Source: Atractiella rhizophila (taxonomy: Eukaryota). Taken from it: a DNA stretch of 64,000 nt. Each line of letters opens with the position of its first letter. Positions within the stretch are counted from its first letter, which is position 1. Below are positions 1 to 64,000 of this stretch, piece after piece. A program made the translations under genes and the position numbers. A model generated the notes under the pieces. That model was not told the origin of the DNA, ran no database searches, and was given only the letters and a program-made list of their open reading frames with translations. The stretch lies in the NCBI GenBank assembly GCA_021432655.1, contig MU271326.1, positions 1 to 64,000 on the forward strand. The letters run 5' to 3'.

Positions 1-762
1 GACCTCGTTCGGGCTTGGTTCAAGGGGAACATCGGCAACGATGAACATAACATAGTCGACTATTTCATGCCTTTGTTAGCATCCTCCACTCACCCACCTG
101 ACAGAGGGCAAGACCTACTCTCGTGCTCTCCCCACTTCCCATCACTCGGAGCGAGATAGTGAATCCTCGTAACATAAACCATTTCGTCCAATTTGATCGT
201 CTCCAACGGTATGCCTAGCTCATGAAGCAACTTCCTCTGTACAGCTCTACGCACGCCCATCTGGCCTTTTTCTTCGCGCTCTGCATCAAGCCAGAGAGGA
301 TGCGAACAGCAGGTGTTTGTCCACATCGAAGGGAACGTGATCTTCTCGTCTGCCCTCTTCTGAAGGAGCAAACGACCATCGGAAGGCCGGAAGATGAAGG
401 CGCTGAAGGCTCGATGGAGATAAGACTTGGGAGGGAGGATGTTGGACATGAGGTGCCCGTTCACTTTTGAGTCTGAGCCTGTCGGAACATCATCTGGCGT
501 CACCATGATGAGACGCTCAGACATGAGGGAAACCCGTGAAGTGTAGCATCAGGGCAGATGTTTAACGCAAAGCACGGGGACTTGATCAGCTCATAATCAA
601 CGAGCAGTCTACAGGTCAACATTTTCACCGGTAGCGGCCGTAGGTGCTCGCGTTACAAGCCAACGAATGAAAGTAAGCTCAAGCCGAATGGGGTGCATTC
701 ACGTAGAAAGCGTGTTCCTGGTCGAAAACCCAGGACTCGGGAATCCTTTTAGCTACCTCCAT
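1..762 (-). CDS. IDI1: Isopentenyl-diphosphate delta-isomerase (type 1, Nudix fold); multi-exon, 3' end runs off the window start
   Basis: Motifs LHRAFSAFIF, LLQKRADEKITFPSMWTNTCCSHPL, WGEHE, then after an intron DYVMFIVADVPLEPSPNEV. Start ATG at 762 is tentative. Confidence 0.95.
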
Positions 763-2125
763 TTCATCTTTCTCTCCCACAAGTAGAACAAAGCAATGTG
801 AGAGGGAAGCAAGTGTGAGCTAGCTAAGCTCATAGTGTGGAATTTAGTCCAGCTCACTTAAATAACGCAACTCAGATAGTCTAGAAGACTCAAACTTTGG
901 CTATCCATGAAAGCCTCGTCGAATCTCCCTTCGCACAGACATTCGACCTCTGCCTCTCTGAATGGATGAAAGAATGGTTTGCCTACTCTGAAACTCGGTA
1001 TGGGTTCATCTCGAAGAAACATATCGACTGCAATTGCACACGCGGCAGACAATCCAGACACCGTTTCATTTTAGCAGCTCTACAAAACCCAGTTTCTTTC
1101 TTTTGTGTTGAAACCCAGCAAGCAACATGGTCAGATGTTACGAGCATTCCCAGATCGCGAAGTTTCAACACGACATCAGCCACTCACCTGAACTGGGTCA
1201 TAACCTTTCAATTCCTCCATCTTTGTATCCTGCGTGTAACTCCTGATCAGTGTGCTCCTTGCGAAAGGTCCTCTGAGAGGCAAAATTGATCGTGGTCGAA
1301 GGGTGGTTTGTTTGGTTCGAAGGCGCCAAACTGGTTGTTGGAGCAAATGGCGAACACTGGTCGAGGTCAAAGACATGGATTGGAGTAGGGCGAGGAGTGA
1401 TTGAATCTTATGAAATAATGATTGTTGTCGTTGGGTGGGTTCGATTTGGGGAAGAGAAGGGGTTAATTCAAAACAGTATTCTGGTCCGCAACCTTTTTTG
1501 TCTGCCCAAGAGCCAGGCTGGCGATGTGTTTTCGCTTCTCATACGCGCACGTATTGTGCAGTCAGAAAGATGTGTAAAGCGGGTGTGGGTTCAAGCTTTC
1601 GACATGGTTCCCTCCAAGAGTGGAATTGTTTGCAACAGTGCTGGCTGACATTCTGGCTGACGTTGACTAGTTGAGGAAACAATTCTTTCAATTCGTTCAT
1701 TGTCTAATCGTTAAGGCATAAAGGGAGAACCCCCTAACTTCTTTACAGTAGGAGAGGAACGAAAAGTCTCCTTGAATGATTTACAATGCCGCTCCGCGTC
1801 GCCTTGCTCAGATATTCTTGTTTTCGTTTATGTGCAAATGATATAGGCGAATGTCGACTAGTATTAAAGTGTTAACCTGAGGTTCTTCTGATGACAATAT
1901 GACCTGACTTTTGATGCAAACGAAGGGAAAGTGTTACGTGTGCATCAACGCTGTGATCACAATTCTGATCAGCGCATTGCTAGTTAGTGAGTTTTACGTT
2001 CTCTCTATTGATGCAGCCATTGCCCGTCGTCTTCTCGATGAATGAGATGTATGTGCAAAAATTAAAGATTCTCTACCTTTGTCTAAAAAGGACGTCAACG
2101 AACAACTTCTCAAAAAAGCAATCTT

Positions 2126-3427
2126 TCAAGCAAAGACAGCCCCGGCAACGTCTCCCCTTTCAACTGCTTCAATCCATCGATCCACTCTATTCGCACAAAA
2201 CTCATTGTCGCAATACTCTATCGCTAATTCAAAGTCTCTCCTTCTCATCTCATTCCTATACACCCGAGTCCATTCTGGCTTTATCTCTTCCATCTTCTCT
2301 AAAAAGAACCTTCGCAACTTAGTCTGCTCAAACTCTCGCGTATGCTCCTCAAACAAGTCTGACACCAAACCCGTCTCTTCGGACGTGTATTGAAGGGCCT
2401 TTGGTTCCTCTTCCCGCTCCCTTCCTAGCAGGAACGAAGGGAGCGAACAGACCTTCCACAGCGGTAGCGTGCAGGCACACTCCCAGTCTACGATTCCCGA
2501 TAAGGCCTTTAGCGTGGGAGAAACGAGGAGGTTGTGCCAAGAGAGATCGGCGTGGAACAGCGCAGTTTCTTCGCTTGAACCGTTGGAAGGAGGGGGGAAA
2601 AGGAGCGGAAGTAAGGTGCGAAGGCGGACGAGCCGTTTTTGTGTCTCACGCGCGAATTCAACTTCGTCGTCATCCTTGCATGTTTCAATAATGTTTTGGG
2701 CGTCGAGGTGATGGATGGAGAGGCAAGTGTCCAACCAGTCGTGCGAAGAGCGAAAAGGGCCTCGAGGTATCGGATATTGGAGGTGATCGTGCCAGAAGAA
2801 AATCATCGAGACGATTCTTCCAACCTTGAAACTGCTTTCCTTTTTCCCTTCACGATCGCAAAACAAACTTCCGATTCCTTCAAATCGTCTGTTGAACAAA
2901 TCCGCCAAGAATGTCACCACATCATTAACGACTCTTTCCTTCTCCTCCCAATTTAGGGTTCGCCAGCTTTCCTCGATGGGCAATCCTTCAACCTTGCTCA
3001 TCAACATCCATTCGAAGCCAACTTCGTTATCCCTCCCGTCGTCGTATTCCAGCGGCTCAGGCACAAGTTTGGAGAATTGACGAAGGAACGTGAGCGTGGC
3101 GACTTCCGAAAGGACCTTGAATTTTGGATCGACAGGAAGTGCAACACGGAGCACACGTTGTTGTTCTCCATCCTGCGACAATTCTGAAGCCGAGGACTCG
3201 GAGGAAGAGTGGTAGATGGTGTACAACTTGTTGAAGGCGCCTGCGGCAAGGAAGGAGACGGAGCACGATGAGGTCGAGGGCAGCGAGAGGACGCGACGCG
3301 CAAGAGTTGTTAGAGTAGTAATCTCAGGGGATTCCTTCCATTTGGGCTCAAAGCCGAACAATGTCTCTACCCATTCCAAACCTCTATTGGGCTCACTGTT
3401 GGGTTCAAGCCACGACATGGATGACAT
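2126..3427 (-). CDS. APH/choline-kinase-like phosphotransferase family protein (~433 aa)
   Basis: Uninterrupted ORF with FLAAGAFNKLY, SEVATL, FEWMLMSKVEG, Brenner-type LFHADLSWHNLLV and GIVDWEC motifs. Confidence 0.85.
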   Translation of the reverse strand: MSSMSWLEPNSEPNRGLEWVETLFGFEPKWKESPEITTLTTLARRVLSLPSTSSCSVSFLAAGAFNKLYTIYHSSSESSASELSQDGEQQRVLRVALPVDPKFKVLSEVATLTFLRQFSKLVPEPLEYDDGRDNEVGFEWMLMSKVEGLPIEESWRTLNWEEKERVVNDVVTFLADLFNRRFEGIGSLFCDREGKKESSFKVGRIVSMIFFWHDHLQYPIPRGPFRSSHDWLDTCLSIHHLDAQNIIETCKDDDEVEFARETQKRLVRLRTLLPLLFPPPSNGSSEETALFHADLSWHNLLVSPTLKALSGIVDWECACTLPLWKVCSLPSFLLGREREEEPKALQYTSEETGLVSDLFEEHTREFEQTKLRRFFLEKMEEIKPEWTRVYRNEMRRRDFELAIEYCDNEFCANRVDRWIEAVERGDVAGAVFA

Positions 3428-3475
3428 CTGAGAGAACGTCAATTGAGTCGTCAAGAACACAAAACGGTTCGATAC

Positions 3476-5227
3476 CTCATGTTCGCGTGTAGAAGCTGGC
3501 CGATTTCTTCTTGAGGTAGTTTCGCCTAGTCCCAGACAGACTTTTGCCTTCTCCTCCTCAAAGTTCAACTCCCTCCCATATTCCGAAACTCGAGAATGTG
3601 AAAAGTCGATGAGATACTCTTTCTCCGAGCCAAAATAAAAGTTTTGAACTCGAATATCGCCCTGAAGCACCACGATTTCGTGCACTTTCTTCAGCGCTAC
3701 GAGTGCCTTTTGTCTAATCGCCGCGCATCAAATATAGCTCAGCCGGACAGTGCAATCCTACCTAGCTTCCAACGACACCGTCTCAATGTCATCCTGAAAT
3801 GCTCCTGTAAGTACCTCCATCACGACAATTCCAAACCTCTCCTCCCTCCCGAATCTCTCCTCCACTCCTTCGTAGCTTCCATAAACCTTAGGAATGTACT
3901 TCCCTTGCAGACTGGAAAGCCACTCATACACCTGTACTTCTCTTCGAAAGTAGTCCATATTAGTTTGACTGGGATCTTGCATCTTTCGCGAACCGTCAAA
4001 GTACTTCACGGCCGCCGTTCTTTTCCCAGTTAGCCTTGAAGACCGTCGCAAATGCTCCCCAGCCTAGTTCTTCTCCAATTTCCAAAACCTCCTCGCAAGG
4101 CTCCGACTAGAGAAATACGTCAGTGCAAAGAAGAGCGCAGAAGACAGTGACGAACTGGTGCCCCAATAGCACGAACTGGGTAAAGCTTGGAGCTGAGGAC
4201 AGTCTTGGTAAAGGCCACATTCAAATCCGGCTATAAGTTGTCGTTAACTACTGTGTAGCACAATTGGACCACTTACTGGTGTCCCTACTCCTTGTTCAGC
4301 GGTCGTGTCTTTCTTCCCATCACGATTGCGAGTCGGAAGAATGCTTGTAGAAGATCCGACCTGCAGTGTTGATTGAGAGACTTGAGTTGGGAGGGCAGGG
4401 TGACTGGAGACTTGAGGGAGATCCAAATTGTCTAAACACATTCCAACCATAGTCTTGATAACTCGATGACCAACGACATCATACTGATCGGAACACAATA
4501 GGTAAATTCGATCGAACGCAGTGACTCGTTGGAAAAAGATGAAGGATTTTCCACTGAAGAGTAGGCCGAAAGGAGCATCGTTTGTTGACATCCTTTTCCC
4601 GAGCTTGGGGATAATGAGGAAGTAACAGAAGGATGAAGTGCACGTACTTTGGTGATGGTGGATCGTGCTCCTTCTTCCCTTCCGTCGCCTTCAGAATACA
4701 ACTCAGTCCCCATCCCATTTTCGCCCTTCCCCATTGCGACAATTTCCTCACCCCAAGGTGGTGTAGATGTTCGTGCCTTTGAGCTCGACTTGGACTTTTG
4801 TTCTCTTGTTGACAGTGAACTGGCCGTCACTTCGGGCACTGAGGCTGGTAGGATCTCGTTCATATTCTAGGCCCAGCGACGTTGCATCTTTGTGCGCTAG
4901 CTTTACAGCAGCGAACCAGAGGGCGAAAACATTTGTATTAGCGATGGTCTCGTCTCCGACAGGACTATCGACAATGAGGCGGAGAAGAAACTGGATTTCA
5001 GACGGTAGCTGCTCTGAAGCCTGCTTAGAACCCAGGATTGTGTCAGTTGCCAGGCAAATGCTCTCAAGGAAGTTTGGTTGATAGCGGAGGTGATAGGGTC
5101 TATGCTTGGCATAGGTTGACCTGAAATTTTCGGGACTCGTAGAGCTGGTTGGGTCGGTTACATCCACGAGTTGAGTACCGGCAGGAAGTATCGCGTTGTC
5201 GAGTAGATTCGCAATGGTGATGGACAT
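3476..5227 (-). pseudogene. Putative PD-(D/E)xK nuclease-fold plus protein-kinase-like gene, frameshifted as assembled
   Basis: N-terminal RSDGQF...QVELKG; kinase motifs LGWGAFATVFKA, AAVKYF, REVQVYEWLSSLQGKYIPKVYG, VLQGDIRVQN, LIDFSHS across GT-AG introns; apparent frameshifts near 4752 and 4025. Confidence 0.6.
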
Positions 5228-5651
5228 GTTACATGTGTGAGAACATAGGTTCTCTTTGGCTCTGCACTTGATTGTTCGGCGATTCAGCCTCCGTGATTGC
5301 CTCCCTTGAGGCAACTCATCGACACGAAGAAAGAAAGTGAAAGTGACAACAATTCCTGAATTGGTTGAGCCTAACCCGTTCTAGTAGCTGCAACTCTGAA
5401 CACTAGAAGCAATTGACCTTTCTTGTCCACACGACCTTCCATCCAGGCGATAGAGTGCAGGTGTCATTGTACAGTGTCGTGGAATTGTTATCTTCGAGAA
5501 CTCTGTTTGAGAACCCAGCTCGTTCAAGTTGGGAGATGCATTTATTCTCTGTAAATGTTGAATGATTATTGCTGCCCAGTCTACAAGGAACTCATGTACA
5601 CTAATCCACTGTGCTCGAATAGAAGAAGAAACAATACAAAATAGTCCTACA

Positions 5652-7970
5652 CTATGACACCAGGTTTGCTGCCAACTTTGTCTTCCTCACTCGTAAATGA
5701 AGTCCCTCTTTCGGCTTCATTGTCACCGCCGATGTGGGGGTGATAACCCTGAAAGTATCTCAGGTCAGAGACTCCGAAAGGAGAAAGGTGGGGCGTACTG
5801 ATCCGGAGACACCAGCTCGTATTCGTACTTGCCCACCAAATGCAGAACCATGGCTTTCAGCTCTATGAGCGCCATCTTGTTTCCTATGCATTGATGTGGA
5901 CCGTGGATGAAAGATTGGAATGCTTGAGCTGGGTGGTCCGGTGGCAGGTTGAGCCGTCGCTCAGGCTTGAACCTGTAAATCCGTTCATACTTCGTCCCAC
6001 GGTAAAAGGAAGGAAACCCACTCTGCAGCGTCCTCTCCCCATATCTCAGGCGAGTTATCTTTCCCACTCTGTGTCAATCATTGTTCAATTGAAAGTGAAA
6101 AGCCATACTAATGACCCGAATGCCCATATAGCAGACCGTTCCAGCCTTAACATAAGTACCATCTATCACAACATCTTCTCGCGCTTTCCGGAAAGTCATT
6201 GGCACGGGCGGTCGAACCCTCAAGCTCTCACTGTGTCCACCGAATCCATCAGTTGGGTTCCAATTTGGGAGAAGGGAAGAAGGAGAGGACGAACCGAACA
6301 ACGGCATCGAGATACTGTAACTCGTTCAGCTCCTTCATATCCGGCTCCATATTGCGTTCCAACATCCCTGCGAGCTCGTTACGGAGCTTAGACTGTACGC
6401 GTGGGTTCTGTGCTAGGAGCAGGAGGGTCCAAGTCATGCTGTTTCGGGTCAAGTACGATTAGCTCATTCGAGAGCGAGGGGGATGAAGGGCGAGAGCGCA
6501 CCCAGAAGCTGTCGTCTCGTGTCCCGCTCCGAGAGTCATAAGGATCTGATCCATCATCTCGTCCTCTGTCAATCCTCCTCCTCGTGCTCCTATACCTTGT
6601 CCAGCGTTCGACTTGACGAGTAAGGACATAATATCCTTTCTCCATCCTTCCGAACCTCCTTCTGTTAGCACAGTTCGTATTGTCAGCTTCATATTGATAT
6701 CACTCGGAGAAAGAATGGAGACAACGTACGAGCATCCTGCTTCACCTCCCTCCTCTTTTGGTCCATAATCTCAGCAGAAACCTTCTTGATCCTCGTCATG
6801 GCATCCGAAAACATTCCAATGACCCTCAGCCTCTGGTCGAGTCTACCCTTGAGTCCAGGAGCCATATAATGTGGATCAGCATCTTTGGAAGAGGGACGGA
6901 GGTAAGCCCCGAGCTTTCCAATATAGGGAATGAGACGAGGAGCGAGAGGGATGAAGTTAACGAGGATGAGGACGGAAAGGTTCGATCCACTTTGGAGCGA
7001 GATGAGCTGCTCGTATGCGGAGGCGAGTTCGTTGGAATGTGTAAGGAGCGAATCGCACTTGTAGCCGAATGAGGTCCAGCAGATTATGTCCAACTATTTT
7101 TTGCAATGATCAGGAAGGAGAAGGCGAATGGAAAAGACTCACTGTCGTACGTGACATTATGTCGTACATGTCGATGATGGCTTCTCCTGATTCCTTTAGC
7201 TTTTCGTTCAATATGTTGGACGCGTTGTTCAGGATGGGATAGAATTCGGGTACCACTGTCAGATTGTGAGTTCTCCCATCATTCCGGGATAGCAGGTGCA
7301 AGCTTACGATCAGCGAGATGAGCAGGCGCGAAAGCTGTTTTGGACTACTCTCAGAAACCGGCAAATGCTAGTGGGACAAAAGACTGACCTGGGCCCAACA
7401 CCCTCCTAAACCGCCTATGCTCCTCTCCTTCTTTTGTCAACAGCCCATCTCCCACCACAGACCTCAAAACACCCGTCATAAAGTCAGGTCTGACGAAAGA
7501 AGAGGCTTTGTCGATCCAAATCTGCTGATAAGCTTGCGGCCGTGTAAACATCAAACGTTCGAACTAAACACTCAATCAGATTCTCCGCACACATGGATTC
7601 AAGGTGGGAAGGCAAAGAACATACACCAAAAGGACCAACGACTCGAACCACCCCTTTTTCTCCCCCGTATTTCTTTGCCCATTCCGCTTGTTTCACTCCG
7701 GCCTCGGCTCGAAGAATGGTACCGAACTGTCCAAAGAGGGGATGCCAGTCCGTCTCCCAGTCCTCTCCCTAAACAAGCATAGCATGACATCAGCCCTCCT
7801 AGAACGTTTCGAACATGGCGGAAAGGCAAATAACGCACTTTTCGCGGAAAGTTAGGTCCTGGAAGGTTTTTATATACACTGAGCCAGCGCGAGTAGACGA
7901 ATGTGTGGAAGAGAACCCAGAGGAGGATGAGTGGTGGTGTGAGGAGTACGAGGTGGATTGGGGACAACAT
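5652..7970 (-). CDS. Cytochrome P450 monooxygenase, multi-exon
   Basis: N-terminal TM helix followed by LPGP; I-helix AGHETTA; ExxR (ESLRVRPPVP); FKPER; heme motif FIHGPHQCIG; last exon ends LAANLVS-stop. Confidence 0.93.
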
Positions 7971-8330
7971 TGTTGTGTGCCTCTGTCTTTGATGTTTCTA
8001 GCAATATTTACCTGGATATAGCAGAGGAACCTCCAGATTGAGAATATTTGGTGGAATATCTGAGATGGCAAAGGGGGAGCAGCAGTCGGGAAGAGCACTC
8101 TTATACGCCAGGGTGAGTGACGCGGGAGACGGGATAGAAGTTGAGAGGCCGCCCAGACGCCGTACGGGTACGTCGGATATTGTTTTGTGACTCACACCTC
8201 CATCTTACTGTACCACGTGACTACCTGTGTCTTCTGACTGTTTTATCTATATGCACTCGACGGAAGACCACCAACGCGATTGACTTGCACTCTCAAAAAA
8301 CCGACTCTCCAACACAAACCACCCACCACC

Positions 8331-10183
8331 ATGCCCCAGAAAGGCCCCAACCCCTCGCAAGAGGGCGGAAAGGCCACTTCTGGAACTGGGAAAGGAGGGG
8401 AAATGCGAGTAGAATTTGCACCAACTTCTACACGCGCCCCCCCCGATCCCCAAAGCCAGCTCTCCACCGCAGGTGCTAACAAAGGAGGAACCATGAGGAA
8501 TAGCCAGAGGGCTGTCGATGAAAGCGATGGAGGAAGAAGGGCCAATAGTACGTACCTCGTTGATAAGAGTGGTTCGAACTGGGAGTCTGCCCCATCTCTT
8601 TCCATCCATGCCACCCCTTCCTTTCCAAGAGTTGTGGACATTTTGGGCATTGATGAAGAGACCCAAAATGATCCGGTCCAACTTTTGGACTTTACGTTCA
8701 CAGAATTTCGTGCTATGTGCAGGAACAACAAACTTAGGAATGCTAGAGGGGAATTTAAAACGGATCAAACCGTAGTAGACAATATTAGTACCCTTCTAAA
8801 AACATGTCTCTCTCTCCTCAAGGTAGACCCTCTTAGTGAAATGTGTCGCATCTCTCGCAATCAAGTTATTACAAACAAGTCAATCGAATCGATTCTAGAC
8901 AGACTAGATGGGATTGAAAGCAAACTCGCAGAGGGAATCCACGTTCGTGAAAGAAACGACATCCGACCCGCTTGGGTCCCGGATGCAAAGGATTTCCCTC
9001 CACTTAGCCTTCTTCCATCACTTCTAGACATCAAAAATGCTCCTATCCGTTCAAAGGCCGCTTCTAAGAAAGCTCGCCAGAGGAGAAATCGCTTCAAAAA
9101 GCTGATACTCTTCCCTCCACCTGATCGGAATGCCCATTATGTTGATAAACCCGAAGCGGACCTGCTTACTCAGGTGAACAATGCTCTAGTCAAAAGAATG
9201 GTGTTCAGAGAACCAACAAGAGATGAGACCCCCAAAGAACAGGATAACAGTATTGTTGCTGCGTCAGCAATCGACAAACTACCTGGAGGGGGACTAACTC
9301 TATGGTTCAACGACGCCGTCGATTGTAACAGGGCTACGGAAACCATTACAGAGTGGCTTGACGCATGCGGTGAACTTAAGGATACATTCGGAATGTTCCA
9401 ACGGACGTGGTGGTGATTCACAGAGTCCCAACAGACTGGAACATAAAGGATGAGAATCAGGTCAAGAAGTTACTTCTTGAGCGAAACAATTGGACGGAGA
9501 CAGATATTCTGAAGTTAGAATGGGTCTCGAAGAAAGTATTCAAGTACAAGGATGTAGAAAGCAGCGCTCTGAAAAGCTTCTCATCCTTGCTGATATTCTT
9601 CAAAGACGGCAAAGTCGCGGACGACGCCATTGAAAGAGGAGTGCTCTTCAATGGCAGACGCCTCAACGCTGAAAAATCGATTCGAGCCTTACCTCAGTGT
9701 TTCAACTGTTTTCAACTGGGACACTTTGGCAGAAATTGCCATAGAAAAGGCAGACCAGTCTGCGGAGCTTGTGCGGAAGATCATGACACAAAAAACTGCA
9801 TGAAAAACCTCTCCTGCTTCATGCAAGAGGGCACTAATCCCACACCATGTGGAGATAATCCCCCTCCTCTTGCAGGAATGCCCTGCTCTCACATTAGGGT
9901 CTCTCTGCGATGTGCCTACTGTGGAGATAAGGGACACGGCGCCCATGGCGCATACGGAGGAGACAATTGCCTGAGAAAAAGAGCAGACAGAGTAAAGGCA
10001 AGACTCGTAGAGAAGGAATTGGGAGAATTCTTTGAGAAGGAGGACGACTGGGATGACGAACCGGAAGAGGCACCCAGAAGTCCAGAGGGAGAACATATGG
10101 AAAAAGAGAACACCCCAAACCGAGAAACGGAGAGTCAAACGTCAGAGTTGCCGGTATTGAGCAACAATGAAGTCGTTGAATGA
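8331..10183 (+). CDS. LINE ORF1, gag-like nucleic-acid-binding protein (one frameshift near 9410)
   Basis: Knuckles CFNCFQLGHFGRNC, CGACAEDHDTKNC, CAYCGDKGH; stop overlaps the ORF2 start (ATGA at 10180-10183). Confidence 0.9.
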
Positions 10184-13100
10184 TAGATGAAATATTTAGA
10201 TGGTCTGATGACGAAAGCGACACATCTTCAGACAGTGGAAATAACCCACCTGCTCCTCCTATTACGCCCATTTCACTTCGCCAGAAAAAACACATTACCA
10301 TCATACAACAAAACCACCATAAAAGGGGTACCATTACACATTCTTTTATGAACTCGAATGACAGATTAGCGGACATCATCCTTATTCAAGAACCACCCAC
10401 AGTCCTTCCCGACAGTGGAACCCTTATACGCTTCCCAGGATACAAAGCAGTGCTATCAAAAAAGATCAAAACATCTGACTCGAGGTCAGAAGTCTCACGT
10501 TCAATCATCCTGGTTAATCTAAAAACCTTCGAAGGAGACTCCTTCACTGAGATCCCAACCAAATTTCCAGACATTTCCGCAATCATGATTTCACTGAGTG
10601 GAGGGGAGCATCTCTTTATTGTCAACGTATACAATGCAGCAGGAGGAACACAATCCATCGACAACGTCATAACACTCCTTGCTGATTCAAAAGAGAGAGG
10701 GCTGCTGGGTGAAGAAGACCTGGTATATGTAGGGGGGGACTTCAATCTGCATCACTGCGAGTGGAACCCTGAAGGGTACACCCGCACGGATGGCAACGCG
10801 GAATATCTCCTCGAAAGTTTTGAGGAAATAGGTCTCACCTTACGCTCACAAAGAGGTGTTCCAACGTACATCAGCGCTTTAGGCTACGAGACTACTATCG
10901 ATCTCATTTTCACTAACGAAACAGCTGACGAATACATAACATACTGTGTTACTGACCGAGGGGGAGACAGTCACAACTCTGACCATTACAAGTTAGTGAC
11001 CAAACTTTCGCTACTCCCGACAGCCTTCGATCCACGTCCCCAATATAACACCCAGTCAGCTAATTGGGAGCTGGTAAGGGAACACCTACAAAAGTCTGAC
11101 CTACTTGCAGGGATCCCAGGGCATGTGGACGGGCCTTCGACGCGAGAAAGGATAGACGATGCAGTTGAACTCCTCACAGCGGCGTTGATTGAAGGTATGA
11201 AGCTAATACCTTTAGCATCTAAAGGACAATCAACAAAGCGATGGTGGACGGATCAACTGTCAGAGAAGCGAAAGATGGTCAACAAACTTCGTAACAGGTT
11301 TCTCAAAGCTAAGAAAAGGGGCAGCGAGGAAACTATGGAGGAAACCCGCCTACGATGGCGAGGAGCGGCTAACCAGTTCCACGCTGATATCAGGCAGGCA
11401 AAGTCCCAACACTTCGAAGATTTCCTCGCTGACCTGGACAAAAACTCAATATGGACGGCGCATAAGTACGGAAAGAGGGAGGAACAGTGTCGTGACATCC
11501 CTCCCCTCACTGACCCAAACAGTCCCAATGACACTGTTTCCTCCCCAGCTGAAAAAGCATCTCTTCTGCATTCCTCATTTAACCCCTCCGCTCGACGCTG
11601 CGACCTCTCTGACATTCCATCCCCATCCCCTTCCTCTGCCCCCTCCGTTCCGCTAAAGATTGAAGAAATTGACGAAGCAATAGATAGGATCAAAACAAGC
11701 TCCGCTCCTGGACTGACTGGCATTTCCAACAAGGTATTAAAAGAGGTTAGGTCGGAGATTCGCCAACCCCTCTTCACCATCTTCTCAGCTTGCTACCTTG
11801 TTGGATATTACCCAAAGTCTTGGAAAAGCTTCACGACGGTCATTCTCAGAAAGCCCAAACGACCGGATTACTCCCTTCCTTCAGCCTACCGACCCATCGC
11901 TCTCCTGGACTGTGTAGCAAAGGTTTTCGACAGCATTATCTCAGCCAGACTCACCTTCCACGCAGAGAGAAATGGTGCCCTCCCCTCCCATCACTTCGGT
12001 GCCAGGCCAGGTCGATCCACCAACGACACCTTACTAACTGTGACAGAGTTCATTCGAGAAGGCTGGAGGAAGGGAGAGGTAACGGCTTCAGTCTCCTTGG
12101 ACGTCAAAGGCGCCTTTCCCACAGTGGTCCACCCTCGACTAATCGACGACCTAAGGAAAAGAACAGTCCCAGAAAGCGAGATTGAAATCATCCAATCATG
12201 GCTTATGGATAGGGAGACAACCTACAACTTCGACGGCTACACCTCAAAGCCATTCGCCCTTGCCATAGGACTGGCACAAGGATCCCCCCTCTCTCCTATT
12301 CTCTACCTGTTTTACAATGCTGATCTCCTTGAAATACAGGCACCGGAAGGGGAATCTCTCAAATGCGGGTTCGTAGACGACATCCACATGAATGCCCGTG
12401 CGACGAACCCTCCGACGGCCATTGCTAACCTCGAGGTGATGCTCAACAAAGCAATGGTCTGGGGTGAGAAACATGGTGCCATTTTCGAGGAAGCCAAGAC
12501 GGACTTCGTCCTCTACGGGAAACTGAAGGGGATGAAGTCCCGATTTGGCACGCTCACAATTCGTGTAGGATCTACAACCATAAAGCAGTCGCTTGAGATG
12601 AAGTACCTGGGAATGCTCCTCGATTCCAGGTTAACTTTCAATTCTCACTTAAAAGCGATCGAGAAGAAGGCAAAGTCCTCGCTCTCCCTTCTGGCGACAC
12701 TCTCCAACACCACAAAAGGAATACCTCTATCACACTATCGGCGCCTCTTTGAGGCTGCAATCTGCGCAATGACGGACAACAACGCCATTATCTGGCACCA
12801 CCTTGGAAAGAAAGCAGGAGGAGCCGCTCGCCTCGAAATCGTCCAACGGTATGCCCAACGCCTCATGCTAGGAGCCTTCCGCACCACCCCAGCCCCTGCT
12901 CTCTCCTACGATTCAAACCTCCCTCCGGTCGTAGCCAGACTGGACAAAGTAGTAACACGACCCATGGTCAGGCTACTATCCCTTCCGAACACCAACCCAG
13001 CAGGAGTCATTGCACAACACCTCATCTCAACTCCCCCCCGAGAAAACACTGCTCCCCTCTGAACTCTCTCATCGGATCGAAACACTTCAACTTACCTCGA

Positions 13101-14220
13101 GACCTCGAAATCATCCCTTCCTTTTCCACTCACCCAGGACACACGCCTCCATTTGACTCCTTCATCACTGATTCAAAGGAAGAAGCTCTCCAGAACTTTA
13201 ACGAACTGAAGGAAGACGAGGGGGAGATCTGGATTTTTACGGATGGCTCGAGGACAGAGGAAGGGGTAGCTTGTGGCCTGGCTATGACGAATCCAAAGAC
13301 GGCGGCAGGATATAGGCTTAGCAACTACGATGACAACACAGTTTTCGAAGCGGAACTCATGGGCATTGATCGCGGCCTGGCGTTGAGCATTGCGCTCAAT
13401 AACTCACGAGGAACACTCTCCTCGGTCCGTATATTCACGGATTCCCAGGCAGCAGTCAAGAATTTGTCGAAAAAACCCAAATGCAAACCGGGAATCGGGA
13501 TTGTCCTCAACATCATCAAATTGGCCAACAAATTTCGAGACCTTCCCGGTATGCTCCGTCTCCCTTCACTGGATCCCTGGGCACAACAACATCAAGGGCA
13601 ACGAACTCGCAGACACAGCCGCAAACAAAGCCACAGATCCAAAATCAGCTCAAGGTCACATCAGAATCCCACGAAGCCCCTCCGCTCTCAAAGCAATCAT
13701 CACCACCGACAAATTCATCCCCAAGGTACCCGCCCCTCCAGTCTCTTCCGGCAAACACCACCGCTCCTTAGCACGGCACTTATCCTCCGAACAGACCTTC
13801 GAAATGCTAAAGGAAATGCCACGAGCACAGGCATTGATCTTCGTCCAACTGCGATCTGGTCACATCTCTAACAACAACTACCTGCATCGAATAGGGATTG
13901 CGGAAGAACCGAACTGCGACTCCTGCGGCAAGAGGGATACGGTCACCCACCTCTTTTTTGAATGTGAGGAGCATGAGGAAGAAAGAAGAAAACTTAGAAG
14001 GAGACTTGTGAAAAAGGATGTTCGTTTCAGATCCCTGGACGACCTGCTGAGCGAACCGGAGGCGACGCAGGCGGTATGGGAATTTATTAGACGGAGCGGG
14101 AAATTCAAGTTATGGATCACAAGGGTGCAGAGGGTTTTGGATAGAAGGAAGGCAAAAAGGAAACAATCGGCGGAGGCAAGAGGAGAAAAGGACGACAGCA
14201 GGGAGGATTGGGAAGATTAA
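10180..14220 (+). CDS. LINE ORF2: AP endonuclease, reverse transcriptase, RNase H, CCHC finger (frameshifts near 13040 and 13540)
   Basis: ILIQEP, GDFNLHH, TIDLIF, SDH; YRPIALL, LDVKGAF, GLAQGSPLSPIL, FVDDI; IFTDGS, IFTDSQAA, HWIPGH..GNELAD; CDSCGKRDTVTHLFFEC. Confidence 0.95.
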
Positions 14221-14613
14221 AGACAACAAGTTACGTCCACATTTTTCACTTCCGAACTGAGGCACCTTTTGCAGGAACCCAACGCACGACGGAGGTCGGA
14301 ACTCATCCCACCTACACACGGGTCCCCAAGGAGGAACACAATCCGCCATTCAGCATCTTCTAAGCATAATTTATCTCACACAAATAGCCATCGCGATTCA
14401 GTAACCCCCCACTCGGTCTTACTTCTACTAGTGCCATAACATTGTAAGGGGATTGTTGGGGGCCTTTTTCTTTACACATTACACTTATACTTCGCTTAGT
14501 TAACCCATTCATGGCCAATTTCGCCTCGTAAACCGTGTTTCTTTTCAATAATATGATATCCCCCAGAATGTAGAGCTACATTGACTATAGTCTGACAGCT
14601 CTGAAATATGATC

Positions 14614-14638
14614 ACAACAACAACAACAACAACAACAA
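14614..14638 (+). repeat. (CAA)n tail of the LINE
   Basis: ACAACAACA run; the same tail ends the LINE fragments at 27231-27246 and 31925-31946. Confidence 0.9.
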
Positions 14639-14830
14639 ACTCAATACAATTGATTTCACAGTGAAATTTTGGTAGGAAGATGGCATGATGTCCTTTATGC
14701 TCAAGCAACTCCTGCAATTGAGGTTTCTGTTCAAGAAAATCAAACCGTTTGGCCATTGGGTGGAACATTCCGCGAGCTCGCTATGAATACAGTTCGCAAC
14801 ACAAGCAAGCATCTTAGAACGACGTTAGGA
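14639..14830 (-). mobile_element. Tc1/IS630-like DDE transposase fragment, cut by the LINE tail
   Basis: DFLEQKPQLQELLEHKGHHAIFLPKFHCEINCIEF matches the fungal FLPKFHCELNxIE transposase motif. Confidence 0.7.
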
Positions 14831-17800
14831 AATTACCAAGCTAGTTAAAGGCAGGAGGATACATGAAATAACGAACCTGAAAGACAAGAAGGTTCTGGAC
14901 ATTGCCAAGAATGTTCGAATAAGGGCAGCCAAAGGTCATGTCCATCTGTGAAGATTGAAGAGGCGGGAAAGCACGGCGTTCATCCGATTCCCCGAAAGAA
15001 GAGAAACAGAACAACGAGAAACAGTAGAAGTGTAGAGCGTGCGGGCTACTCGCATGGTTCAGGGTGGCGAAGGTTCGTGAGTAGCAGCGATGGTTTGCAG
15101 TCTCGGAATTGCTATCATGGTTTGAAGCGGCTGCGGCGCCGGTTCGACAAGGGAGTTCAGATATGAAGGGTACTGTCCAAACTGACGCAGTCAGTGTAAC
15201 CAAGGAGATGACGAGGCAACAAAAATTATGTGAACCGGATACCGAGTGTGTCTAATGGGGAACATACTGAGATGTGTACATGGAAGCAATCACCATCTCA
15301 TCCCAGAAAAAGAGGAAGGAAGTATGGAGGGAAGAAATTGGCAGAGGAAATGCAATCAGGGTCTTGTAATCGACTGTCGCAACGAATGCTCAGTCCAACA
15401 AACCATCTGGTATCTCCAAAATGAGGTATGGACCTCAGGATGTGTGCTTTCTGATCCAACGATCACAGTCCATGATCCATCAACGGAAGATGAAGATTCG
15501 TGTCGTCATCGTCCTTACATGCGCTGCCGCCATTCGCCTCAGTTGTAGGAAAAAGCGCCGTTTGTGGAAAGCTTTCTTTCGCGAGGAGCGTGGAGCAGCC
15601 GGGAAGGATGAGCGCAGAGGCCGGTCAGGGTCCATGTCGTGATTTCGACCAACCACAAAGCTGTTCAAATCGAAGGCGTGAAAGAAAGAAACGAACAAGG
15701 TTAGTGTCCTTAAAAGCTTTTGTAAAAGCACGGGAAGTTGAGCCAACGTATAGGGTTTGACTTATTTGTTGTGACACAACCCATCGATCAGTTCCATCAG
15801 ACTCCTTTTAACCCTGCTCAGGGTCATGTTGCGGCCATCTCCTGTAGATCAGTTTTCTACGATCTGTGCTCCTCCTTGCCCGCCGCCCCTCCGCCACACC
15901 GATGTATCCTTTATGGTCCGAAAACAGGGTCCTGAAAACACTGCCCTTAACGGACGAATGAGCGTGCTCGAGGGTGACGTCCTCCTCAAAGTCGACAATA
16001 AATCCCTCAGGGTCGAAGTCATCTGCCTTAGCGGAAGAATGGAGAACCAGCAATTGCAGCTAGTGTTGCAAAGAGCCATGGTTGATTCTGGCGTGGATCA
16101 AGATGGAGTCGAGCAAACTGAGTCTGGAACTGGCAGCACTAATAGCAACTTCAGCAAGTTGGACCTTGATCAGTCTTGGTGAAGAGCTTCATGGCTCTAG
16201 CCGTAAAAGCTCTATAATTGATCATGAGAAGAGGAACACCTTGATCAAGAGGAACACCTTGATCAATGTGCTTGGATGGGATGGAGCCTGTACATCCTAG
16301 CAGGTCCCTACGAAGCAGGCAATGATTCACCGTACTACTCAAGCCCATCTGACCACCACGCCTGCGACAACACACTTTCTGGGACTGTTTCCGACAGTGA
16401 ATGCGCTTCAGTGACAAGAACTTAAGCCCAGCATCTCTGATGTAAATGATGAGGCATTCACCATCAAAACACAATCTCTTGTTCCCTCGGCTCCAAGCCT
16501 CTGGAATAAGTCAGATTGGATATAACCCGAGCTTGGACCTGGCACGAATCGAAACTTGGAGTGAGCCGATAAGGGGGCAAGCGGACTGTGAAGTGATAAT
16601 GCTAAAACACATAGTTGCATAAGATACTAGGAATACCATAAAACATAAGGTAGCATACCTAAAACTAGTCGCACGTCTAACGGGTGCGAACAGAGTCAAA
16701 TAGCAGTATCTCTGTGACAGAAATAAGTGACAAGAATGCGGACTAAGAAGGCCTAAGCCTACCTTCTAGTCCGGGTGCACTTATACGATAACAGGGGCTC
16801 TCGAAAGGGGGAATGGTAAGGAACCTGAAGAGTGCCCATTGGCATAAGTAAGATGTAAGAAAGTAAAAGGCTACTCACCTCACACGCTACAACACTGTGT
16901 AACGATTAAAAAGATGCTACGAGTAAAAGACAGATGGTGGTTGTGTGTGAGGGAGAAATGACTGAGACAGATTGGAAATTGGACACGGAATCAGATAAGT
17001 ACTTCAACGTAAACATTGCACATTAACAATACTTCCAACTGTATTACATTGGACCTCATCTTCACACAAAAGAATAATTGCTATCCCATCATCTCTGCCG
17101 TTGGTGGATTGGGAGCCTTCAGGGGGCTCTGAAACTGCAGAAATAACGACCAGACTCCATATGCTCTCCCTGTTCCATTCTCCACGCTGTTGCCTGTCTT
17201 TTCTAATTCATGACTTTGTTCGACCTCTTCGGAAGGAATCCACTGGAGATATTCTAATGGGTTGTCGGGAGATGGAGAGAGGAGAGAGTGATGTTCTTGG
17301 AAGGAGCAGGATAGGAACTGGATGGGAGGTGCGATTGCGTGCCGAGAACGCATGGAAGAAGATTCTGAGGGTTGATGGGGCCCAGGAGGAGGATTATTAT
17401 GAGATGTGGGACGGTGAGGGTGAGTTCTAGCCTGGAGATGTACCATTGCTGGACTTCAAGGATAGAACGGATGGAAAGGCGACTCGGTGCACAGACTCGA
17501 ATATGGATCATGATGAAACAGCAGGGAAGGTAAGATGATGTTACATAATCCTTCTTCAAGTTATCCGGTGAGACTGAGAGGGAGGTTGCCATCATTCATG
17601 TCAATGCTGCTTACCCACATGCAGTCTCCATTTAAATGATTTCACTCACAGATGCTATTACATATAATTTCTGGACCCTACACTCCTTCTTCAGAAATTC
17701 AGATGCTGTCGGATCCATAAGGCATTGACACAGTTTTGTCTTTTGCGAAGACCGCAAGCCCGCCCGCGACCGTACCTCGCACGGGTATCCCCACGGGGGG

Positions 17801-18689
17801 GGTGGGAGTTTCCCCGTGAGACGAGGACGGTGCGAGTGACGGTCTTGATTTCGAGGATGACGATGACCGTGGTCCACCGTGGGGTTGACCGTGAGCATCG
17901 ACGGGGGCACGGGGGGCACAGGGGTACGGAGGAACTTGCGAGGGAATGGCGAGGTTGCGAGGGGATGGGGAGATGGTAGGAGCATTAGGCGGAGGGAAGG
18001 AGGACTGATGGTCAGGCTTATATGTGCCATACTGTACGGTCCATTTTTTTTTCTTTGCAATGTGTATCGTGTATCCCGCCCATCATGCCCGCCGTCCCTT
18101 CCGCTGACCCCGCCCCCAATCAAGAGCCTGTTGCTCCATCCAGTAATGTTGTGGACCTTACTGGCTCTGCCCCCTCCCCCCCTGAAAAAGCGCTCTCGCT
18201 CGTACTCCGATTCTGAAGAAGACATAGTTGGTGTTGACGACGTTGAAGATGCCGGCTATGGGTAGCATTTGTGAGGAGACCACCAGAAGGGATAAAGAGT
18301 ATTGTCGGATACGATGCTATCGCAGGCTGGTCTGATCGTGAAATCATCGGTGAGTATTCATGTTGATTGGATGAGGGAAATAGAGGTGATGCGGGTTTGT
18401 GGCTACAGACCTTACACGTTGGAAACAGTCTGAGTGCTATAAGCACTTCAAACTGGTGCCAGTGCTGGAGCGAACAACATTTTAGAAGAGCACTCAATCC
18501 GGAAACACTGGTGACCTCCGCATCAGGTACACCTGGACATGCAAGCATGACCCTTCGCACAAATTTAGCCGCTTCCGCGATCAAACCAGCACGAAGGACA
18601 TAACAGCAGATGTCAAAAAATGTGTGGTATGCATCTCTTTCGCTTTGAGCTGCAAGAGCCTCGCTGAGTATCTGGCATTACCTAGGCAA

Positions 18690-20967
18690 AACTTGTAAAG
18701 AAGCAGACAAAGCTGGCTGCCACTGGAGACACAGTGACAGTATCCGAACAGTTTTCACATGGGGACAGGACATTTGCGTCTCGAGTCTATCATGTCCTTT
18801 GGTGCGCTACGAAGGCCCGACCCAACAGTAACACAGGCGCTAAAAAATGTTCAGTTCTTTTCGTTGGGTCTTGACGGTTGGACATCACCAATGGGATATT
18901 CTTATGTGGCAGTTCTGCTTTATTACTATGACAGCGGCAAGATGAGACATACGGCATTGGGCTTTGTAAGGTTTGTTTTTCATGAATTGGACGGAGCATT
19001 TCTGATTCAAACTGAAGGATGGCGGAGTCGCACACAGGCTACAATCTCGCAAAGAACATTTATAACCTTGTGGTAGAATATGGACTAGAAGCTAGAGTAC
19101 GTTATTTCTTTTCATCTAACTACAATTATTGAGTTTAGTCTTGGATTTTCTGTGTGATTGCTGACAATGCCTCCAACAACAACACTTTCGTAGAAGCTCT
19201 CGCGGATTATCCAAGCATGGCTGCTTTTCAAGGGGAGAAAATAAGGGTGCGATGTTTTGACCACATATTGAATCTGGTATGTGATTTGCTTGCCTTTCCG
19301 GAATGTGAGCTCATCTGATAGATAATTTTTAGTCGCTTTGGAAAGCCTCTCACTAAGAGGAGTACAAGGACAGGAACAAACACCGTTGAACCAGATGAGC
19401 AAGCCCTCACAGAGTTGGAGCAGGAGCTTGCAGATGAGGTCGCGGAGGCACTGGAAGGTGAAGTTAAGTCCCTTCTACTCATTAATATGGTGCGATCATG
19501 ACATATTCCCAGAGCGGGGGAAGTTTGCATTTGAAGATGGTGTGGTAGAAGGAAGTGGAAAAGAGATTGCTCAGAAGGAGACCCATGGGCCTCGTCCTAT
19601 ACACGTACCTGAGAAGGATGCAAAGCAAGCTCGCTTTACACTCACCAAGGTACGTTCAACCCAACTTTACCTCAAACTGATCTGATCTGATCGTGAGGAA
19701 GCTTACTGCTGTGTCCAAATGTGCTCGAGACGGCGACAAGATCTCGGCTGCTCTGGTCCGAACCATCAAAAATGCAAAGGAGCTCAATCCTGATGGACCA
19801 TTGAAAGAGGTAGATGCAGACCTGAAGTTGATTCGACACTGTCCTACAAGATGGAATGGTAAAGATGACATGATTGAGAGGGCACTTAAAATGGAGCATG
19901 CTGTAATTCAGATTTGTGCTGATCCGACACTCAATCTGGAGGTCTGCAGGCTCACCGGAGCAGAATGGAAGATCCTGAAGGAAATGCGGCCGACTCTTTC
20001 CATAAGTATCTCTCTCTCCAGCCTTGCATAACTTGTTCTAACTTTCAAATAGATGGCGAAGAACCTCACTTTGGAATTTTCCAAGATGGACACACCAAAC
20101 CTTGGAGAGGTTGTCGTTCTCTTTACCAACATTGCGATGTACCTCTCTCACATTTATGAGGAGTACCAAGACCCTGTCACAAAAAGTGACAGTCAAACCA
20201 ACGGCGCATAAAGCCATTCAAGCTGGCGCTCAGATTGCACACAAGGTTTTGGACAAGTACTATCTGAAATGTGCTGACCACTCGCACATCTACATTTGGG
20301 CTCTACGTATGTCACTTTGTCCATGATTCTTACTGACGGGGTTTGGTAGTACTTCACCCACAGCGGCGCATGAAGTATCTGAAGATGATAAACTGGGACA
20401 AAGAATGGATGAATGATGCGGAGAAGACTCTCTATGACTTTTGGGATAGATATTACAAACCGGATGTTGCCGACGCTTCCAACGAGACCGTTGCTGTGTC
20501 CTATCAAGAGGTATTCATTTTCTGATTACAGGTGCAATGGTAACGCATAGGGAGTAGGATTTTGATACTCTGGCACAATATAACCCTCAGCTTGCCGCTT
20601 CAGGCATAGAAAGTGCATCCAGTGGCGCTGAGAATCCTGTCAAGATCTTTATCCACGCCACAGCGGATCCATTACGAAAAGATCAATGGAATCTGGGTTT
20701 CGAAGAAATTGATCCGCATCGGTATCACTATCGACTGTTCAAGAAAGCCTCCGACAACATTGAGAAGAGCTTCCATCGATGTGCCATGGACATATGTGCA
20801 GTACCAGGCAAGTCTACTCAGATTCAAGTTCTTGAATGAGTTCCGGGTTGGCTAACATGACCACCAGCACACACACTGCTGACATCGAACGCAGCTTCTC
20901 GGACGGAGGAGAAATTGCCACTTTCCTTCGGCTTTTGATGAAAGATGAGACCTTTCGCTCACAAACA
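18690..20967 (+). mobile_element. Degenerate intron-containing hAT transposase gene
   Basis: SLGLDGWTSPMGYSYVAV, RCFDHILNL, IRHCPTRWNG, VLDKYY, LHPQRRMKY, TADIERSFSDGG; ends at an assembly gap. ACGG/CCGT-rich DNA at ~17760-17930 may be its left subterminal region. Confidence 0.85.
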
Positions 20968-20992
20968 NNNNNNNNNNNNNNNNNNNNNNNNN
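20968..20992. other. Assembly gap (25 N)
   Basis: Run of N. Confidence 1.
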
Positions 20993-21197
20993 GTCCTCCA
21001 CCCTTATAACCCACACAACCGTCGGCACCAGCGACGCATCCATGTTACACGATTTCGTGACCTCCTCTGGCTTCTACTTCGACTCCTTGAGTTGTACGAC
21101 TTTAAGCGGCAGCAACAACTTCATTAACTTTCGCTGCAGACGGAGCTTGAAGGGGTTGTCAAATATTCCTTCGCCTGCTCCTAGCAATAGTAAGCCG

Positions 21198-21462
21198 ATG
21201 CGACCTGGTTCGGATGAGACCTAGTTCTCCAGTAAAATCCTATGCGCCCTAGTTTGAGTAAGAACACCGATGCGACCTACTTTGCCAGTCAAAGTATTAT
21301 GCGACCTAGTTTTCGTGCATGCGACCTAGTTTGCCAAAGTATTATGCGACCTAGTTTTCGTACATGCGACCTAGTTTGGCAGTCAAAGTATTATGCGACC
21401 TAGTTTGCCAAAGTATTATGCGACCTAGTTTTAGTAAAGACTACGTCCACGCGACCTAGTTT
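21198..21462. repeat. Irregular tandem array of ~11 ATGCGACCTAGTTT cores
   Basis: Core recurs with a few reused linkers (GCCAAAGTATT, TCGTGC/TCGTAC, GCCAGTCAAAGTATT). Confidence 0.9.
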
Positions 21463-23572
21463 GCGCGAAACGACTGCCTACTGGCGTAGTTGCCGCGGTT
21501 TTGACTAAGATTATTTAAGACCCTTATCTTCGCTCTTTAGTTTCAGCAGGTTGAATCTTTCAACTCCTCACCGCTAGGCGGAAGCCAGAAGCCATTTGAC
21601 CAGCGGGGGTACCTAAAACGCGTTCGCCGGCCTCCGGCGTTCGCTTTTTACCAAAATGCGGAGTTAAAACTCTTTTAAACGACGGTTTTTCGTCCAGTTT
21701 TGACCAGCTGCTCAAAATAACGGCTGCTTGAGGCTGGGGAACCCGCTGCCCAGACGAAGCATGGGAATTCCTGAACGAAACTCGACTTACCATGCCATGC
21801 CATGCCCTGCCCTGCTGAGTCTCACGGCAAGGCACTCAATATCGGCTCACCTATGCAGCATAATGCCGCCGTAAACGGAATACGAATTTCTCAACACTAA
21901 CAGCCACTATAATTAGTTAAACAAGTATTCTTGTCTACTACGTCGGAAGAACTGTAGAATTGAAAATCAAAGGAATAAGTTTTGGCGAGGTTTATCGGTA
22001 AAGACCGTTTTACATTTTAAAAACAGACATAGTGCACTAGAGTGGAGTTGATAACTCGTCTAAAGGGAAATAGCGGTCAGCAGCGGTTCACAGTTTAAAG
22101 TTGGTTCAAACATAAATTATGTTCAGTTTTTCCGGTTAAGCCGTTATGACACACCCTAGTCCTTGAAATTGCCCTAGTCCTAGAAATTGTGATGTATAAT
22201 TTCAGAGGGTTTTGACATGGTTAGAGAATCTTTAAGACCTAAGTCTAAGAGGAGTGGGTATGCGTGTAAAGTGAATATTTGTGACTCTACTAATGACGTG
22301 TAGAGACATTCAATAATTCCTTTTATTCCACAACATGTCTTATCACTAAAAGACGTTTTTATATGTGTTATAGGGTTTAGAGAGAACGGGGTTAAGTTCA
22401 CATTCCAGATAGGTTAGTACAGGGCTTTACAACGACACCAGTCAGTTGTTGAGCAACCTGCCATTGGACAAACTCACCTAACATCCCTCCTCTGTTCCCA
22501 CGCGTTTTAGGCGTTTAAATTCAATTTCACGCGTTAAACTGTGCCAAAAATCCAGTGCACATTGTTCTTGTGCTTTGAGCCTGGTAGTTACGGCGACGTC
22601 AACAAAACTTACCGTAACTAACAAAGTCTTGCACTGCGCTGAAAAGAGAAAGAAAAAGTTAAACGAATAGTGAGGGATCGTAGGAGTTGTACGGAAGATT
22701 CTTCTTTTTTTGGGGGAAGAAATTGGTGGGTTCTCAATCGTTGGGTTTTTCTCTTCCTAATACGCCTCCGACATCTTTAAATAACCTCCTCCGTTCTCCT
22801 CCGACTGTCCTGTTTCTTGTTCTTCACACGATAGAGGAAAGCACTCGAGAGTGCAGTTATAACGATAGGTTTACCGTTTCCCCCGAAATGGATGTACTTA
22901 ATACCCCTGTAACTCCTAAGCCACAGTTCCTCCCAAATTCAGCGTAACTTTCAGTAGTTGTGGACTCTGAAAATTCGCTTCCTCTTCTTCGACCCGAACA
23001 TTCGACCGAATCTACCCAACCTCTAAGTCCAGAAGGAGAGGTGGCCTCCCCGAACATAGACCACCACTTCTTCTAATATCCTGCCTATGGCCCGTTCTTT
23101 ACCATGAGGGCAAAGTACTTCGCCTTGTTTCGACTTTAGTTCTCGAAAGTCAGTTTAGGAAACCTGGGTTTCGCACGGTCTCGTAAGTTAGCTTGTTTAC
23201 AGTTGAGCATAAAGTTAGAGTAACTCCTATGGTACAGTTCTATACCATAGTAGACCCTATTACAACGTTTATACCTACTCTTTCCGGAGGTCAATCCTCC
23301 TCCTGCCTTCTACCCGTCCGCCGCTCAATATCCACGACGACTTTCCTTTTTCAGATAGCTCGTTTCAGCCTATTCGACCTCGACCAGTGTGAGTAACTTA
23401 CACACTGACGTTCACCTCCTAGTGAGAGAGGAGATAAGTAGAAGAGACCATTTGCGAAAGTCTTTCGGACCAATCTCCTAAATTGCCTCCGTGTTTTCTT
23501 AGCCTATAACACGCGAGAATAACGATGACGAAAGAGTTGTGAGTGTGAAGAAGAAATCACAGTCACCAAGAC

Positions 23573-26500
23573 TTGCCTCATCACTTCAGCCTCGCGACTT
23601 CGATTGATTCCCTCCCTTCCCGAGGATTGGTTCACGCAGACCCTACCCTCCCACGGTCTCCTTCCACCGAGAACGTTGATCTCGTTAATCGAGTAACTAG
23701 GAGCAGTATTCACGCAGCGATGAGGATTGTGGGTTATGATGTAGTTCACTCTTCTCAGCATCATACATCTCATCTCGACCAGGGCGACATAAACCCTAAT
23801 CTTAGGACTGCCAACGGTAGCAGCGTGAATGCGGGAAATGGTCAGAAGACTGGTCAGCTCGGAAAAGTGGTTGACGGGAATTTTTCAGCTGTTGAGACCT
23901 TGTCTGATCCCTCATCACAGCAAGGTCACCACTGTCCTACCACGGATTCGGCAGATGTGAGTTCTTAATCTCCAACACCCAGTTTCTCAGTGTTGAATGA
24001 TAGAGGCTTGAGTGCACACGCGTGCATCATGTTCCCGAAACGGAGAGGCAAAAGCAGGAGCGTGAGCCACGCGTATCGGTCAGTATTGGGCTATCTTGCT
24101 CGAGAACGTCCTATTTAACGTGGAATTTATGAATACCCAGACGAGGGCTCTGGCGGCGAAGAAAGAAGCTGAAGAACTCGAAACGCTGCTAGCTCGTGGT
24201 TCTTCGACTCCTCGATCGCCTCCACATGTCGACCACCAGGAACAGTCGCATGGAATCCGTGCATGCAACTCTACAGTGGGGTTCGTTCATATGGAAAAAC
24301 TCGTGAGGACCAAGAGTGCAGACCCGTACCCAATGGAGAGGCCGGAGAATCACGGGGCGTCGAAAAGGTTACCTGGGCTTAGACGCCACAGTGGCGAGAC
24401 GCAGGGGGTGGAACTTATGAGTAGGATCGAAGCAACGAATCATTCAACTCCCCTTCGCGATTTAGGACGTGGAGACTTTTATAGACGTAAGACGACGAAC
24501 CTTGGAAACCCTAGCCAAGTGCAAGGAGTGGACGACGACCTCCCCAAATCACTCGTTTCAATAATGAAATCGGCTCCGTGCAACAGAGTTTGTCTCATAT
24601 ATCCAGCTGACATTGAATTACTAACTTGAAACATGGCAGCATACGATGGAAAGTATCTACAGATGAAAATTGACCGTGGTCATTTTCCCATCTTGGCCCG
24701 CATGAATAGCTTCCCCAACCTCGTGTGTTTGTTAGCGCCCCCATTCTGCGCCATTAACTTCATTGCTTAGCTCTCTGCCTCTTCGGCTGCATTGGATTTG
24801 AGACCTGAATGGTCCGCAGATAGTGGCGCAAAACAAGTCCAGAAAGCGTCCATTCCTGCGCTCCCATCCGACACCGCTTCTGCTCCTGCTGCGAACGGAG
24901 CCATCAATCCCTTCGGAGGCTCACCTGTGTGTTCCATTCGGATTTTGGCACAACCTGGTCATCTCAGCGATGTTACGCATTCGGTGACCACTGGGACGCG
25001 TGGATCGGTAATGAAGGCCGGTAGCGCATCTCAAAGGATGTTGCCTATGATTGGATTGGCGGGAGAGGACAGACGCTTGCACTCATTGACATTCGATGTT
25101 AACAACACTGCCGGCAAGAGCATGTCGGTGCCTTCTTCAACTTTTGAAGCTGACACCAATCATTTGTCTGATGTGCGGATCATTCTCAACTTTTAGCTTG
25201 CTTTCCGAAAGCTGACGTTGTTTCGTCATAGTCAAGGATCGATGGAAGTTCCAACTCTCGATTCAACGCTTACTGTATGGATCCGATATCAAACGAGGGC
25301 CAATCGTATGACCAGGACTCCCATGATGCCAAACAGAGCAGACAGGACATCCCCAACAGTCCTGGACGCGAAATGAAATGCGACCAATGCGCTACTCTCA
25401 GGCTCGAAGATCTGCAGGGCAGCATGCATGCGCTTTGCAAGGATCAATTCGTCTGCAGGTATCTTCAAAAGAAGTTGGAGGAAGGTAACCCCGAGCATCG
25501 CGATATGATCTTCCAGGAAATCTGCCCGCACTTCAGTCAATTGATAACGGACAAGTGTATGTCGTCCTTTTCTACCAGAGATCTTAGTTGACAACATCTG
25601 GAGCAGGTGGCAATTATCTCGCCCAGAAACTATTCGAGTTTTCTTCCAGCAAGCAGCGAGAAGCCCTCCTCGAGCATATTTCGAATGAACTGGTCTCCAT
25701 TGCGTTGAACATGCATGGAGCTCGAGTTGTCCAGAAGATCATGGAGCACCTTTCCACCCAGCACCAAGTTCAGATCCTAATCACCGCTCTTAATTTGAAT
25801 GTGGTTGCCTTGATTCGACACTTGAGCGGGAATCATGTCGTCCAAAAGTGCCTCCATCACCTGTCTCCAGAAAGACAACCAGGTTTGTTAGTCCTTCCGT
25901 CGGATCTGCGAATTGATTCCTTTGTCTCAGTTCATCTACAATGTCGTGGCTGCTAACTGTGTTGAAGTCGCGACCGACCGCTACGGATGCAGTATCGTTC
26001 AGCGATGCATCGATAATGCAACAGAATGGCAAAGGATTCAACTCACCGAGCAGATCATCAACCACTCGCTCACGCTGGTGCAAGATCCTTTTGGCTCGTT
26101 TCGCCTTGCCCTTCAAGGATTTATTACTGACACTGAGGAATAGGCAATTACACTGTTCAGTATTGTTCGGACCTTTCTAATGCTCGCTTGACGGAGGCCA
26201 TTATTCGCCAATTCTTGGGCTACATTTGCGCTCTGTCTGTCCAGAAGTTTAGCTCGAATGTGATTGAAAAAGCCCGGCTCCCTCTTACCTCGATTATGCC
26301 CAAGCTGATTGATGTGCCGTATAGTGGATTCGCGTTGCAGATCCCGTGGGAAGGCAGGCTATTCTCGGTGAGATCCTGGCGGATAATAACGCCGTGAAGT
26401 TGCTTCAAGATTCATTTGGAAATTATGTTTGTCAGACCGCTCTGGATTATGCCGATCTTGATCAACGAACCGCGGTATGTCGATACGTGAACCAACTGTG

Positions 26501-26877
26501 CGCTAATGAGAGGACAGCTTATCGCTCAGATCAGACCCATTCTTCCGCAAATCATGTGTACTCCTCACGGCAAGAGGATTCAAAGAAAGATTTCCCGTGA
26601 CAGCAACGGCGGCGTGAATGGAGGCGGAGGATTCCGTCACCATGCTCGCAAATACGTAACGCCTACTGAAGGACTTGGTGGCCTCTCTCTTCCCATTCAC
26701 CAGCTCGTCTCGAGCCATCGTCTTCCCAACTCCTGCTCGCCCCTATACGTCTTTGCGGGTGGTCACCAACATAATCACCCCGTCACCAGTGTTCTTGGGT
26801 TCTCGAATAAGACAGCAGGGAGGATTGGGAAGATTAAAGACAACAAGTTACGTCCAGATTTTTCACTTCCGAACTGA
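23573..26877 (+). pseudogene. Pumilio/PUF RNA-binding protein, Puf4/Mpt5-like, with 8 PUF repeats at ~25400-26600; frameshift and disrupted last exon as assembled
   Basis: Repeat signatures CRYLQ, NYLAQ, ARVVQ, NHVVQ, CSIVQ, NYTVQ, SNVIE, NYVCQ and TPHGKRIQRKI. An extra A at ~25872 breaks PEDNQ|FIY. 5' exons uncertain. The native 3' end appears displaced to 30234-30303. Confidence 0.85.
26729..26810 (+). repeat. 82-bp direct repeat, copy 1
   Basis: Identical to 30152-30233 (ACTCCTGCTCGCCCC...GGGTTCTCGAATAA). Confidence 0.97.
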
Positions 26878-27246
26878 GGCACCTTTTGCAGGAACCCAAC
26901 GCACGACGGAGGTCGGAACTCATTTCACCTACACACGGGTCCCCAAGGAGGAACACAATCTGCCATTCAGCATCTTCTAAGCATAATTTACCTCACACAA
27001 ATAGCCATCGCGATTCAGTAACCCCCCACTCGGTCTTACTTCCACCAGTACCATAACATTATAAGGGGATTGTTAGGGGCCTTTTTCTTTACACATTACA
27101 TGCATACTTCGCTTAGTTAACCCATTCATGGCCAATTTCACCTCGTAAACCGTGTTTCTTTTCAATAATGTGATATCCCCCAGAATGTAGAGCTACGTTG
27201 ACTATAGTCTGACAGCTCTGAAATATGATCACAACAACAACAACAA
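26811..27246 (+). mobile_element. 5'-truncated copy of the LINE (ORF2 end, 3' UTR, CAA tail)
   Basis: Aligns to 14194-14638 with roughly 16 substitutions counted by eye. Confidence 0.97.
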
Positions 27247-27249
27247 GTC

Positions 27250-28680
27250 TTGACTTTTTCCACCAAATTTCAATTCATCAGTCATGTCACGGATCATACA
27301 TTGCATTCATGACAAGTCATGATTCTCAGGTGATTATCATGAGACTTCATGATTCAGTCATGAAGCAGGGCAGGAAAGAGTAGTTCTGATTGGTTTGTAT
27401 GTGTGTATATGTCTACTTTGTCTTAAAGTAATCAACAAGCTCTTTGTCTGTCCCAGAAAGCAATCCAGCATCATAGCAGGTGCCTAAAGCCATAGCAGCA
27501 CGCAATGAATCTTGTGATAGATTGTGCCGGAGGCCGGTGATCTGAAGTCCTCCCGCACTGAAAGCGCGTTCCGCATCGGTACTGGTCACTAAGGAAGGGT
27601 CACCAGAAGGCAAGGAGTAAGGAAATGGTACACACCAGGGCAGGAGAGCACAGCTATTGCTAGCTTCGCAAGATTAGGATACCGGCTTCCTTGCCGTTCC
27701 CCATTCCACCAAGCCAGTACATCGAAGTCCTTGCATGTCTTCTCCAGGTCAGCTTCCAAGTACCGCCTGATCTCATCATATTCCGCTGGTAATCTTTTTG
27801 ATATGCAAACCGTTCTTCCGCATCAGAGTCCTCCTCATCCAGCAGATCAGTTACAACTATGGTCTCTGTGGAAGGAGTAGGATGGTAGATCTTGAACTCC
27901 TCATATAGCAATGCCCGAATATCTTGAATCCAGGAGGTGAGCCACACTGTGTGTTCGTAGTACTTAAGTTTGTGGTAAGGGTGGAGTACTAGAAGTTCAC
28001 ATCAGCTCAGTAATAATAACCAAGAGAGAGGAACCCATTGCCAACTTATACATGCTTGTCTCCTGACAAGCTTTTGAATAGTATTTATTAAGAACTGCAA
28101 TCGCGCGACAAGCACCCAACAGAATAAACAGATTCGCATTTCGGTTAAGCTTGATGTTGCGAAGGTTATGGTCAAACTTATCAAGATAAGGGATTACATC
28201 GGTAAGGAGCACCCGTTTCTTGGTAGATAGCTTGACTGTGGCTTGATAGAAAGGCTGCAGTCCAGGCTCAGATCTTGCACAGATTAAATCGAAGGAATTG
28301 ATAAACCTTGAGAACATCCTGCAATTCACCTAGGACTTTCCATTCAGGTTCCATCACTTCATACTTCTTAAGTTTGAATGAGCTCTGTTCTGTAAGACCA
28401 TCGAAAGCTTGTCGGAGCAGGAGAGCTCGTTCAAGGCAGAGGAAGAGACTGTTCCACCAGGTGACAACATCTCGGATGGGAAGTCGCGCATCTGTGAGGT
28501 CCTTGTAAATCATTCCACAAGACGCTGAAATTCCATCTTCATCAAGCTGCCATTAACAATCTTGTGAGACAGTTCCCAAATCTGCAATGTCTTAAGCAAA
28601 AGAATACATGGAACATGTGGCATGTTAAACCTTGGCATTGACAGACATTCCTAGAATAAGGACAGACAGAATGAATCAAA
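27250..28680 (-). mobile_element. hAT transposase C-terminal remnant with TCATGA-rich subterminal repeats
   Basis: LPIRDVVTWWNSL, EWKVLGELQDVLK, VLNKYYSK, STDAERAFSAGG...RHNLS; TCATG/TCATGA motifs clustered at 27280-27365. Confidence 0.88.
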
Positions 28681-28819
28681 GCTCTAAATGCCGGGATGGT
28701 GAAGGGATTGATGAGCGAGAAAGGAAGGGAAATAGAAGGTTGCTCCCAAGACAGTGAAAGAGATGATGGCGTGAGCCTTTAAGAAGCGTCCAGTCGAGGA
28801 CGCAATTACCGAAACTGGC

Positions 28820-30151
28820 TTAGGGGAGACGGGGTGGGATTTTACACTGAAAATGAGTCCCGGAACCCTTCTGCTCGGTACCTGGTGTGGAACGAATGGG
28901 GTCATCCTCTCCCAGCAGAAGGGAGGCAGAAAGAGAAGAGTTTTCTGAGTCGGCTTTCGTCGCTTCGACTGTTGGCTCAGAAGGCTCATACAAGTCCCAC
29001 ATAATGTAGTCCATCCCAATCGCAGAGACACCTCGAAAGTACCCTAAATCAATATTGAAAAATTGATCCATCATGCGGCAAGAAAACTAACGTGGGCTCG
29101 AGTAGTACCAGACAATACAACCTTGGATCATGTACTCGATATACTTGTTGTATTTCGCGACTGCGGCATCTACCTTTGGATCCCAGGTCGGTAACTGCTT
29201 CTTCAGGTTCAGATAGTCCTGGACCCGCTGAGCAGTCATGTCCACAAGCATGTCAAGCGCCGTCTGCAGGTCGACTTTATGCTCCGCCATAATGATGAAG
29301 ACGAGATTCTGGTAGTCCCCATCTGCTTGTTCCTTGTTGAAGGAGCAGAGATCATTAGGCCAAGTAAGAATGTCGTCGGTCGCATCCGACATCGCCTTCA
29401 TGACAGGATGCTCGAAGACATAATCGGGCACGTCCAGGTCGACAGAATACTCGGTGATAGTTTTTACGAGACTTGAGCCGATGGTCGCTCGTCGCATCAG
29501 GATGAACTCTTGGACAGAGTAGAGTCGCTCCTCCTGACGCAGGGTGCCTTGTTCCATGTGCGAGTTGCTGTGAAGGTAATAAGACTCGATGAATCTGCGG
29601 ACGGCTCCCGGACTCGCTGTCTTCTTCATGCGGCGTAACAAGTTGAGCGGATATTAGGGATGAGACGGCAACAGAAAGAGAACGCACTGCCAAAGCATCG
29701 AAGCATAGGGGTACTCAGGTTCAGGGCCGTCTAGTTTATTGATGATGCTCCGTTGGATCATATGCCCTAGAAATGACCTGTAAACACCTCTGTAGGGTGT
29801 CGAGTTGGCACCTACTCTTCTCAACTTCCTCTGGACGATTTGCCAGCTCGCCTTCCTCCGCAAGGTCATCGGCCTGTGTACCATTCAGAATACGGAAACG
29901 AAAGGCTCTCGCTGGGAAGCCGCTCACCGCAAATGCCCAGAAGTAAAACATTAGACAAGTTTCGAGATGCTCAAGATCACAGTCGGGAAAGCTGATTCCG
30001 GCAAAAAAGTCGAACTGGCTTGCCAAAAACTTTTGTTTTTCCTTCTCGTCGTACATTGTATACCTGTTTACTATAGTTTAGGCGGATCAGAACTGGACGG
30101 GAGCAACGCACTTGGAAAACCACTTCGTCATTGTCTTGCTAGCCTCTGGGT
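28820..30151 (-). CDS. Fungal class I sesquiterpene synthase, intron-containing, lacking its native N-terminus
   Basis: Spliced motifs FPDCDLEHL, FYFWAFA|ADDLAEEG (Asp-rich), RRATIG, WPNDLCSFNKEQ (NSE), WYYSSPR|YF; four GT-AG introns of ~50 nt. Coding similarity stops at the 82-bp repeat junction; the C-terminal frame is uncertain. Confidence 0.92.
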
Positions 30152-30303
30152 ACTCCTGCTCGCCCCTATACGTCTTTGCGGGTGGTCACCAACATAATCA
30201 CCCCGTCACCAGTGTTCTTGGGTTCTCGAATAACGTTGCCGGAGTCAATCTTAACGGCCTCAATTGTCCCAACCTCAACAGTCACAGTTATCCGTTCTTT
30301 TAA
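30152..30303 (+). repeat. 82-bp direct repeat copy 2, followed by the displaced native 3' end of the PUF ORF
   Basis: The PUF frame continues GFSNNVAGVNLNGLNCPNLNSHSYPFF-stop (30303). Confidence 0.85.
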
Positions 30304-31404
30304 AAGGTGTCAGTGCTCGGAATGGCACCTCTATCCCCAACGCGACGGTACATTTCTCCTTTCCGCTACCACCGATTGGAGTGACCGAATGAAATTGTCG
30401 AATTGCCTTGTGCGCATGGGTTGCTGTCCGTAACCTAATAGCTTGATTTGGACACTTCAACCTTTCGCTGGTCGAGCGAATCGGTTTTGATAATGGATAT
30501 TTGTTATTACGGATTGGAATGAATACATATTCACGCGTTTACCTGCCTTATGTACTTGCAAAGAAGGAACATATAAGGAGCATAGAAATATAAAAACGAG
30601 AACAAAAGAATGTTATTCAGAACAAATGCCATCCAAGCGAGATCAAGCCTCACGCAAGTCGTCTCGCTTCGCCCCTCACTTCCTGGAATTGTGGCGCAAC
30701 AAGTTTGCCCAACGACGTGCTGTACATGTTTGAATACTTACCAAATTCCGACTGGCAACACAAAATCGAAACAGGAGACCCGTCATGGCAAACTGGTCAC
30801 CGCGAGGGTTATGCGGCCGCAAAGAGAAAAAAGTTTTGCGCTCTGATTTTGAGGAGATTTGTGGTGCACTTAACTTTTGGACCAGTTTTAACGCCGACGG
30901 ACGCCGACCCTCGGGGCGACAGGTTGCTACATTCACTGTAAAAAGAGACTGAACGATTTTCCGTCCGCGAACCTTACCTCCCCGGCCCGAAATTCCCCGC
31001 CGCGGAGTTAATTATATCCGTCGTGTGACTAGATATCAACGGTGCGAGGCTCTAGTCGAATAGAAGAATTACACTGACAAATCATTCAAAGTAGAAAGTC
31101 GAGGTCTGGTTGCACACTTTTGATGCTCGGACAGACGACCCAACCTTCGTTGTGGAGCTGTCACAAAGCGTTTCCAGACCAGGTTGCCATCGACGCCACG
31201 TGCAGGGTGAAATCGGAGCATCGCAGGAAGCGAGAGACAGAGATGGTGAAGGAAATGGTATTAGCGGTGCAATACAAGAAGGAGGGGTAGGTTGACTGGA
31301 GCTGGGAGGCATTCATGCTATGATAGTACTTCAGCTCCAGCGGGGGTTCGATTGATCAAACGTCGCCCAGGAAAGGCCTTCAACACCAGCACCCTTTACT
31401 ATGT

Positions 31405-31946
31405 ACGACGAAAGAAAGAAGCTGAGGGTTAGACTAAGGAGGAAGGACATTCAGTTCATATCTCTCAGTGATCTGTTGAGCAACCCGGAGGTTTCGGCCG
31501 TGTGGGAATTTGTGAGGAGGAGTGGGAAATTTGCGATTTGGATCAAAGGGCTCAATGGTTTCTGGATAGGAGGAAGGGGGACAGGATGAAGAAGGGGAAA
31601 GGAAAAGAGGAGGAAGAATGGGAAGAATGGGAAGAATGGGAGGACTACATTTTACCACGAGGCTTCAACACAATTCGGATGCTACCAATATTTCCACCTA
31701 GCCATCGCAACTTAGCACAACCCTCACTTGCAATCACACATCATGTCATGCAATCACTCAATGGAGACCCTTCCTTATTTCTTATCTACTTTCAGTATTG
31801 ACTTCTAGTGGATATCCCTACCTCACGCTTAAGTTCCAAGGGCTGATATTTTTCATTACACTTTGATCACTTCCCCAAATGTAGAGCTCCATTGACTATA
31901 GTCTGTATGCTCTGTAATACGATTACAACAACAATAACAACAACAA
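31405..31946 (+). mobile_element. 5'-truncated LINE of a related, diverged subfamily
   Basis: ERKKLRVRLRRKDIQFISLSDLLSNPE..AVWEFVRRSGKF parallels the ORF2 C-terminus; shares the GACTATAGTC 3' motif and CAA tail. Confidence 0.9.
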
Positions 31947-32109
31947 GGACATGAGTAACAAAGGGAGAGACATACGCTTGAAGGGACGGAGTCAAAAACC
32001 AAAGGCCCGAAGACCCGGATAAAGAAAAGCTGTCCTAATAACCAACAGGAAGCTCGTCAGAACCCATAAATAAGAATAAAAAGCAAAAAAGACGCAGCTA
32101 TCGACATCG

Positions 32110-32565
32110 TTACCCCTGACCATCATCCGGAGGACATGTCTTGTGCCTTTTCCTCGGAATCATAACCGCCACTCTCTTAACACCAGGAATACTCTCCAAC
32201 GTCTTCTTGCAATCAAGAGTTTCCTCATCTGGGGGATTTATCGTCGGCTTCGAGAGGTAATAAAGGTGTTCATTATCAAGTTGCCCGACAAGTCCAACAT
32301 ATGTGAGTATCTCGGAAAGGGCAGACGAACTCGAAGACATCGAAGGATGCATTGAGTGGGTAAGTTCCTTGCTCATCCTCTGGGGAGAAAGGTCGTTAAC
32401 GCTGGAGTCATCAGATATGTCTGCAGATGGTTGAGGCCCATGGGGTCGGTATGGCTCCTGGGAATCGGCGATGACGGAAAACGCCAGAGGTTGATAACTT
32501 CGATTGGAGGAGACGTGAAGATAAGTGTTCTCGTTGTACTTGAGAGCGATTGGCGGATTGGACAT
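32110..32565 (-). CDS. Small hypothetical protein (~151 aa) resembling a kexin/subtilase pro-domain
   Basis: Intronless ORF; YVGLVGQLDNEHLY and VKRVAVMIPRKRHK recall kexin propeptide segments (recalled similarity, not searched). Confidence 0.5.
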   Translation of the reverse strand: MSNPPIALKYNENTYLHVSSNRSYQPLAFSVIADSQEPYRPHGPQPSADISDDSSVNDLSPQRMSKELTHSMHPSMSSSSSALSEILTYVGLVGQLDNEHLYYLSKPTINPPDEETLDCKKTLESIPGVKRVAVMIPRKRHKTCPPDDGQG

Positions 32566-33228
32566 CTTTGACGTGCTTTTGACAGTCGCCCGCAAGTGTT
32601 CATAGTTTGTGCTGAAAATTTGAAGGTCCCTTAACCTTTTTGTCTGCGGCTATCGCTCCAGGGTCGGACCGTCTACAGCGATCATGTTTCAAAATTAAAT
32701 CAACAGTGAATTTTTCATAGGAGGAGCAGAGGGATATCACTGTAAATGTAGTTTCCCATCAGTAAAATGTCCTTTCTCCTCAATTCTCCGCCCAGAGGGG
32801 CCAGGAGGAAGTGTTCACCGGCACTGCTTTACCTTACTACACTTTACGCTTTACCTTATTTTTGTTGATTTTGGGTTGAAATGTTCATAATATTATCCAA
32901 AATAATCATCAGCCAATCCAATGTGTATGGCCATCCTTGTGTACGGGTACGGAACTGGCGGCTATTTGCCACCTCCAAAGCTCTACGGATACTGCATTTT
33001 CCCATGCGATATGGCCATAACATATGTGTACGGATATAGGTGGCAGCGGTGTCCCCCACTTCCATTTTCGCTGTGTTTCATTACTAAATGCGCATTCCCA
33101 GCTCTTCAACAATACACCACTCGACGCCACGACATACCTCCCTCCCACCATCATGTCGGTTAAGAAGCATTTGTCAGAGCCAGGTCAACCCACCTTACCT
33201 TCGCTACAATCATCATTCTGAACAAGAC

Positions 33229-33392
33229 TGATGAAATTTACAAGTTCATGGTATTACAATAAAGAATCTTGTGCTTTTATACCTTTACAGTAAGTGGCAA
33301 ACATTGGTAAGCATGGAAGTCCAGAACGTTCAAGAAAAACAGCCACAGAACAGGTGGCAATGAATGACGCTCAACGCGCCAAAATCCTGACA
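33229..33392. mobile_element. 164-bp solo LTR
   Basis: TG...CA ends, perfect 5-bp TSD AAGAC; similar to 47161-47325. Confidence 0.85.
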
Positions 33393-34207
33393 AAGACGGT
33401 GGGAAAAGCATGAGAGAGGGTTTGGATTATGTGTCTGAGCAGCTGTTCATACCACTCTATGCAAGCAAAGGAGAATAACACCCATGTATGGGCCTACGCA
33501 GTTTCTGGCAATATGTGTGTGTTTAGTAACCAGAAGTTAAATTCTGTTTCTTAGATGTAATGTATTAGACATTCACTACAAACCCTAAGCTCCAATTCTG
33601 TCGTGTTGAGGGTTGAAAGTACGTTGAAAGCTCAGAGCCTGCCGAAATGAAATCAGGGAAAGTAACGACTCTCAGGATTTCCAAACTCAAAAACCTTAAA
33701 GGTGGTATGTTCTGACTAATGTGTGAGCGCTGCAAGCGCAAGCCACCGAGGTAAGAAAGTGTAATCTATTTGAGATACAAGGAAACTACACCTGCAAGCG
33801 CGACTCGCAAAGGAAGGAAGCGTAATATATTCGAGATATAGGAAAAACTACCTTAACCTGCAAGTGCAAGGTCACGAAGTAAGAAAGCGTGAGCATTGCA
33901 CTTGCAGCTACAGTGTTTACGCAGTAAGCAGTCTCTGTGGCAAAAGGAAGATTGCCAGAGTTCCCACAGCGCTGTTCGAGAATGCGTTCCTGCTCGCTCA
34001 AAGAGGAAGAACGCGGAAGGACTCAAATACCGGAAGGAGGATCGCACCATCCCGTCAAACTCCTCGCATCCTACTTTCCGTTCATTCCCATGTAGACGTC
34101 GCTCGATCTAACTTCAAACCTTGAACCCCTTCATAAGCATGTCTGCAGGCAAGTCTTCGTATCATGGACCATAGTTAAGCATTATCCATTCGCATTGCCA
34201 TGTGTGA

Positions 34208-36923
34208 CATCAGCAAATTCCCTGGCCCTATGGGGACCTATCATAGGAACCCTCCATAGAACGTTCCAACGAATCTCATATGGCGCTATGTGGCGCTATG
34301 CACAACTATGGGTGACTCATGCTTACTCGTTTCATGGATGATCCAACTCGGATACAACTTTGACTGAAGTGCGATGCATATGCATCATTTCAAGAGACTA
34401 GCAGGTACCTTGTGTCTTGTCCATGTCTGCATTCTGATTGAGAACCCACAACCTACTGGCGAACCAGAATGACTCACCACATTCTGCCTGATGCTCCCCC
34501 CAGGGGCTCATGCCAAGAGGTAAAAAAACCGAAGTTCAACTTGCCGCAAACTGTCAACGTCGCCTTCAATGATAGGGATGCACAACGGGGCGGGACGGGT
34601 TCGGAACCCATGCCACGTTCCCGTCTTTTTTGGCGTGCGCCTAGCACAAAGGAACCCATCTCTACCGCAAGCATCTTCGACGTGACCTAACAACGTGCGG
34701 CAGGCAAGAGGAGGGCATTACCGTTTTCGTCCGCCAATACGTCAAGCTTCCAACTGTGCCTGCTAGCTGGCGTGGCAGTGTGCCTGGTATGATCAGAAGA
34801 TTGAAGATTTCTCTGTGTCCACGGTGTGTGACGCTGCCTTTCTAATGTAAGTCAAACCACGTCCAGAATATTCTCACCGAACAAGAGCTGACTAGTTCCA
34901 CCAGTGCCTCCCTGATCCCGACCGTTGATAAAAGAGTGCCATGTTCTTTGGACGACTTCGTCTAATTGTCAGTCTTGCAATATAGCCCCATCACAGCCAG
35001 CCAGACAAATCAAATTGGTGGACATGGTGCGGAGGAATAACGAAGAAGGAACGGCAATCAGTGAGAGAGAGAGAAAGAAAGGGGAACAGGAGGTGTATGT
35101 CTATCCATTCTGCCGTCTCCCTGTGCCAATGTTGACTCGATATTTTCTTCATTATAGAAATTCAACCATTCCCGGTTATGATGAGCTGGAAGTCTTAAGG
35201 GCCACCGTTACAACCATATGACGGGACAAAGACTATGTACAGTTGTTTTTCTCTTGCTCTTCTCATCCTGATTTTAACTCAATTACTTGTTGTCTTAGAC
35301 GACTTCGTGGCTTTACAAGACGTGCGAGGGGCTCAGGAAACAACTCTCCAGCAGGGATGAAGATGGTGATTGCCCATTTCATCATTACCAACTACCTTCG
35401 TAAAAGCCAACCACCATCTTCCCACACCTCTTCTCCTTCCGAATCCTTCAAGCACGTTCTAACGTCTGCAGCAACACCACTCACATATTCAGCAAAGCTT
35501 ATGCAGAAGGCAAATCAACGAGCAAAGGTGTTTCACGAGGATGAGGATCGGCAACCGATCCTTTGGTTCAGTCTTCCTCCATTGGACTGGGCGGAGGATC
35601 CATTGGAGATTTATCGTGTGCGGTCGAAAACAGATATGAAGGAGTGGTCTCAGATGGCGAGGGACATCCTCTCTATTCCAGGTCTGTCTTTCGTTACATT
35701 CACCCTTCTCATCACATTAGTGCAAGCTCACAAGACTAATGATTGTTTATTACATGAATGCTGTTCTGTGGCTGTCGAGCGTGTCTTCAGCGGAGCACGC
35801 GACACAATAGGGATCCGCCGTGCACGCCTCAAACCGGACATGATTCAAGCGCTAATGGTCCTTAAGGCTCAATCTGCGATTGGAGAGAGATCGGAAGGCA
35901 AGGGAACTAAAGGCTGCTTTGGCTGTGATTGCAGAAGGGAGCTGAAATGTTTGTGTCGATGTTTATGTCGGAATTCTTTGCTCAGAACTTTTGCTCTTTG
36001 ATTTCTTAAACTCATTCTGTACTTTATTTACATTATTTAGCTCAGTAAGCACAACATTACAAGACGTGAGGCTTAAACCCGTTATGACCCCGTTACGTGT
36101 TCTTTCGACGTGCGGCCCTCACCTTGGATGCCACCTCAACGCAACCGCACGCCTTTACTTGACGTGAAGAAGCTCACGTAGCATCCTCCACCCGTCACGT
36201 TACCGCCCGTTGTGCACCCCTATTCAATGATGTTTGTCACATCAAGTTTACTCTCCCCTTATCCTCCCACCTTCCACCACTCTCGCAGTCCACACATACC
36301 AGTCCAACAACTATAGCTACTTTTCTTGACCTCCAGCAACTCGAGCAGGGAGAGTTGCTCTCACTGTAAGTTCACTCCTTTCTCACTCACATGCCCTTCA
36401 AACAGTCATCGTTATCTAAGTGTGTAATTGGATTAGGGACAAGAAGCATTTATGGTATTGAGGTGAATACTATGTGAAGAGCAAGGGATGGTTTTAAAGT
36501 GAATCCCTTAGTGTGAGGAGGTCAATATCTTTGGCATCCTTGTTCCGTGAATCACTGCAATGGTTCAACCTGCCAGGTCCCGGTGAATGCTTCAATAGAG
36601 TCTTTTTCCGTGACCCTGGACACTTGGTAAGTGTGTGGACGATACAACCGCCCTTTTGATAGTGTGACAACAATGTGTGCATTACTGGAGTATATTTGTG
36701 CAATATAATGATTTTTAAATTTTTAAGTATTTTATAGCATGAGCTTGAGAACAGACCAATGAGACAGTGAGTCACAGGCATTGTGCCATTGTGCAATATG
36801 GCCCATAGGGCAGCCCTTCCTATGGCACTATAGAGGGTCTACCATAGAGCCTAGGTGACAAAATGCATATGAGCTATGATAGGGCTTATAGCACCATAGA
36901 CGCTGCCCAGGAAAGTGCTGATG
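34208..36923. mobile_element. Non-autonomous TIR element with CATCAGCA termini, hosting a nested hAT
   Basis: Left CATCAGCAAATTCCCTGG vs right (reverse complement) CATCAGCACTTTCCTGG; CTATG/CATAG subterminal motifs at both ends; GA on both flanks. Confidence 0.6.
34573..36222 (+). mobile_element. Internally deleted hAT element (1650 bp)
   Basis: TIRs TAGGGATGCACAACGGG / CCCGTTGTGCACCCCTA; perfect 8-bp TSD TTCAATGA; dimerisation motif MARDILSIPG..SVAVERVFSGARDTIGIRRARL. Confidence 0.95.
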
Positions 36924-37079
36924 GATAGTAGAGGATTCGATGTATCTCGTATGTTAGCGTGTAAGAGGGGGTTGTTTTCAGGTTAGCAGGACCTAAGCAC
37001 TTTAAGCCACCTGTACCGTCACCGCCATACTTTCAAATGTTGGAGACGGACAGTCTGACAGACTAAGACCAAATCAGTT

Positions 37080-37340
37080 TCTCTATATCTATTCCCCATC
37101 AGTTCTTGGCATGAGTCATAAGCCGCACTTTTGAGCCCTCACCTCCCTTACCATGCACAATAGAATCAAATAAATTATACCATCATAACTATATGCTTGC
37201 CCCTTTCTGAAGCTGTAAGGAAATTTTATTCTGAACGGGATAAAAAAATGCGTTCATACTGGACTCGAACCCTTACATGAGTCACTGTAAGGTTCAATTC
37301 TGCCCCGTGCGAGCGGGTTAGCCGCCTGAGGAACAACTTG
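37080..37340 (+). mobile_element. Mini (non-autonomous) Helitron
   Basis: 5' TC, 3' CTTG followed by T; shares TCTTGGCATGAGTCATAA..CGCACTTTTGAGC with the copies at 45668 and 59636. Confidence 0.8.
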
Positions 37341-37513
37341 TATCCCTTTAAATTTGTTCCTAGCCACTCTTCCCTTTTGCTTCAGAGCTTCAGCGTCAAT
37401 ACTGCATCGATATTTTCGATTTCCTTGTACCACCAATCACTGCTTCCGCTCACCTGGCGAACACAACGAGCTTTGACCGTACCCCACCTTAAGACTGGTC
37501 AACACTAAAGAAT

Positions 37514-40091
37514 ATGGACACTCCAACTGCGCCGCCACCCGGAACGCAAATAACAAAAGTTCGGCCGATCAGCATGGAAGAAGGTACTGAACACAGACAC
37601 ATCACTCCACCTCCTACTTTTGTTGTCACTGCGCCATCCGAGGCTCCTTCCAACAAGCGGAAGGCAGATGATCCAGGCTTCACCCCGAACAAGCAAGTTG
37701 CAGTCTTTACCCCTGTAGCACGATATCAGCAGCTCACCAGTCGCATCGAGGCTGAATCTCCTCCTATCCTGGTCTCAGGTCTGCACCCAAAGGCGGCCAA
37801 GGGACGTTACCGCGGTCTGGCAGAAAAAGTGAAGTTTCAGAGGCAAGATTGGCAGAATGAACGCACGATCAAAGGCTTTATGCAGCGCCTTTACAAGGTA
37901 AGAATACTTGTCACATGTTGACATAATGAATGTGACGATATCTTCAGGAGCTTTTGCCGGATTCAGATCTTAGATATCATGTAGTGAACAGACCCCTGCA
38001 ATTCTGGGGCAACGTCACCCAAAGGGATTCCCTCAAAATGGACGGAATGGTGACTTCCATCAAATTCAAGCCGAGCCCCGTGTATTCCAGTGCAGTCTGT
38101 GGGGTGGAAGTCAAGACTGGGGAGAAGAGTCAAACCGTGCAGGGGAAAAGGCAACTGGGCCGTGGCGCTGTCTATCCGCTCGTGGCGAGACCTCGCCATT
38201 TTTTCTGGGGTCTCTTAGTCGATGGAGCTCTCGACAAGAAGAAGTACTGCTGGATCGTTAATGCCCATGGAGGCAGATGGCAATCCGATATGCAGGGGTT
38301 AGAAGAGAACTATCAGGAGTTTTTGGAAGGGTTGGCAACTCTCGTGGAAGGAGACGAAAAGGAGACTGGCTTCCTCGATATCTTCGATCACGACAGCAGC
38401 TTGGTTTTCAACTGGAACTTCGCGGCACTGTCCTCCCCAAGAGTCCCTGAGAGCATCCTCGACGGACCAGTCACCGCCATCACAACTAGGATTCAAACTA
38501 GATCTAGAAGGACGTTTGAAAGATTGTCAAGTTGTGGGGACCGGGTTCCGGTCCAACCTTGTTGCAGAGGGGTTATTCCAAAAGTGCTCGATCACGGGGA
38601 GCGGGACACAGGTCTGGGCGTGCAGGTTTGTAGAAGGGACGGGATACGGCATCATCAAGCATGTGTGGCTTGACAAAACTCTCCTCGCAAGGATGAAGGA
38701 CACCGTCGAGCATTTTATCGAGTGGAGACAGAAGCTCGAGGAAGGCTCCTTGGATTGTCAGAGACATTACTGGGAGTGGCTCGAACATGCTCCGCGTGTC
38801 CTGCTTTCATTTCCTGAGTTCTCAACGAGCAAGATATTCGAGAAATGCATGTCCTGGGACGAGAAGAAACAACCGGAGTTTGAGAAGAAGGAGCTAGTCC
38901 CTGTTCTAATATTCCACTCGACTATCGGCCTTCCGCTTGGGGCGGCAACCAACCTTGACGAGGTGCTCAACACATTCATTGGCCTTCTCAGACGTGAGTC
39001 CCCCGCTTTGTCTCGGTACCCGCATCATCTGATGAATTCCTACAGAGTTAGCGACTCTGAATGATCAAGACTTCGTCCATCGCGACGTCTCCTATACGAA
39101 TATTTTCATGCACAAATGGACACCAGAGCAAAAAGAAACCGGCACAACCATCGGTTGGTTAAACGATTTTGATTTCTCTATCAACAACTCTAAGCCAGGG
39201 GACACGGGCTTCGCTGCTGGTGAAAGTGGCCACGACCAAAACGACCATGTTGAGATATCCGTGAGTAATGTCTCAAGCCGCAGTATTTGTTAATGTTTGC
39301 CAAGGGGACGTTTATTTTCCTCTCTCGATGTGCCTTGCAGGCGGTCCTAGACTTCATGTACCCCCAGAGCAACGAGATGGGTGACGACGAGGTCAGCGAC
39401 GAAGGCACGGTCATGGACGACAACAAAGTGAAGGATCAGGATAATGTGGGAGATCATGCCAGTGACACCGAGGACGACACGGCGGAAAATAACAAATCCC
39501 CGGATGTGAAGCCTTCCTCGCAGCCTCCCAAGCTTGCCCGACCTCTGTACCGACAGAACATCATGGACGACGTGGAGTCTGTTCTTTTCTGCATGTTTTA
39601 CTTTTTCTGCCATTTCGTTCCTCAAAAGAGGGGACGAACCGGTCCGTTCCGCAAGCGAACTTGGCACAAGAGGGAGACGTCGATGGCGCAAGACTCCGGA
39701 AAGATCTACAGCAACAAGGACCCATCTTTCATCTTCGGTGTTGAACCTCTTCTTCAGGATGATCCCTATCCGCTTGCAGCTTGGGAGGAAGCCATCAATG
39801 TCGCCCTCGATGCAAAACTGATGCTTCTCTACGACGGGATGTCACAAGAAGATTTCAATAAGAAAGCCGCCGTGCTTTTAGGTGCCTACGACGAGGATTG
39901 GAATTGGAATAGAAAGAAGGTGCTAGCAGTACTCTGGGAAGTCTCTCAACCACTTTGGCTTAATCCCGCAGACATAGGCAAAGCGAATCCTTTTTCCCAC
40001 AGGAAGTGTTCCGAAGGTCGAGGTTTGGGACATGGTTAACAGAATGGTAAATGCGTTGCAACGGGGAAAGAAGAGTTTCAAGAAGAAATAG
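37514..40091 (+). CDS. Fungal-type protein kinase (FunK1/Pkinase_fungal) with N-terminal nuclease-like segment; frameshift near 38495 as assembled
   Basis: SITGSGTQVW, IIKHVW, FVHRDVSYTNI, IGWLNDFDFS, GTFIFLS, DDVESVLF; upstream KMDG...GVEVK; ~50 nt introns. 3' end approximate. Confidence 0.85.
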
Positions 40092-40272
40092 TGTCTGAAA
40101 TGTTGGTTGCAAATAGGACAGAAGATTTCAGTGCAGAACAACATGAGGGCACCTCAGGGTCATCGCTGTGCTCCCAAGGCACGATTTCATCGATGCTTAA
40201 CCCTTCGATACGTGATTGCCTTTCAGAGAATTCTAAGTTATTCCAGTCAGTTCTATCTTGGCCTTGTAGATA

Positions 40273-40764
40273 CAAGTCTGTTTGTACCCTCGTCCCTTGG
40301 CATCACCCCTCCCCCTCCCCCGCCCCACCAGAAGCTTTGCCCCTTAGACCCCAGCCTCTCACGGCCACTGTGTGGAGCTCTTGCCTCTGGTAGCCACTGC
40401 ATGGGGCCATGCCTTTGGTGAGCACAGACTCACCATATATGCATGGGTTTTGGTATGAATCTATATCATTTCATTGTAGGTGAGAGCAGATCGATGGTGA
40501 TCAACTGTGTATCATTACAGAGCCTAGCCGAAGGTTTGAGGTTTTATAATAGGTGGTAGCCTCAATGATATGGGAGAGCAGCTCAGTGATGATCAACTGT
40601 GTATCCTAAGGTAGATTCGTTCCTGTCGGGAGACAAATCGTCGAATAAGCTGATCATTTATCATGTCAACATCAACATTCCAGGCCATAAGGACCATGTG
40701 CTCTTGAAAATATTGCCTCAACTCGGCTGGGTTGACATCTTGTGTTGTGGTGCTCAGTCCAGGG
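40273..40764 (-). mobile_element. Helitron 3' terminal fragment (helicase remnant plus CTTG end)
   Basis: 40605-40760 is an inverted homologue of 55561-55715, and 40435-40475 of 56275-56320; ends CTTG|T. Truncated at a hAT-like TIR TAGGGATGCACAA at 40765. Confidence 0.85.
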
Positions 40765-41299
40765 TAGGGATGCACAATGGGGTGTGGCGTGGCATGTGTA
40801 GGGGGTTGTCAGGGCGGACACAAAGATGTGTGAATGAGACGTGTCAGGTCATGTACTGCAAGGACAATGCTAAGCGGAAATCCTGAGAGAACAAACTAGG
40901 TCTCTCAGAGGCATTGTTCTTGCCTATATACATAAAGGCTGCACAGCTACAAACAATAACTCTAACTCTATCTGAGGTGGGGCGCAAAGGTCATGTGATA
41001 TGTAGGGCAAAAGAGGTGGGGAAACAGAAACACAAATAAAGCAACACAAACATAGATCGAGCCCATGACTCTAAATAGACTAAAATAGGCGATCTTGTAC
41101 TGGACTCGAACCCTTGAAAGCAAGAAAATAGCCACCTCTGTCCTTGCAATTCCACTGCAGCAGCCCTGCAATGAACCAAATTCCGGCGCAGCAGCCATGC
41201 CCAGAATTGCCCTGCATACGATTTTTTTTTAGCACGGTTTGATCTTTTCTCTTTTCTCTTTTCTCAGGTTATGTATCAAAAGTTGGCTTTTGCCATTCA

Positions 41300-43790
41300 T
41301 GAAGGAAGGAAAGGACTAACATGTAAGTGAAATATAGCCTCTTACATGCTTCTAATGGCCAAGTAGGCTCATTATGCCCCATCCCAAGCAAAAAAAAGGG
41401 GCTGAGAAAGGAATTCGTGCCTGGCAGCAGAGGCGAGAAGATAGCCCGTTGATCCACCCCGGCGTTCAGAGAGGCATGCTGCAGGGTTACCTCAGCACTG
41501 TCAGCTTACAACAACCCATGCCTCCTCAACATTTGACGCATGAGATTCGTCAGCAGCAACAAGCATATGCCCTGCAGAGGTAATGCCGGCAACGTCACCA
41601 GCCAGACCCAGAACCATTGGACAGCAATGCAAATAGTGATTCATCTGATAAAGACCCTGAAGAAAATGACCTACACAATGCAAGTATGTACCACCACGGG
41701 ATGAGAGGCAAGACCATCATCCTTTCACTGCGTTCACCTATTCTCCACATACTGTTGAAGCTTTGAAACTTTCTGGCTGGAACACTGTCTTCTGCTCACA
41801 CGGTGGTGTATTTCGTTTGCTAGAGGAAAGGACGTCAGATAGCTCCAAACGAAGACCAGAATTTTCTTATTGCTGTCTCCATGGAAAGGTGGTCTGCCAG
41901 AGGTCCTGCCAGCTTTTGATGACCCTCCTCCAGAACTACTCCAGCTTCTTAATCCTGAAACATCAGAATCAAAACAGTTCTGCGAGACTATACGTTCCTA
42001 TACAATGCTCTTTCCTCTACTTCTCTTGGTGTCAAGCGACCTCCTATTCCAGGTCATGGAGTTTATTCTTTCCGGATCCAAGGAGAGCTTTGTCATCAAA
42101 TTGGGGCACTGCTACCAGGCTCTGATGGTGAGGAGAAATTTGCACAGATCTACATGCTCAATCCATCATACCAGATCCAGCAGAGGTTAGGAGTTGTTGG
42201 AGGAGTAAGTTACAGGAGAATATCCTTATATAAAAAAGCACGACGGGATTTGACCATGACTCACACATGTACTTTTGAGCACTTATATCACCGCCCACTA
42301 CAACCCTTTCAGAATTCTGAGTATACCACCGGAATACACGTGTCAGCGCCTTTTGAACTGTATACAGGCAAACACTATTTGAAACATAAAAAAGCATTGT
42401 TTTCACGACTGAGTCAGGTGACTTCACCCTGAGGGACGAAGAGGACGCTCAGCTAATATTAAAAAAACTTCAAGAGATGATCTGGCATGAAAATCCTGGC
42501 CACATATCTATCAAATTGCAAAGTAGCGAATGCAAGATGCTCCCACATTACAACTGTACCTTCAAACTATTGATCCAAGGCCAAGGACCCTCAGCAATAC
42601 AATAAGCCAACAGGCCATGGGATAGGAGAAATAGCGGTTCTACGCATTGAAGGGGAATCAGGAGCCTCAGCAGGGGTTACAAGAGACATTATAGTCAAAC
42701 TTAGGTGTCCTGATGCTCAGCGGAATTACGACAAAGTCAGCAATCACAATGCCAACTACCTTCCACTGTGTTTTCACTTTTGTTCCCTTATAGTGAGCAA
42801 GGATGGCATGCCTATATTCCCTTATGGGACAAAGATTTGCTTCACCCAGGACCACAGGAGGAATATCGAAACAATGATGGACAAATTGTTAGAAACATGG
42901 GAGAACAGGATCACGTTACTCAAATGAACTACTACTCTTACTTTCTCCATCTCAAAAAGAACACCTTCTCTCTCATTCATCATGGTGGCTGACTCTTTCA
43001 GGAATGTGTTTGTGATGCCTATCCACAAATTGAAAGTGGACGATTGAACTTCCTTTGATTCAATCAAGGATTACTCCGAACAGAGTCTTATGCAGGGCTT
43101 GGTGATGCCTTGGAGGATGGACGAGATCCTATAAATGTTGGTAGGCGAACTATTCTGCCCTCATCATACAGTGGCAGTCCTCAGCAGATGAATTAACAGT
43201 TTCAGGATGCAATGGTGATTGTTGGAAACCAAGGCTCTCCTGCTATCTTTACAACGTTTACCTGCAATCCTCACTGGCCAGAAATAACTGAAGCTTTACT
43301 GCCTGGACAAACCACTACGGACAGACCAGATTTGGTCTCTAGGGTCTTCAGTGTAAAGGTTAAAGACTATATGTGGGAGATCAAAGAGAAGGCAATCTTC
43401 GGGAGGACAGTCAGATTTGTTTGGGTAATTAAGTTTCAGAAATGCGGTCTGCCTCATGCTCATATTCTCATCACAAGATACCATTCGGGACGCTGAAGCT
43501 ATCGATCGTGCTGTATCCGCCGAACTACCAGACAAAGATGCTGACCCCGAGCTTTTCGATATTGTGTATCAGCATATGCTTCATGGACCATGTGGAGACA
43601 CTAATCCAGATAGTCCCTGCATGGTAGAGGATCTGAAAAGGCCAGGCAGAAAGATCTGTAGCAAAGGGTACCGCAAGCCATTTGCTGCAGAGACAGGCAT
43701 CAATGACAATGGATATCCAACTTATTGACGCTGTGATAATGGACGTACGTTTCAGAAAACACCAAATGGATTTATCTACGATAATCATTG
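41300..43790 (+). mobile_element. Degenerate Helitron Rep (HUH initiator) region
   Basis: CCLHGKV, FRIQGELCHQIG, FAQIY, ILPSSYSGSP, FTTFTCNPHWPEI, DRPDLVSRVF, FQKCGLPHAHIL, SAELPD, HMLHGPCG; many stops. 5' boundary approximate. Confidence 0.92.
42223..42456 (+). mobile_element. Diverged mini-Helitron nested in the Helitron Rep gene
   Basis: A|TC...CTAA|T with no TSD; removal restores KLQENILKKLQEMIW; diverged similarity to the 37080 and 59636 copies. Confidence 0.85.
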
Positions 43791-46582
43791 TCTTGATCAG
43801 GAACAGAATCACTCTCAAGAACAAGTGCGAAGCCATCATTGTCAATAAAGACAACCAAGAGGTAGAAGGCATCCTCTGCAAGTGGCGAGTGAGGAATCAT
43901 GAGCAGCAGCAGTTATTCAAGAGACTAAATGCAGTCACACAGCAACTGGTCATCACTCTCATACCAGCTTGGGTTCCTTCAAAAGAAAACAGTGGCAGAC
44001 CAATCCTCAAGAGGCTCCTTCTTCCACCTCAAATTCAAACTCTTTGTCCCAATATCCATTGCACATAAATCTTGCATTGAAATTGATTTGATCAAATCAA
44101 GCCTTTGAGGAGCTAATACAGGATTTTGTCCATTGAGGACATGGTGAAGTGAAGTACAGGCCAACTGAGGGAAGAAGAAGAAGAGAAAGAATGAAAGAGT
44201 GAGTTCATTTTCATTGATGATATGTATTTCAAGAAGACAGTGTTACATCCGGATTAATTAGATCAATTCATTGAGAGCAAGCACAACGTGTAGTCAAGGA
44301 ATCAGAGTTGGTCAGCGTTTAAACTGGTCTAAAAATGGGCAAACTGCTTGCCCATAAGTTGGCCAAAGACCACAAGGTCCAAACAGTTTTGCGCCTCTGT
44401 TTCGGCCAATGGTCAGCCAGAATTGACTCCAACCTACTCTGACCCAAGGGCACATGGGTCTGCTCGGTCAACTGGTCGACCAGTTTTTGCCCACAAGTTG
44501 GTAACCTGGTTGCCCCAGAGGTTTTATACGCCTTGATGAGCTTTCGGTCTTGAATAATCACAAACGGCCTTCCACTTTCCACAATCCACTCTGTTGTTGG
44601 GACTCAAAAAGCTGCTCAACTGAGAGCACGTAGAATATCTGAGCCATTCATCAAGCCACCATCCAAATTGTACTGATGTTCATGATTTCGAAGGTTCATT
44701 GAGGTCATATTGCTGATAGTACGTAGCAGATGTGGATTCCCCGGGGATCTATCCATATGAATTGAAACAGTGAACTATGAGACAAAGAATAGAGAGACTT
44801 TGAAAGACGTACTAGAGAGACTTTGAAAGACGTACTGCAGCAATGGTCTGCGATATATAGTTCCCCTCTTAACGTTTGCTTCTTCTTCCCCTTCTCATCC
44901 TTGTGATTTCTATCCTGAAATGTGTGTAAACTGGCTTTGTCTTCTTAGAGACCCCAAGTTCGCTTTCTACAGCTTAATACCTGGCACCATGAACAAATCA
45001 CACAAGTGGAAGAAAGACTCACGAAATGCCAGCTTGTCATCTGAAAGATCACTATTCAAAGCGAGGTCTGGATCATCATTCTTACTAACTGCCTTCTTTT
45101 TCTTGCAACAGGATGTGAAACTGAGGCTGGAGGCTCTGATGTAGACTGGGAACCGTCTGGTGTGTCGAATTCTAGGTATTATCCGTCTCACCCCTTATGT
45201 ATGACATTGTATAAAGAGAGTTCATCACTACTGGAGGCAGCTTTAGGGAGCACAACATGTTTATAGGTAAGAACAAGCTTACATGGTCCATTTTGCTGGA
45301 AACGCAAGAATCCTAAGCTGAATTATAGGTGGTAAGTCAAATAGTAAACAAGCTAATCTGCAAGTCAAACGAGCTGTAGTGATACTGAGAAAGAGACATG
45401 GATTGGTTGATAGGAGGCTTGCTGCAAGGATGTCGAAGCAGAGGTTTGGATATAGTGATGGAATAAGGCGGTATAACACGGCTAAGTGCGGTTGGCAAAG
45501 CTTCAGCTAGCAGCGGTGAGCTCGAAAATACTGGTTCTAAAACATGAGTTGCATAATATAAGATAACATAACATGGAGACAGGAGCGAAACAGAAGTAAG
45601 CATATCTAAAACACCCAAAGAGTTTACAAACGCTGAGAACAAGCAGTCTAGGCTGTTGGCACAGCCCTCCTATCCTCTAAGAGTCATCAGTTCTTGGCAT
45701 GAGTCATAAAACGCACTTTTGAGCCTTTACACCTCCCTCACCAGGCGCATTGAAATGAATTGAATCATACCATCTTATTGTAACTGCTTGCGCCTTTCTG
45801 AAGTTGCAAGGAAATTTTATTTTATTTTAAAGTCATGAAAAAAGTTGTGTCTTCTGGATTTGAAACAGTGAAGTTGAGAAGGAGATGTACAAAGCCAATA
45901 ATGCAGTGTGCAGCTATGAAGCAGCTACCGATTCCTGAGTAAGGAGTTTACTCTTTCTGGATTCAAGGGGAGCTGTGCCATCGCAGTGGAGCTTTGCTGC
46001 TTGATTCTGATGGAGACGAATTGTTCACACAAATCTACATGCTGGATTCTAAAGAGCAGATTCGACAAAGAGTAGAGACTGTTGGACAGCACAAACTCAA
46101 GGAAGGACTTTGAGGAAGTTGCAAGAAGTGATTTGGCAGGTCAATCCCTAGCCAGAAATTTATAAAACAGCAAGAGAGCACATGGAAGATAATCCGACTT
46201 TGAATCTCCACCTTTGAACTATTGATCCTACTGATCGGGACCTCGATGATACAATAGGCAACAGATCATGGCGCAGGAGAAATTGTAGTGCTTCTTGTAG
46301 GCAAACAGTCAGGAGCTATGGCAGGTATCACAAGGGACATCGTGGTTAAACTTCGACATCCTGATGGTCAGAATTTCTTTGAAAAAGCTAGTGATCAGAA
46401 GGCTCCTCTACACTTCCCACTTTTATTCCTCTACGGCGAGCAAGGTTGCCCCCCAGTTGTGGAGATCTGCTTCAAATGGTCCATGAGGGAATATCGACCA
46501 TATAGTATCTGCCGAATTGCCTGACAAGGATACCTACCTGAATTGTTTGAGATTGTCCGCAATCATATGCTTCATGAACCCT

Positions 46583-46889
46583 TGTCAGGATTCACTTATG
46601 GAGCATGACTCACATTCTGGAATATGTGGCAAATGGTCTAGAAGGTTCTACCAGGCATGTGGCAAATAGGAGGGTTAACAGTGGAATATGCTGGAACATT
46701 CTGAAACTTGTGTCTATCTGTGCATAAATACCTCAGCCAATGGAGTAAGATATCCAGACTGGTCCTCTTAGGATATCCACTCTACTTGGCAGGTTAGTAT
46801 CTCTCTTGTATCGTTGTAATAATACTTAGGATATCCACTTTACTTGGCAGGCCCCTACTCGATAGCCTTGCAGAGTGTCAACCCTAACA
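46583..46889. mobile_element. 307-bp solo LTR in the Helitron
   Basis: TGTCAGG...CCTAACA ends; TSD ACCCT/GCCCT; removal restores HEPYGDSNP (compare HGPCGDTNP in the other Helitron). Confidence 0.8.
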
Positions 46890-47160
46890 GCCCTATGGAG
46901 ATAGCAACCCAGATGCTCCCTGCATGATAGATGATCCTAAAAATCCTGGAAGAAAGATCTGTGGCAAAGGGTTTCAGAAGCCATTCATGGAAAAAACAGG
47001 CATCAACAAGGATGGCTATCCCACATACAGTTGCCATAACAATGGATAAACCTTTCAGAAATCTTTCAGAAATCAAGCATTGGATTTATTTATGACAATT
47101 GTTGGGTCATACCGTTTAATGGTTATGGCCTTCGGCTGTTTACCTGTTTACAGCTCATAT

Positions 47161-47325
47161 TGATGATTCCAAGGGTCTAAAGGAATACATTACAATGAAG
47201 TTATAATGGGCTTTTTATACCTTGAGGAACTTGGCAAAATGAGAGAAACAGCAAAGGGGAAAGAAAACTAGAGCCACAAATGACAGTGGCACGAATGCAG
47301 CTTAAAACGGTGCCAAACTCTGACA
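47161..47325. mobile_element. 165-bp solo LTR in the Helitron
   Basis: TG...CA ends, TSD CATAT; removal restores LFTAHINVE. Confidence 0.88.
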
Positions 47326-47480
47326 CATATCAATGTGGAACTCTGCATCTCCATCAAATCAGTCAAATACCTCTTCAAATACATCTACAAAGAAAATATG
47401 ATTAGGCACAAGCTGGTCTCCGTAGCACCAGAGGTGATGTTAGGTGGTGGATGAGAATTCAAGAGTACTTAGATGCTAGA

Positions 47481-47746
47481 TGTGAGAGAGGGACATACCA
47501 CATGACTCCGTTTTACTTCGTCGTTTTCCTTCCCTTCCCTCGTTTCTCTCGCTTCGTTCATGTTCCTTCCCTTCCCTCGTTTCTCTCGCTTCGTTCATGT
47601 TCCTTCCCTTCCCTCGTTTCTCTCACTTCGTTTCCCTCTCTCTCTCTTGTTCCCCACTCGTCGGCACGTGTACATAGGGTTAGGGCCATCGCCAACCTGA
47701 TTCCCCAGCGTTTCCACCATCTCATTTCGCTGGGGATCAGCTCACA
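47481..47746 (+). mobile_element. Extra solo LTR (266 bp) of the adjacent copia element
   Basis: TGTGAG...CTCACA, preceded by CTAGA; near-identical to the LTRs at 47837 and 54273. Confidence 0.95.
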
Positions 47747-48065
47747 CTAAAATATGATTAGGCACAAGCTGGTCTCCGTAGCACCAGAGGTGATGTTAGG
47801 TGGTGGATGAGAATTCAAGAGTACTTAGATGCTAGATGTGAGAGAGGGACATACCACATGACTCTGTTTTACTTCGTCGTTTTCCTTCCCTTCCCTCGTT
47901 TCTCTCGCTTCGTTCATGTTCCTTCCCTTCCCTCGTTTCTCTCACTTCGTTTCCCTCTCTCTCTCTTGTTCTCCACTCGTCGGCACGTGTACATAGGGTT
48001 AGGGCCATCGCCAACCTGATTCCCCAGCGTTTCCACCATCTCATTTCGCTGGGGATCAGCTCACA

Positions 48066-48079
48066 TGGTAGCGAGAGCC
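48066..48079 (+). promoter_or_regulatory. Primer-binding site (tRNA 3' complement, probably initiator Met)
   Basis: TGGTAGCG... directly after the 5' LTR. Confidence 0.75.
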
Positions 48080-48400
48080 ATCTAGTAGCTATAATACCCA
48101 CGCGTGTCCAGTTTTGGGTTTAACGCCGCCCATTACAAATTTTTGTAACAACAAATCTGACCTTGTCAACATCATATGTCTTGATACCTCACACCTTCTG
48201 ACGATAGAGACTCACCGCCACATATTCCTTCTTGACCTCTGTCTCCAACACCATCGCATACTACCGAACCTTTAATTAAATCCTCTCCTCCGATTTCTTT
48301 CCATAGCGCCGACATGGAGCTTTCTTCCACCTCCCCAGGGTTGATCATCGATGGAGTACCATCTATCGTACACGTGGGATTCAAGAGCTGGTGGAGGCGA

Positions 48401-51400
48401 TGAAATTGGGCTTGCAAGTGAGAATGGTTTACCATTATGCTCTGGATGTCGCTTCTGAGGGGGAATTCTGTCGGTCTAAACCGGTTCGTAACGATTTTCA
48501 AAATCAGTCGCAATGGGAGAATGCTATGGAGAAATGGGAAGCTGGAAATGCGAGAGCGGTGGCCATACTCCTTGCCAATCTATATGTGATGGCGGCGAAT
48601 CAACTTTCTGAACAGGACTGCCGGGTCGCCAGTGCGATCGTTGCGAAGATGCGTACCCTTTTTAGTACCACGCAGGCAGTCATGGGTCATACCATTTTTG
48701 CACGATTAGTCAATTTTCATCAAGGGGGATCTGGATCTGGATCAATGGCGCAATTCATAACCGACTGGAATGCGATTTACACCGAATTGGTTTCTGCCGA
48801 TGCGTCTTATGCACTTTCCAATGCGGTCAAGTTCCTCATTTTCGTCAATCTCCTCGAACAGGAATGGAGAAAATTTGCCTTGAACCCAAAGAATGTAACT
48901 CGAAACGATATCACCGACCTCTTCGAAAAATTGAAGGCAGAAGACATGACGAACACCGTCATCGAAAATGGGGACACAGGGATGAACCCGCGTTATCAAA
49001 GGGAAATGAGTGTTTACGCCGTATCGACTTCATACTCCCGATCTGTGCCCCTGCCCCCGTCGTCCCAACCTCCGATGGGATCCTATACTCCTATGCCTCA
49101 ATGGTCCCCTTCTCCTTCGCGAACATTTCAAACAGCTGACTCCTTGCCGCGATATCGTTCAACTAACCCTTACCGTACGGCCTCGTCAAATTCCCCTGCG
49201 CCTCATGCCACCACGCCTCATTTTCAATCTTCTAGCCTTAAGACCACTCAACGCCAATATCAGCATTGGTCAGTCCACCCCCCTACACTACAGCAACTCG
49301 GAAAGGAGTACCGTTGTACACGCCGCGTTTATGGCAGGCCTGGCACAAGGGTTTTTGGCAGACGGGCATGGGATTATGACGGACTGGAATTATGGCCGGG
49401 TTCAATAGCGCCTTCGGGACATTTCGTAGTTTTTGGCAGACGGGCATGGGATTATGACGGACTGGAATTATGGCCAGGTTCAATAGCGCCTTCGGGACAT
49501 TTCGTTGTACACCCGAAACAATGCGTCTACTGTCTTGGGATGGGGCATATCTCTTCCGGTTGCCACGTCCCTGCTGGCCAACGGGATACTGCCCGCGATG
49601 CTGCTTTCGCATCCATGGGTATCACTCTTTGTCCAAGTCCTCCAGGACGACCGAATTATGTCCATCCATCTGTACTGATTGCCAGCCCTGTTTTCTCGAC
49701 GAGCGATGAGCTCAATGATACCGGTATCCCACGAAGCGGCAACGACGTATTTAGCCCTGGCCTGGACGGTCGATACGATGGCAATTTGGATGGCAATGTG
49801 ATTTATTCCGGTGACTTAGCATACTGGCCTTCCTACGTTCAAGCGGCTTATGAACAACATCGTTGGCCCGTACCTCAACCTGCGCGAGATCCTGACCTCA
49901 AGATCCACCCACTATTCATCCCTCAATACACGTACGACAACCCACTTCCTTCCTCCGAATCGCATTTTCATACCCACGTTCAATATGCTCCTGATGGTGA
50001 CATGGCTTTTGAAGACGTGCTACAGGAGATCTCAGACTCGGAGTACCTGGCTTGTGTGGAGGAACACGAAGCGACCTCGAAGAAGCCCCCTCCCTCGCCA
50101 ATCAATCTTCCCTCCTTGTTTCACCTCATGCTTTTGTTTCTTTGGTTCAAAATGAAAATTTGTTTCCTTCTGTTTCTAACGATGCTCCGAATGCCTTGTC
50201 CTTTTCTTCTTGGATTCAAAATTGCTTGCCATTTGCTTTATCTAGTTATCTTAACTTTGAAGTACCTCAGCCTTTGTTTCGTCTTCTGGACTCCCCTGCT
50301 TCTATTGCCGAACGGTTCTTACCCGTCGACTACGTGGCGAACGTTGCTGCTCTCCACTCCTCCACATTTTCCGACCTTGATTCGAAAACTCACTCATTCC
50401 CTTTTACAAGCTACGATGCCGTCATACCTTCTACGGCTTTCCACTTCCTCGCGCGTGAACACCCAGATATCCCTTCCATATCTGTGGATTGCTACGTCGA
50501 CTTGGCTGCAACAGTTCACATGTCAGGCTCCACCGAACTGTTCGATGACCTCCGGCCGATATTACCTCCTGTCTTCGTTGGTGGCGCGTTTGGGAGTGGC
50601 GGATTCGCGACCCATATGGGCAGAGTTCGACCACTTCTCGAGGATCAAAGCGGGCTCTCGATTTCCCAAGCGGACCTTGGCACCGGTCTCTACGTCCCTG
50701 GACTCGGTGTCACTCTGGTATCTCATTTCGACCTCATGCGCCGTGGGAACCGATTTACCAACGACCGCCAACACCTCTTCTTTCGTCATGAAGATGGTAG
50801 ACACTTTGGTATGGCAAAGTTGGGCCAGCCAGTCGCAGATAGAACTCCAGGCGAGATCCCCCTCCCTACCTATCCAAATAGCAAACATAGCTCACTCAAG
50901 CCCGTCTGCTTTTGCAGTTACGAATTCCAAAACGTGGCATTCACGTTTAGGTCACATTGGTGCAAAACGCTGGCGGGAGCTATGTACGGGAGATTGGGTT
51001 ACAGGATTCGATTGTAATCAAACCACGTTTGAATCCTGTACTATCTGCGCAGCTGGGAAATCGAAAGCACATCCGAATCGAAGGACCACAACAACATCTT
51101 CGTTCACGAAAGGTGAACGGATTGATTGTGACTTGTGGGGGGTCCCGCGCCAGTATCTGTATTGCAGAGTGGCTACCGTTATGTACTCGGAATCGTAGAA
51201 GAGTCCACTGCCATGATATGGTGGATTCCCCTACGACTCAAGTCAGATGCCGCCATGGCTCTGAGAATGTGGATCACAGAGACAGAACGTCGTCACGGCG
51301 TTAAGGTGAAGATCCTGCGAAGCGATAACGGCGGGGAGTTCAAGTCAGTCATTTTCAAATCTTTCATACAGAAATCAGGTATCACTCACGAGACTTCAAT

Positions 51401-54015
51401 TCCATACGTTCACAACCAAATGGGGTTTATGGAACGACGTTGGTATACGATATTCCATGTAGCTCGCACAATTCTATTGGAATCTGGTTTGCCTTTATCT
51501 TTCTGGGAGAAAGCAGTTCAGTTTGCTGTTCACACTTTAAATCATCTACCCACTTTTTCGCATGGATCTTGGAAATGTCCTTTGAAATTATGCATAGGCA
51601 TAGCCCCTGATGTTTCTTCTCTTTGTACTTTTGGCTGCTTAGCTATTGTTCACATTCCAAAGGAGAGGCAGATATCGAAACTCCATCCGAGAGGGGCGCG
51701 AGGATACTTCGTAGGATATCTGCCTGGCACGAAGGGTTGGCACTTTTGGGTACCGTCGCAAAAGCGATTTGTGGAAGCGAAGGATGTCAGATGGTTCGAA
51801 GATCAGTTTTATCGGGATCGGAGTGAGGAGGATCCAGAACGCCTAAGTGACTGGACTCTCGACGAATTCATGCCCTCTGAGTTTCATAGCTTAGCTGACG
51901 AGGTTCCCGTTAACATTCCAGGTCCCGACGAAGTAGTGCCGCCCACCATGCCATCCAATAACCCTTCCGTACAACTTCCTCCTTCCGAACCCACCACCAT
52001 GTCTCCAGCTACCTCAGATATTCATATTCGGACGGAGTTAGATAACGTTGAGGGGGGGTTGCCGAGTCCTACCGCAAGCGAAGAAGCTGTGCAGGCACAA
52101 ATGGTCCCTGTTAGACAGGTACGCAAGCGTATACCACAACACTCACCTGCCCCATATCCACCCACAAACCAACGTCCACGACGTGATATATCGCGAGTCG
52201 ATTATACTGCCCAGCTGAAGGGTAAGCCATCAAACCAAAAAGGGAGGACCCATACACATTCCAATTACTTTCTTGATGCACACTTCCGATCCACTGACCA
52301 AGATTTCATTCCTTCACTAGCAAGCAGAAAGATGGCGTCTGCCGTACGCTCATCTTTACAATCATCAATCTCAGGTGAAGGCGAGGACGTAAGACGCTGG
52401 AGGTGTTTGCGGCTAATGTGAAATGGACAGGTAGTCTACACGAACCGTCTTTCAAACAAGCGCTCGCTGGGCCTGACACTGAGAAATGGTGGGAGGCGAT
52501 CTTGGCGGAGATAGTGGCGTTGAGAAATATGGGAACATGGGATGAGGAACCTGTTCCACTGCCCTCTGGCAAGAAAGCAGTGGGTTGCAAATGGATCTTG
52601 CTGATAAAGAGGGATCTAGATGGAAGCGTTATCAAGTACAAGGCACGACTCGTTGCTCGGGGTGACACAGAGACTGAGGGAGTAGATTTCGAAGACACCT
52701 TCGCTCCTACCGTGCGTATAGTATCTATTCGCACTATTCTTTCTCTCACAGCGTCCAGACGCATGAAGCTAGGACAATTCGACGTCAGCAATGCGTTCTT
52801 GAATGGAATACTGGGTGAGGAAGTATATCTTAGTCAGCCTCAAGGGTTTGTCGACCCGCAACGGCCTGCTCACGTTTACAGATTGCGAAAGACCTTATGT
52901 TGCCGACGGCAGGCAGGCAAGGGATGGAACGATACCGCCCACGCGTTCTTTATTGACCAAGGATTTACACATTTGGATGCAGACCATGGGGTATATTTTA
53001 AAAATGATGGAGAGGGACTGGCTATTGTAGCTATCCGCGTTGATGACGGTCTTGTCGCGGCGTCCACTCACACACTCATCGAGAAGCTTATTGAGAAGCT
53101 GTATACTGCACTTTGCTCGCGATTCAAAATAACGACGTCGCCGGTTGGAAATTTCCTAGGCATGAATATAACATGGGATGAAGAGAGAAGTATTATTACC
53201 TTGGACCAGGAAGCTTATGGGCACAGATGCATTGAAAAGTATGGGTTGCAGGATATGAAACCGACTAAGATGCCATGCAACATCGACGATCGGGTAACAG
53301 AGTCTTGGGTTGCCCAGACTGATGGGGAAAGGGAGTATATGAAAAGGATTCCTTACAGGGAAGCTGTGGGAGCACTGATCTATGCTGCAGTAAACACTCG
53401 ACCAGACATTCCATTCGCTGTGAACAGGGCAGCGCAATACAACGCCAATCCTGGGCGTCGCCACTGGACAATGGTTCAAAGGATGTTCAGATACCTTTTA
53501 GGCACACTGGATTTCAAACTCATTTGGGACGCAACGGGTAGCACAACCCTTGAAGGTTTTTCTGACTCTGACCATGCTGCTGACTTGGATACTAGAGGCT
53601 CGATATCTGGCGTGTGTTTCACCTGGGACGCTCAGCAATATCATGGATATCCAAGATGCAACCGACAGTCGCGATATCCTCAACTGAGGCCAAGTACATC
53701 GCACTCTCGACAGCGGCAAGGGAGGCGATGTGGCTACGGGCGCTGTTATCACAGCTTGGTTTTCCTCAACAGAATGTGACACTGATCAGGGGAGACAACC
53801 AGGGATCCCTACTTCTGGCAAAACATCCGTGTAACCATGGTAGGACGAAGCACGCCGATGTGCATTACCACTTTACGAGGGAAAAGGTAGCGTCTGGGGA
53901 GATCGTACTCGAATGGATCCCTACACAAGATATGGTAGCTGATGTGCTGACGAAGGGCCTGGGATACCTACAGCACTCTAAATTGTGCTCCGCTATGGGG
54001 CTGTTGTCTAGTTAG
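48401..54015 (+). pseudogene. copia gag-pol polyprotein with several frameshifts
   Basis: CVYCLGMGHISSGC; YVDLAATVHM (protease); WHSRLGH..CTIC; RSDNGGEF; YKARLVARG, FDVSNAFL, RVDD in place of YVDD; GFSDSDHA, KHADVHYH. Confidence 0.93.
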
Positions 54016-56772
54016 ATGCGTGATTGCAGTGTTTGACTCAGGTTTCCACTCTATTCTCAGAACTTCGAGATTCTGCTACTTCCAGTTTCTAGGCTATTAT
54101 AAATTTCATTCTAACTTTTACTCATTTCTATTAATCCTCTCCAATAATCTAGGACAATCCTGATATCGCATTTGTATGTTTGGGCACATTAATTTGTTCT
54201 TGTCTTTTTCCGTTCTTTTGCCTTTTCTACTGTTGCTCATTTTGTGTGCCCCACGCCTTGAGTGAGGGGGGGTGTGAGAGAGGGACATACCACATGACTC
54301 CGTTTTACTTCGTCGTTTTCCTTCCCTCTCTCTCTCTTGTTCTCCACTCGTCGGCACGTGTACATAGGGTTAGGGCCATCGCCAACCTGATTCCCCAGCG
54401 TTTCCACCATCTCATTTCGCTGGGGATCAGCTCACACTAGATTCATCGGATCTTCTGAAGGTAAGTGTTCAGAACTACTCCTGAGATGATGTTAGGGCTT
54501 ATTTGATGCAATTTTACAGCCTGTTATCGGATTTTCCACTTTATTTTATACCAGCATTTCCTGTGGCTATTCGCTTGGCAGTACACCTCCCTGATCAGCA
54601 TTCTGTGACCTCTAATCCTCAAGATGAGTCCCTTGGTGGCATTTTTGGCAGGAACAACCTTGCCAAACCAATGTTGATGGAGTTCTTCATGTACTGTCAG
54701 GAAAAACCCTGACATTAGTGAAGACCTTACCTATTCTAAGGCTCCTCAATTCCTTACCTGGAAGTCAGGCTCATGCTCTTGGAAATCTGGGAGAGACAAG
54801 AAGATATCGGCCGTATCTACTATGTTGCGCTGTCATAAGGGAGTTATTCCATCTGCGAATGCTTCTGCATCAGGTCGCCAGTCCGAAATCTTTTGAGGAT
54901 ATCCGAATAGTAGAGGGAACTGTCTATGAGACTTTCAAGGCTACATGTATGGCTCTTGGGCTGTTAGAAAGTGACGAAGAATGGGATTATTGTCTCAATG
55001 AAGCCAACACAGTCAAGAATGGCTTTGCAATGTGATCTCTGTTTGCCTACATCCTGCTATTCGGTGTCGTCAGCAGGCCCAGAAGATTGTGAGACAGCCA
55101 TCATGAGCAACTCAGTGACGATTGTAAACACATTCTATAGACAAAATATGTGTAGACAATCCAACAAACGAGCAAATTATCAGCCTCTGTCCTCTCAAAA
55201 TTGAAGATCTCCTCCAAGCTCATGGTAAATCTCTAAGTGACTTTGGACTACTACAACTAGCAGAGCAACTAGATAGATGGGGAGGTGAGACAAGGATTAT
55301 TGGAGAAAAACTTGCATATGATCGACCACTACTTCAGGACGTATTCAGACAGTGTTACCGTTATTGAATCTGGACCAATGTCATGCCTGTGACAAAGTTG
55401 TAGAAGCTTGGCAAAGTGGAAATGGTGGATTATTTTTTATCGATGGGCCACGAGGGACTGGAAAGACTTTTGTTAAAAACCTACTACTGCCAGGGTGTGT
55501 TCAGTGGGAAAAATTGCACTGACAGTAGCCTCTTCAGGTATTGCTGCTATTCTGCTGGAAGGACTGAGCACCATAATGTAAGATGTCAACCCAGTTGTGT
55601 TTGAGGCAATACTTTTAAGAGCACATGGTCCTTACGGCCTGGAATGTTGATGTTGACATGATAAATGATCAGCTTATTCGACAATTTGTCTTCCGACAGG
55701 AACGAATCTACCTTAGTGCTGACAGATTGGTGGACGACAGCAACAATACTCAACAAGGATTTATGCCTGAGTACCTCAACACTCTCAACATGCGGGACTT
55801 CCTCTCCGTCAGCTTTATCTCAAAGTCGGAGCCCCTAACACCCTATTACGAACCTCAATCCTTCGGCTTGGCTCTGTAATGGTACATGGTTGATCATCAC
55901 TAGCTACTCTCTTGCATTTTCAAGGGTACAATCATTATGGGAGTATTTGTGGATACCTCAGTCCTTATCTCACCACTGCTTTGGATAGCAAGGTCTCTAA
56001 TTCATTTCCTTTCACCTTATGCCGGTTGCAATTCCCCATCAAGTTGGCTTTCTGTGTTACCACCAACAAGTCACAGGGCCAGTCGGTGGAGACTGTTGGA
56101 TTTGGACACACCTGTTTTTGTGCAAGGACAACTTTATGGAGGACTTTCTAGAGTTTCAAACGCTAAGAATCTTCGAGTTTATTTACACCAAGTACAAGGG
56201 ATAGAGAATAAGAGAGCCGAAAATATAGTGTATAGACAAGTTTTGAATTTTCAAGATTGGATGCATGTAGATACACAGTGAAATCATATAGATTTATACC
56301 AAAACCCATGTACATATGTTGAGTTGGTGATGCCCAAGAGACAAAGGCACCGACACACTTGTCCTGCACTCCGAGTCGGCTACATCACAATCGAGAGAGC
56401 GGTTGTTTACAAGGTGGACATCATCATTAGCCTGACAGAATCAACGGGCTCTGTTCATTGCGTTTTAGTCACAGAGACCTGAAAGACTGTTTTGTTGGAT
56501 GTGTTGGTCAACGTTACATAGTATTCTTTTAGCTGATCCGCTTCACCGACCTTTGAGATACGAAAAGAGTGATATAGAAGAAACAAGCTTCAGGCTGTAG
56601 ACTGCTCCGTCTTCCGTTTCATAGGACGTGCTGCCATTGAGAAGTGAAAGGATCCTCATATTCCACATTAGGGGCCCGTCAGGGTAGTGCATAGATGGGA
56701 AGCTTAGATGATCGTGTAGATCTTGCAGCCTATCGCATTATTGTAAATTTTGCTTTTAGTTCTGGTTACATT

Positions 56773-59340
56773 CTAATCTTCATCCCAGTTCGGGTTCTGT
56801 TTTGGTGCCTTCAATCCAGCGGGCCTGAAAGAATGCTTTAGTCCACGTTTAGAATTAAGGGGAAAGAATTACTTGGACATGATTATACCGTCCACTCGGA
56901 GAATTGACGTTGCTGCGTCAACGGCGAGCCTCATGCCCCACTTTGTTCCGACGAGGAGATCATATATTCCAGCCTTCTTCGTATCTAGCATGCCGTCGCC
57001 GTCGCCCTTCTAACCGTTAGCAAAGATCTAGCCGTTATGATAAATACAGACCTCAACATCTACCCCAATCGCTTCCCCTCCCGCTTGCTGATGCCGTGCA
57101 TACAAGCGGCCCATCACCTCAAAACCCTCAGCTCCTCCACCGCCAGCGTTCTCCACCAGAGTCCTAGGTACCACTTCTAATGCATCCGCAAAGAGCTTGA
57201 TGGCATGTTGTTTCATCCCTGCGGCCTTCTCTCCAAACTCTGCAATCCTCTTGCTCAATTCCAGCTCCGTTGCTCCTGCACCGGGCACCAGTCTTGAGTC
57301 CCGAAGCATGGCCTTAACGACATTCAGGGAAGAACCAATGGATCGATCAAGAGCATCGAGATAGGAAGTTGTATTTCCTCGAAGGAGGATGGTAGAGGTT
57401 CGAGAGTCTGAACCCTCTTCTTGCCGGAACACAGTCACGCGATCCCCACCGATCTCGATCGCCTCAACAACTGATACGTAGCCCATTTCTTCTGCCGAAG
57501 GAGCACCGAGTCGGGCGATAGGAGTAGCGCCGACCACTCGGCATAAACGTTGGAGATCGAGTTTGGAAGGTATGCGGAGGAGGAGGATAGAGTATTTAGA
57601 AAGGTAATGGAGCGCAAGGTCGCCCACTGTTGAACCTGCAACAAGCACTTTCATCCCGGAATCGGCCAACTCTTTGATAGTCTAGACAACCGCATCAATG
57701 ACCGCCAATATGAAGAAAGGCGACAAACCTTCTCTAATTGCTCCTCCTCACCCTTGCTGAAGCCCAAAAGCTCCTCCGAGTTCTTCAGCAAAACGGTTCC
57801 TTTCGTCTCCGTCGTAGCAATGTCAACTCCGCTGGTGAAGACTCCGACTGTGGCGTTGGTCACACCCTTAACGCTGCCTATGACCGTCATCAAATCCACC
57901 TTACCACAATAGCCGCAGACTTACCTTCAGGTTCACGAGGGAACACCATTCCCTTGAGCACCTTCGACTGAGACAATGAGCCTCCCATAATCTTCACAAC
58001 GCGAATTGAGTCAGGTGTAAACTTTGTGAGATCTTTGGGCTGTGAGAAGTGTTAACTACAAGTAGGAATAAAGAAGATGGACGCACGAGAACCTGCAGAA
58101 CGGATTCTGCAACAAGTGAACTGACAAAATCTTCGTTGCCATAATGTTTGCTTCCCAGGACGGTCCTCAGGAGGGTGGTAATACTTTCCGTTGTGGGGGG
58201 AATTGGTAACGTCTGAACGGCCAGGGCTATCGTTTCTTGTCAGTCGACACCTGTTCTGAGGACATGAAGGACGCACAATCGAGCTCTTGAAGACACTTTT
58301 GACTGGCAACCTCCCATCCTTCAACGATTTCTGAAGGGTGCAGACCCATCAACAGAAGAGACTCTGACTTCTTCAGCAGCTCGCCGCAGAGCATAAGCAC
58401 CAGGTTGGATCGATCGCCGATCTGCACAAACACAGTCATTGTCAGCGCGTGAATATCGTCTGGGGCTTCATGTGTAGGCGAAGGGATTTGATCACAGAAC
58501 TAGAAAGAGAAATGAAGAAATGGACACTCTCGCTCTTTGTACGGCAGATCACGAATGGTGGGCTCTGGTTCTCAATTTCGCAGCATTTTCATGCTGAGTT
58601 AAGCTTAAGCCAGACTTCGTGGCTCTCGAACGAACGCATGTTGAACGGGAACAGCGGTGAGCAAAAAATATTGGCATTTTGACCGTCGTGAGCTGACGAC
58701 GCTGAATGCAATGGTACTTTACAGAAGGCCTGACATGAGACAGGAAGGCTGAAGAAACGCGCCAGCTCCAGCAACAAGAGCACAAAGTACACCTGTCAAT
58801 ATCGACCGGATGATACCATTTATCTTGCTTCTGAGCCGCGGTAAACGTTTTGACAACCAAAAGGACACTTCAAAATCATGTCTATCTTGATACGAAAGGC
58901 AAAGTAGATCGTGCAGGAAGGCAGCTGGTCAAACCAGACATATATTTACGCGCGTCTTTATCTCAAATAACGGGAGGGCTAACTCATATTATTTAAACGG
59001 AAATTTCCAAAAGGAAGTCTTCATTTCCCATCCTCTCAAGAGCAGAAAGACGTACCTCTTGGCTCATCGCCTCCACGTTGCTAGTGGCCATCTTTGCGGC
59101 GGGATGTACGACTTCGAGTTCCCTCAAAATGGTGGACCCCTCATTGGTGACGAAAGTGCGATCGAGGTGGTTAATCACAATCTTGTTCCTCCCTTGTGGC
59201 CCATAACACGTCCGAACAATCTCTGCCAGTTGCGACAGCGCCTGGATGTTACGGATGATCGACTCTTCGAGACCGGAGGAGAAGGTATAGCCTTCCTTAA
59301 AGAGTGGAAGGCCTGTCTTGGATGGGAGCTTGAGTGACAT
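56773..59340 (-). CDS. CCT8: T-complex protein 1 subunit theta (CCT/TRiC), multi-exon
   Basis: GLEESIIRNI, YGPQGRNKIVINHL, ELEVVHPAAK, TTETKGTVLLKN, PSKLDLQRLCRVVGATP, IEIGGDRVTVFRQ, LVPGAGATE, C-terminal NPNWDED. Confidence 0.96.
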
Positions 59341-59359
59341 AACTGCTGATTCATTATGA

Positions 59360-59636
59360 CAAGTGTGTCATCGGCCTTCGTCCCTCAGGCCCCCAACCCA
59401 CTCGCAAGGGGCACGGCCCCTTGCACCCTACTGTGACTGTTGTGAGGGTTCGAGTCCAGTATGAAACGCATTTGTTTACCCCCTTCAGAACAAAATTTCC
59501 TCGCGGCTTCAGAAAGGCGCAAGCATATGCAGTAAGGTAATTCATTTTGTTTCAATATGCCTGCTGAGGGAGACATGAACGCTCAAAAGTGCGTTTTATG
59601 ACTCATGCCAAGACGGATGGCTTTTAGAGGTAAGGA
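59360..59636 (-). mobile_element. Mini-Helitron (277 bp) ending 19 bp upstream of the CCT8 start codon
   Basis: On the minus strand A|TCCTTACCTC...GACACACTTG|T, with GC-rich hairpins GCAAGGGGC-CGT-GCCCCTTGC and GGCCT..AGGCC; last 10 nt identical to the Helitron end at 56361. Confidence 0.88.
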
Positions 59637-60079
59637 TAGCTGGTACGTACGGCAACACGAACAGATGAGACGATGGAGCCATCTTCATCACGGTTCAGCA
59701 CCCATGGTAATGGGGGGCCGGAGCACATACGCCTCCTACTTTCCGGAAGCATTCACGTCTCCTAGAATCCTTACTTTGGTGTGGGCTCAAGTTTTCTTTT
59801 CCCTTCCAATTATGCCTTCTCATTATTCAGTACCTTGCTCTCATAAAAGTGAATTGCCCTACGAGTGCGAGACCACATTCACATTGGTTTGGTCTCGCAC
59901 CTCCCAGCCTTGCATGTTGCCGCTCCCTTAAACCTATCACGTGGCGCCACCAGATGCCAATCTGGTTTCCTGTACGCTGGAATATGCTCCTTAAACATCT
60001 TCAAAACAAACTTCCCTGTCATGCCTTCTTCAAATGGGATTCCTGCTCCCCATCATCAATTTACCCCTGCCAGTTTCTC

Positions 60080-60530
60080 ACAATGGAGCTGCTGAAAGTT
60101 GTCGGGGCCTTCCCAGAGAAGGAGAAGGAATCAGCTCCATGGCAAGAGGAAGTGACACTGAAGATCAAGACAGGAGGAGGGGAGCTACCATTTGATGATG
60201 ATACAGACATTGTGGTCCAGGTTGGCATAGTGAAAGACACTATTGCCAAGATGACCCTCTCTACCTATGATGTTCTATTGCAAAGTACTGACTACAGTTG
60301 GACCTTACAGCTTTGCTCCATTATCAAACACATGCACTTGACACCACAGAGGCGGAAGTCATGGTTCAAAATACTCGAAGAGACCCTTGCTGAGTTTGGA
60401 AAGCTCTTCGATGAAAAGCTCAAAATCCTTGTCCTTGACTGCCAGACTGACTGGTCTTCAACCCACAACAAGCTCTCTTTGTGCCTTTGGTATCGGGAGG
60501 CAATAGGGAAGTCACAGCGAGTTGTCGGCT
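60080..60530 (+). mobile_element. hAT transposase fragment
   Basis: IIKHMHLTPQRRKSW...LKILVLDCQTDWSST (compare LILDVxTRWSST). Confidence 0.7.
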
Positions 60531-60764
60531 GAAGACTGCCGACCGTTAATGCTCTCATTTGACGGAAGACAAACTGCATCGAGTTGGCGGTTGCGGCCCA
60601 AATAGAGTCATAGCAAGCGATGCTGGCGCACTCAAGGTGACGACTCATAAGTTTGTCGAACTACTCCAGGATCTCTTCCTTACCCTTTCTTACGGTTGAT
60701 CACTCGCAATGACTTGGTAGCCCAAACTCGGACTTATCAGAGACTTAAACAGCCCCTGCCAAAT

Positions 60765-61430
60765 ACAGCAGCCAGAAAAGCAACTGGTTGATAGCATGAT
60801 TTACACCCTGCTCGGAGAACCACCACTGCTCCCTCTCACGTGGTCTGTCGCCAGAAGAGACATACGAGATGCTAGCGTCGATGCCAAGGGGCCAAGGGCT
60901 CAAGCCTCCATCTTTATCCAGCCCCCCTCCTATCTGGAAACATCTCCGTGAATGACTACCTACACCGAATCGGGATCAAAGTGGACCCAGGCTGCAACCA
61001 CTACGGCATGCATGATACTATTTCCCACTTTTTCTTTGAATGCGAAGAACGCGACGAAGAAAGGAGGAAGCTAAGTGTCAGGCTGAGGAAGAAGGACATC
61101 CGGTTCAGGTCTCTAGCGACCTCTTAAGCAATCTGGAGGCGATCCAAGCGGTATGGGAATTCATTAGGAGGAGTGGCAAGTTCAACTTATGGATCAAGAG
61201 GCTGCAAAGGTGTTAGATAGGAGAAAGGAGGAGAGAAAGAAGATAGGAGGTGGAAAGGAAGAGGAAAAAAGGGAGGACTGGGAGGACTAATCACCTCTAA
61301 GGTAAGTCCTCTCCAAGAATGTCTTAAAAACTTTCACTTAGCCATCGCAACTTAGAATCCCCCTCATGGTCATCCTTCTCAACGGTCATATTCCTTGTAC
61401 GGGGTTCTGGGGCTTCATTACATTTCTTCC
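60765..61430 (+). mobile_element. Degenerate LINE 3' fragment
   Basis: Visible homology to 13750-14220 (ECEE..ERRKL..KKDIRFRSL, AVWEFIRRSGKFNLWI). Confidence 0.85.
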
Positions 61431-64000
61431 TTTCTTAAATTTTCTTGTCGCCATACATTGCATCCCACTCCCACCAACGTACTCCGCTCACAAGTGAACC
61501 ATTTTTTTTTCTAACCTTACTCCCCATATGTGCAACAGGAGGTACCTTAGCACTGCCATTGGGAAGAAGGGGGAAAGGCACCATAAGGCATTTTCTGACC
61601 GACTGGAACAAGAGATTGGATGAAGACGTGAACTCCATAGCTCGTTCATACATTCATCTAAGAGCTGCGAATACTCAGAATCACAGCAAACGGAACTGGC
61701 AAGAATTGTGACGCCGAATGCATTGGATTTGGAGATGAACTTAGTATATAACTTGTGTAAGTAAAGGGATTAAAGGAACCACCAAACCAGATTGCGTGAC
61801 GACTTTATCCGATCTGAAATAACAGACAGAAAAGATTAGATAGAGGCAGGACGACGCTCCGTCATTTTGCGCAAAACACAGTCTGGGATGGCAGACGAGT
61901 TTTGCCGTCAGAATTCCCAAAGTGGCATCATGATAGGGAGGCGTTGAGCGCTTGTCTTCAAAGGAGGTGTAGAAGAGAAGTTTCTTGTCGTCCGCATGGA
62001 TCATATGAAATCAACATGGATGTGCTTTGTGGAGTTAGACCTCAAGCGTTCAAGAAGTGTTTACTATGATCATTGATCATTGCCCTTCTTCAATTCCTTC
62101 ATGCCTTCATCCACATGTAGACTACTGGTTGGGTTGGTGCCAACTGAGTTCAGTTGGGCTAAGTCCTTCTCCTTGACCCACTGTGGCTTGTTTAGACCTC
62201 CACAAAACGTCAGGGTCCAAGTGACAGGGTTGTTCCGCTTTCTCCTCCCCCCCCCGAGAACAAAAGTCGTGCACAGTGACTGCCTGCATATTCTCCTCTC
62301 CTTCGAATCAGGGTTCGGTGTCCAAATCTTCACTCCTCCTCTCTCTGAAGAGGCATCAGCCCATGGCTTGGTTTCGCCATCAAAGGAGCGGTGGGAGGCG
62401 GAGAGCAAGAGTTGAAATTCATGCCTTCTGGGAATATGTATTTACAACCTCTATTGGCGAGTTGGACGATGTAGGGATTGGTTTCCTTCTGATTAGGGGT
62501 GATCGAGGGAACCATCAGGCATTGGAGGCTACGTGGGAGGTGAGGGAGCGGGTGGGAGAGGCAGCACGTTGAAAAGGTGAGGACGCTGTGGTGCGAAGTC
62601 TTCAAGGATGTCAAGGGCGGAGGAGGAACATGCGTTAAGGTTATTACCCTGTTTGGGCGGGCGCAGATTCAAACCCCAACACTATTTTTCAATGGCTTTG
62701 TCACATCACTTTGTCTTTCTCACAGTCATGAAGGCCTTGGTCGCTGCCAATGCCTTCTTCAAGTTTGCGCCAGATCCTAAAAGACCCAGAAACGACAGTT
62801 TCTTGGTGGCAGTGTATGACTCAATTGTCCTTAAACGGTTTAAACGCATGTTCATGAAGATTAAAGCTCAGGGAGGCAGTATTACGGAGGATATTACTAA
62901 TGAGGCAATCCGGAAGAGGAGAAATCGAGTATGTTGCTTGGTTATTTCAGCTGGAGAATACTCACTTCAAGATCGAAGCTTGCTCAAGTCTGCAAAGAGT
63001 TTGCAGATGCTAGTCAGTTTCCTGAATGGTTTGTTGCCTTGTAGGCAACTACGACTTGACGTCAGATGACGAGGATCTTAATAACGGAGGTTATAAGATC
63101 AAAACCAAATTTTTCCACTCAGACTTTAGGATCTGGTTCATCGCTTCTTTGACGACAGACGGTTAGAAGCTCAGTCCTATGAAAAACGATCTCGCCGAAA
63201 GCCAACGCTCCAGTTTCTTCCTACAGATTGTCAAGGGGAGAGGTCAAAGTTTTGCCTGCCTCTAGTACCAAAAAACGCCACAGACGCAGTCAAAATGAAC
63301 AACAAAGTCCCAGTGTACATTTTCTCTCTATCTGTCTACAATAATCTTCCTCCAAGCACCCACACATGCTTAAATGCCCAAGGAAGAGCACGACATCTCT
63401 CCTTCAAGCCGGACTCCTTTGGAATCCACGAATCATGTCTTTGGGCAGGGTAAGGTCCATCCAAATGAATGATAAGACCCGCCGGGTGCCATTATGGCCT
63501 GAAACTTTTGCCCGTGTAACCAGTCGTGTGCATTAAAGGCTTGCTTTTGATTTTCTGTTGGGCGACAAGTTGGTCGGACGGTGCAGTCGATGAATCCCCA
63601 GCAATTGTGAAGAGGAGCCCTTCTTGCTGAGATCAGGTGGCATAGTATGCTAGGCGTTCGGCAGTGAAGTAATGTGCAGGAAAATTCAATGACATGAGCC
63701 TACATCCTGGCTAAGAACTCGATTATTCTGTTGAGTGTGAGCGAGAGACATGCTCGACTATGCCCATATTCAACGTATACATAAGAGTGCAAAGAGTTCA
63801 TCACCTTGGAAAGCCCTCATCTTGGGAATATGGATGGTGTTCGGGATTAGAAGGGCTTAACGAGCACATTGAAGCTCGTGAATGCTGCTAAACCTGCGAA
63901 AGTAGCTATAACACTCATCTGGTCAATTCAACAAGAGGCATACCTTGTCAAAAGCTTGCCTTGCGAGCGATTGGTTTCCAGCTTATGCCAGTCAATGGTT

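Follow-up and report, generated by a model that had tools for sequence, protein, structure and literature searches.

How did most of a terpene synthase gene come to lie, in antisense orientation, inside the last coding exon of a Pumilio-repeat (PUF) gene in the assembly of the fungus Atractiella rhizophila? The window analyzed here, the first 64,000 nucleotides of contig MU271326.1 (assembly GCA_021432655.1), contains two direct repeats of 82 bp on the forward strand (26729–26810, within the PUF last coding exon, and 30152–30233), which are identical at 82 of 82 positions. The repeats enclose a block of 3341 bp (26811–30151) consisting, in order, of the 3′ end of a LINE, half of a hAT transposon, and an antisense terpene synthase (TPS). 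An initial annotation of the locus had described the identical repeats, the (CAA)n tail of the LINE, the hAT remnant and the intron-retaining synthase, all of which were confirmed, and had attributed the block to 3′ transduction by the LINE. Our analysis indicates that the block probably consists of DNA that does not work and was copied in recently, with an assembly error as its source being quite possible and the mechanism of insertion unproven.

The host gene (23562–26810, forward strand; PF00806) is transcribed and spliced, with its exon joints present in run contigs, and two GC-AG introns are predicted at 26094–26143 and 26272–26324. Removal of the block together with one repeat yields, as previously claimed, an open last exon that ends at 30303. 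The displaced original coding end (30234–30303, forward strand) encodes 23 residues followed by a stop and shows 58% identity over 50 residues to the C terminus of the paralogue P0061, which retains the empty-allele tail. Reading into the block produces a new C terminus of 22 residues derived from the LINE, with a stop at 26875–26877, and gene model P0060 ends in this tail; in the filled allele, the PUF repeats are intact and the last 23 residues are swapped for the 22 LINE-derived ones.

A search of other haplotypes and strains, suggested in the initial annotation, recovered the empty site in both RNA and DNA. In the RNA run X3, record 17 joins the PUF exons to 30152–30896 with a single copy of the 82 bp, base 26729 falling at record position 997, as the exon lengths predict, and the 3′ UTR following 30303 extends in this record to at least 30896. 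Across both sides of the site, X3 differs from the window by 7 letters and 3 gaps in 3278; its organism label and year differ from those of sample S1, and it may represent another isolate. In the DNA run X1, a diverged empty allele carries the joint from 26769 to 30221. Both PUF haplotypes visible in the runs lack the block. The empty allele of this gene is real and ancestral, and the 82 bp behave as a target duplication. S1 is heterozygous over a stretch that overlaps the 82 bp, one allele having 38 letters in place of 28, and the contigs of X1 and X2 both end at 26744.

The left part of the block (26811–27246, forward strand) is the 3′ end of a Tad1-like LINE, comprising the last 27 bp of ORF2, the 3′ UTR and a (CAA)5 tail at 27232–27246, and is 96.3% identical over 436 bp to positions 14194–14629 of a near-full-length, frameshifted element of the same family (8190–14638, forward strand; (CAA)8 tail). 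In the latter, ORF1 contains CCHC knuckles and ORF2 contains endonuclease, reverse transcriptase (RT), RNase H-like and C-terminal zinc motifs, the RNase H (E 2e-4) and zf-RVT (E 4e-5) matches both being below the Pfam cut-offs. Judging from these predicted domains, the element conforms to what we take to be Tad1-type anatomy, namely, ORF1 with CCHC, ORF2 with AP endonuclease, RT and RNase H, and a short tandem-repeat tail. Its 3′ flank is different from that in the block, which bears out the earlier statement that this copy is not the donor; the run contigs contain further copies, which extend farther in the 5′ direction and have other 3′ flanks. The initial annotation placed the start of the block precisely on the first base of a 5′-truncated LINE. 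It does start in the LINE, at 26811, but this does not amount to separate evidence, since any block starting inside a LINE would fit the description; LINE pieces account for about 13% of the window outside the block, and it would not be surprising for a block to end in one. No convincing target site duplication (TSD) was found for either of the two other tailed copies in the window (ending at 14638 and 31946), and an 8-nt match at 31443 was rejected because it sits inside LINE homology. Around the LINE piece of the block, no separate TSD was detected, the longest match being 5 nt.

The LINE tail is followed by the hAT remnant, on the reverse strand, which consists of a non-coding end (27247–27412) with clustered TCATGA/GTCATG words, the putative subterminal repeats, and the C-terminal half of an intron-containing transposase with two frameshifts (27413–28643). 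A Dimer_Tnp_hAT domain (PF05699; E 4.8e-10) was recognized in one of the five frames scanned, at approximately 28643–27413. The transposase is severed mid coding sequence at 28643/28644, an additional internal break at which the other TPS copies, in X1, X2 and X3, have a different flank, with loose ends before 28644; this break is not a transposon end. No inverted-repeat partner of 27247–27330 was found within the block, and a single 14-mer with one mismatch lies at 33222. The hAT part was without cover in the RNA runs X3 and X4, a weak observation, as contigs show presence, not absence.

The remainder of the block is a class I terpene synthase on the reverse strand (28820–30152; PF19086, E 4.4e-36) with its 3′ flank (28644–28819), to which record 13 of X2 aligns from 28644 and record 20 of X4 from 28693. 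The gene has five introns (30064–30111, 29874–29927, 29767–29815, 29643–29687 and 29044–29091), of which the fourth ends in AA instead of AG, and its exons contain no frameshift. On sequence grounds, the class I assignment follows from the PF19086 match and the presence of both metal-binding motifs, the aspartate-rich DDLAE and the NSE/DTE-type NDLCSFNKE, whereas 'sesquiterpene' serves as a family label only, for a putative product. The nearest solved structures, 7ofl, 8gr5 (AcCop4) and 8gy0, are distant (E 4e-39 to 8e-31), and the product is therefore not inferable from them. Compared with basidiomycete class I terpene synthases (PF19086), the copy in the block shares the fold family and both motifs but is truncated and has a broken acceptor. 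Because codons 1–30 and the promoter are missing and one splice acceptor is broken, the inserted copy is probably dead; the proposal that a secondary-metabolism gene was moved is not supported as far as a working gene is concerned, the copy being headless and its acceptor broken.

As the initial annotation stated, the synthase is clipped at the right junction: in X3 and in X4, where the TPS is near-identical, the gene extends beyond 30152, with the same 24 letters in both runs after that point, and the copy in the block is, judging from these contigs, cut from a longer gene present elsewhere in the species. The eight listed X4 pieces differ from the window TPS by 7 letters and 1 gap in 1140. 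Sequencing error was rejected as the source of the single-base differences at the TPS 3′ end, as X4 has the state of the window at the listed indels; this agreement and the exons free of frameshifts indicate that the TPS part is not noisy fill. Among the annotated proteins, there is no near-identical intact donor, the closest matching at 254 of 277 residues. In metagenome contigs, 104 pattern matches to TPS relatives were obtained, none of which was confirmed, and a 26-base segment taken from the repeat had no exact match. For phylogenetic analysis, a quick tree included 77 of 83 TPS proteins (6 short matches omitted) and a careful tree 32 hand-picked rows. The TPS family nests within Agaricales enzymes in the tree (AU p 0.06); the AU test did not reject a tree in which Atractiella falls outside the 26 rows from Agaricomycetes (p 0.062), and horizontal transfer of the TPS is therefore not demonstrated.

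At the right junction, TPS exon 1 passes directly into the repeat, with base 30152 common to both (1-nt overlap), and inspection of the block sequence revealed no poly(A), CAA or other second tail; at the left junction, comparison with other LINE copies gives 0 nt of homology. Runs X1–X4 were used for the contig comparison, with X5–X12 (share 0.06–0.09) left out, and yielded at least 33 pieces, with 721 further pieces, 151 loose ends and 9 joints beyond those listed. Among the 33 pieces listed, no contig bridges any of the four junctions.

The explanation that we tentatively favor, while placing it somewhat short of an even chance, is a real, very recent, single insertion by DNA-templated copying, through either repair or template switching. 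Following either a staggered DNA break in the last PUF exon or a template switch during its replication, 3341 bp would have been copied from another locus where the LINE end, the truncated hAT and the TPS were already adjacent. Copying would have started inside the LINE and stopped inside TPS exon 1, and rejoining 82 bp upstream of the exit point would have generated the 82-bp duplication, leaving behind a nonfunctional piece of TPS and a PUF gene with a LINE-derived C terminus; the existence of the junctions in DNA, the adjacency of the three pieces at the donor and a DNA template are what we infer. Insertion and copying are supported by the empty site in X3 and X1, the empty-allele tail in P0061 and the TPS running past 30152 in X3 and X4, and copying additionally by the tail-less right junction with its 1-nt overlap, the lack of overlap at the left and the five retained introns. 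The absence of any N inside or beside the block, the sole N run of the window being at 20968–20992, argues that the insertion is real. A copied genomic sequence combined with an empty site in other alleles is evident for the TPS part only. Repair junctions often display more microhomology than 0–1 nt, which counts against copying, and a block that starts in a correctly oriented LINE with its tail is predicted outright by transduction but would arise only by chance under repair. Filler DNA copied from gene fragments at breaks is described in plants (PMC3445842, citing Wicker et al. 2010) and in vertebrates, where the duplications are short, not exceeding 619 bp, and tightly linked (PMC2671141). 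The block resembles these products, attributed to synthesis-dependent strand annealing, in being an intron-keeping gene fragment without a tail, adjoining transposon sequence and dead on arrival, but differs in its 0–1 nt of junction homology, its long flanking duplication and a length exceeding the vertebrate cases. Further points against copying are that no listed contig bridges a junction, that only empty alleles are seen in the runs, one of them, in X3, on a haplotype that closely matches the window to the left and right of the site, that a second, intact TPS of this type is absent among the annotated proteins, and that the scaffold carries an assembly error; the last three also speak for an assembly artefact, which is rather unlikely but a serious contender. 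An orphan contig, the TPS arm of an alternate haplotype, ending in LINE on one side and in sequence common to TPS paralogues on the other, would have been slotted between two PUF contigs overlapping by 82 bp at the heterozygous spot. An assembly error 3.2 kb from the block in the same scaffold is proven: region 20993–23562, adjoining the 25-N gap, is reversed without complementing, with zero depth over 21470–23394 in all four runs, which limits trust in the scaffold. In addition, the 82 bp overlap the S1 heterozygous stretch where the X1 and X2 contigs end, the block begins and ends in repeats, at which contigs tend to break, and the identical 24 letters in X3 and X4 imply that the paralogues converge beyond 30152. 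The summed depth of window-type TPS letters in S1 is low (about 63–93 in X1 vs. 85–142 for the PUF allele arms), a rough figure, as depth does not measure copy number. Assemblies have been described in which contig ends are falsely duplicated and gaps are closed greedily with no reads spanning them (bioRxiv 10.1101/2020.05.22.110833). Against an artefact, both junctions are seamless and without N, the TPS part is accurate relative to X4, the window keeps to one haplotype through the PUF gene rather than forming a random mosaic, an assembler would need a source for both junction sequences, and X3 may be another isolate. Gene models P0060 and P0088 were rejected as support for the filled allele: they match the window, very probably derive from the same assembly and count for neither side.

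Transduction, which we consider unlikely, would involve transcription of a donor LINE 2.9 kb past its tail, through the antisense hAT and most of the TPS, followed by tail-less retroposition of this Tad1-like element into the PUF gene; reverse transcription would have started from the far RNA end at a nick and broken off after copying 436 bp of the LINE, and the duplication would have come from a second nick at a distance of 82 bp. The order and polarity of the parts are as predicted, with a 5′-truncated LINE 3′ end whose tail is joined directly to non-LINE DNA in the same insertion, the family encodes an endonuclease and RT, and there are LINE copies that reach farther 5′ and are followed by other sequences. 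The TPS introns and those of the hAT are all antisense to the LINE and would be retained, which fits an RNA or a DNA template. The block shares the 5′-truncated LINE, tail and non-LINE flank between direct repeats with human L1 3′ partnered transductions, for which, in PMC12350158, a second poly(A) is the basis of calling and the median TSD of canonical insertions is 21 bp; it differs in lacking a second tail, in an 82-bp duplication four times the usual length and in a repeat-tailed Tad1-like rather than poly(A) element. Endonuclease-independent and tail-less L1 insertions are reported in the same paper and in PMC2881922, whereas fungal LINE chimeras have 14-bp repeats and LINE TSDs generally span 10–20 bp (PMC2104539). 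PMC3747384 presents repeat-tailed LINEs as probably requiring their own 3′ end for initiation, and the fungal MgL and Tad1 families as having SINE partners with a common 3′ end, which weighs against a start on foreign RNA. The usual TSD of this family is unreadable from the two other tailed copies, the missing RNA cover of the hAT part is a weak contrary sign, and a donor was not seen among annotated proteins, in the listed run contigs or in two metagenome scans. Thus, the claim that the LINE did the moving is not sustained, given the missing right tail, the 82-bp duplication, the 0–1 nt of junction homology and the unseen donor, and the two caveats attached to it, repair-templated insertion and misassembly, are each at least as likely. 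Very improbably, the block was built stepwise, from hAT-TPS filler to whose left edge the LINE end was added later, or from three pieces joined by template jumps in one event. The break at 28643/28644, with the other flanks of the X1, X2 and X3 TPS copies, favors this, but more events are needed than in the other readings and the LINE piece lacks a TSD of its own. With gene capture by a Pack-type or hAT element (transduplication), the locus has in common a host gene fragment abutting, in the same orientation, a hAT cut mid transposase, but the block has one hAT end, no pair of terminal inverted repeats and an 82-bp duplication. The target duplication of hAT elements is 8 bp. Double template jumps by fungal LINEs are known, and the Magnaporthe chimeras MGL/WEIRD/Mg-SINE similarly join a LINE piece to others between direct repeats (PMC2104539); there, however, the LINE is the 3′ part, orientation is single and the repeat is 14 bp, whereas in the block the LINE comes first and the other parts are antisense to it.

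Should the block be an artefact, the public gene models P0060 and P0088 are both wrong. If repair was responsible, it is one more filler insertion. If the LINE was responsible, the block would be a fungal LINE 3′ transduction of a secondary-metabolism gene, for which we found no fungal precedent in searches of open-access full texts; a stringent repeat-tailed LINE could then initiate on the end of an RNA not its own and take along several kilobases from the host genome, offering a route for the spread of a small TPS family. Whether a LINE or repair inserted it, the fungus should be little affected, as the cargo is probably dead and the PUF repeats are kept.

The direct repeats at 26729-26810 and 30152-30233 are identical over all 82 bases, far above chance for 64 kb, and enclose a block of 3341 bp (26811-30151) in the last coding exon of a gene with Pumilio repeats (PUF). 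The initial annotation had described a LINE, a hAT remnant and a terpene synthase (TPS) in this order between identical repeats, and this anatomy was borne out. The LINE 3' end (26811-27246; 436 bp aligned at 96.3% identity with the LINE at 8190-14638) terminates in (CAA)5 and is followed, on the minus strand, by a hAT non-coding end and the C-terminal half of its transposase, up to 28643, and by a class I TPS gene with five introns, which forms the last part of the block (28820-30152). Because the hAT is additionally interrupted in mid coding sequence at 28643/28644, the point of its fusion to the identically oriented TPS 3' flank, the block is a mosaic with four junctions. At this break, TPS contigs from three sequencing runs (X1 and X2 of sample S1, and the further run X3) have flanks different from the window's; the junction could reflect a deletion, or capture of TPS by the hAT, at the donor. 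The left junction has zero overlap with other LINE copies, and the right junction is a 1-nt overlap without a tail, since the TPS match stops one base inside the repeat.

Among 12 runs containing part of 24000-31400, four (X1-X4) were aligned to 21470-33000. X3 consists of RNA, as its contigs are spliced. Record 17 of this run, with pieces listed on either side of its middle, links PUF exons directly with 30152-30896 and contains a single mismatch. Exon lengths taken from the window predict base 26729 at position 997 of this record, exactly where a listed piece begins, so that the mRNA contains exactly one 82-bp copy. A second, diverged empty allele is present in DNA run X1, where 26769 is joined to 30221 with 38 letters between, and the C-terminal tail of the PUF paralogue P0061 shares 58% identity over 50 residues with the frame at 30148-30297. 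Removal of the block plus one repeat restores the PUF last exon, and the empty site seen in these comparisons is both genuine and ancestral. With the block, PUF retains all its repeats, and 22 LINE-derived residues replace 23 native ones at the C-terminus. The window PUF (23562-26877) is a fast-diverging second copy, with 285/397 residues identical to P0061, that is still transcribed; its two inferred GC-AG introns are misread in the public model P0060. One exon of this PUF shows 100% identity to a protein named Atractiella rhizophila. Over 23622-30924, S1 contains two PUF haplotypes ~2% apart; one of them lacks 15 bp in frame at 26608 and differs at its 3' end.

The TPS extends beyond 30152 in X3 and X4, and the extra sequence encodes the N-terminus of full-length paralogues. 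Given that eight listed X4 pieces nearly equal the window TPS (7 letters and 1 gap different in 1140), an intact, spliced TPS of the window type exists in the species. No intact near-identical TPS was found among the annotated proteins; the three annotated full-length paralogues, to which the window model P0088 is identical at 254/277, 250/277 and 222/257 residues, were ruled out as donor. The window copy has neither a promoter nor codons 1-30, with no in-frame ATG before 30131, its fourth intron terminates in AA, and intron retention introduces a stop; this truncated copy is probably dead. Of the proposed moved synthase gene, then, the clipping at the right junction stands, whereas transfer of a working gene is unsupported in view of these losses and the AA acceptor.

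None of the 33 contig pieces listed from X1-X4, with 721 further pieces outside this listing, bridges any of the four block junctions, and an assembly artefact, in which the filled PUF allele is not real, must be weighed. Both PUF haplotypes visible in the runs are empty, and X3 equals the window on either side of the site apart from 7 differing letters and 3 gaps over 3278, although X3 may represent a different isolate, as its label and year differ. An artefact is also favored by the repeated sequence at both block ends, the overlap of the 82-bp repeat with a heterozygous stretch of S1, the lack of an intact near-identical TPS among annotated proteins, and the S1 depth of window-type TPS letters, roughly that of one allele or lower. 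Nevertheless, both outer junctions are seamless, the sole N run of the window lies elsewhere, the TPS part agrees accurately with X4, and it is hard to see where an assembler would have taken both joins from. On balance, we regard an artefact as somewhat unlikely yet a serious possibility. The filled state of P0060 and P0088 was set aside as independent support, because both models very probably derive from the same assembly.

If the insertion is real, we tentatively favor repair or template switch, that is, DNA-templated copying, which in the cited sections of PMC3445842, PMC2671141 and PMC9779921 needs no tail and keeps introns, although the block end in a LINE must then arise by chance; LINE pieces make up ~13% of the window outside the block. 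The block does begin at the first base of the truncated LINE, but this exactness, emphasized in the initial annotation, is uninformative because any cut within a LINE would look alike. LINE 3' transduction, the reading proposed there, fits the layout, and tail-less, endonuclease-independent insertions are known; all the same, we consider it somewhat unlikely. In target-primed reverse transcription, as outlined in section 7 of PMC2881922, the first-made cDNA attaches at the right junction; transduction would require reverse transcription to start in TPS exon 1, 2.9 kb past the LINE's own tail, leaving a tail-less right junction. For human L1, portions of PMC12350158 report transduction in 466/5311 insertions, 3' transductions being recognized by a second poly(A), and a median target-site duplication (TSD) of 21 bp in canonical insertions; here, the second tail is absent and the repeat measures 82 bp, so both defining features tested speak against transduction. 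Parts of PMC3747384 state that repeat-tailed LINEs are thought to require their own 3' end and that, among fungal LINEs, the MgL and Tad1 families are accompanied by SINEs with the same 3' end. The Magnaporthe chimeras, as presented in part of PMC2104539, differ from the block in part order and orientation. Stepwise assembly at the PUF site is highly improbable. Every candidate mechanism is of an already known kind; no fungal LINE 3' transduction was found among the titles listed by searches of the open-access literature, with subscription papers mostly outside this scope, and the relevant sections of PMC3956500 and PMC9674265 provide fungal LINE background with no transduction case.

Near PUF, ~2.57 kb (20993-23562) beside a 25-N gap (20968-20992) are written reversed and uncomplemented, a proven assembly error. 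A 163-residue frame at 22915-23403, which on the basis of a motif we take to be pogo-type transposase-like, appears only upon complementing without reversing; in a Markov scan of 128 bins, 21001-23500 is the sole run of such bins (5 consecutive, with 4 isolated ones elsewhere); and the 30 letters preceding 23562 in X3 equal the reverse of 20994-21023 with zero mismatches. None of the four runs covers 21470-23394. Once corrected, the segment joins the 5' part of the PUF transcript and includes the remnant of a pogo-like transposase together with a short tandem-repeat array; we infer that a gap-filling program produced the reversal. The window further contains three LINE pieces of related families (8190-14638, 31405-31946 and 60812-about 61700), two with terminal CAA/TAA repeats and none with a TSD that we could find; X3 RNA covers 31076-32033 with zero mismatches. 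A frameshifted Copia-type retrotransposon with integrase and reverse transcriptase (about 47393-54439) has its left LTR region in duplicate (47393-48065) and contains 78 bp repeated in tandem (49351-49506). Additional hAT transposase remnants occur along with a family of short repeated ends, the latter in both orientations (34566-40789, 19681-20967, 37096-37334, 45662-45821, 59380-59642 and 55561-56337), and the minus strand carries a 533-aa APH-family phosphotransferase-like frame (2126-3727) and a CCT/TCP-1 chaperonin exon (57028-57681).

Atractiella belongs to Pucciniomycotina, and the best named matches of its TPS family, which comprises the window copy (28820-30152), P0066, P0067, P0068, P0087 and P0089, are from Agaricomycetes. 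In a 32-row tree rooted with two chytrid proteins, two Atractiella TPS and seven Agaricales proteins group at 100/97 support; an AU test did not reject the 26 Agaricomycete rows together without Atractiella (p-AU 0.062). No paper on such a TPS transfer was found among the titles listed by a search of the open-access literature. Judging from these sequence comparisons, the TPS family may have been acquired horizontally from Agaricales, a possibility we regard as a lead rather than a result.

Follow-up and report, generated by a model that had tools for sequence, protein, structure and literature searches.

ISX of Drosophila is a Helitron. It spreads a host protein-binding motif (PMC4384637), and HSE-bearing Helitrons of Caenorhabditis spread transcription-factor sites (PMC6927752). 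Helitrons are known spreaders of Pol II factor sites. Among basidiomycete Helitrons, HELPO2 and the non-autonomous helpo1.3 of Pleurotus ostreatus measure 1.5–13.7 kb, and the word tRNA is absent from the main text of the report that describes them (PMC4289320). Pol III promoter boxes are known from other settings. The eight ETC sites of yeast are conserved host loci at which occupancy is proven and which have a 10-base 3' extension (PMC3395662). The Helenus TRIMs (TRIMp3) are LTR retroelements that carry both A and B boxes and require an RNA intermediate (PMC10886601). In fungal U6 genes the B block lies downstream in S. cerevisiae and within the intron in S. pombe (PMC5855946). Judging by titles or the openings of abstracts, we found no paper on a Helitron with a Pol III B-box.

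Here we describe such a candidate in a 64,000-nucleotide stretch of Atractiella rhizophila (contig MU271326.1; the window). Mini-Helitrons of family A have the form A/TC...CTTG/T (slashes mark the element ends), lack a TSD and are present in about 100 copies genome-wide. They resemble HELPO2 and helpo1.3 in being basidiomycete Helitrons with AT insertion, a TC 5' end, no TSD and a RepHel parent, and share the CTTG 3' end of HELPO2, but are only 250–300 bp long. HELPO2 and helpo1.3 have a subterminal hairpin; in the minis a strong hairpin, CAAGGGGC-CAT-GCCCCTTG, is found about 45 nt from the end and only a weak GGCC stem about 10 nt before CTTG. Like the HSE Helitrons and ISX, the minis form a transposon family that scatters a putative host protein-binding motif; binding and effects on host genes are demonstrated in those cases, whereas the minis carry a predicted Pol III-type B-box that decays neutrally. 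With ETC and COC sites they have in common a lone consensus B-box with no tRNA gene or A box, that is, a candidate TFIIIC site, but ETC loci are conserved, whereas the mini boxes travel on a transposon and are not conserved once inserted. The Helenus TRIMs are likewise non-autonomous basidiomycete elements with a conserved box B, and in both groups conservation centres on promoter motifs rather than tRNA structure; the minis differ as rolling-circle DNA elements that have no box A and carry box B reversed.

Overall, the observations of a preliminary description of this DNA were partly confirmed and its interpretation was partly supported. The three small units that it had identified as Helitrons begin with TC and end in CTTG or CTAA followed by T, as it had reported (table 1), and their identity is supported by these ends, the A/T target, the lack of a TSD and the existence of a RepHel partner. 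Among 64 full-length minis, TC starts 62 and CTTG ends 61, counts that describe intact copies only because these ends were used in selection. The base 5' of TC is A in 53/64, T follows CTTG in 62/64, and the flank repeat is 0 nt in 54/64 and no longer than 4 nt in the other copies. The minis thus show the TC and CTRR-type ends and the A/T insertion without TSD of canonical Helitrons. Excision of the 42223 unit restores K-L-Q-E-N-I-L-K-K-L-Q-E-M-I-W at A/T with no TSD, in agreement with an uninterrupted homologue, L213. This unit is a mini-Helitron as proposed, but belongs to a distant sister family (family Z) rather than to the B-box carriers.

Table 1. Features of the window discussed in the text.
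Feature	Position	Strand	Remarks
Non-autonomous mini-Helitron, family A	37080..37340	+	diverged, 3' end shortened; T/TC...CTTG/T
TGAGTCA palindrome	37112..37118	+	first conserved block of 5' module
T7 run (A7 on +)	37242..37248	-	12 nt 3' of B-box in tRNA orientation
B-box GGTTCGAGTCC	37261..37271	-	last block of shared 5' module
Inverted repeat GAACCCTTAC...GTAAGGTTC	37267..37295	+	DNA fold; joins 5' module to 3' end
Solo LTR, truncated, dispersed family	40807..41095	+	joined to Helitron 6-7 nt before B-box
Decayed long RepHel Helitron, type B	41095..43790	+	5' module gone up to B-box
B-box GGTTCGAGTCC of long type B Helitron	41102..41112	-	
Mini-Helitron, sister family Z	42223..42456	+	A/TC...CTAA/T, no TSD, no B-box
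Large decayed RepHel Helitron, type D 5' end	45668..56361	+	TC...CACTTG/T; Copia-split
Motif homologue GTTTCAAATCC	45856..45866	-	type D lineage state GGTTCAAATCC, G53 lost here
Copia LTR retrotransposon	47481..54436	+	within large Helitron; TSD CTAGA
CCT8 (TCP-1 theta) paralogue	56776..59340	-	intact, spliced
Mini-Helitron, family A	59360..59636	-	A/TC...CTTG/T; in sense with CCT8
B-box GGTTCGAGTCC	59447..59457	+	T-run after it interrupted (TTTGTTT)

The minis are internal deletions of 5.3–5.6 kb RepHel Helitrons, of which they retain ~190 bp at the 5' end and ~80 bp at the 3' end. The parents carry the same 5' module and a homologous 3' end; L213 encodes Helitron_like_N (PF14214, E 5.7e-59) and PIF1 (PF05970, E 2.6e-50) domains, and the RepHel reading frames seen in the parents are interrupted. 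GGTTCGAGTCC is the 3'-most conserved block of the ~190-bp module common to minis and parents, and the B-box of the minis was inherited from these parents. The bodies of the mini, B, C and D types diverge directly after it, and the inverted repeat in table 1 is specific to the minis. We take the TGAGTCA palindrome in the 37080 copy to be an AP-1/Gcn4-type site. As noted previously, the large Helitron can be aligned to the small units from its 5' end up to about 45866; the B-box core of its motif is broken. The motif at 41102 is present as described, but it does not belong to a mini: the carrier is what is left of a long RepHel Helitron (84–91% identity to L213, L214 and L229), the first ~175 bp of which were replaced by the truncated solo LTR. 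The 'TCTTG' at 41095 was ruled out as a second Helitron 5' end, being the LTR junction. Two coding explanations of the motif were also rejected. Read as the first RepHel codons (ATG CGT TTT GTA...), it would run for 9 codons to a stop in most type B copies, and the RepHel ATG (MPRPKQKK) lies ~280 bp downstream of the B-box. A patatin coding fragment was considered as its source since G-F-E-S is in frame with a patatin piece in L147 and L175; these loci are chimeras, and this origin was therefore dismissed. The motif is absent from 17 patatin paralogue loci, and homology begins just beyond it.

GGTTCGAGTCC occurs exactly three times in the window, at the sites given in the preliminary description, against 0.02 expected. 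With a scoring matrix built from 28 host tRNA genes, these sites yield the top three B-box scores of the window (18.0; host tRNA range 11.3–18.9), which upholds the proposed fit to the B-box consensus. Genome-wide, exact 11-mers number 126 against 35 for a reversed control, which supports the dispersal of a strong B-box by the family. Among 113 copies picked by a 5' anchor, the GTTCRANNC core is intact in 92, and the 11-mer is better conserved than the two 11-mers upstream of it, with a mean identity of 94.5% against 78% and 84%. It nevertheless ranks 27 of 187 windows for conservation, one conserved block among several. On a tree built without the motif, branches leading to at least 3 copies show 0.27 changes per site in the motif and 0.94 in the module. 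All three deep changes (positions 52, 57 G>A and 59) retain GTTCRANNC, a thin basis for calling them tolerated because they are only three and one lies at a CpG; equally few deep changes were found in 19/183 windows. At the tips, changes per site amount to 4.18 in the motif and 3.61 in the module, including 10 independent C56T and 7 G57A changes. In replicating lineages the motif is held constant; after a copy has inserted, it erodes at the neutral rate. Decay at the background rate, which had been put forward as a possible refutation, thus applies to the tips after insertion but not to the replicating lineages. Because of this tip decay, selection on the dispersed copies is unsupported, and individual B-box loci are not conserved within this genome.

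Upstream of the host U4, U5 and U6 genes, at -58 to -63, we unexpectedly found a B-box in reversed orientation, together with a TATA. The reversed GTTCRANNC stands at -58 in three of four U6 copies and in U4, and at -63 in U5, with a TATA-like box near -30 in each; it is missing at one U6 copy and from all four U2 copies (one partly masked upstream). As in other fungal U6 promoters, the B block lies outside the mature RNA and is accompanied by an upstream TATA, but here it is reversed and upstream instead of downstream or intronic as in the yeasts reviewed (PMC5855946). This arrangement is relevant to Pol III promoter evolution and to sgRNA promoter design in Pucciniomycotina. The box upstream of U4 is identical to the Helitron 11-mer, and the Helitron box is reversed with respect to RepHel and CCT8, just as the snRNA boxes are with respect to their genes. 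Unlike the snRNA promoters, the mini, B, C and D sequences have no TATA ~19–22 nt after the box.

Our preferred reading, to which we assign a probability of about 0.45 on sequence comparison, is that the motif is a TFIIIC-type control site of the parental Helitrons that the minis carry as a passenger. In the parent it would be bound by a host factor, most likely TFIIIC; the box would face the RepHel gene as the reversed boxes face U4, U5 and U6, and would probably keep the 5' end accessible to transcription or RepHel loading. What the minis spread would then be potential ETC-like sites, each a lone B-box, rather than Pol III genes. A few substitutions of TGA(C/G)TCA at the same position may have produced the B-box, with no need for tRNA capture. 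This is suggested by family Z, which is collinear with family A (z 6.3–8.4) and has the flanks and T-run (A-run on the element strand) in common with it but no B-box; TGA(C/G)TCA stands there in register with the B-box, as TGAGTCA at 42410–42416 in the 42223 copy. No outgroup that would polarise the change was found in metagenome DNA-pattern and RepHel searches: the DNA pattern had no match in metagenome contigs, and L242, one of two loci from the RepHel search, has 36% identity and neither Helitron termini nor GTTCRANNC. Family Z is mobile without a B-box, which counts against the TFIIIC-type reading, as do the motif's conservation rank, the other windows with equally few deep changes, the missing TATA of the Helitron and the absence of the upstream box at U2 and at one U6 copy. 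The same comparison gives some weight to another view, possible though doubtful, in which the motif serves RepHel or a bZIP-type factor as a Helitron cis-site, has its homologue in the TGA(C/G)TCA of family Z and resembles a B-box only incidentally. GGACTCGA is gaplessly homologous in position to TGACTCAA of family Z, with the bodies diverging just after the site in both families; the first TGA(C/G)TCA lies at +33 to +35 in all 15 aligned representatives; other blocks are conserved equally or better; and ~18 generic B-box cores are expected per 64 kb by chance. An incidental likeness fits less well with a present state that is a top-scoring B-box, the same as that before U4, and with lineage-level changes that fall only at degenerate B-box positions. 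A bolder version of the TFIIIC-type reading, which we consider unlikely, is that the Helitron lineage turned its own terminal site into the reversed-B-box promoter element of its host lineage and so recruited TFIIIC to help in its own expression or replication; ~100 minis would seed TFIIIC sites, and one would provide an expressed CCT8 paralogue with its start region. If TFIIIC binds, a rolling-circle DNA transposon would exploit the Pol III machinery, and ~100 natural copies, with and without C56T, would offer a ready means of testing how a lone B-box affects chromatin and neighbouring genes in a basidiomycete. If it does not, this is an ordinary mini-Helitron family.

The preliminary description had proposed capture of a tRNA 3' half, which we find weakly supported. 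That an ancestral large Helitron took up the 3' third of a tRNA (T-arm, acceptor strand and terminator) in antisense, since decayed except for the B-box, appears improbable. The source would then probably be tRNA-Arg(ACG) (L031), the best of 27 host tails, an incomplete set, in 23/25 of the commonest variants, matching at 16–20/25 positions. Null p values for the six variants given one, uncorrected, range from 0.004 for the best through 0.02–0.03 for three others and 0.10 for the commonest to 0.70. The 12 nt plus T7 seen after the B-box of the 37080 copy is real but not typical: spacing is 12–14 nt in 106/111 copies, like that of host tRNA genes, while the T-run reaches at least 5 in 103/111 and at least 7 in 28/111. 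The T-run 3' of the B-box, as in a Pol III terminator, recurs in the B-box-less family Z (as the A-run on the element strand), as does the TGTTTT stretch, and capture would therefore have to predate the A/Z split, leaving no junction; with family Z collinear and TGA(C/G)TCA at the B-box position, none is seen. The T-stem is broken, contrary to the proposed T-arm: 3/5 pairs form in 67/111 copies and 5/5 in one, against 5/5 in 27/27 host tails. We looked for an A box about 42–73 nt upstream of the B box, as in type 2 Pol III genes and tRNA-derived SINEs, and found none in the minis (3/3 scored -4.8 to 1.5 against 8.7–15.6 in host tRNAs), so that the suggested Pol III transcripts in the tRNA direction are unsupported; the long types B and C have marginal A-box-like words (8.0–8.6 bits, p 0.05–0.09), a point in favour of capture. 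ARAGORN predicted no tRNA gene in the window or in L072 and L089, and Rfam (E<=5) had no match in 36000–60500; four further loci gave only U4, and L221 gave one chance match. A full tRNA or another Rfam family within the element is accordingly without support, and low-stringency ARAGORN calls, inconsistent and on both strands, were treated as noise. It is very improbable that the host has the dispersed minis under selection as elements of its own, whether as units of Pol III transcription or as chromatin boundaries. Lone B-boxes in yeast bind TFIIIC and can be boundaries (PMC3395662), the ~100 copies mostly retain the core, and one adjoins an expressed CCT8 paralogue, with a spliced RNA contig reaching 16 nt into the mini; but this overlap is shorter than the 31-letter bridging threshold, and both the tip changes and the missing A box speak against such a role.

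The RNA evidence consists of assembled contigs from four runs, without strand, start or level, and those in X10 and X2 that match the element derive from other copies. An in-sense ATG at 37514, 173 bp past the end of the 37080 mini, is the start of a gene that we presume from its motifs to encode a kinase; Pfam searches with three fragments of it gave no kinase match. Only 19 bp separate the end of the mini at 59360 from the ATG of the CCT8 paralogue, a second copy of which lies on G000:C4 with 86% nucleotide identity in exon 1.

The mini-Helitrons at 37080, 42223 and 59360 in the window have the ends that the preliminary description gave them. Cutting out the 42223 copy in silico restored K-L-Q-E-N-I-L-K-K-L-Q-E-M-I-W at the A|T site, which matches the uninterrupted homologue at L213, another locus of this genome. 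The exact 11-mer GGTTCGAGTCC, a B-box antisense to the element, occurs three times in the window (0.02 expected), and the generic core GTTCRANNC, with 21 sites versus 18.2 expected, shows no enrichment. The proposed placement of the B-box held for the family A copies at 37080 and 59360; the 42223 copy, of sister family Z, has none, that of the long copy at 45668 (type D) is broken (GTTTCAAATCC), and the motif at 41102 is part of a long type B element in which a truncated solo LTR has taken the place of the 5' module. Directly upstream of this LTR, 40415-40760 (-) holds pieces of the 3' part of a Helitron helicase, inverted relative to 55561-56337.

Across the genome (51.5 Mb, 1998 contigs), a 24-nt 5' anchor with at most 2 mismatches matched 175 times (control 1), the 3' hairpin motif 103 times (control 1) and the exact 11-mer 126 times (control 35). 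The mini-Helitron family is real. Among the matches listed, 110 copies were classified as 69 minis, 21 long copies, 13 without the middle block and 7 others; six of the long ones are type C and 15 were labelled B, although one of these 15 is in fact the type D copy of the window. The 64 full-length minis (250-300 bp) have A before TC in 53 cases, a CTTG end in 61 and T as the next base in 62; in 54 of them the flanks are free of any repeat. In the 3' flanks of 69 family ends, G is scarce from +6 to +8 and A abundant from +9 to +12; within +4..+17, TAWA is present in 25/69 (control rate 6.6%) and TATAWA in 5/69 (control 0.5%). This preference beyond A|T could steer insertion to TATA-like sites. 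Copies of A and Z often stand in tandem or nested, and several (L013, L020, L025, L079 and L187) are preceded by short (TATCC)n repeats, arranged head to tail, of the 5' terminus of the element.

Long copies and minis have the first ~190 bp in common; directly past GGACTCGAACC the long ones diverge, continuing in a B, C or D body. L213, L214 and L222 measure 5.3-5.6 kb, and L213 encodes Helitron_like_N and PIF1 domains. Because the 5' module is common and the 3' end of L213 is homologous to theirs, the minis are internal deletions of long Helitrons; structure and descent of the elements are shown. In the mini inverted repeat GAACCCT...AGGGTTC, one arm closes the 5' module and the other opens the 3' end; their pairing may have favoured the deletion. 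Three independent truncation or fusion points lie on the 5' side of the motif, about 7 nt away at most (window 41095; L179; L147/L175, the same loci as L208/L193), and the bodies of all long and mini types diverge just 3' of it; in these small numbers, the site is possibly a breakage or recombination hotspot.

We then asked how the motif is conserved in 113 of 120 copies picked by the 5' anchor, the 7 non-collinear ones having been dropped before the motif was looked at. Mean identity was 94.5% for the 11-mer versus 78% and 84% for the two upstream 11-mers. It ranked 27 of 187 windows, or 10 among the 153 outside the anchor, and is therefore one among several conserved blocks. In a tree from which the motif had been left out, the motif changed 0.27 times per site along branches with at least 3 copies and the module 0.94 times; 19/183 windows have equally few deep changes. 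None of the three deep changes (52 G>C, 57 G>A, 59 G>A) breaks GTTCRANNC. At the tips the motif had 4.18 changes per site and the module 3.61, with 10 C56T and 7 G57A in the motif; C56 is critical in a B-box. The motif is thus constrained in the lineages that replicate and decays neutrally after a copy has inserted. The core is intact in 92/113 copies. Selection of the minis for a host function is very improbable.

Several host snRNA genes carry a similar box. We examined U2, U4, U5 and U6. A reversed GTTCRANNC lies at -58 or -63 of U4, U5 and 3/4 full U6 copies (two independent U6 upstream regions), one instance upstream of U4 being the exact 11-mer. These regions have a TATA-like box near -30 and are otherwise dissimilar, and a T-run follows each gene. 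The box keeps its position in four independent regions, which speaks for a genuine promoter element. Box, TATA-like sequence and T-run suggest that U4 and U5 may be Pol III- or TFIIIC-dependent, in an unusual fungal promoter layout. None of the four U2 copies had the reversed box upstream (one upstream region partly masked); U2 copies instead share CCAAAA(C/G)TTGTTC at about -40. In a search mostly outside the subscription literature, we found no publication on a reversed upstream box at fungal snRNA genes.

The Helitron box has the same orientation as the snRNA boxes, towards RepHel, whose ATG lies ~280 bp downstream of the motif, although no TATA follows it at the snRNA spacing. Given this orientation, any TFIIIC binding would bear on the element's sense strand, rather than on the antisense tRNA-like transcript first proposed. 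We consider that the parent Helitron may use the motif as a TFIIIC-type site (probability about 0.45), the B-box being an unusual, lineage-constrained element of putative function. That the likeness to a B-box is incidental, the site really serving RepHel or a bZIP factor, is less likely; the motif's standing as one of several conserved blocks sits with this reading, and the fixed snRNA boxes with TFIIIC-type use. The consensus GWTCRANNC is from PMC5499648, and comparisons drew on papers on Pleurotus Helitrons (PMC4289320), yeast ETC (PMC3395662), fungal U6 promoters (PMC5855946), Helenus TRIMs (PMC10886601), Caenorhabditis Helitrons (PMC6927752) and Drosophila ISX (PMC4384637), and on PMC5832005, PMC9318071, PMC8010984 and PMC4344730. 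Titles and abstract openings yielded no published report of a Helitron that carries a Pol III B-box.

An old capture of a tRNA-Arg 3' half, partly compatible with TFIIIC-type use, appears improbable. The comparison set (63 Rfam tRNA matches, loci covering 51, 33 rows giving 27 distinct 3' tails) may miss intron-bearing tRNAs. The best tail was nearly always tRNA-Arg(ACG) (L031), at 16-20/25; with the 11-mer fixed, p was 0.004-0.70 over the six commonest variants and 0.10 for the commonest. Full T-stem pairing occurred in 1/111 copies versus 27/27 tRNAs. Minis contained no A box, and in types B and C it was marginal (L213 p 0.26; five copies p 0.05-0.09). What speaks most strongly against capture is that family Z (42223) is collinear with family A (z 6.3-8.4), with TGA(C/G)TCA in register with family A GGACTCGA, so that no junction for a captured fragment exists; an A-run and a TGTTTT stretch are common to both. 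The capture story is largely unnecessary. In the long type C 5' region exemplified by L221, tandem antisense GGCCAAGTGG words resemble the tRNA-Arg A box; they precede the B-box by 50-65 nt, and a T5 run lies past the B-box; the A-box-like score is marginal and Rfam tRNA gave no match there. A patatin origin of the motif, suggested by two chimeric loci, was rejected. Patatin-like phospholipase genes form a very large expanded family (L194-L212; 125 genome-wide matches), some reading frames exceeding 1000 aa.

Features in the window and at related loci of the genome
Feature	Location	Strand	Remarks
Spliced gene	window 37514-40039	+	starts 173 bp past the 37080 mini, same orientation
Copia element (rve, RVT_2)	window 47481-54436		TSD CTAGA; inside the large Helitron; 356-bp block (5' LTR and its flank) in duplicate
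CCT8 paralogue	window 56776-59340	-	intact, spliced
Second CCT8 paralogue	L246 (another contig, G000:C4)		upstream region unrelated to that of the window copy
Reversed B-box and TATA-like box	U6: L238, L239, L241; U4: L151; U5: L237		58-63 nt upstream

We take the spliced gene, from its motifs, to be probably of a fungal kinase type; a kinase Pfam domain found no support on three fragments. The 59360 copy ends 19 nt ahead of the CCT8 ATG (59340). Exon 1 of the two CCT8 paralogues shows 86% identity, most of the differences being silent, and the window gene's first intron is 634 nt versus about 47 nt in others. Its protein is 96% identical to that of Atractiella rhizophila (nearest named) and about 60% to those of Rhodotorula and rusts. 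By this protein the window comes from an Atractiella-like Pucciniomycotina fungus, a root endophyte. Spliced CCT8 contigs were present in 4/4 RNA runs from root metagenomes. One RNA contig (X11 record 14) extends as far as 59375. Its overlap of 16 nt with the element is under the bridging threshold, and contigs show no starts; it is a weak hint that the CCT8 5' UTR includes Helitron sequence.
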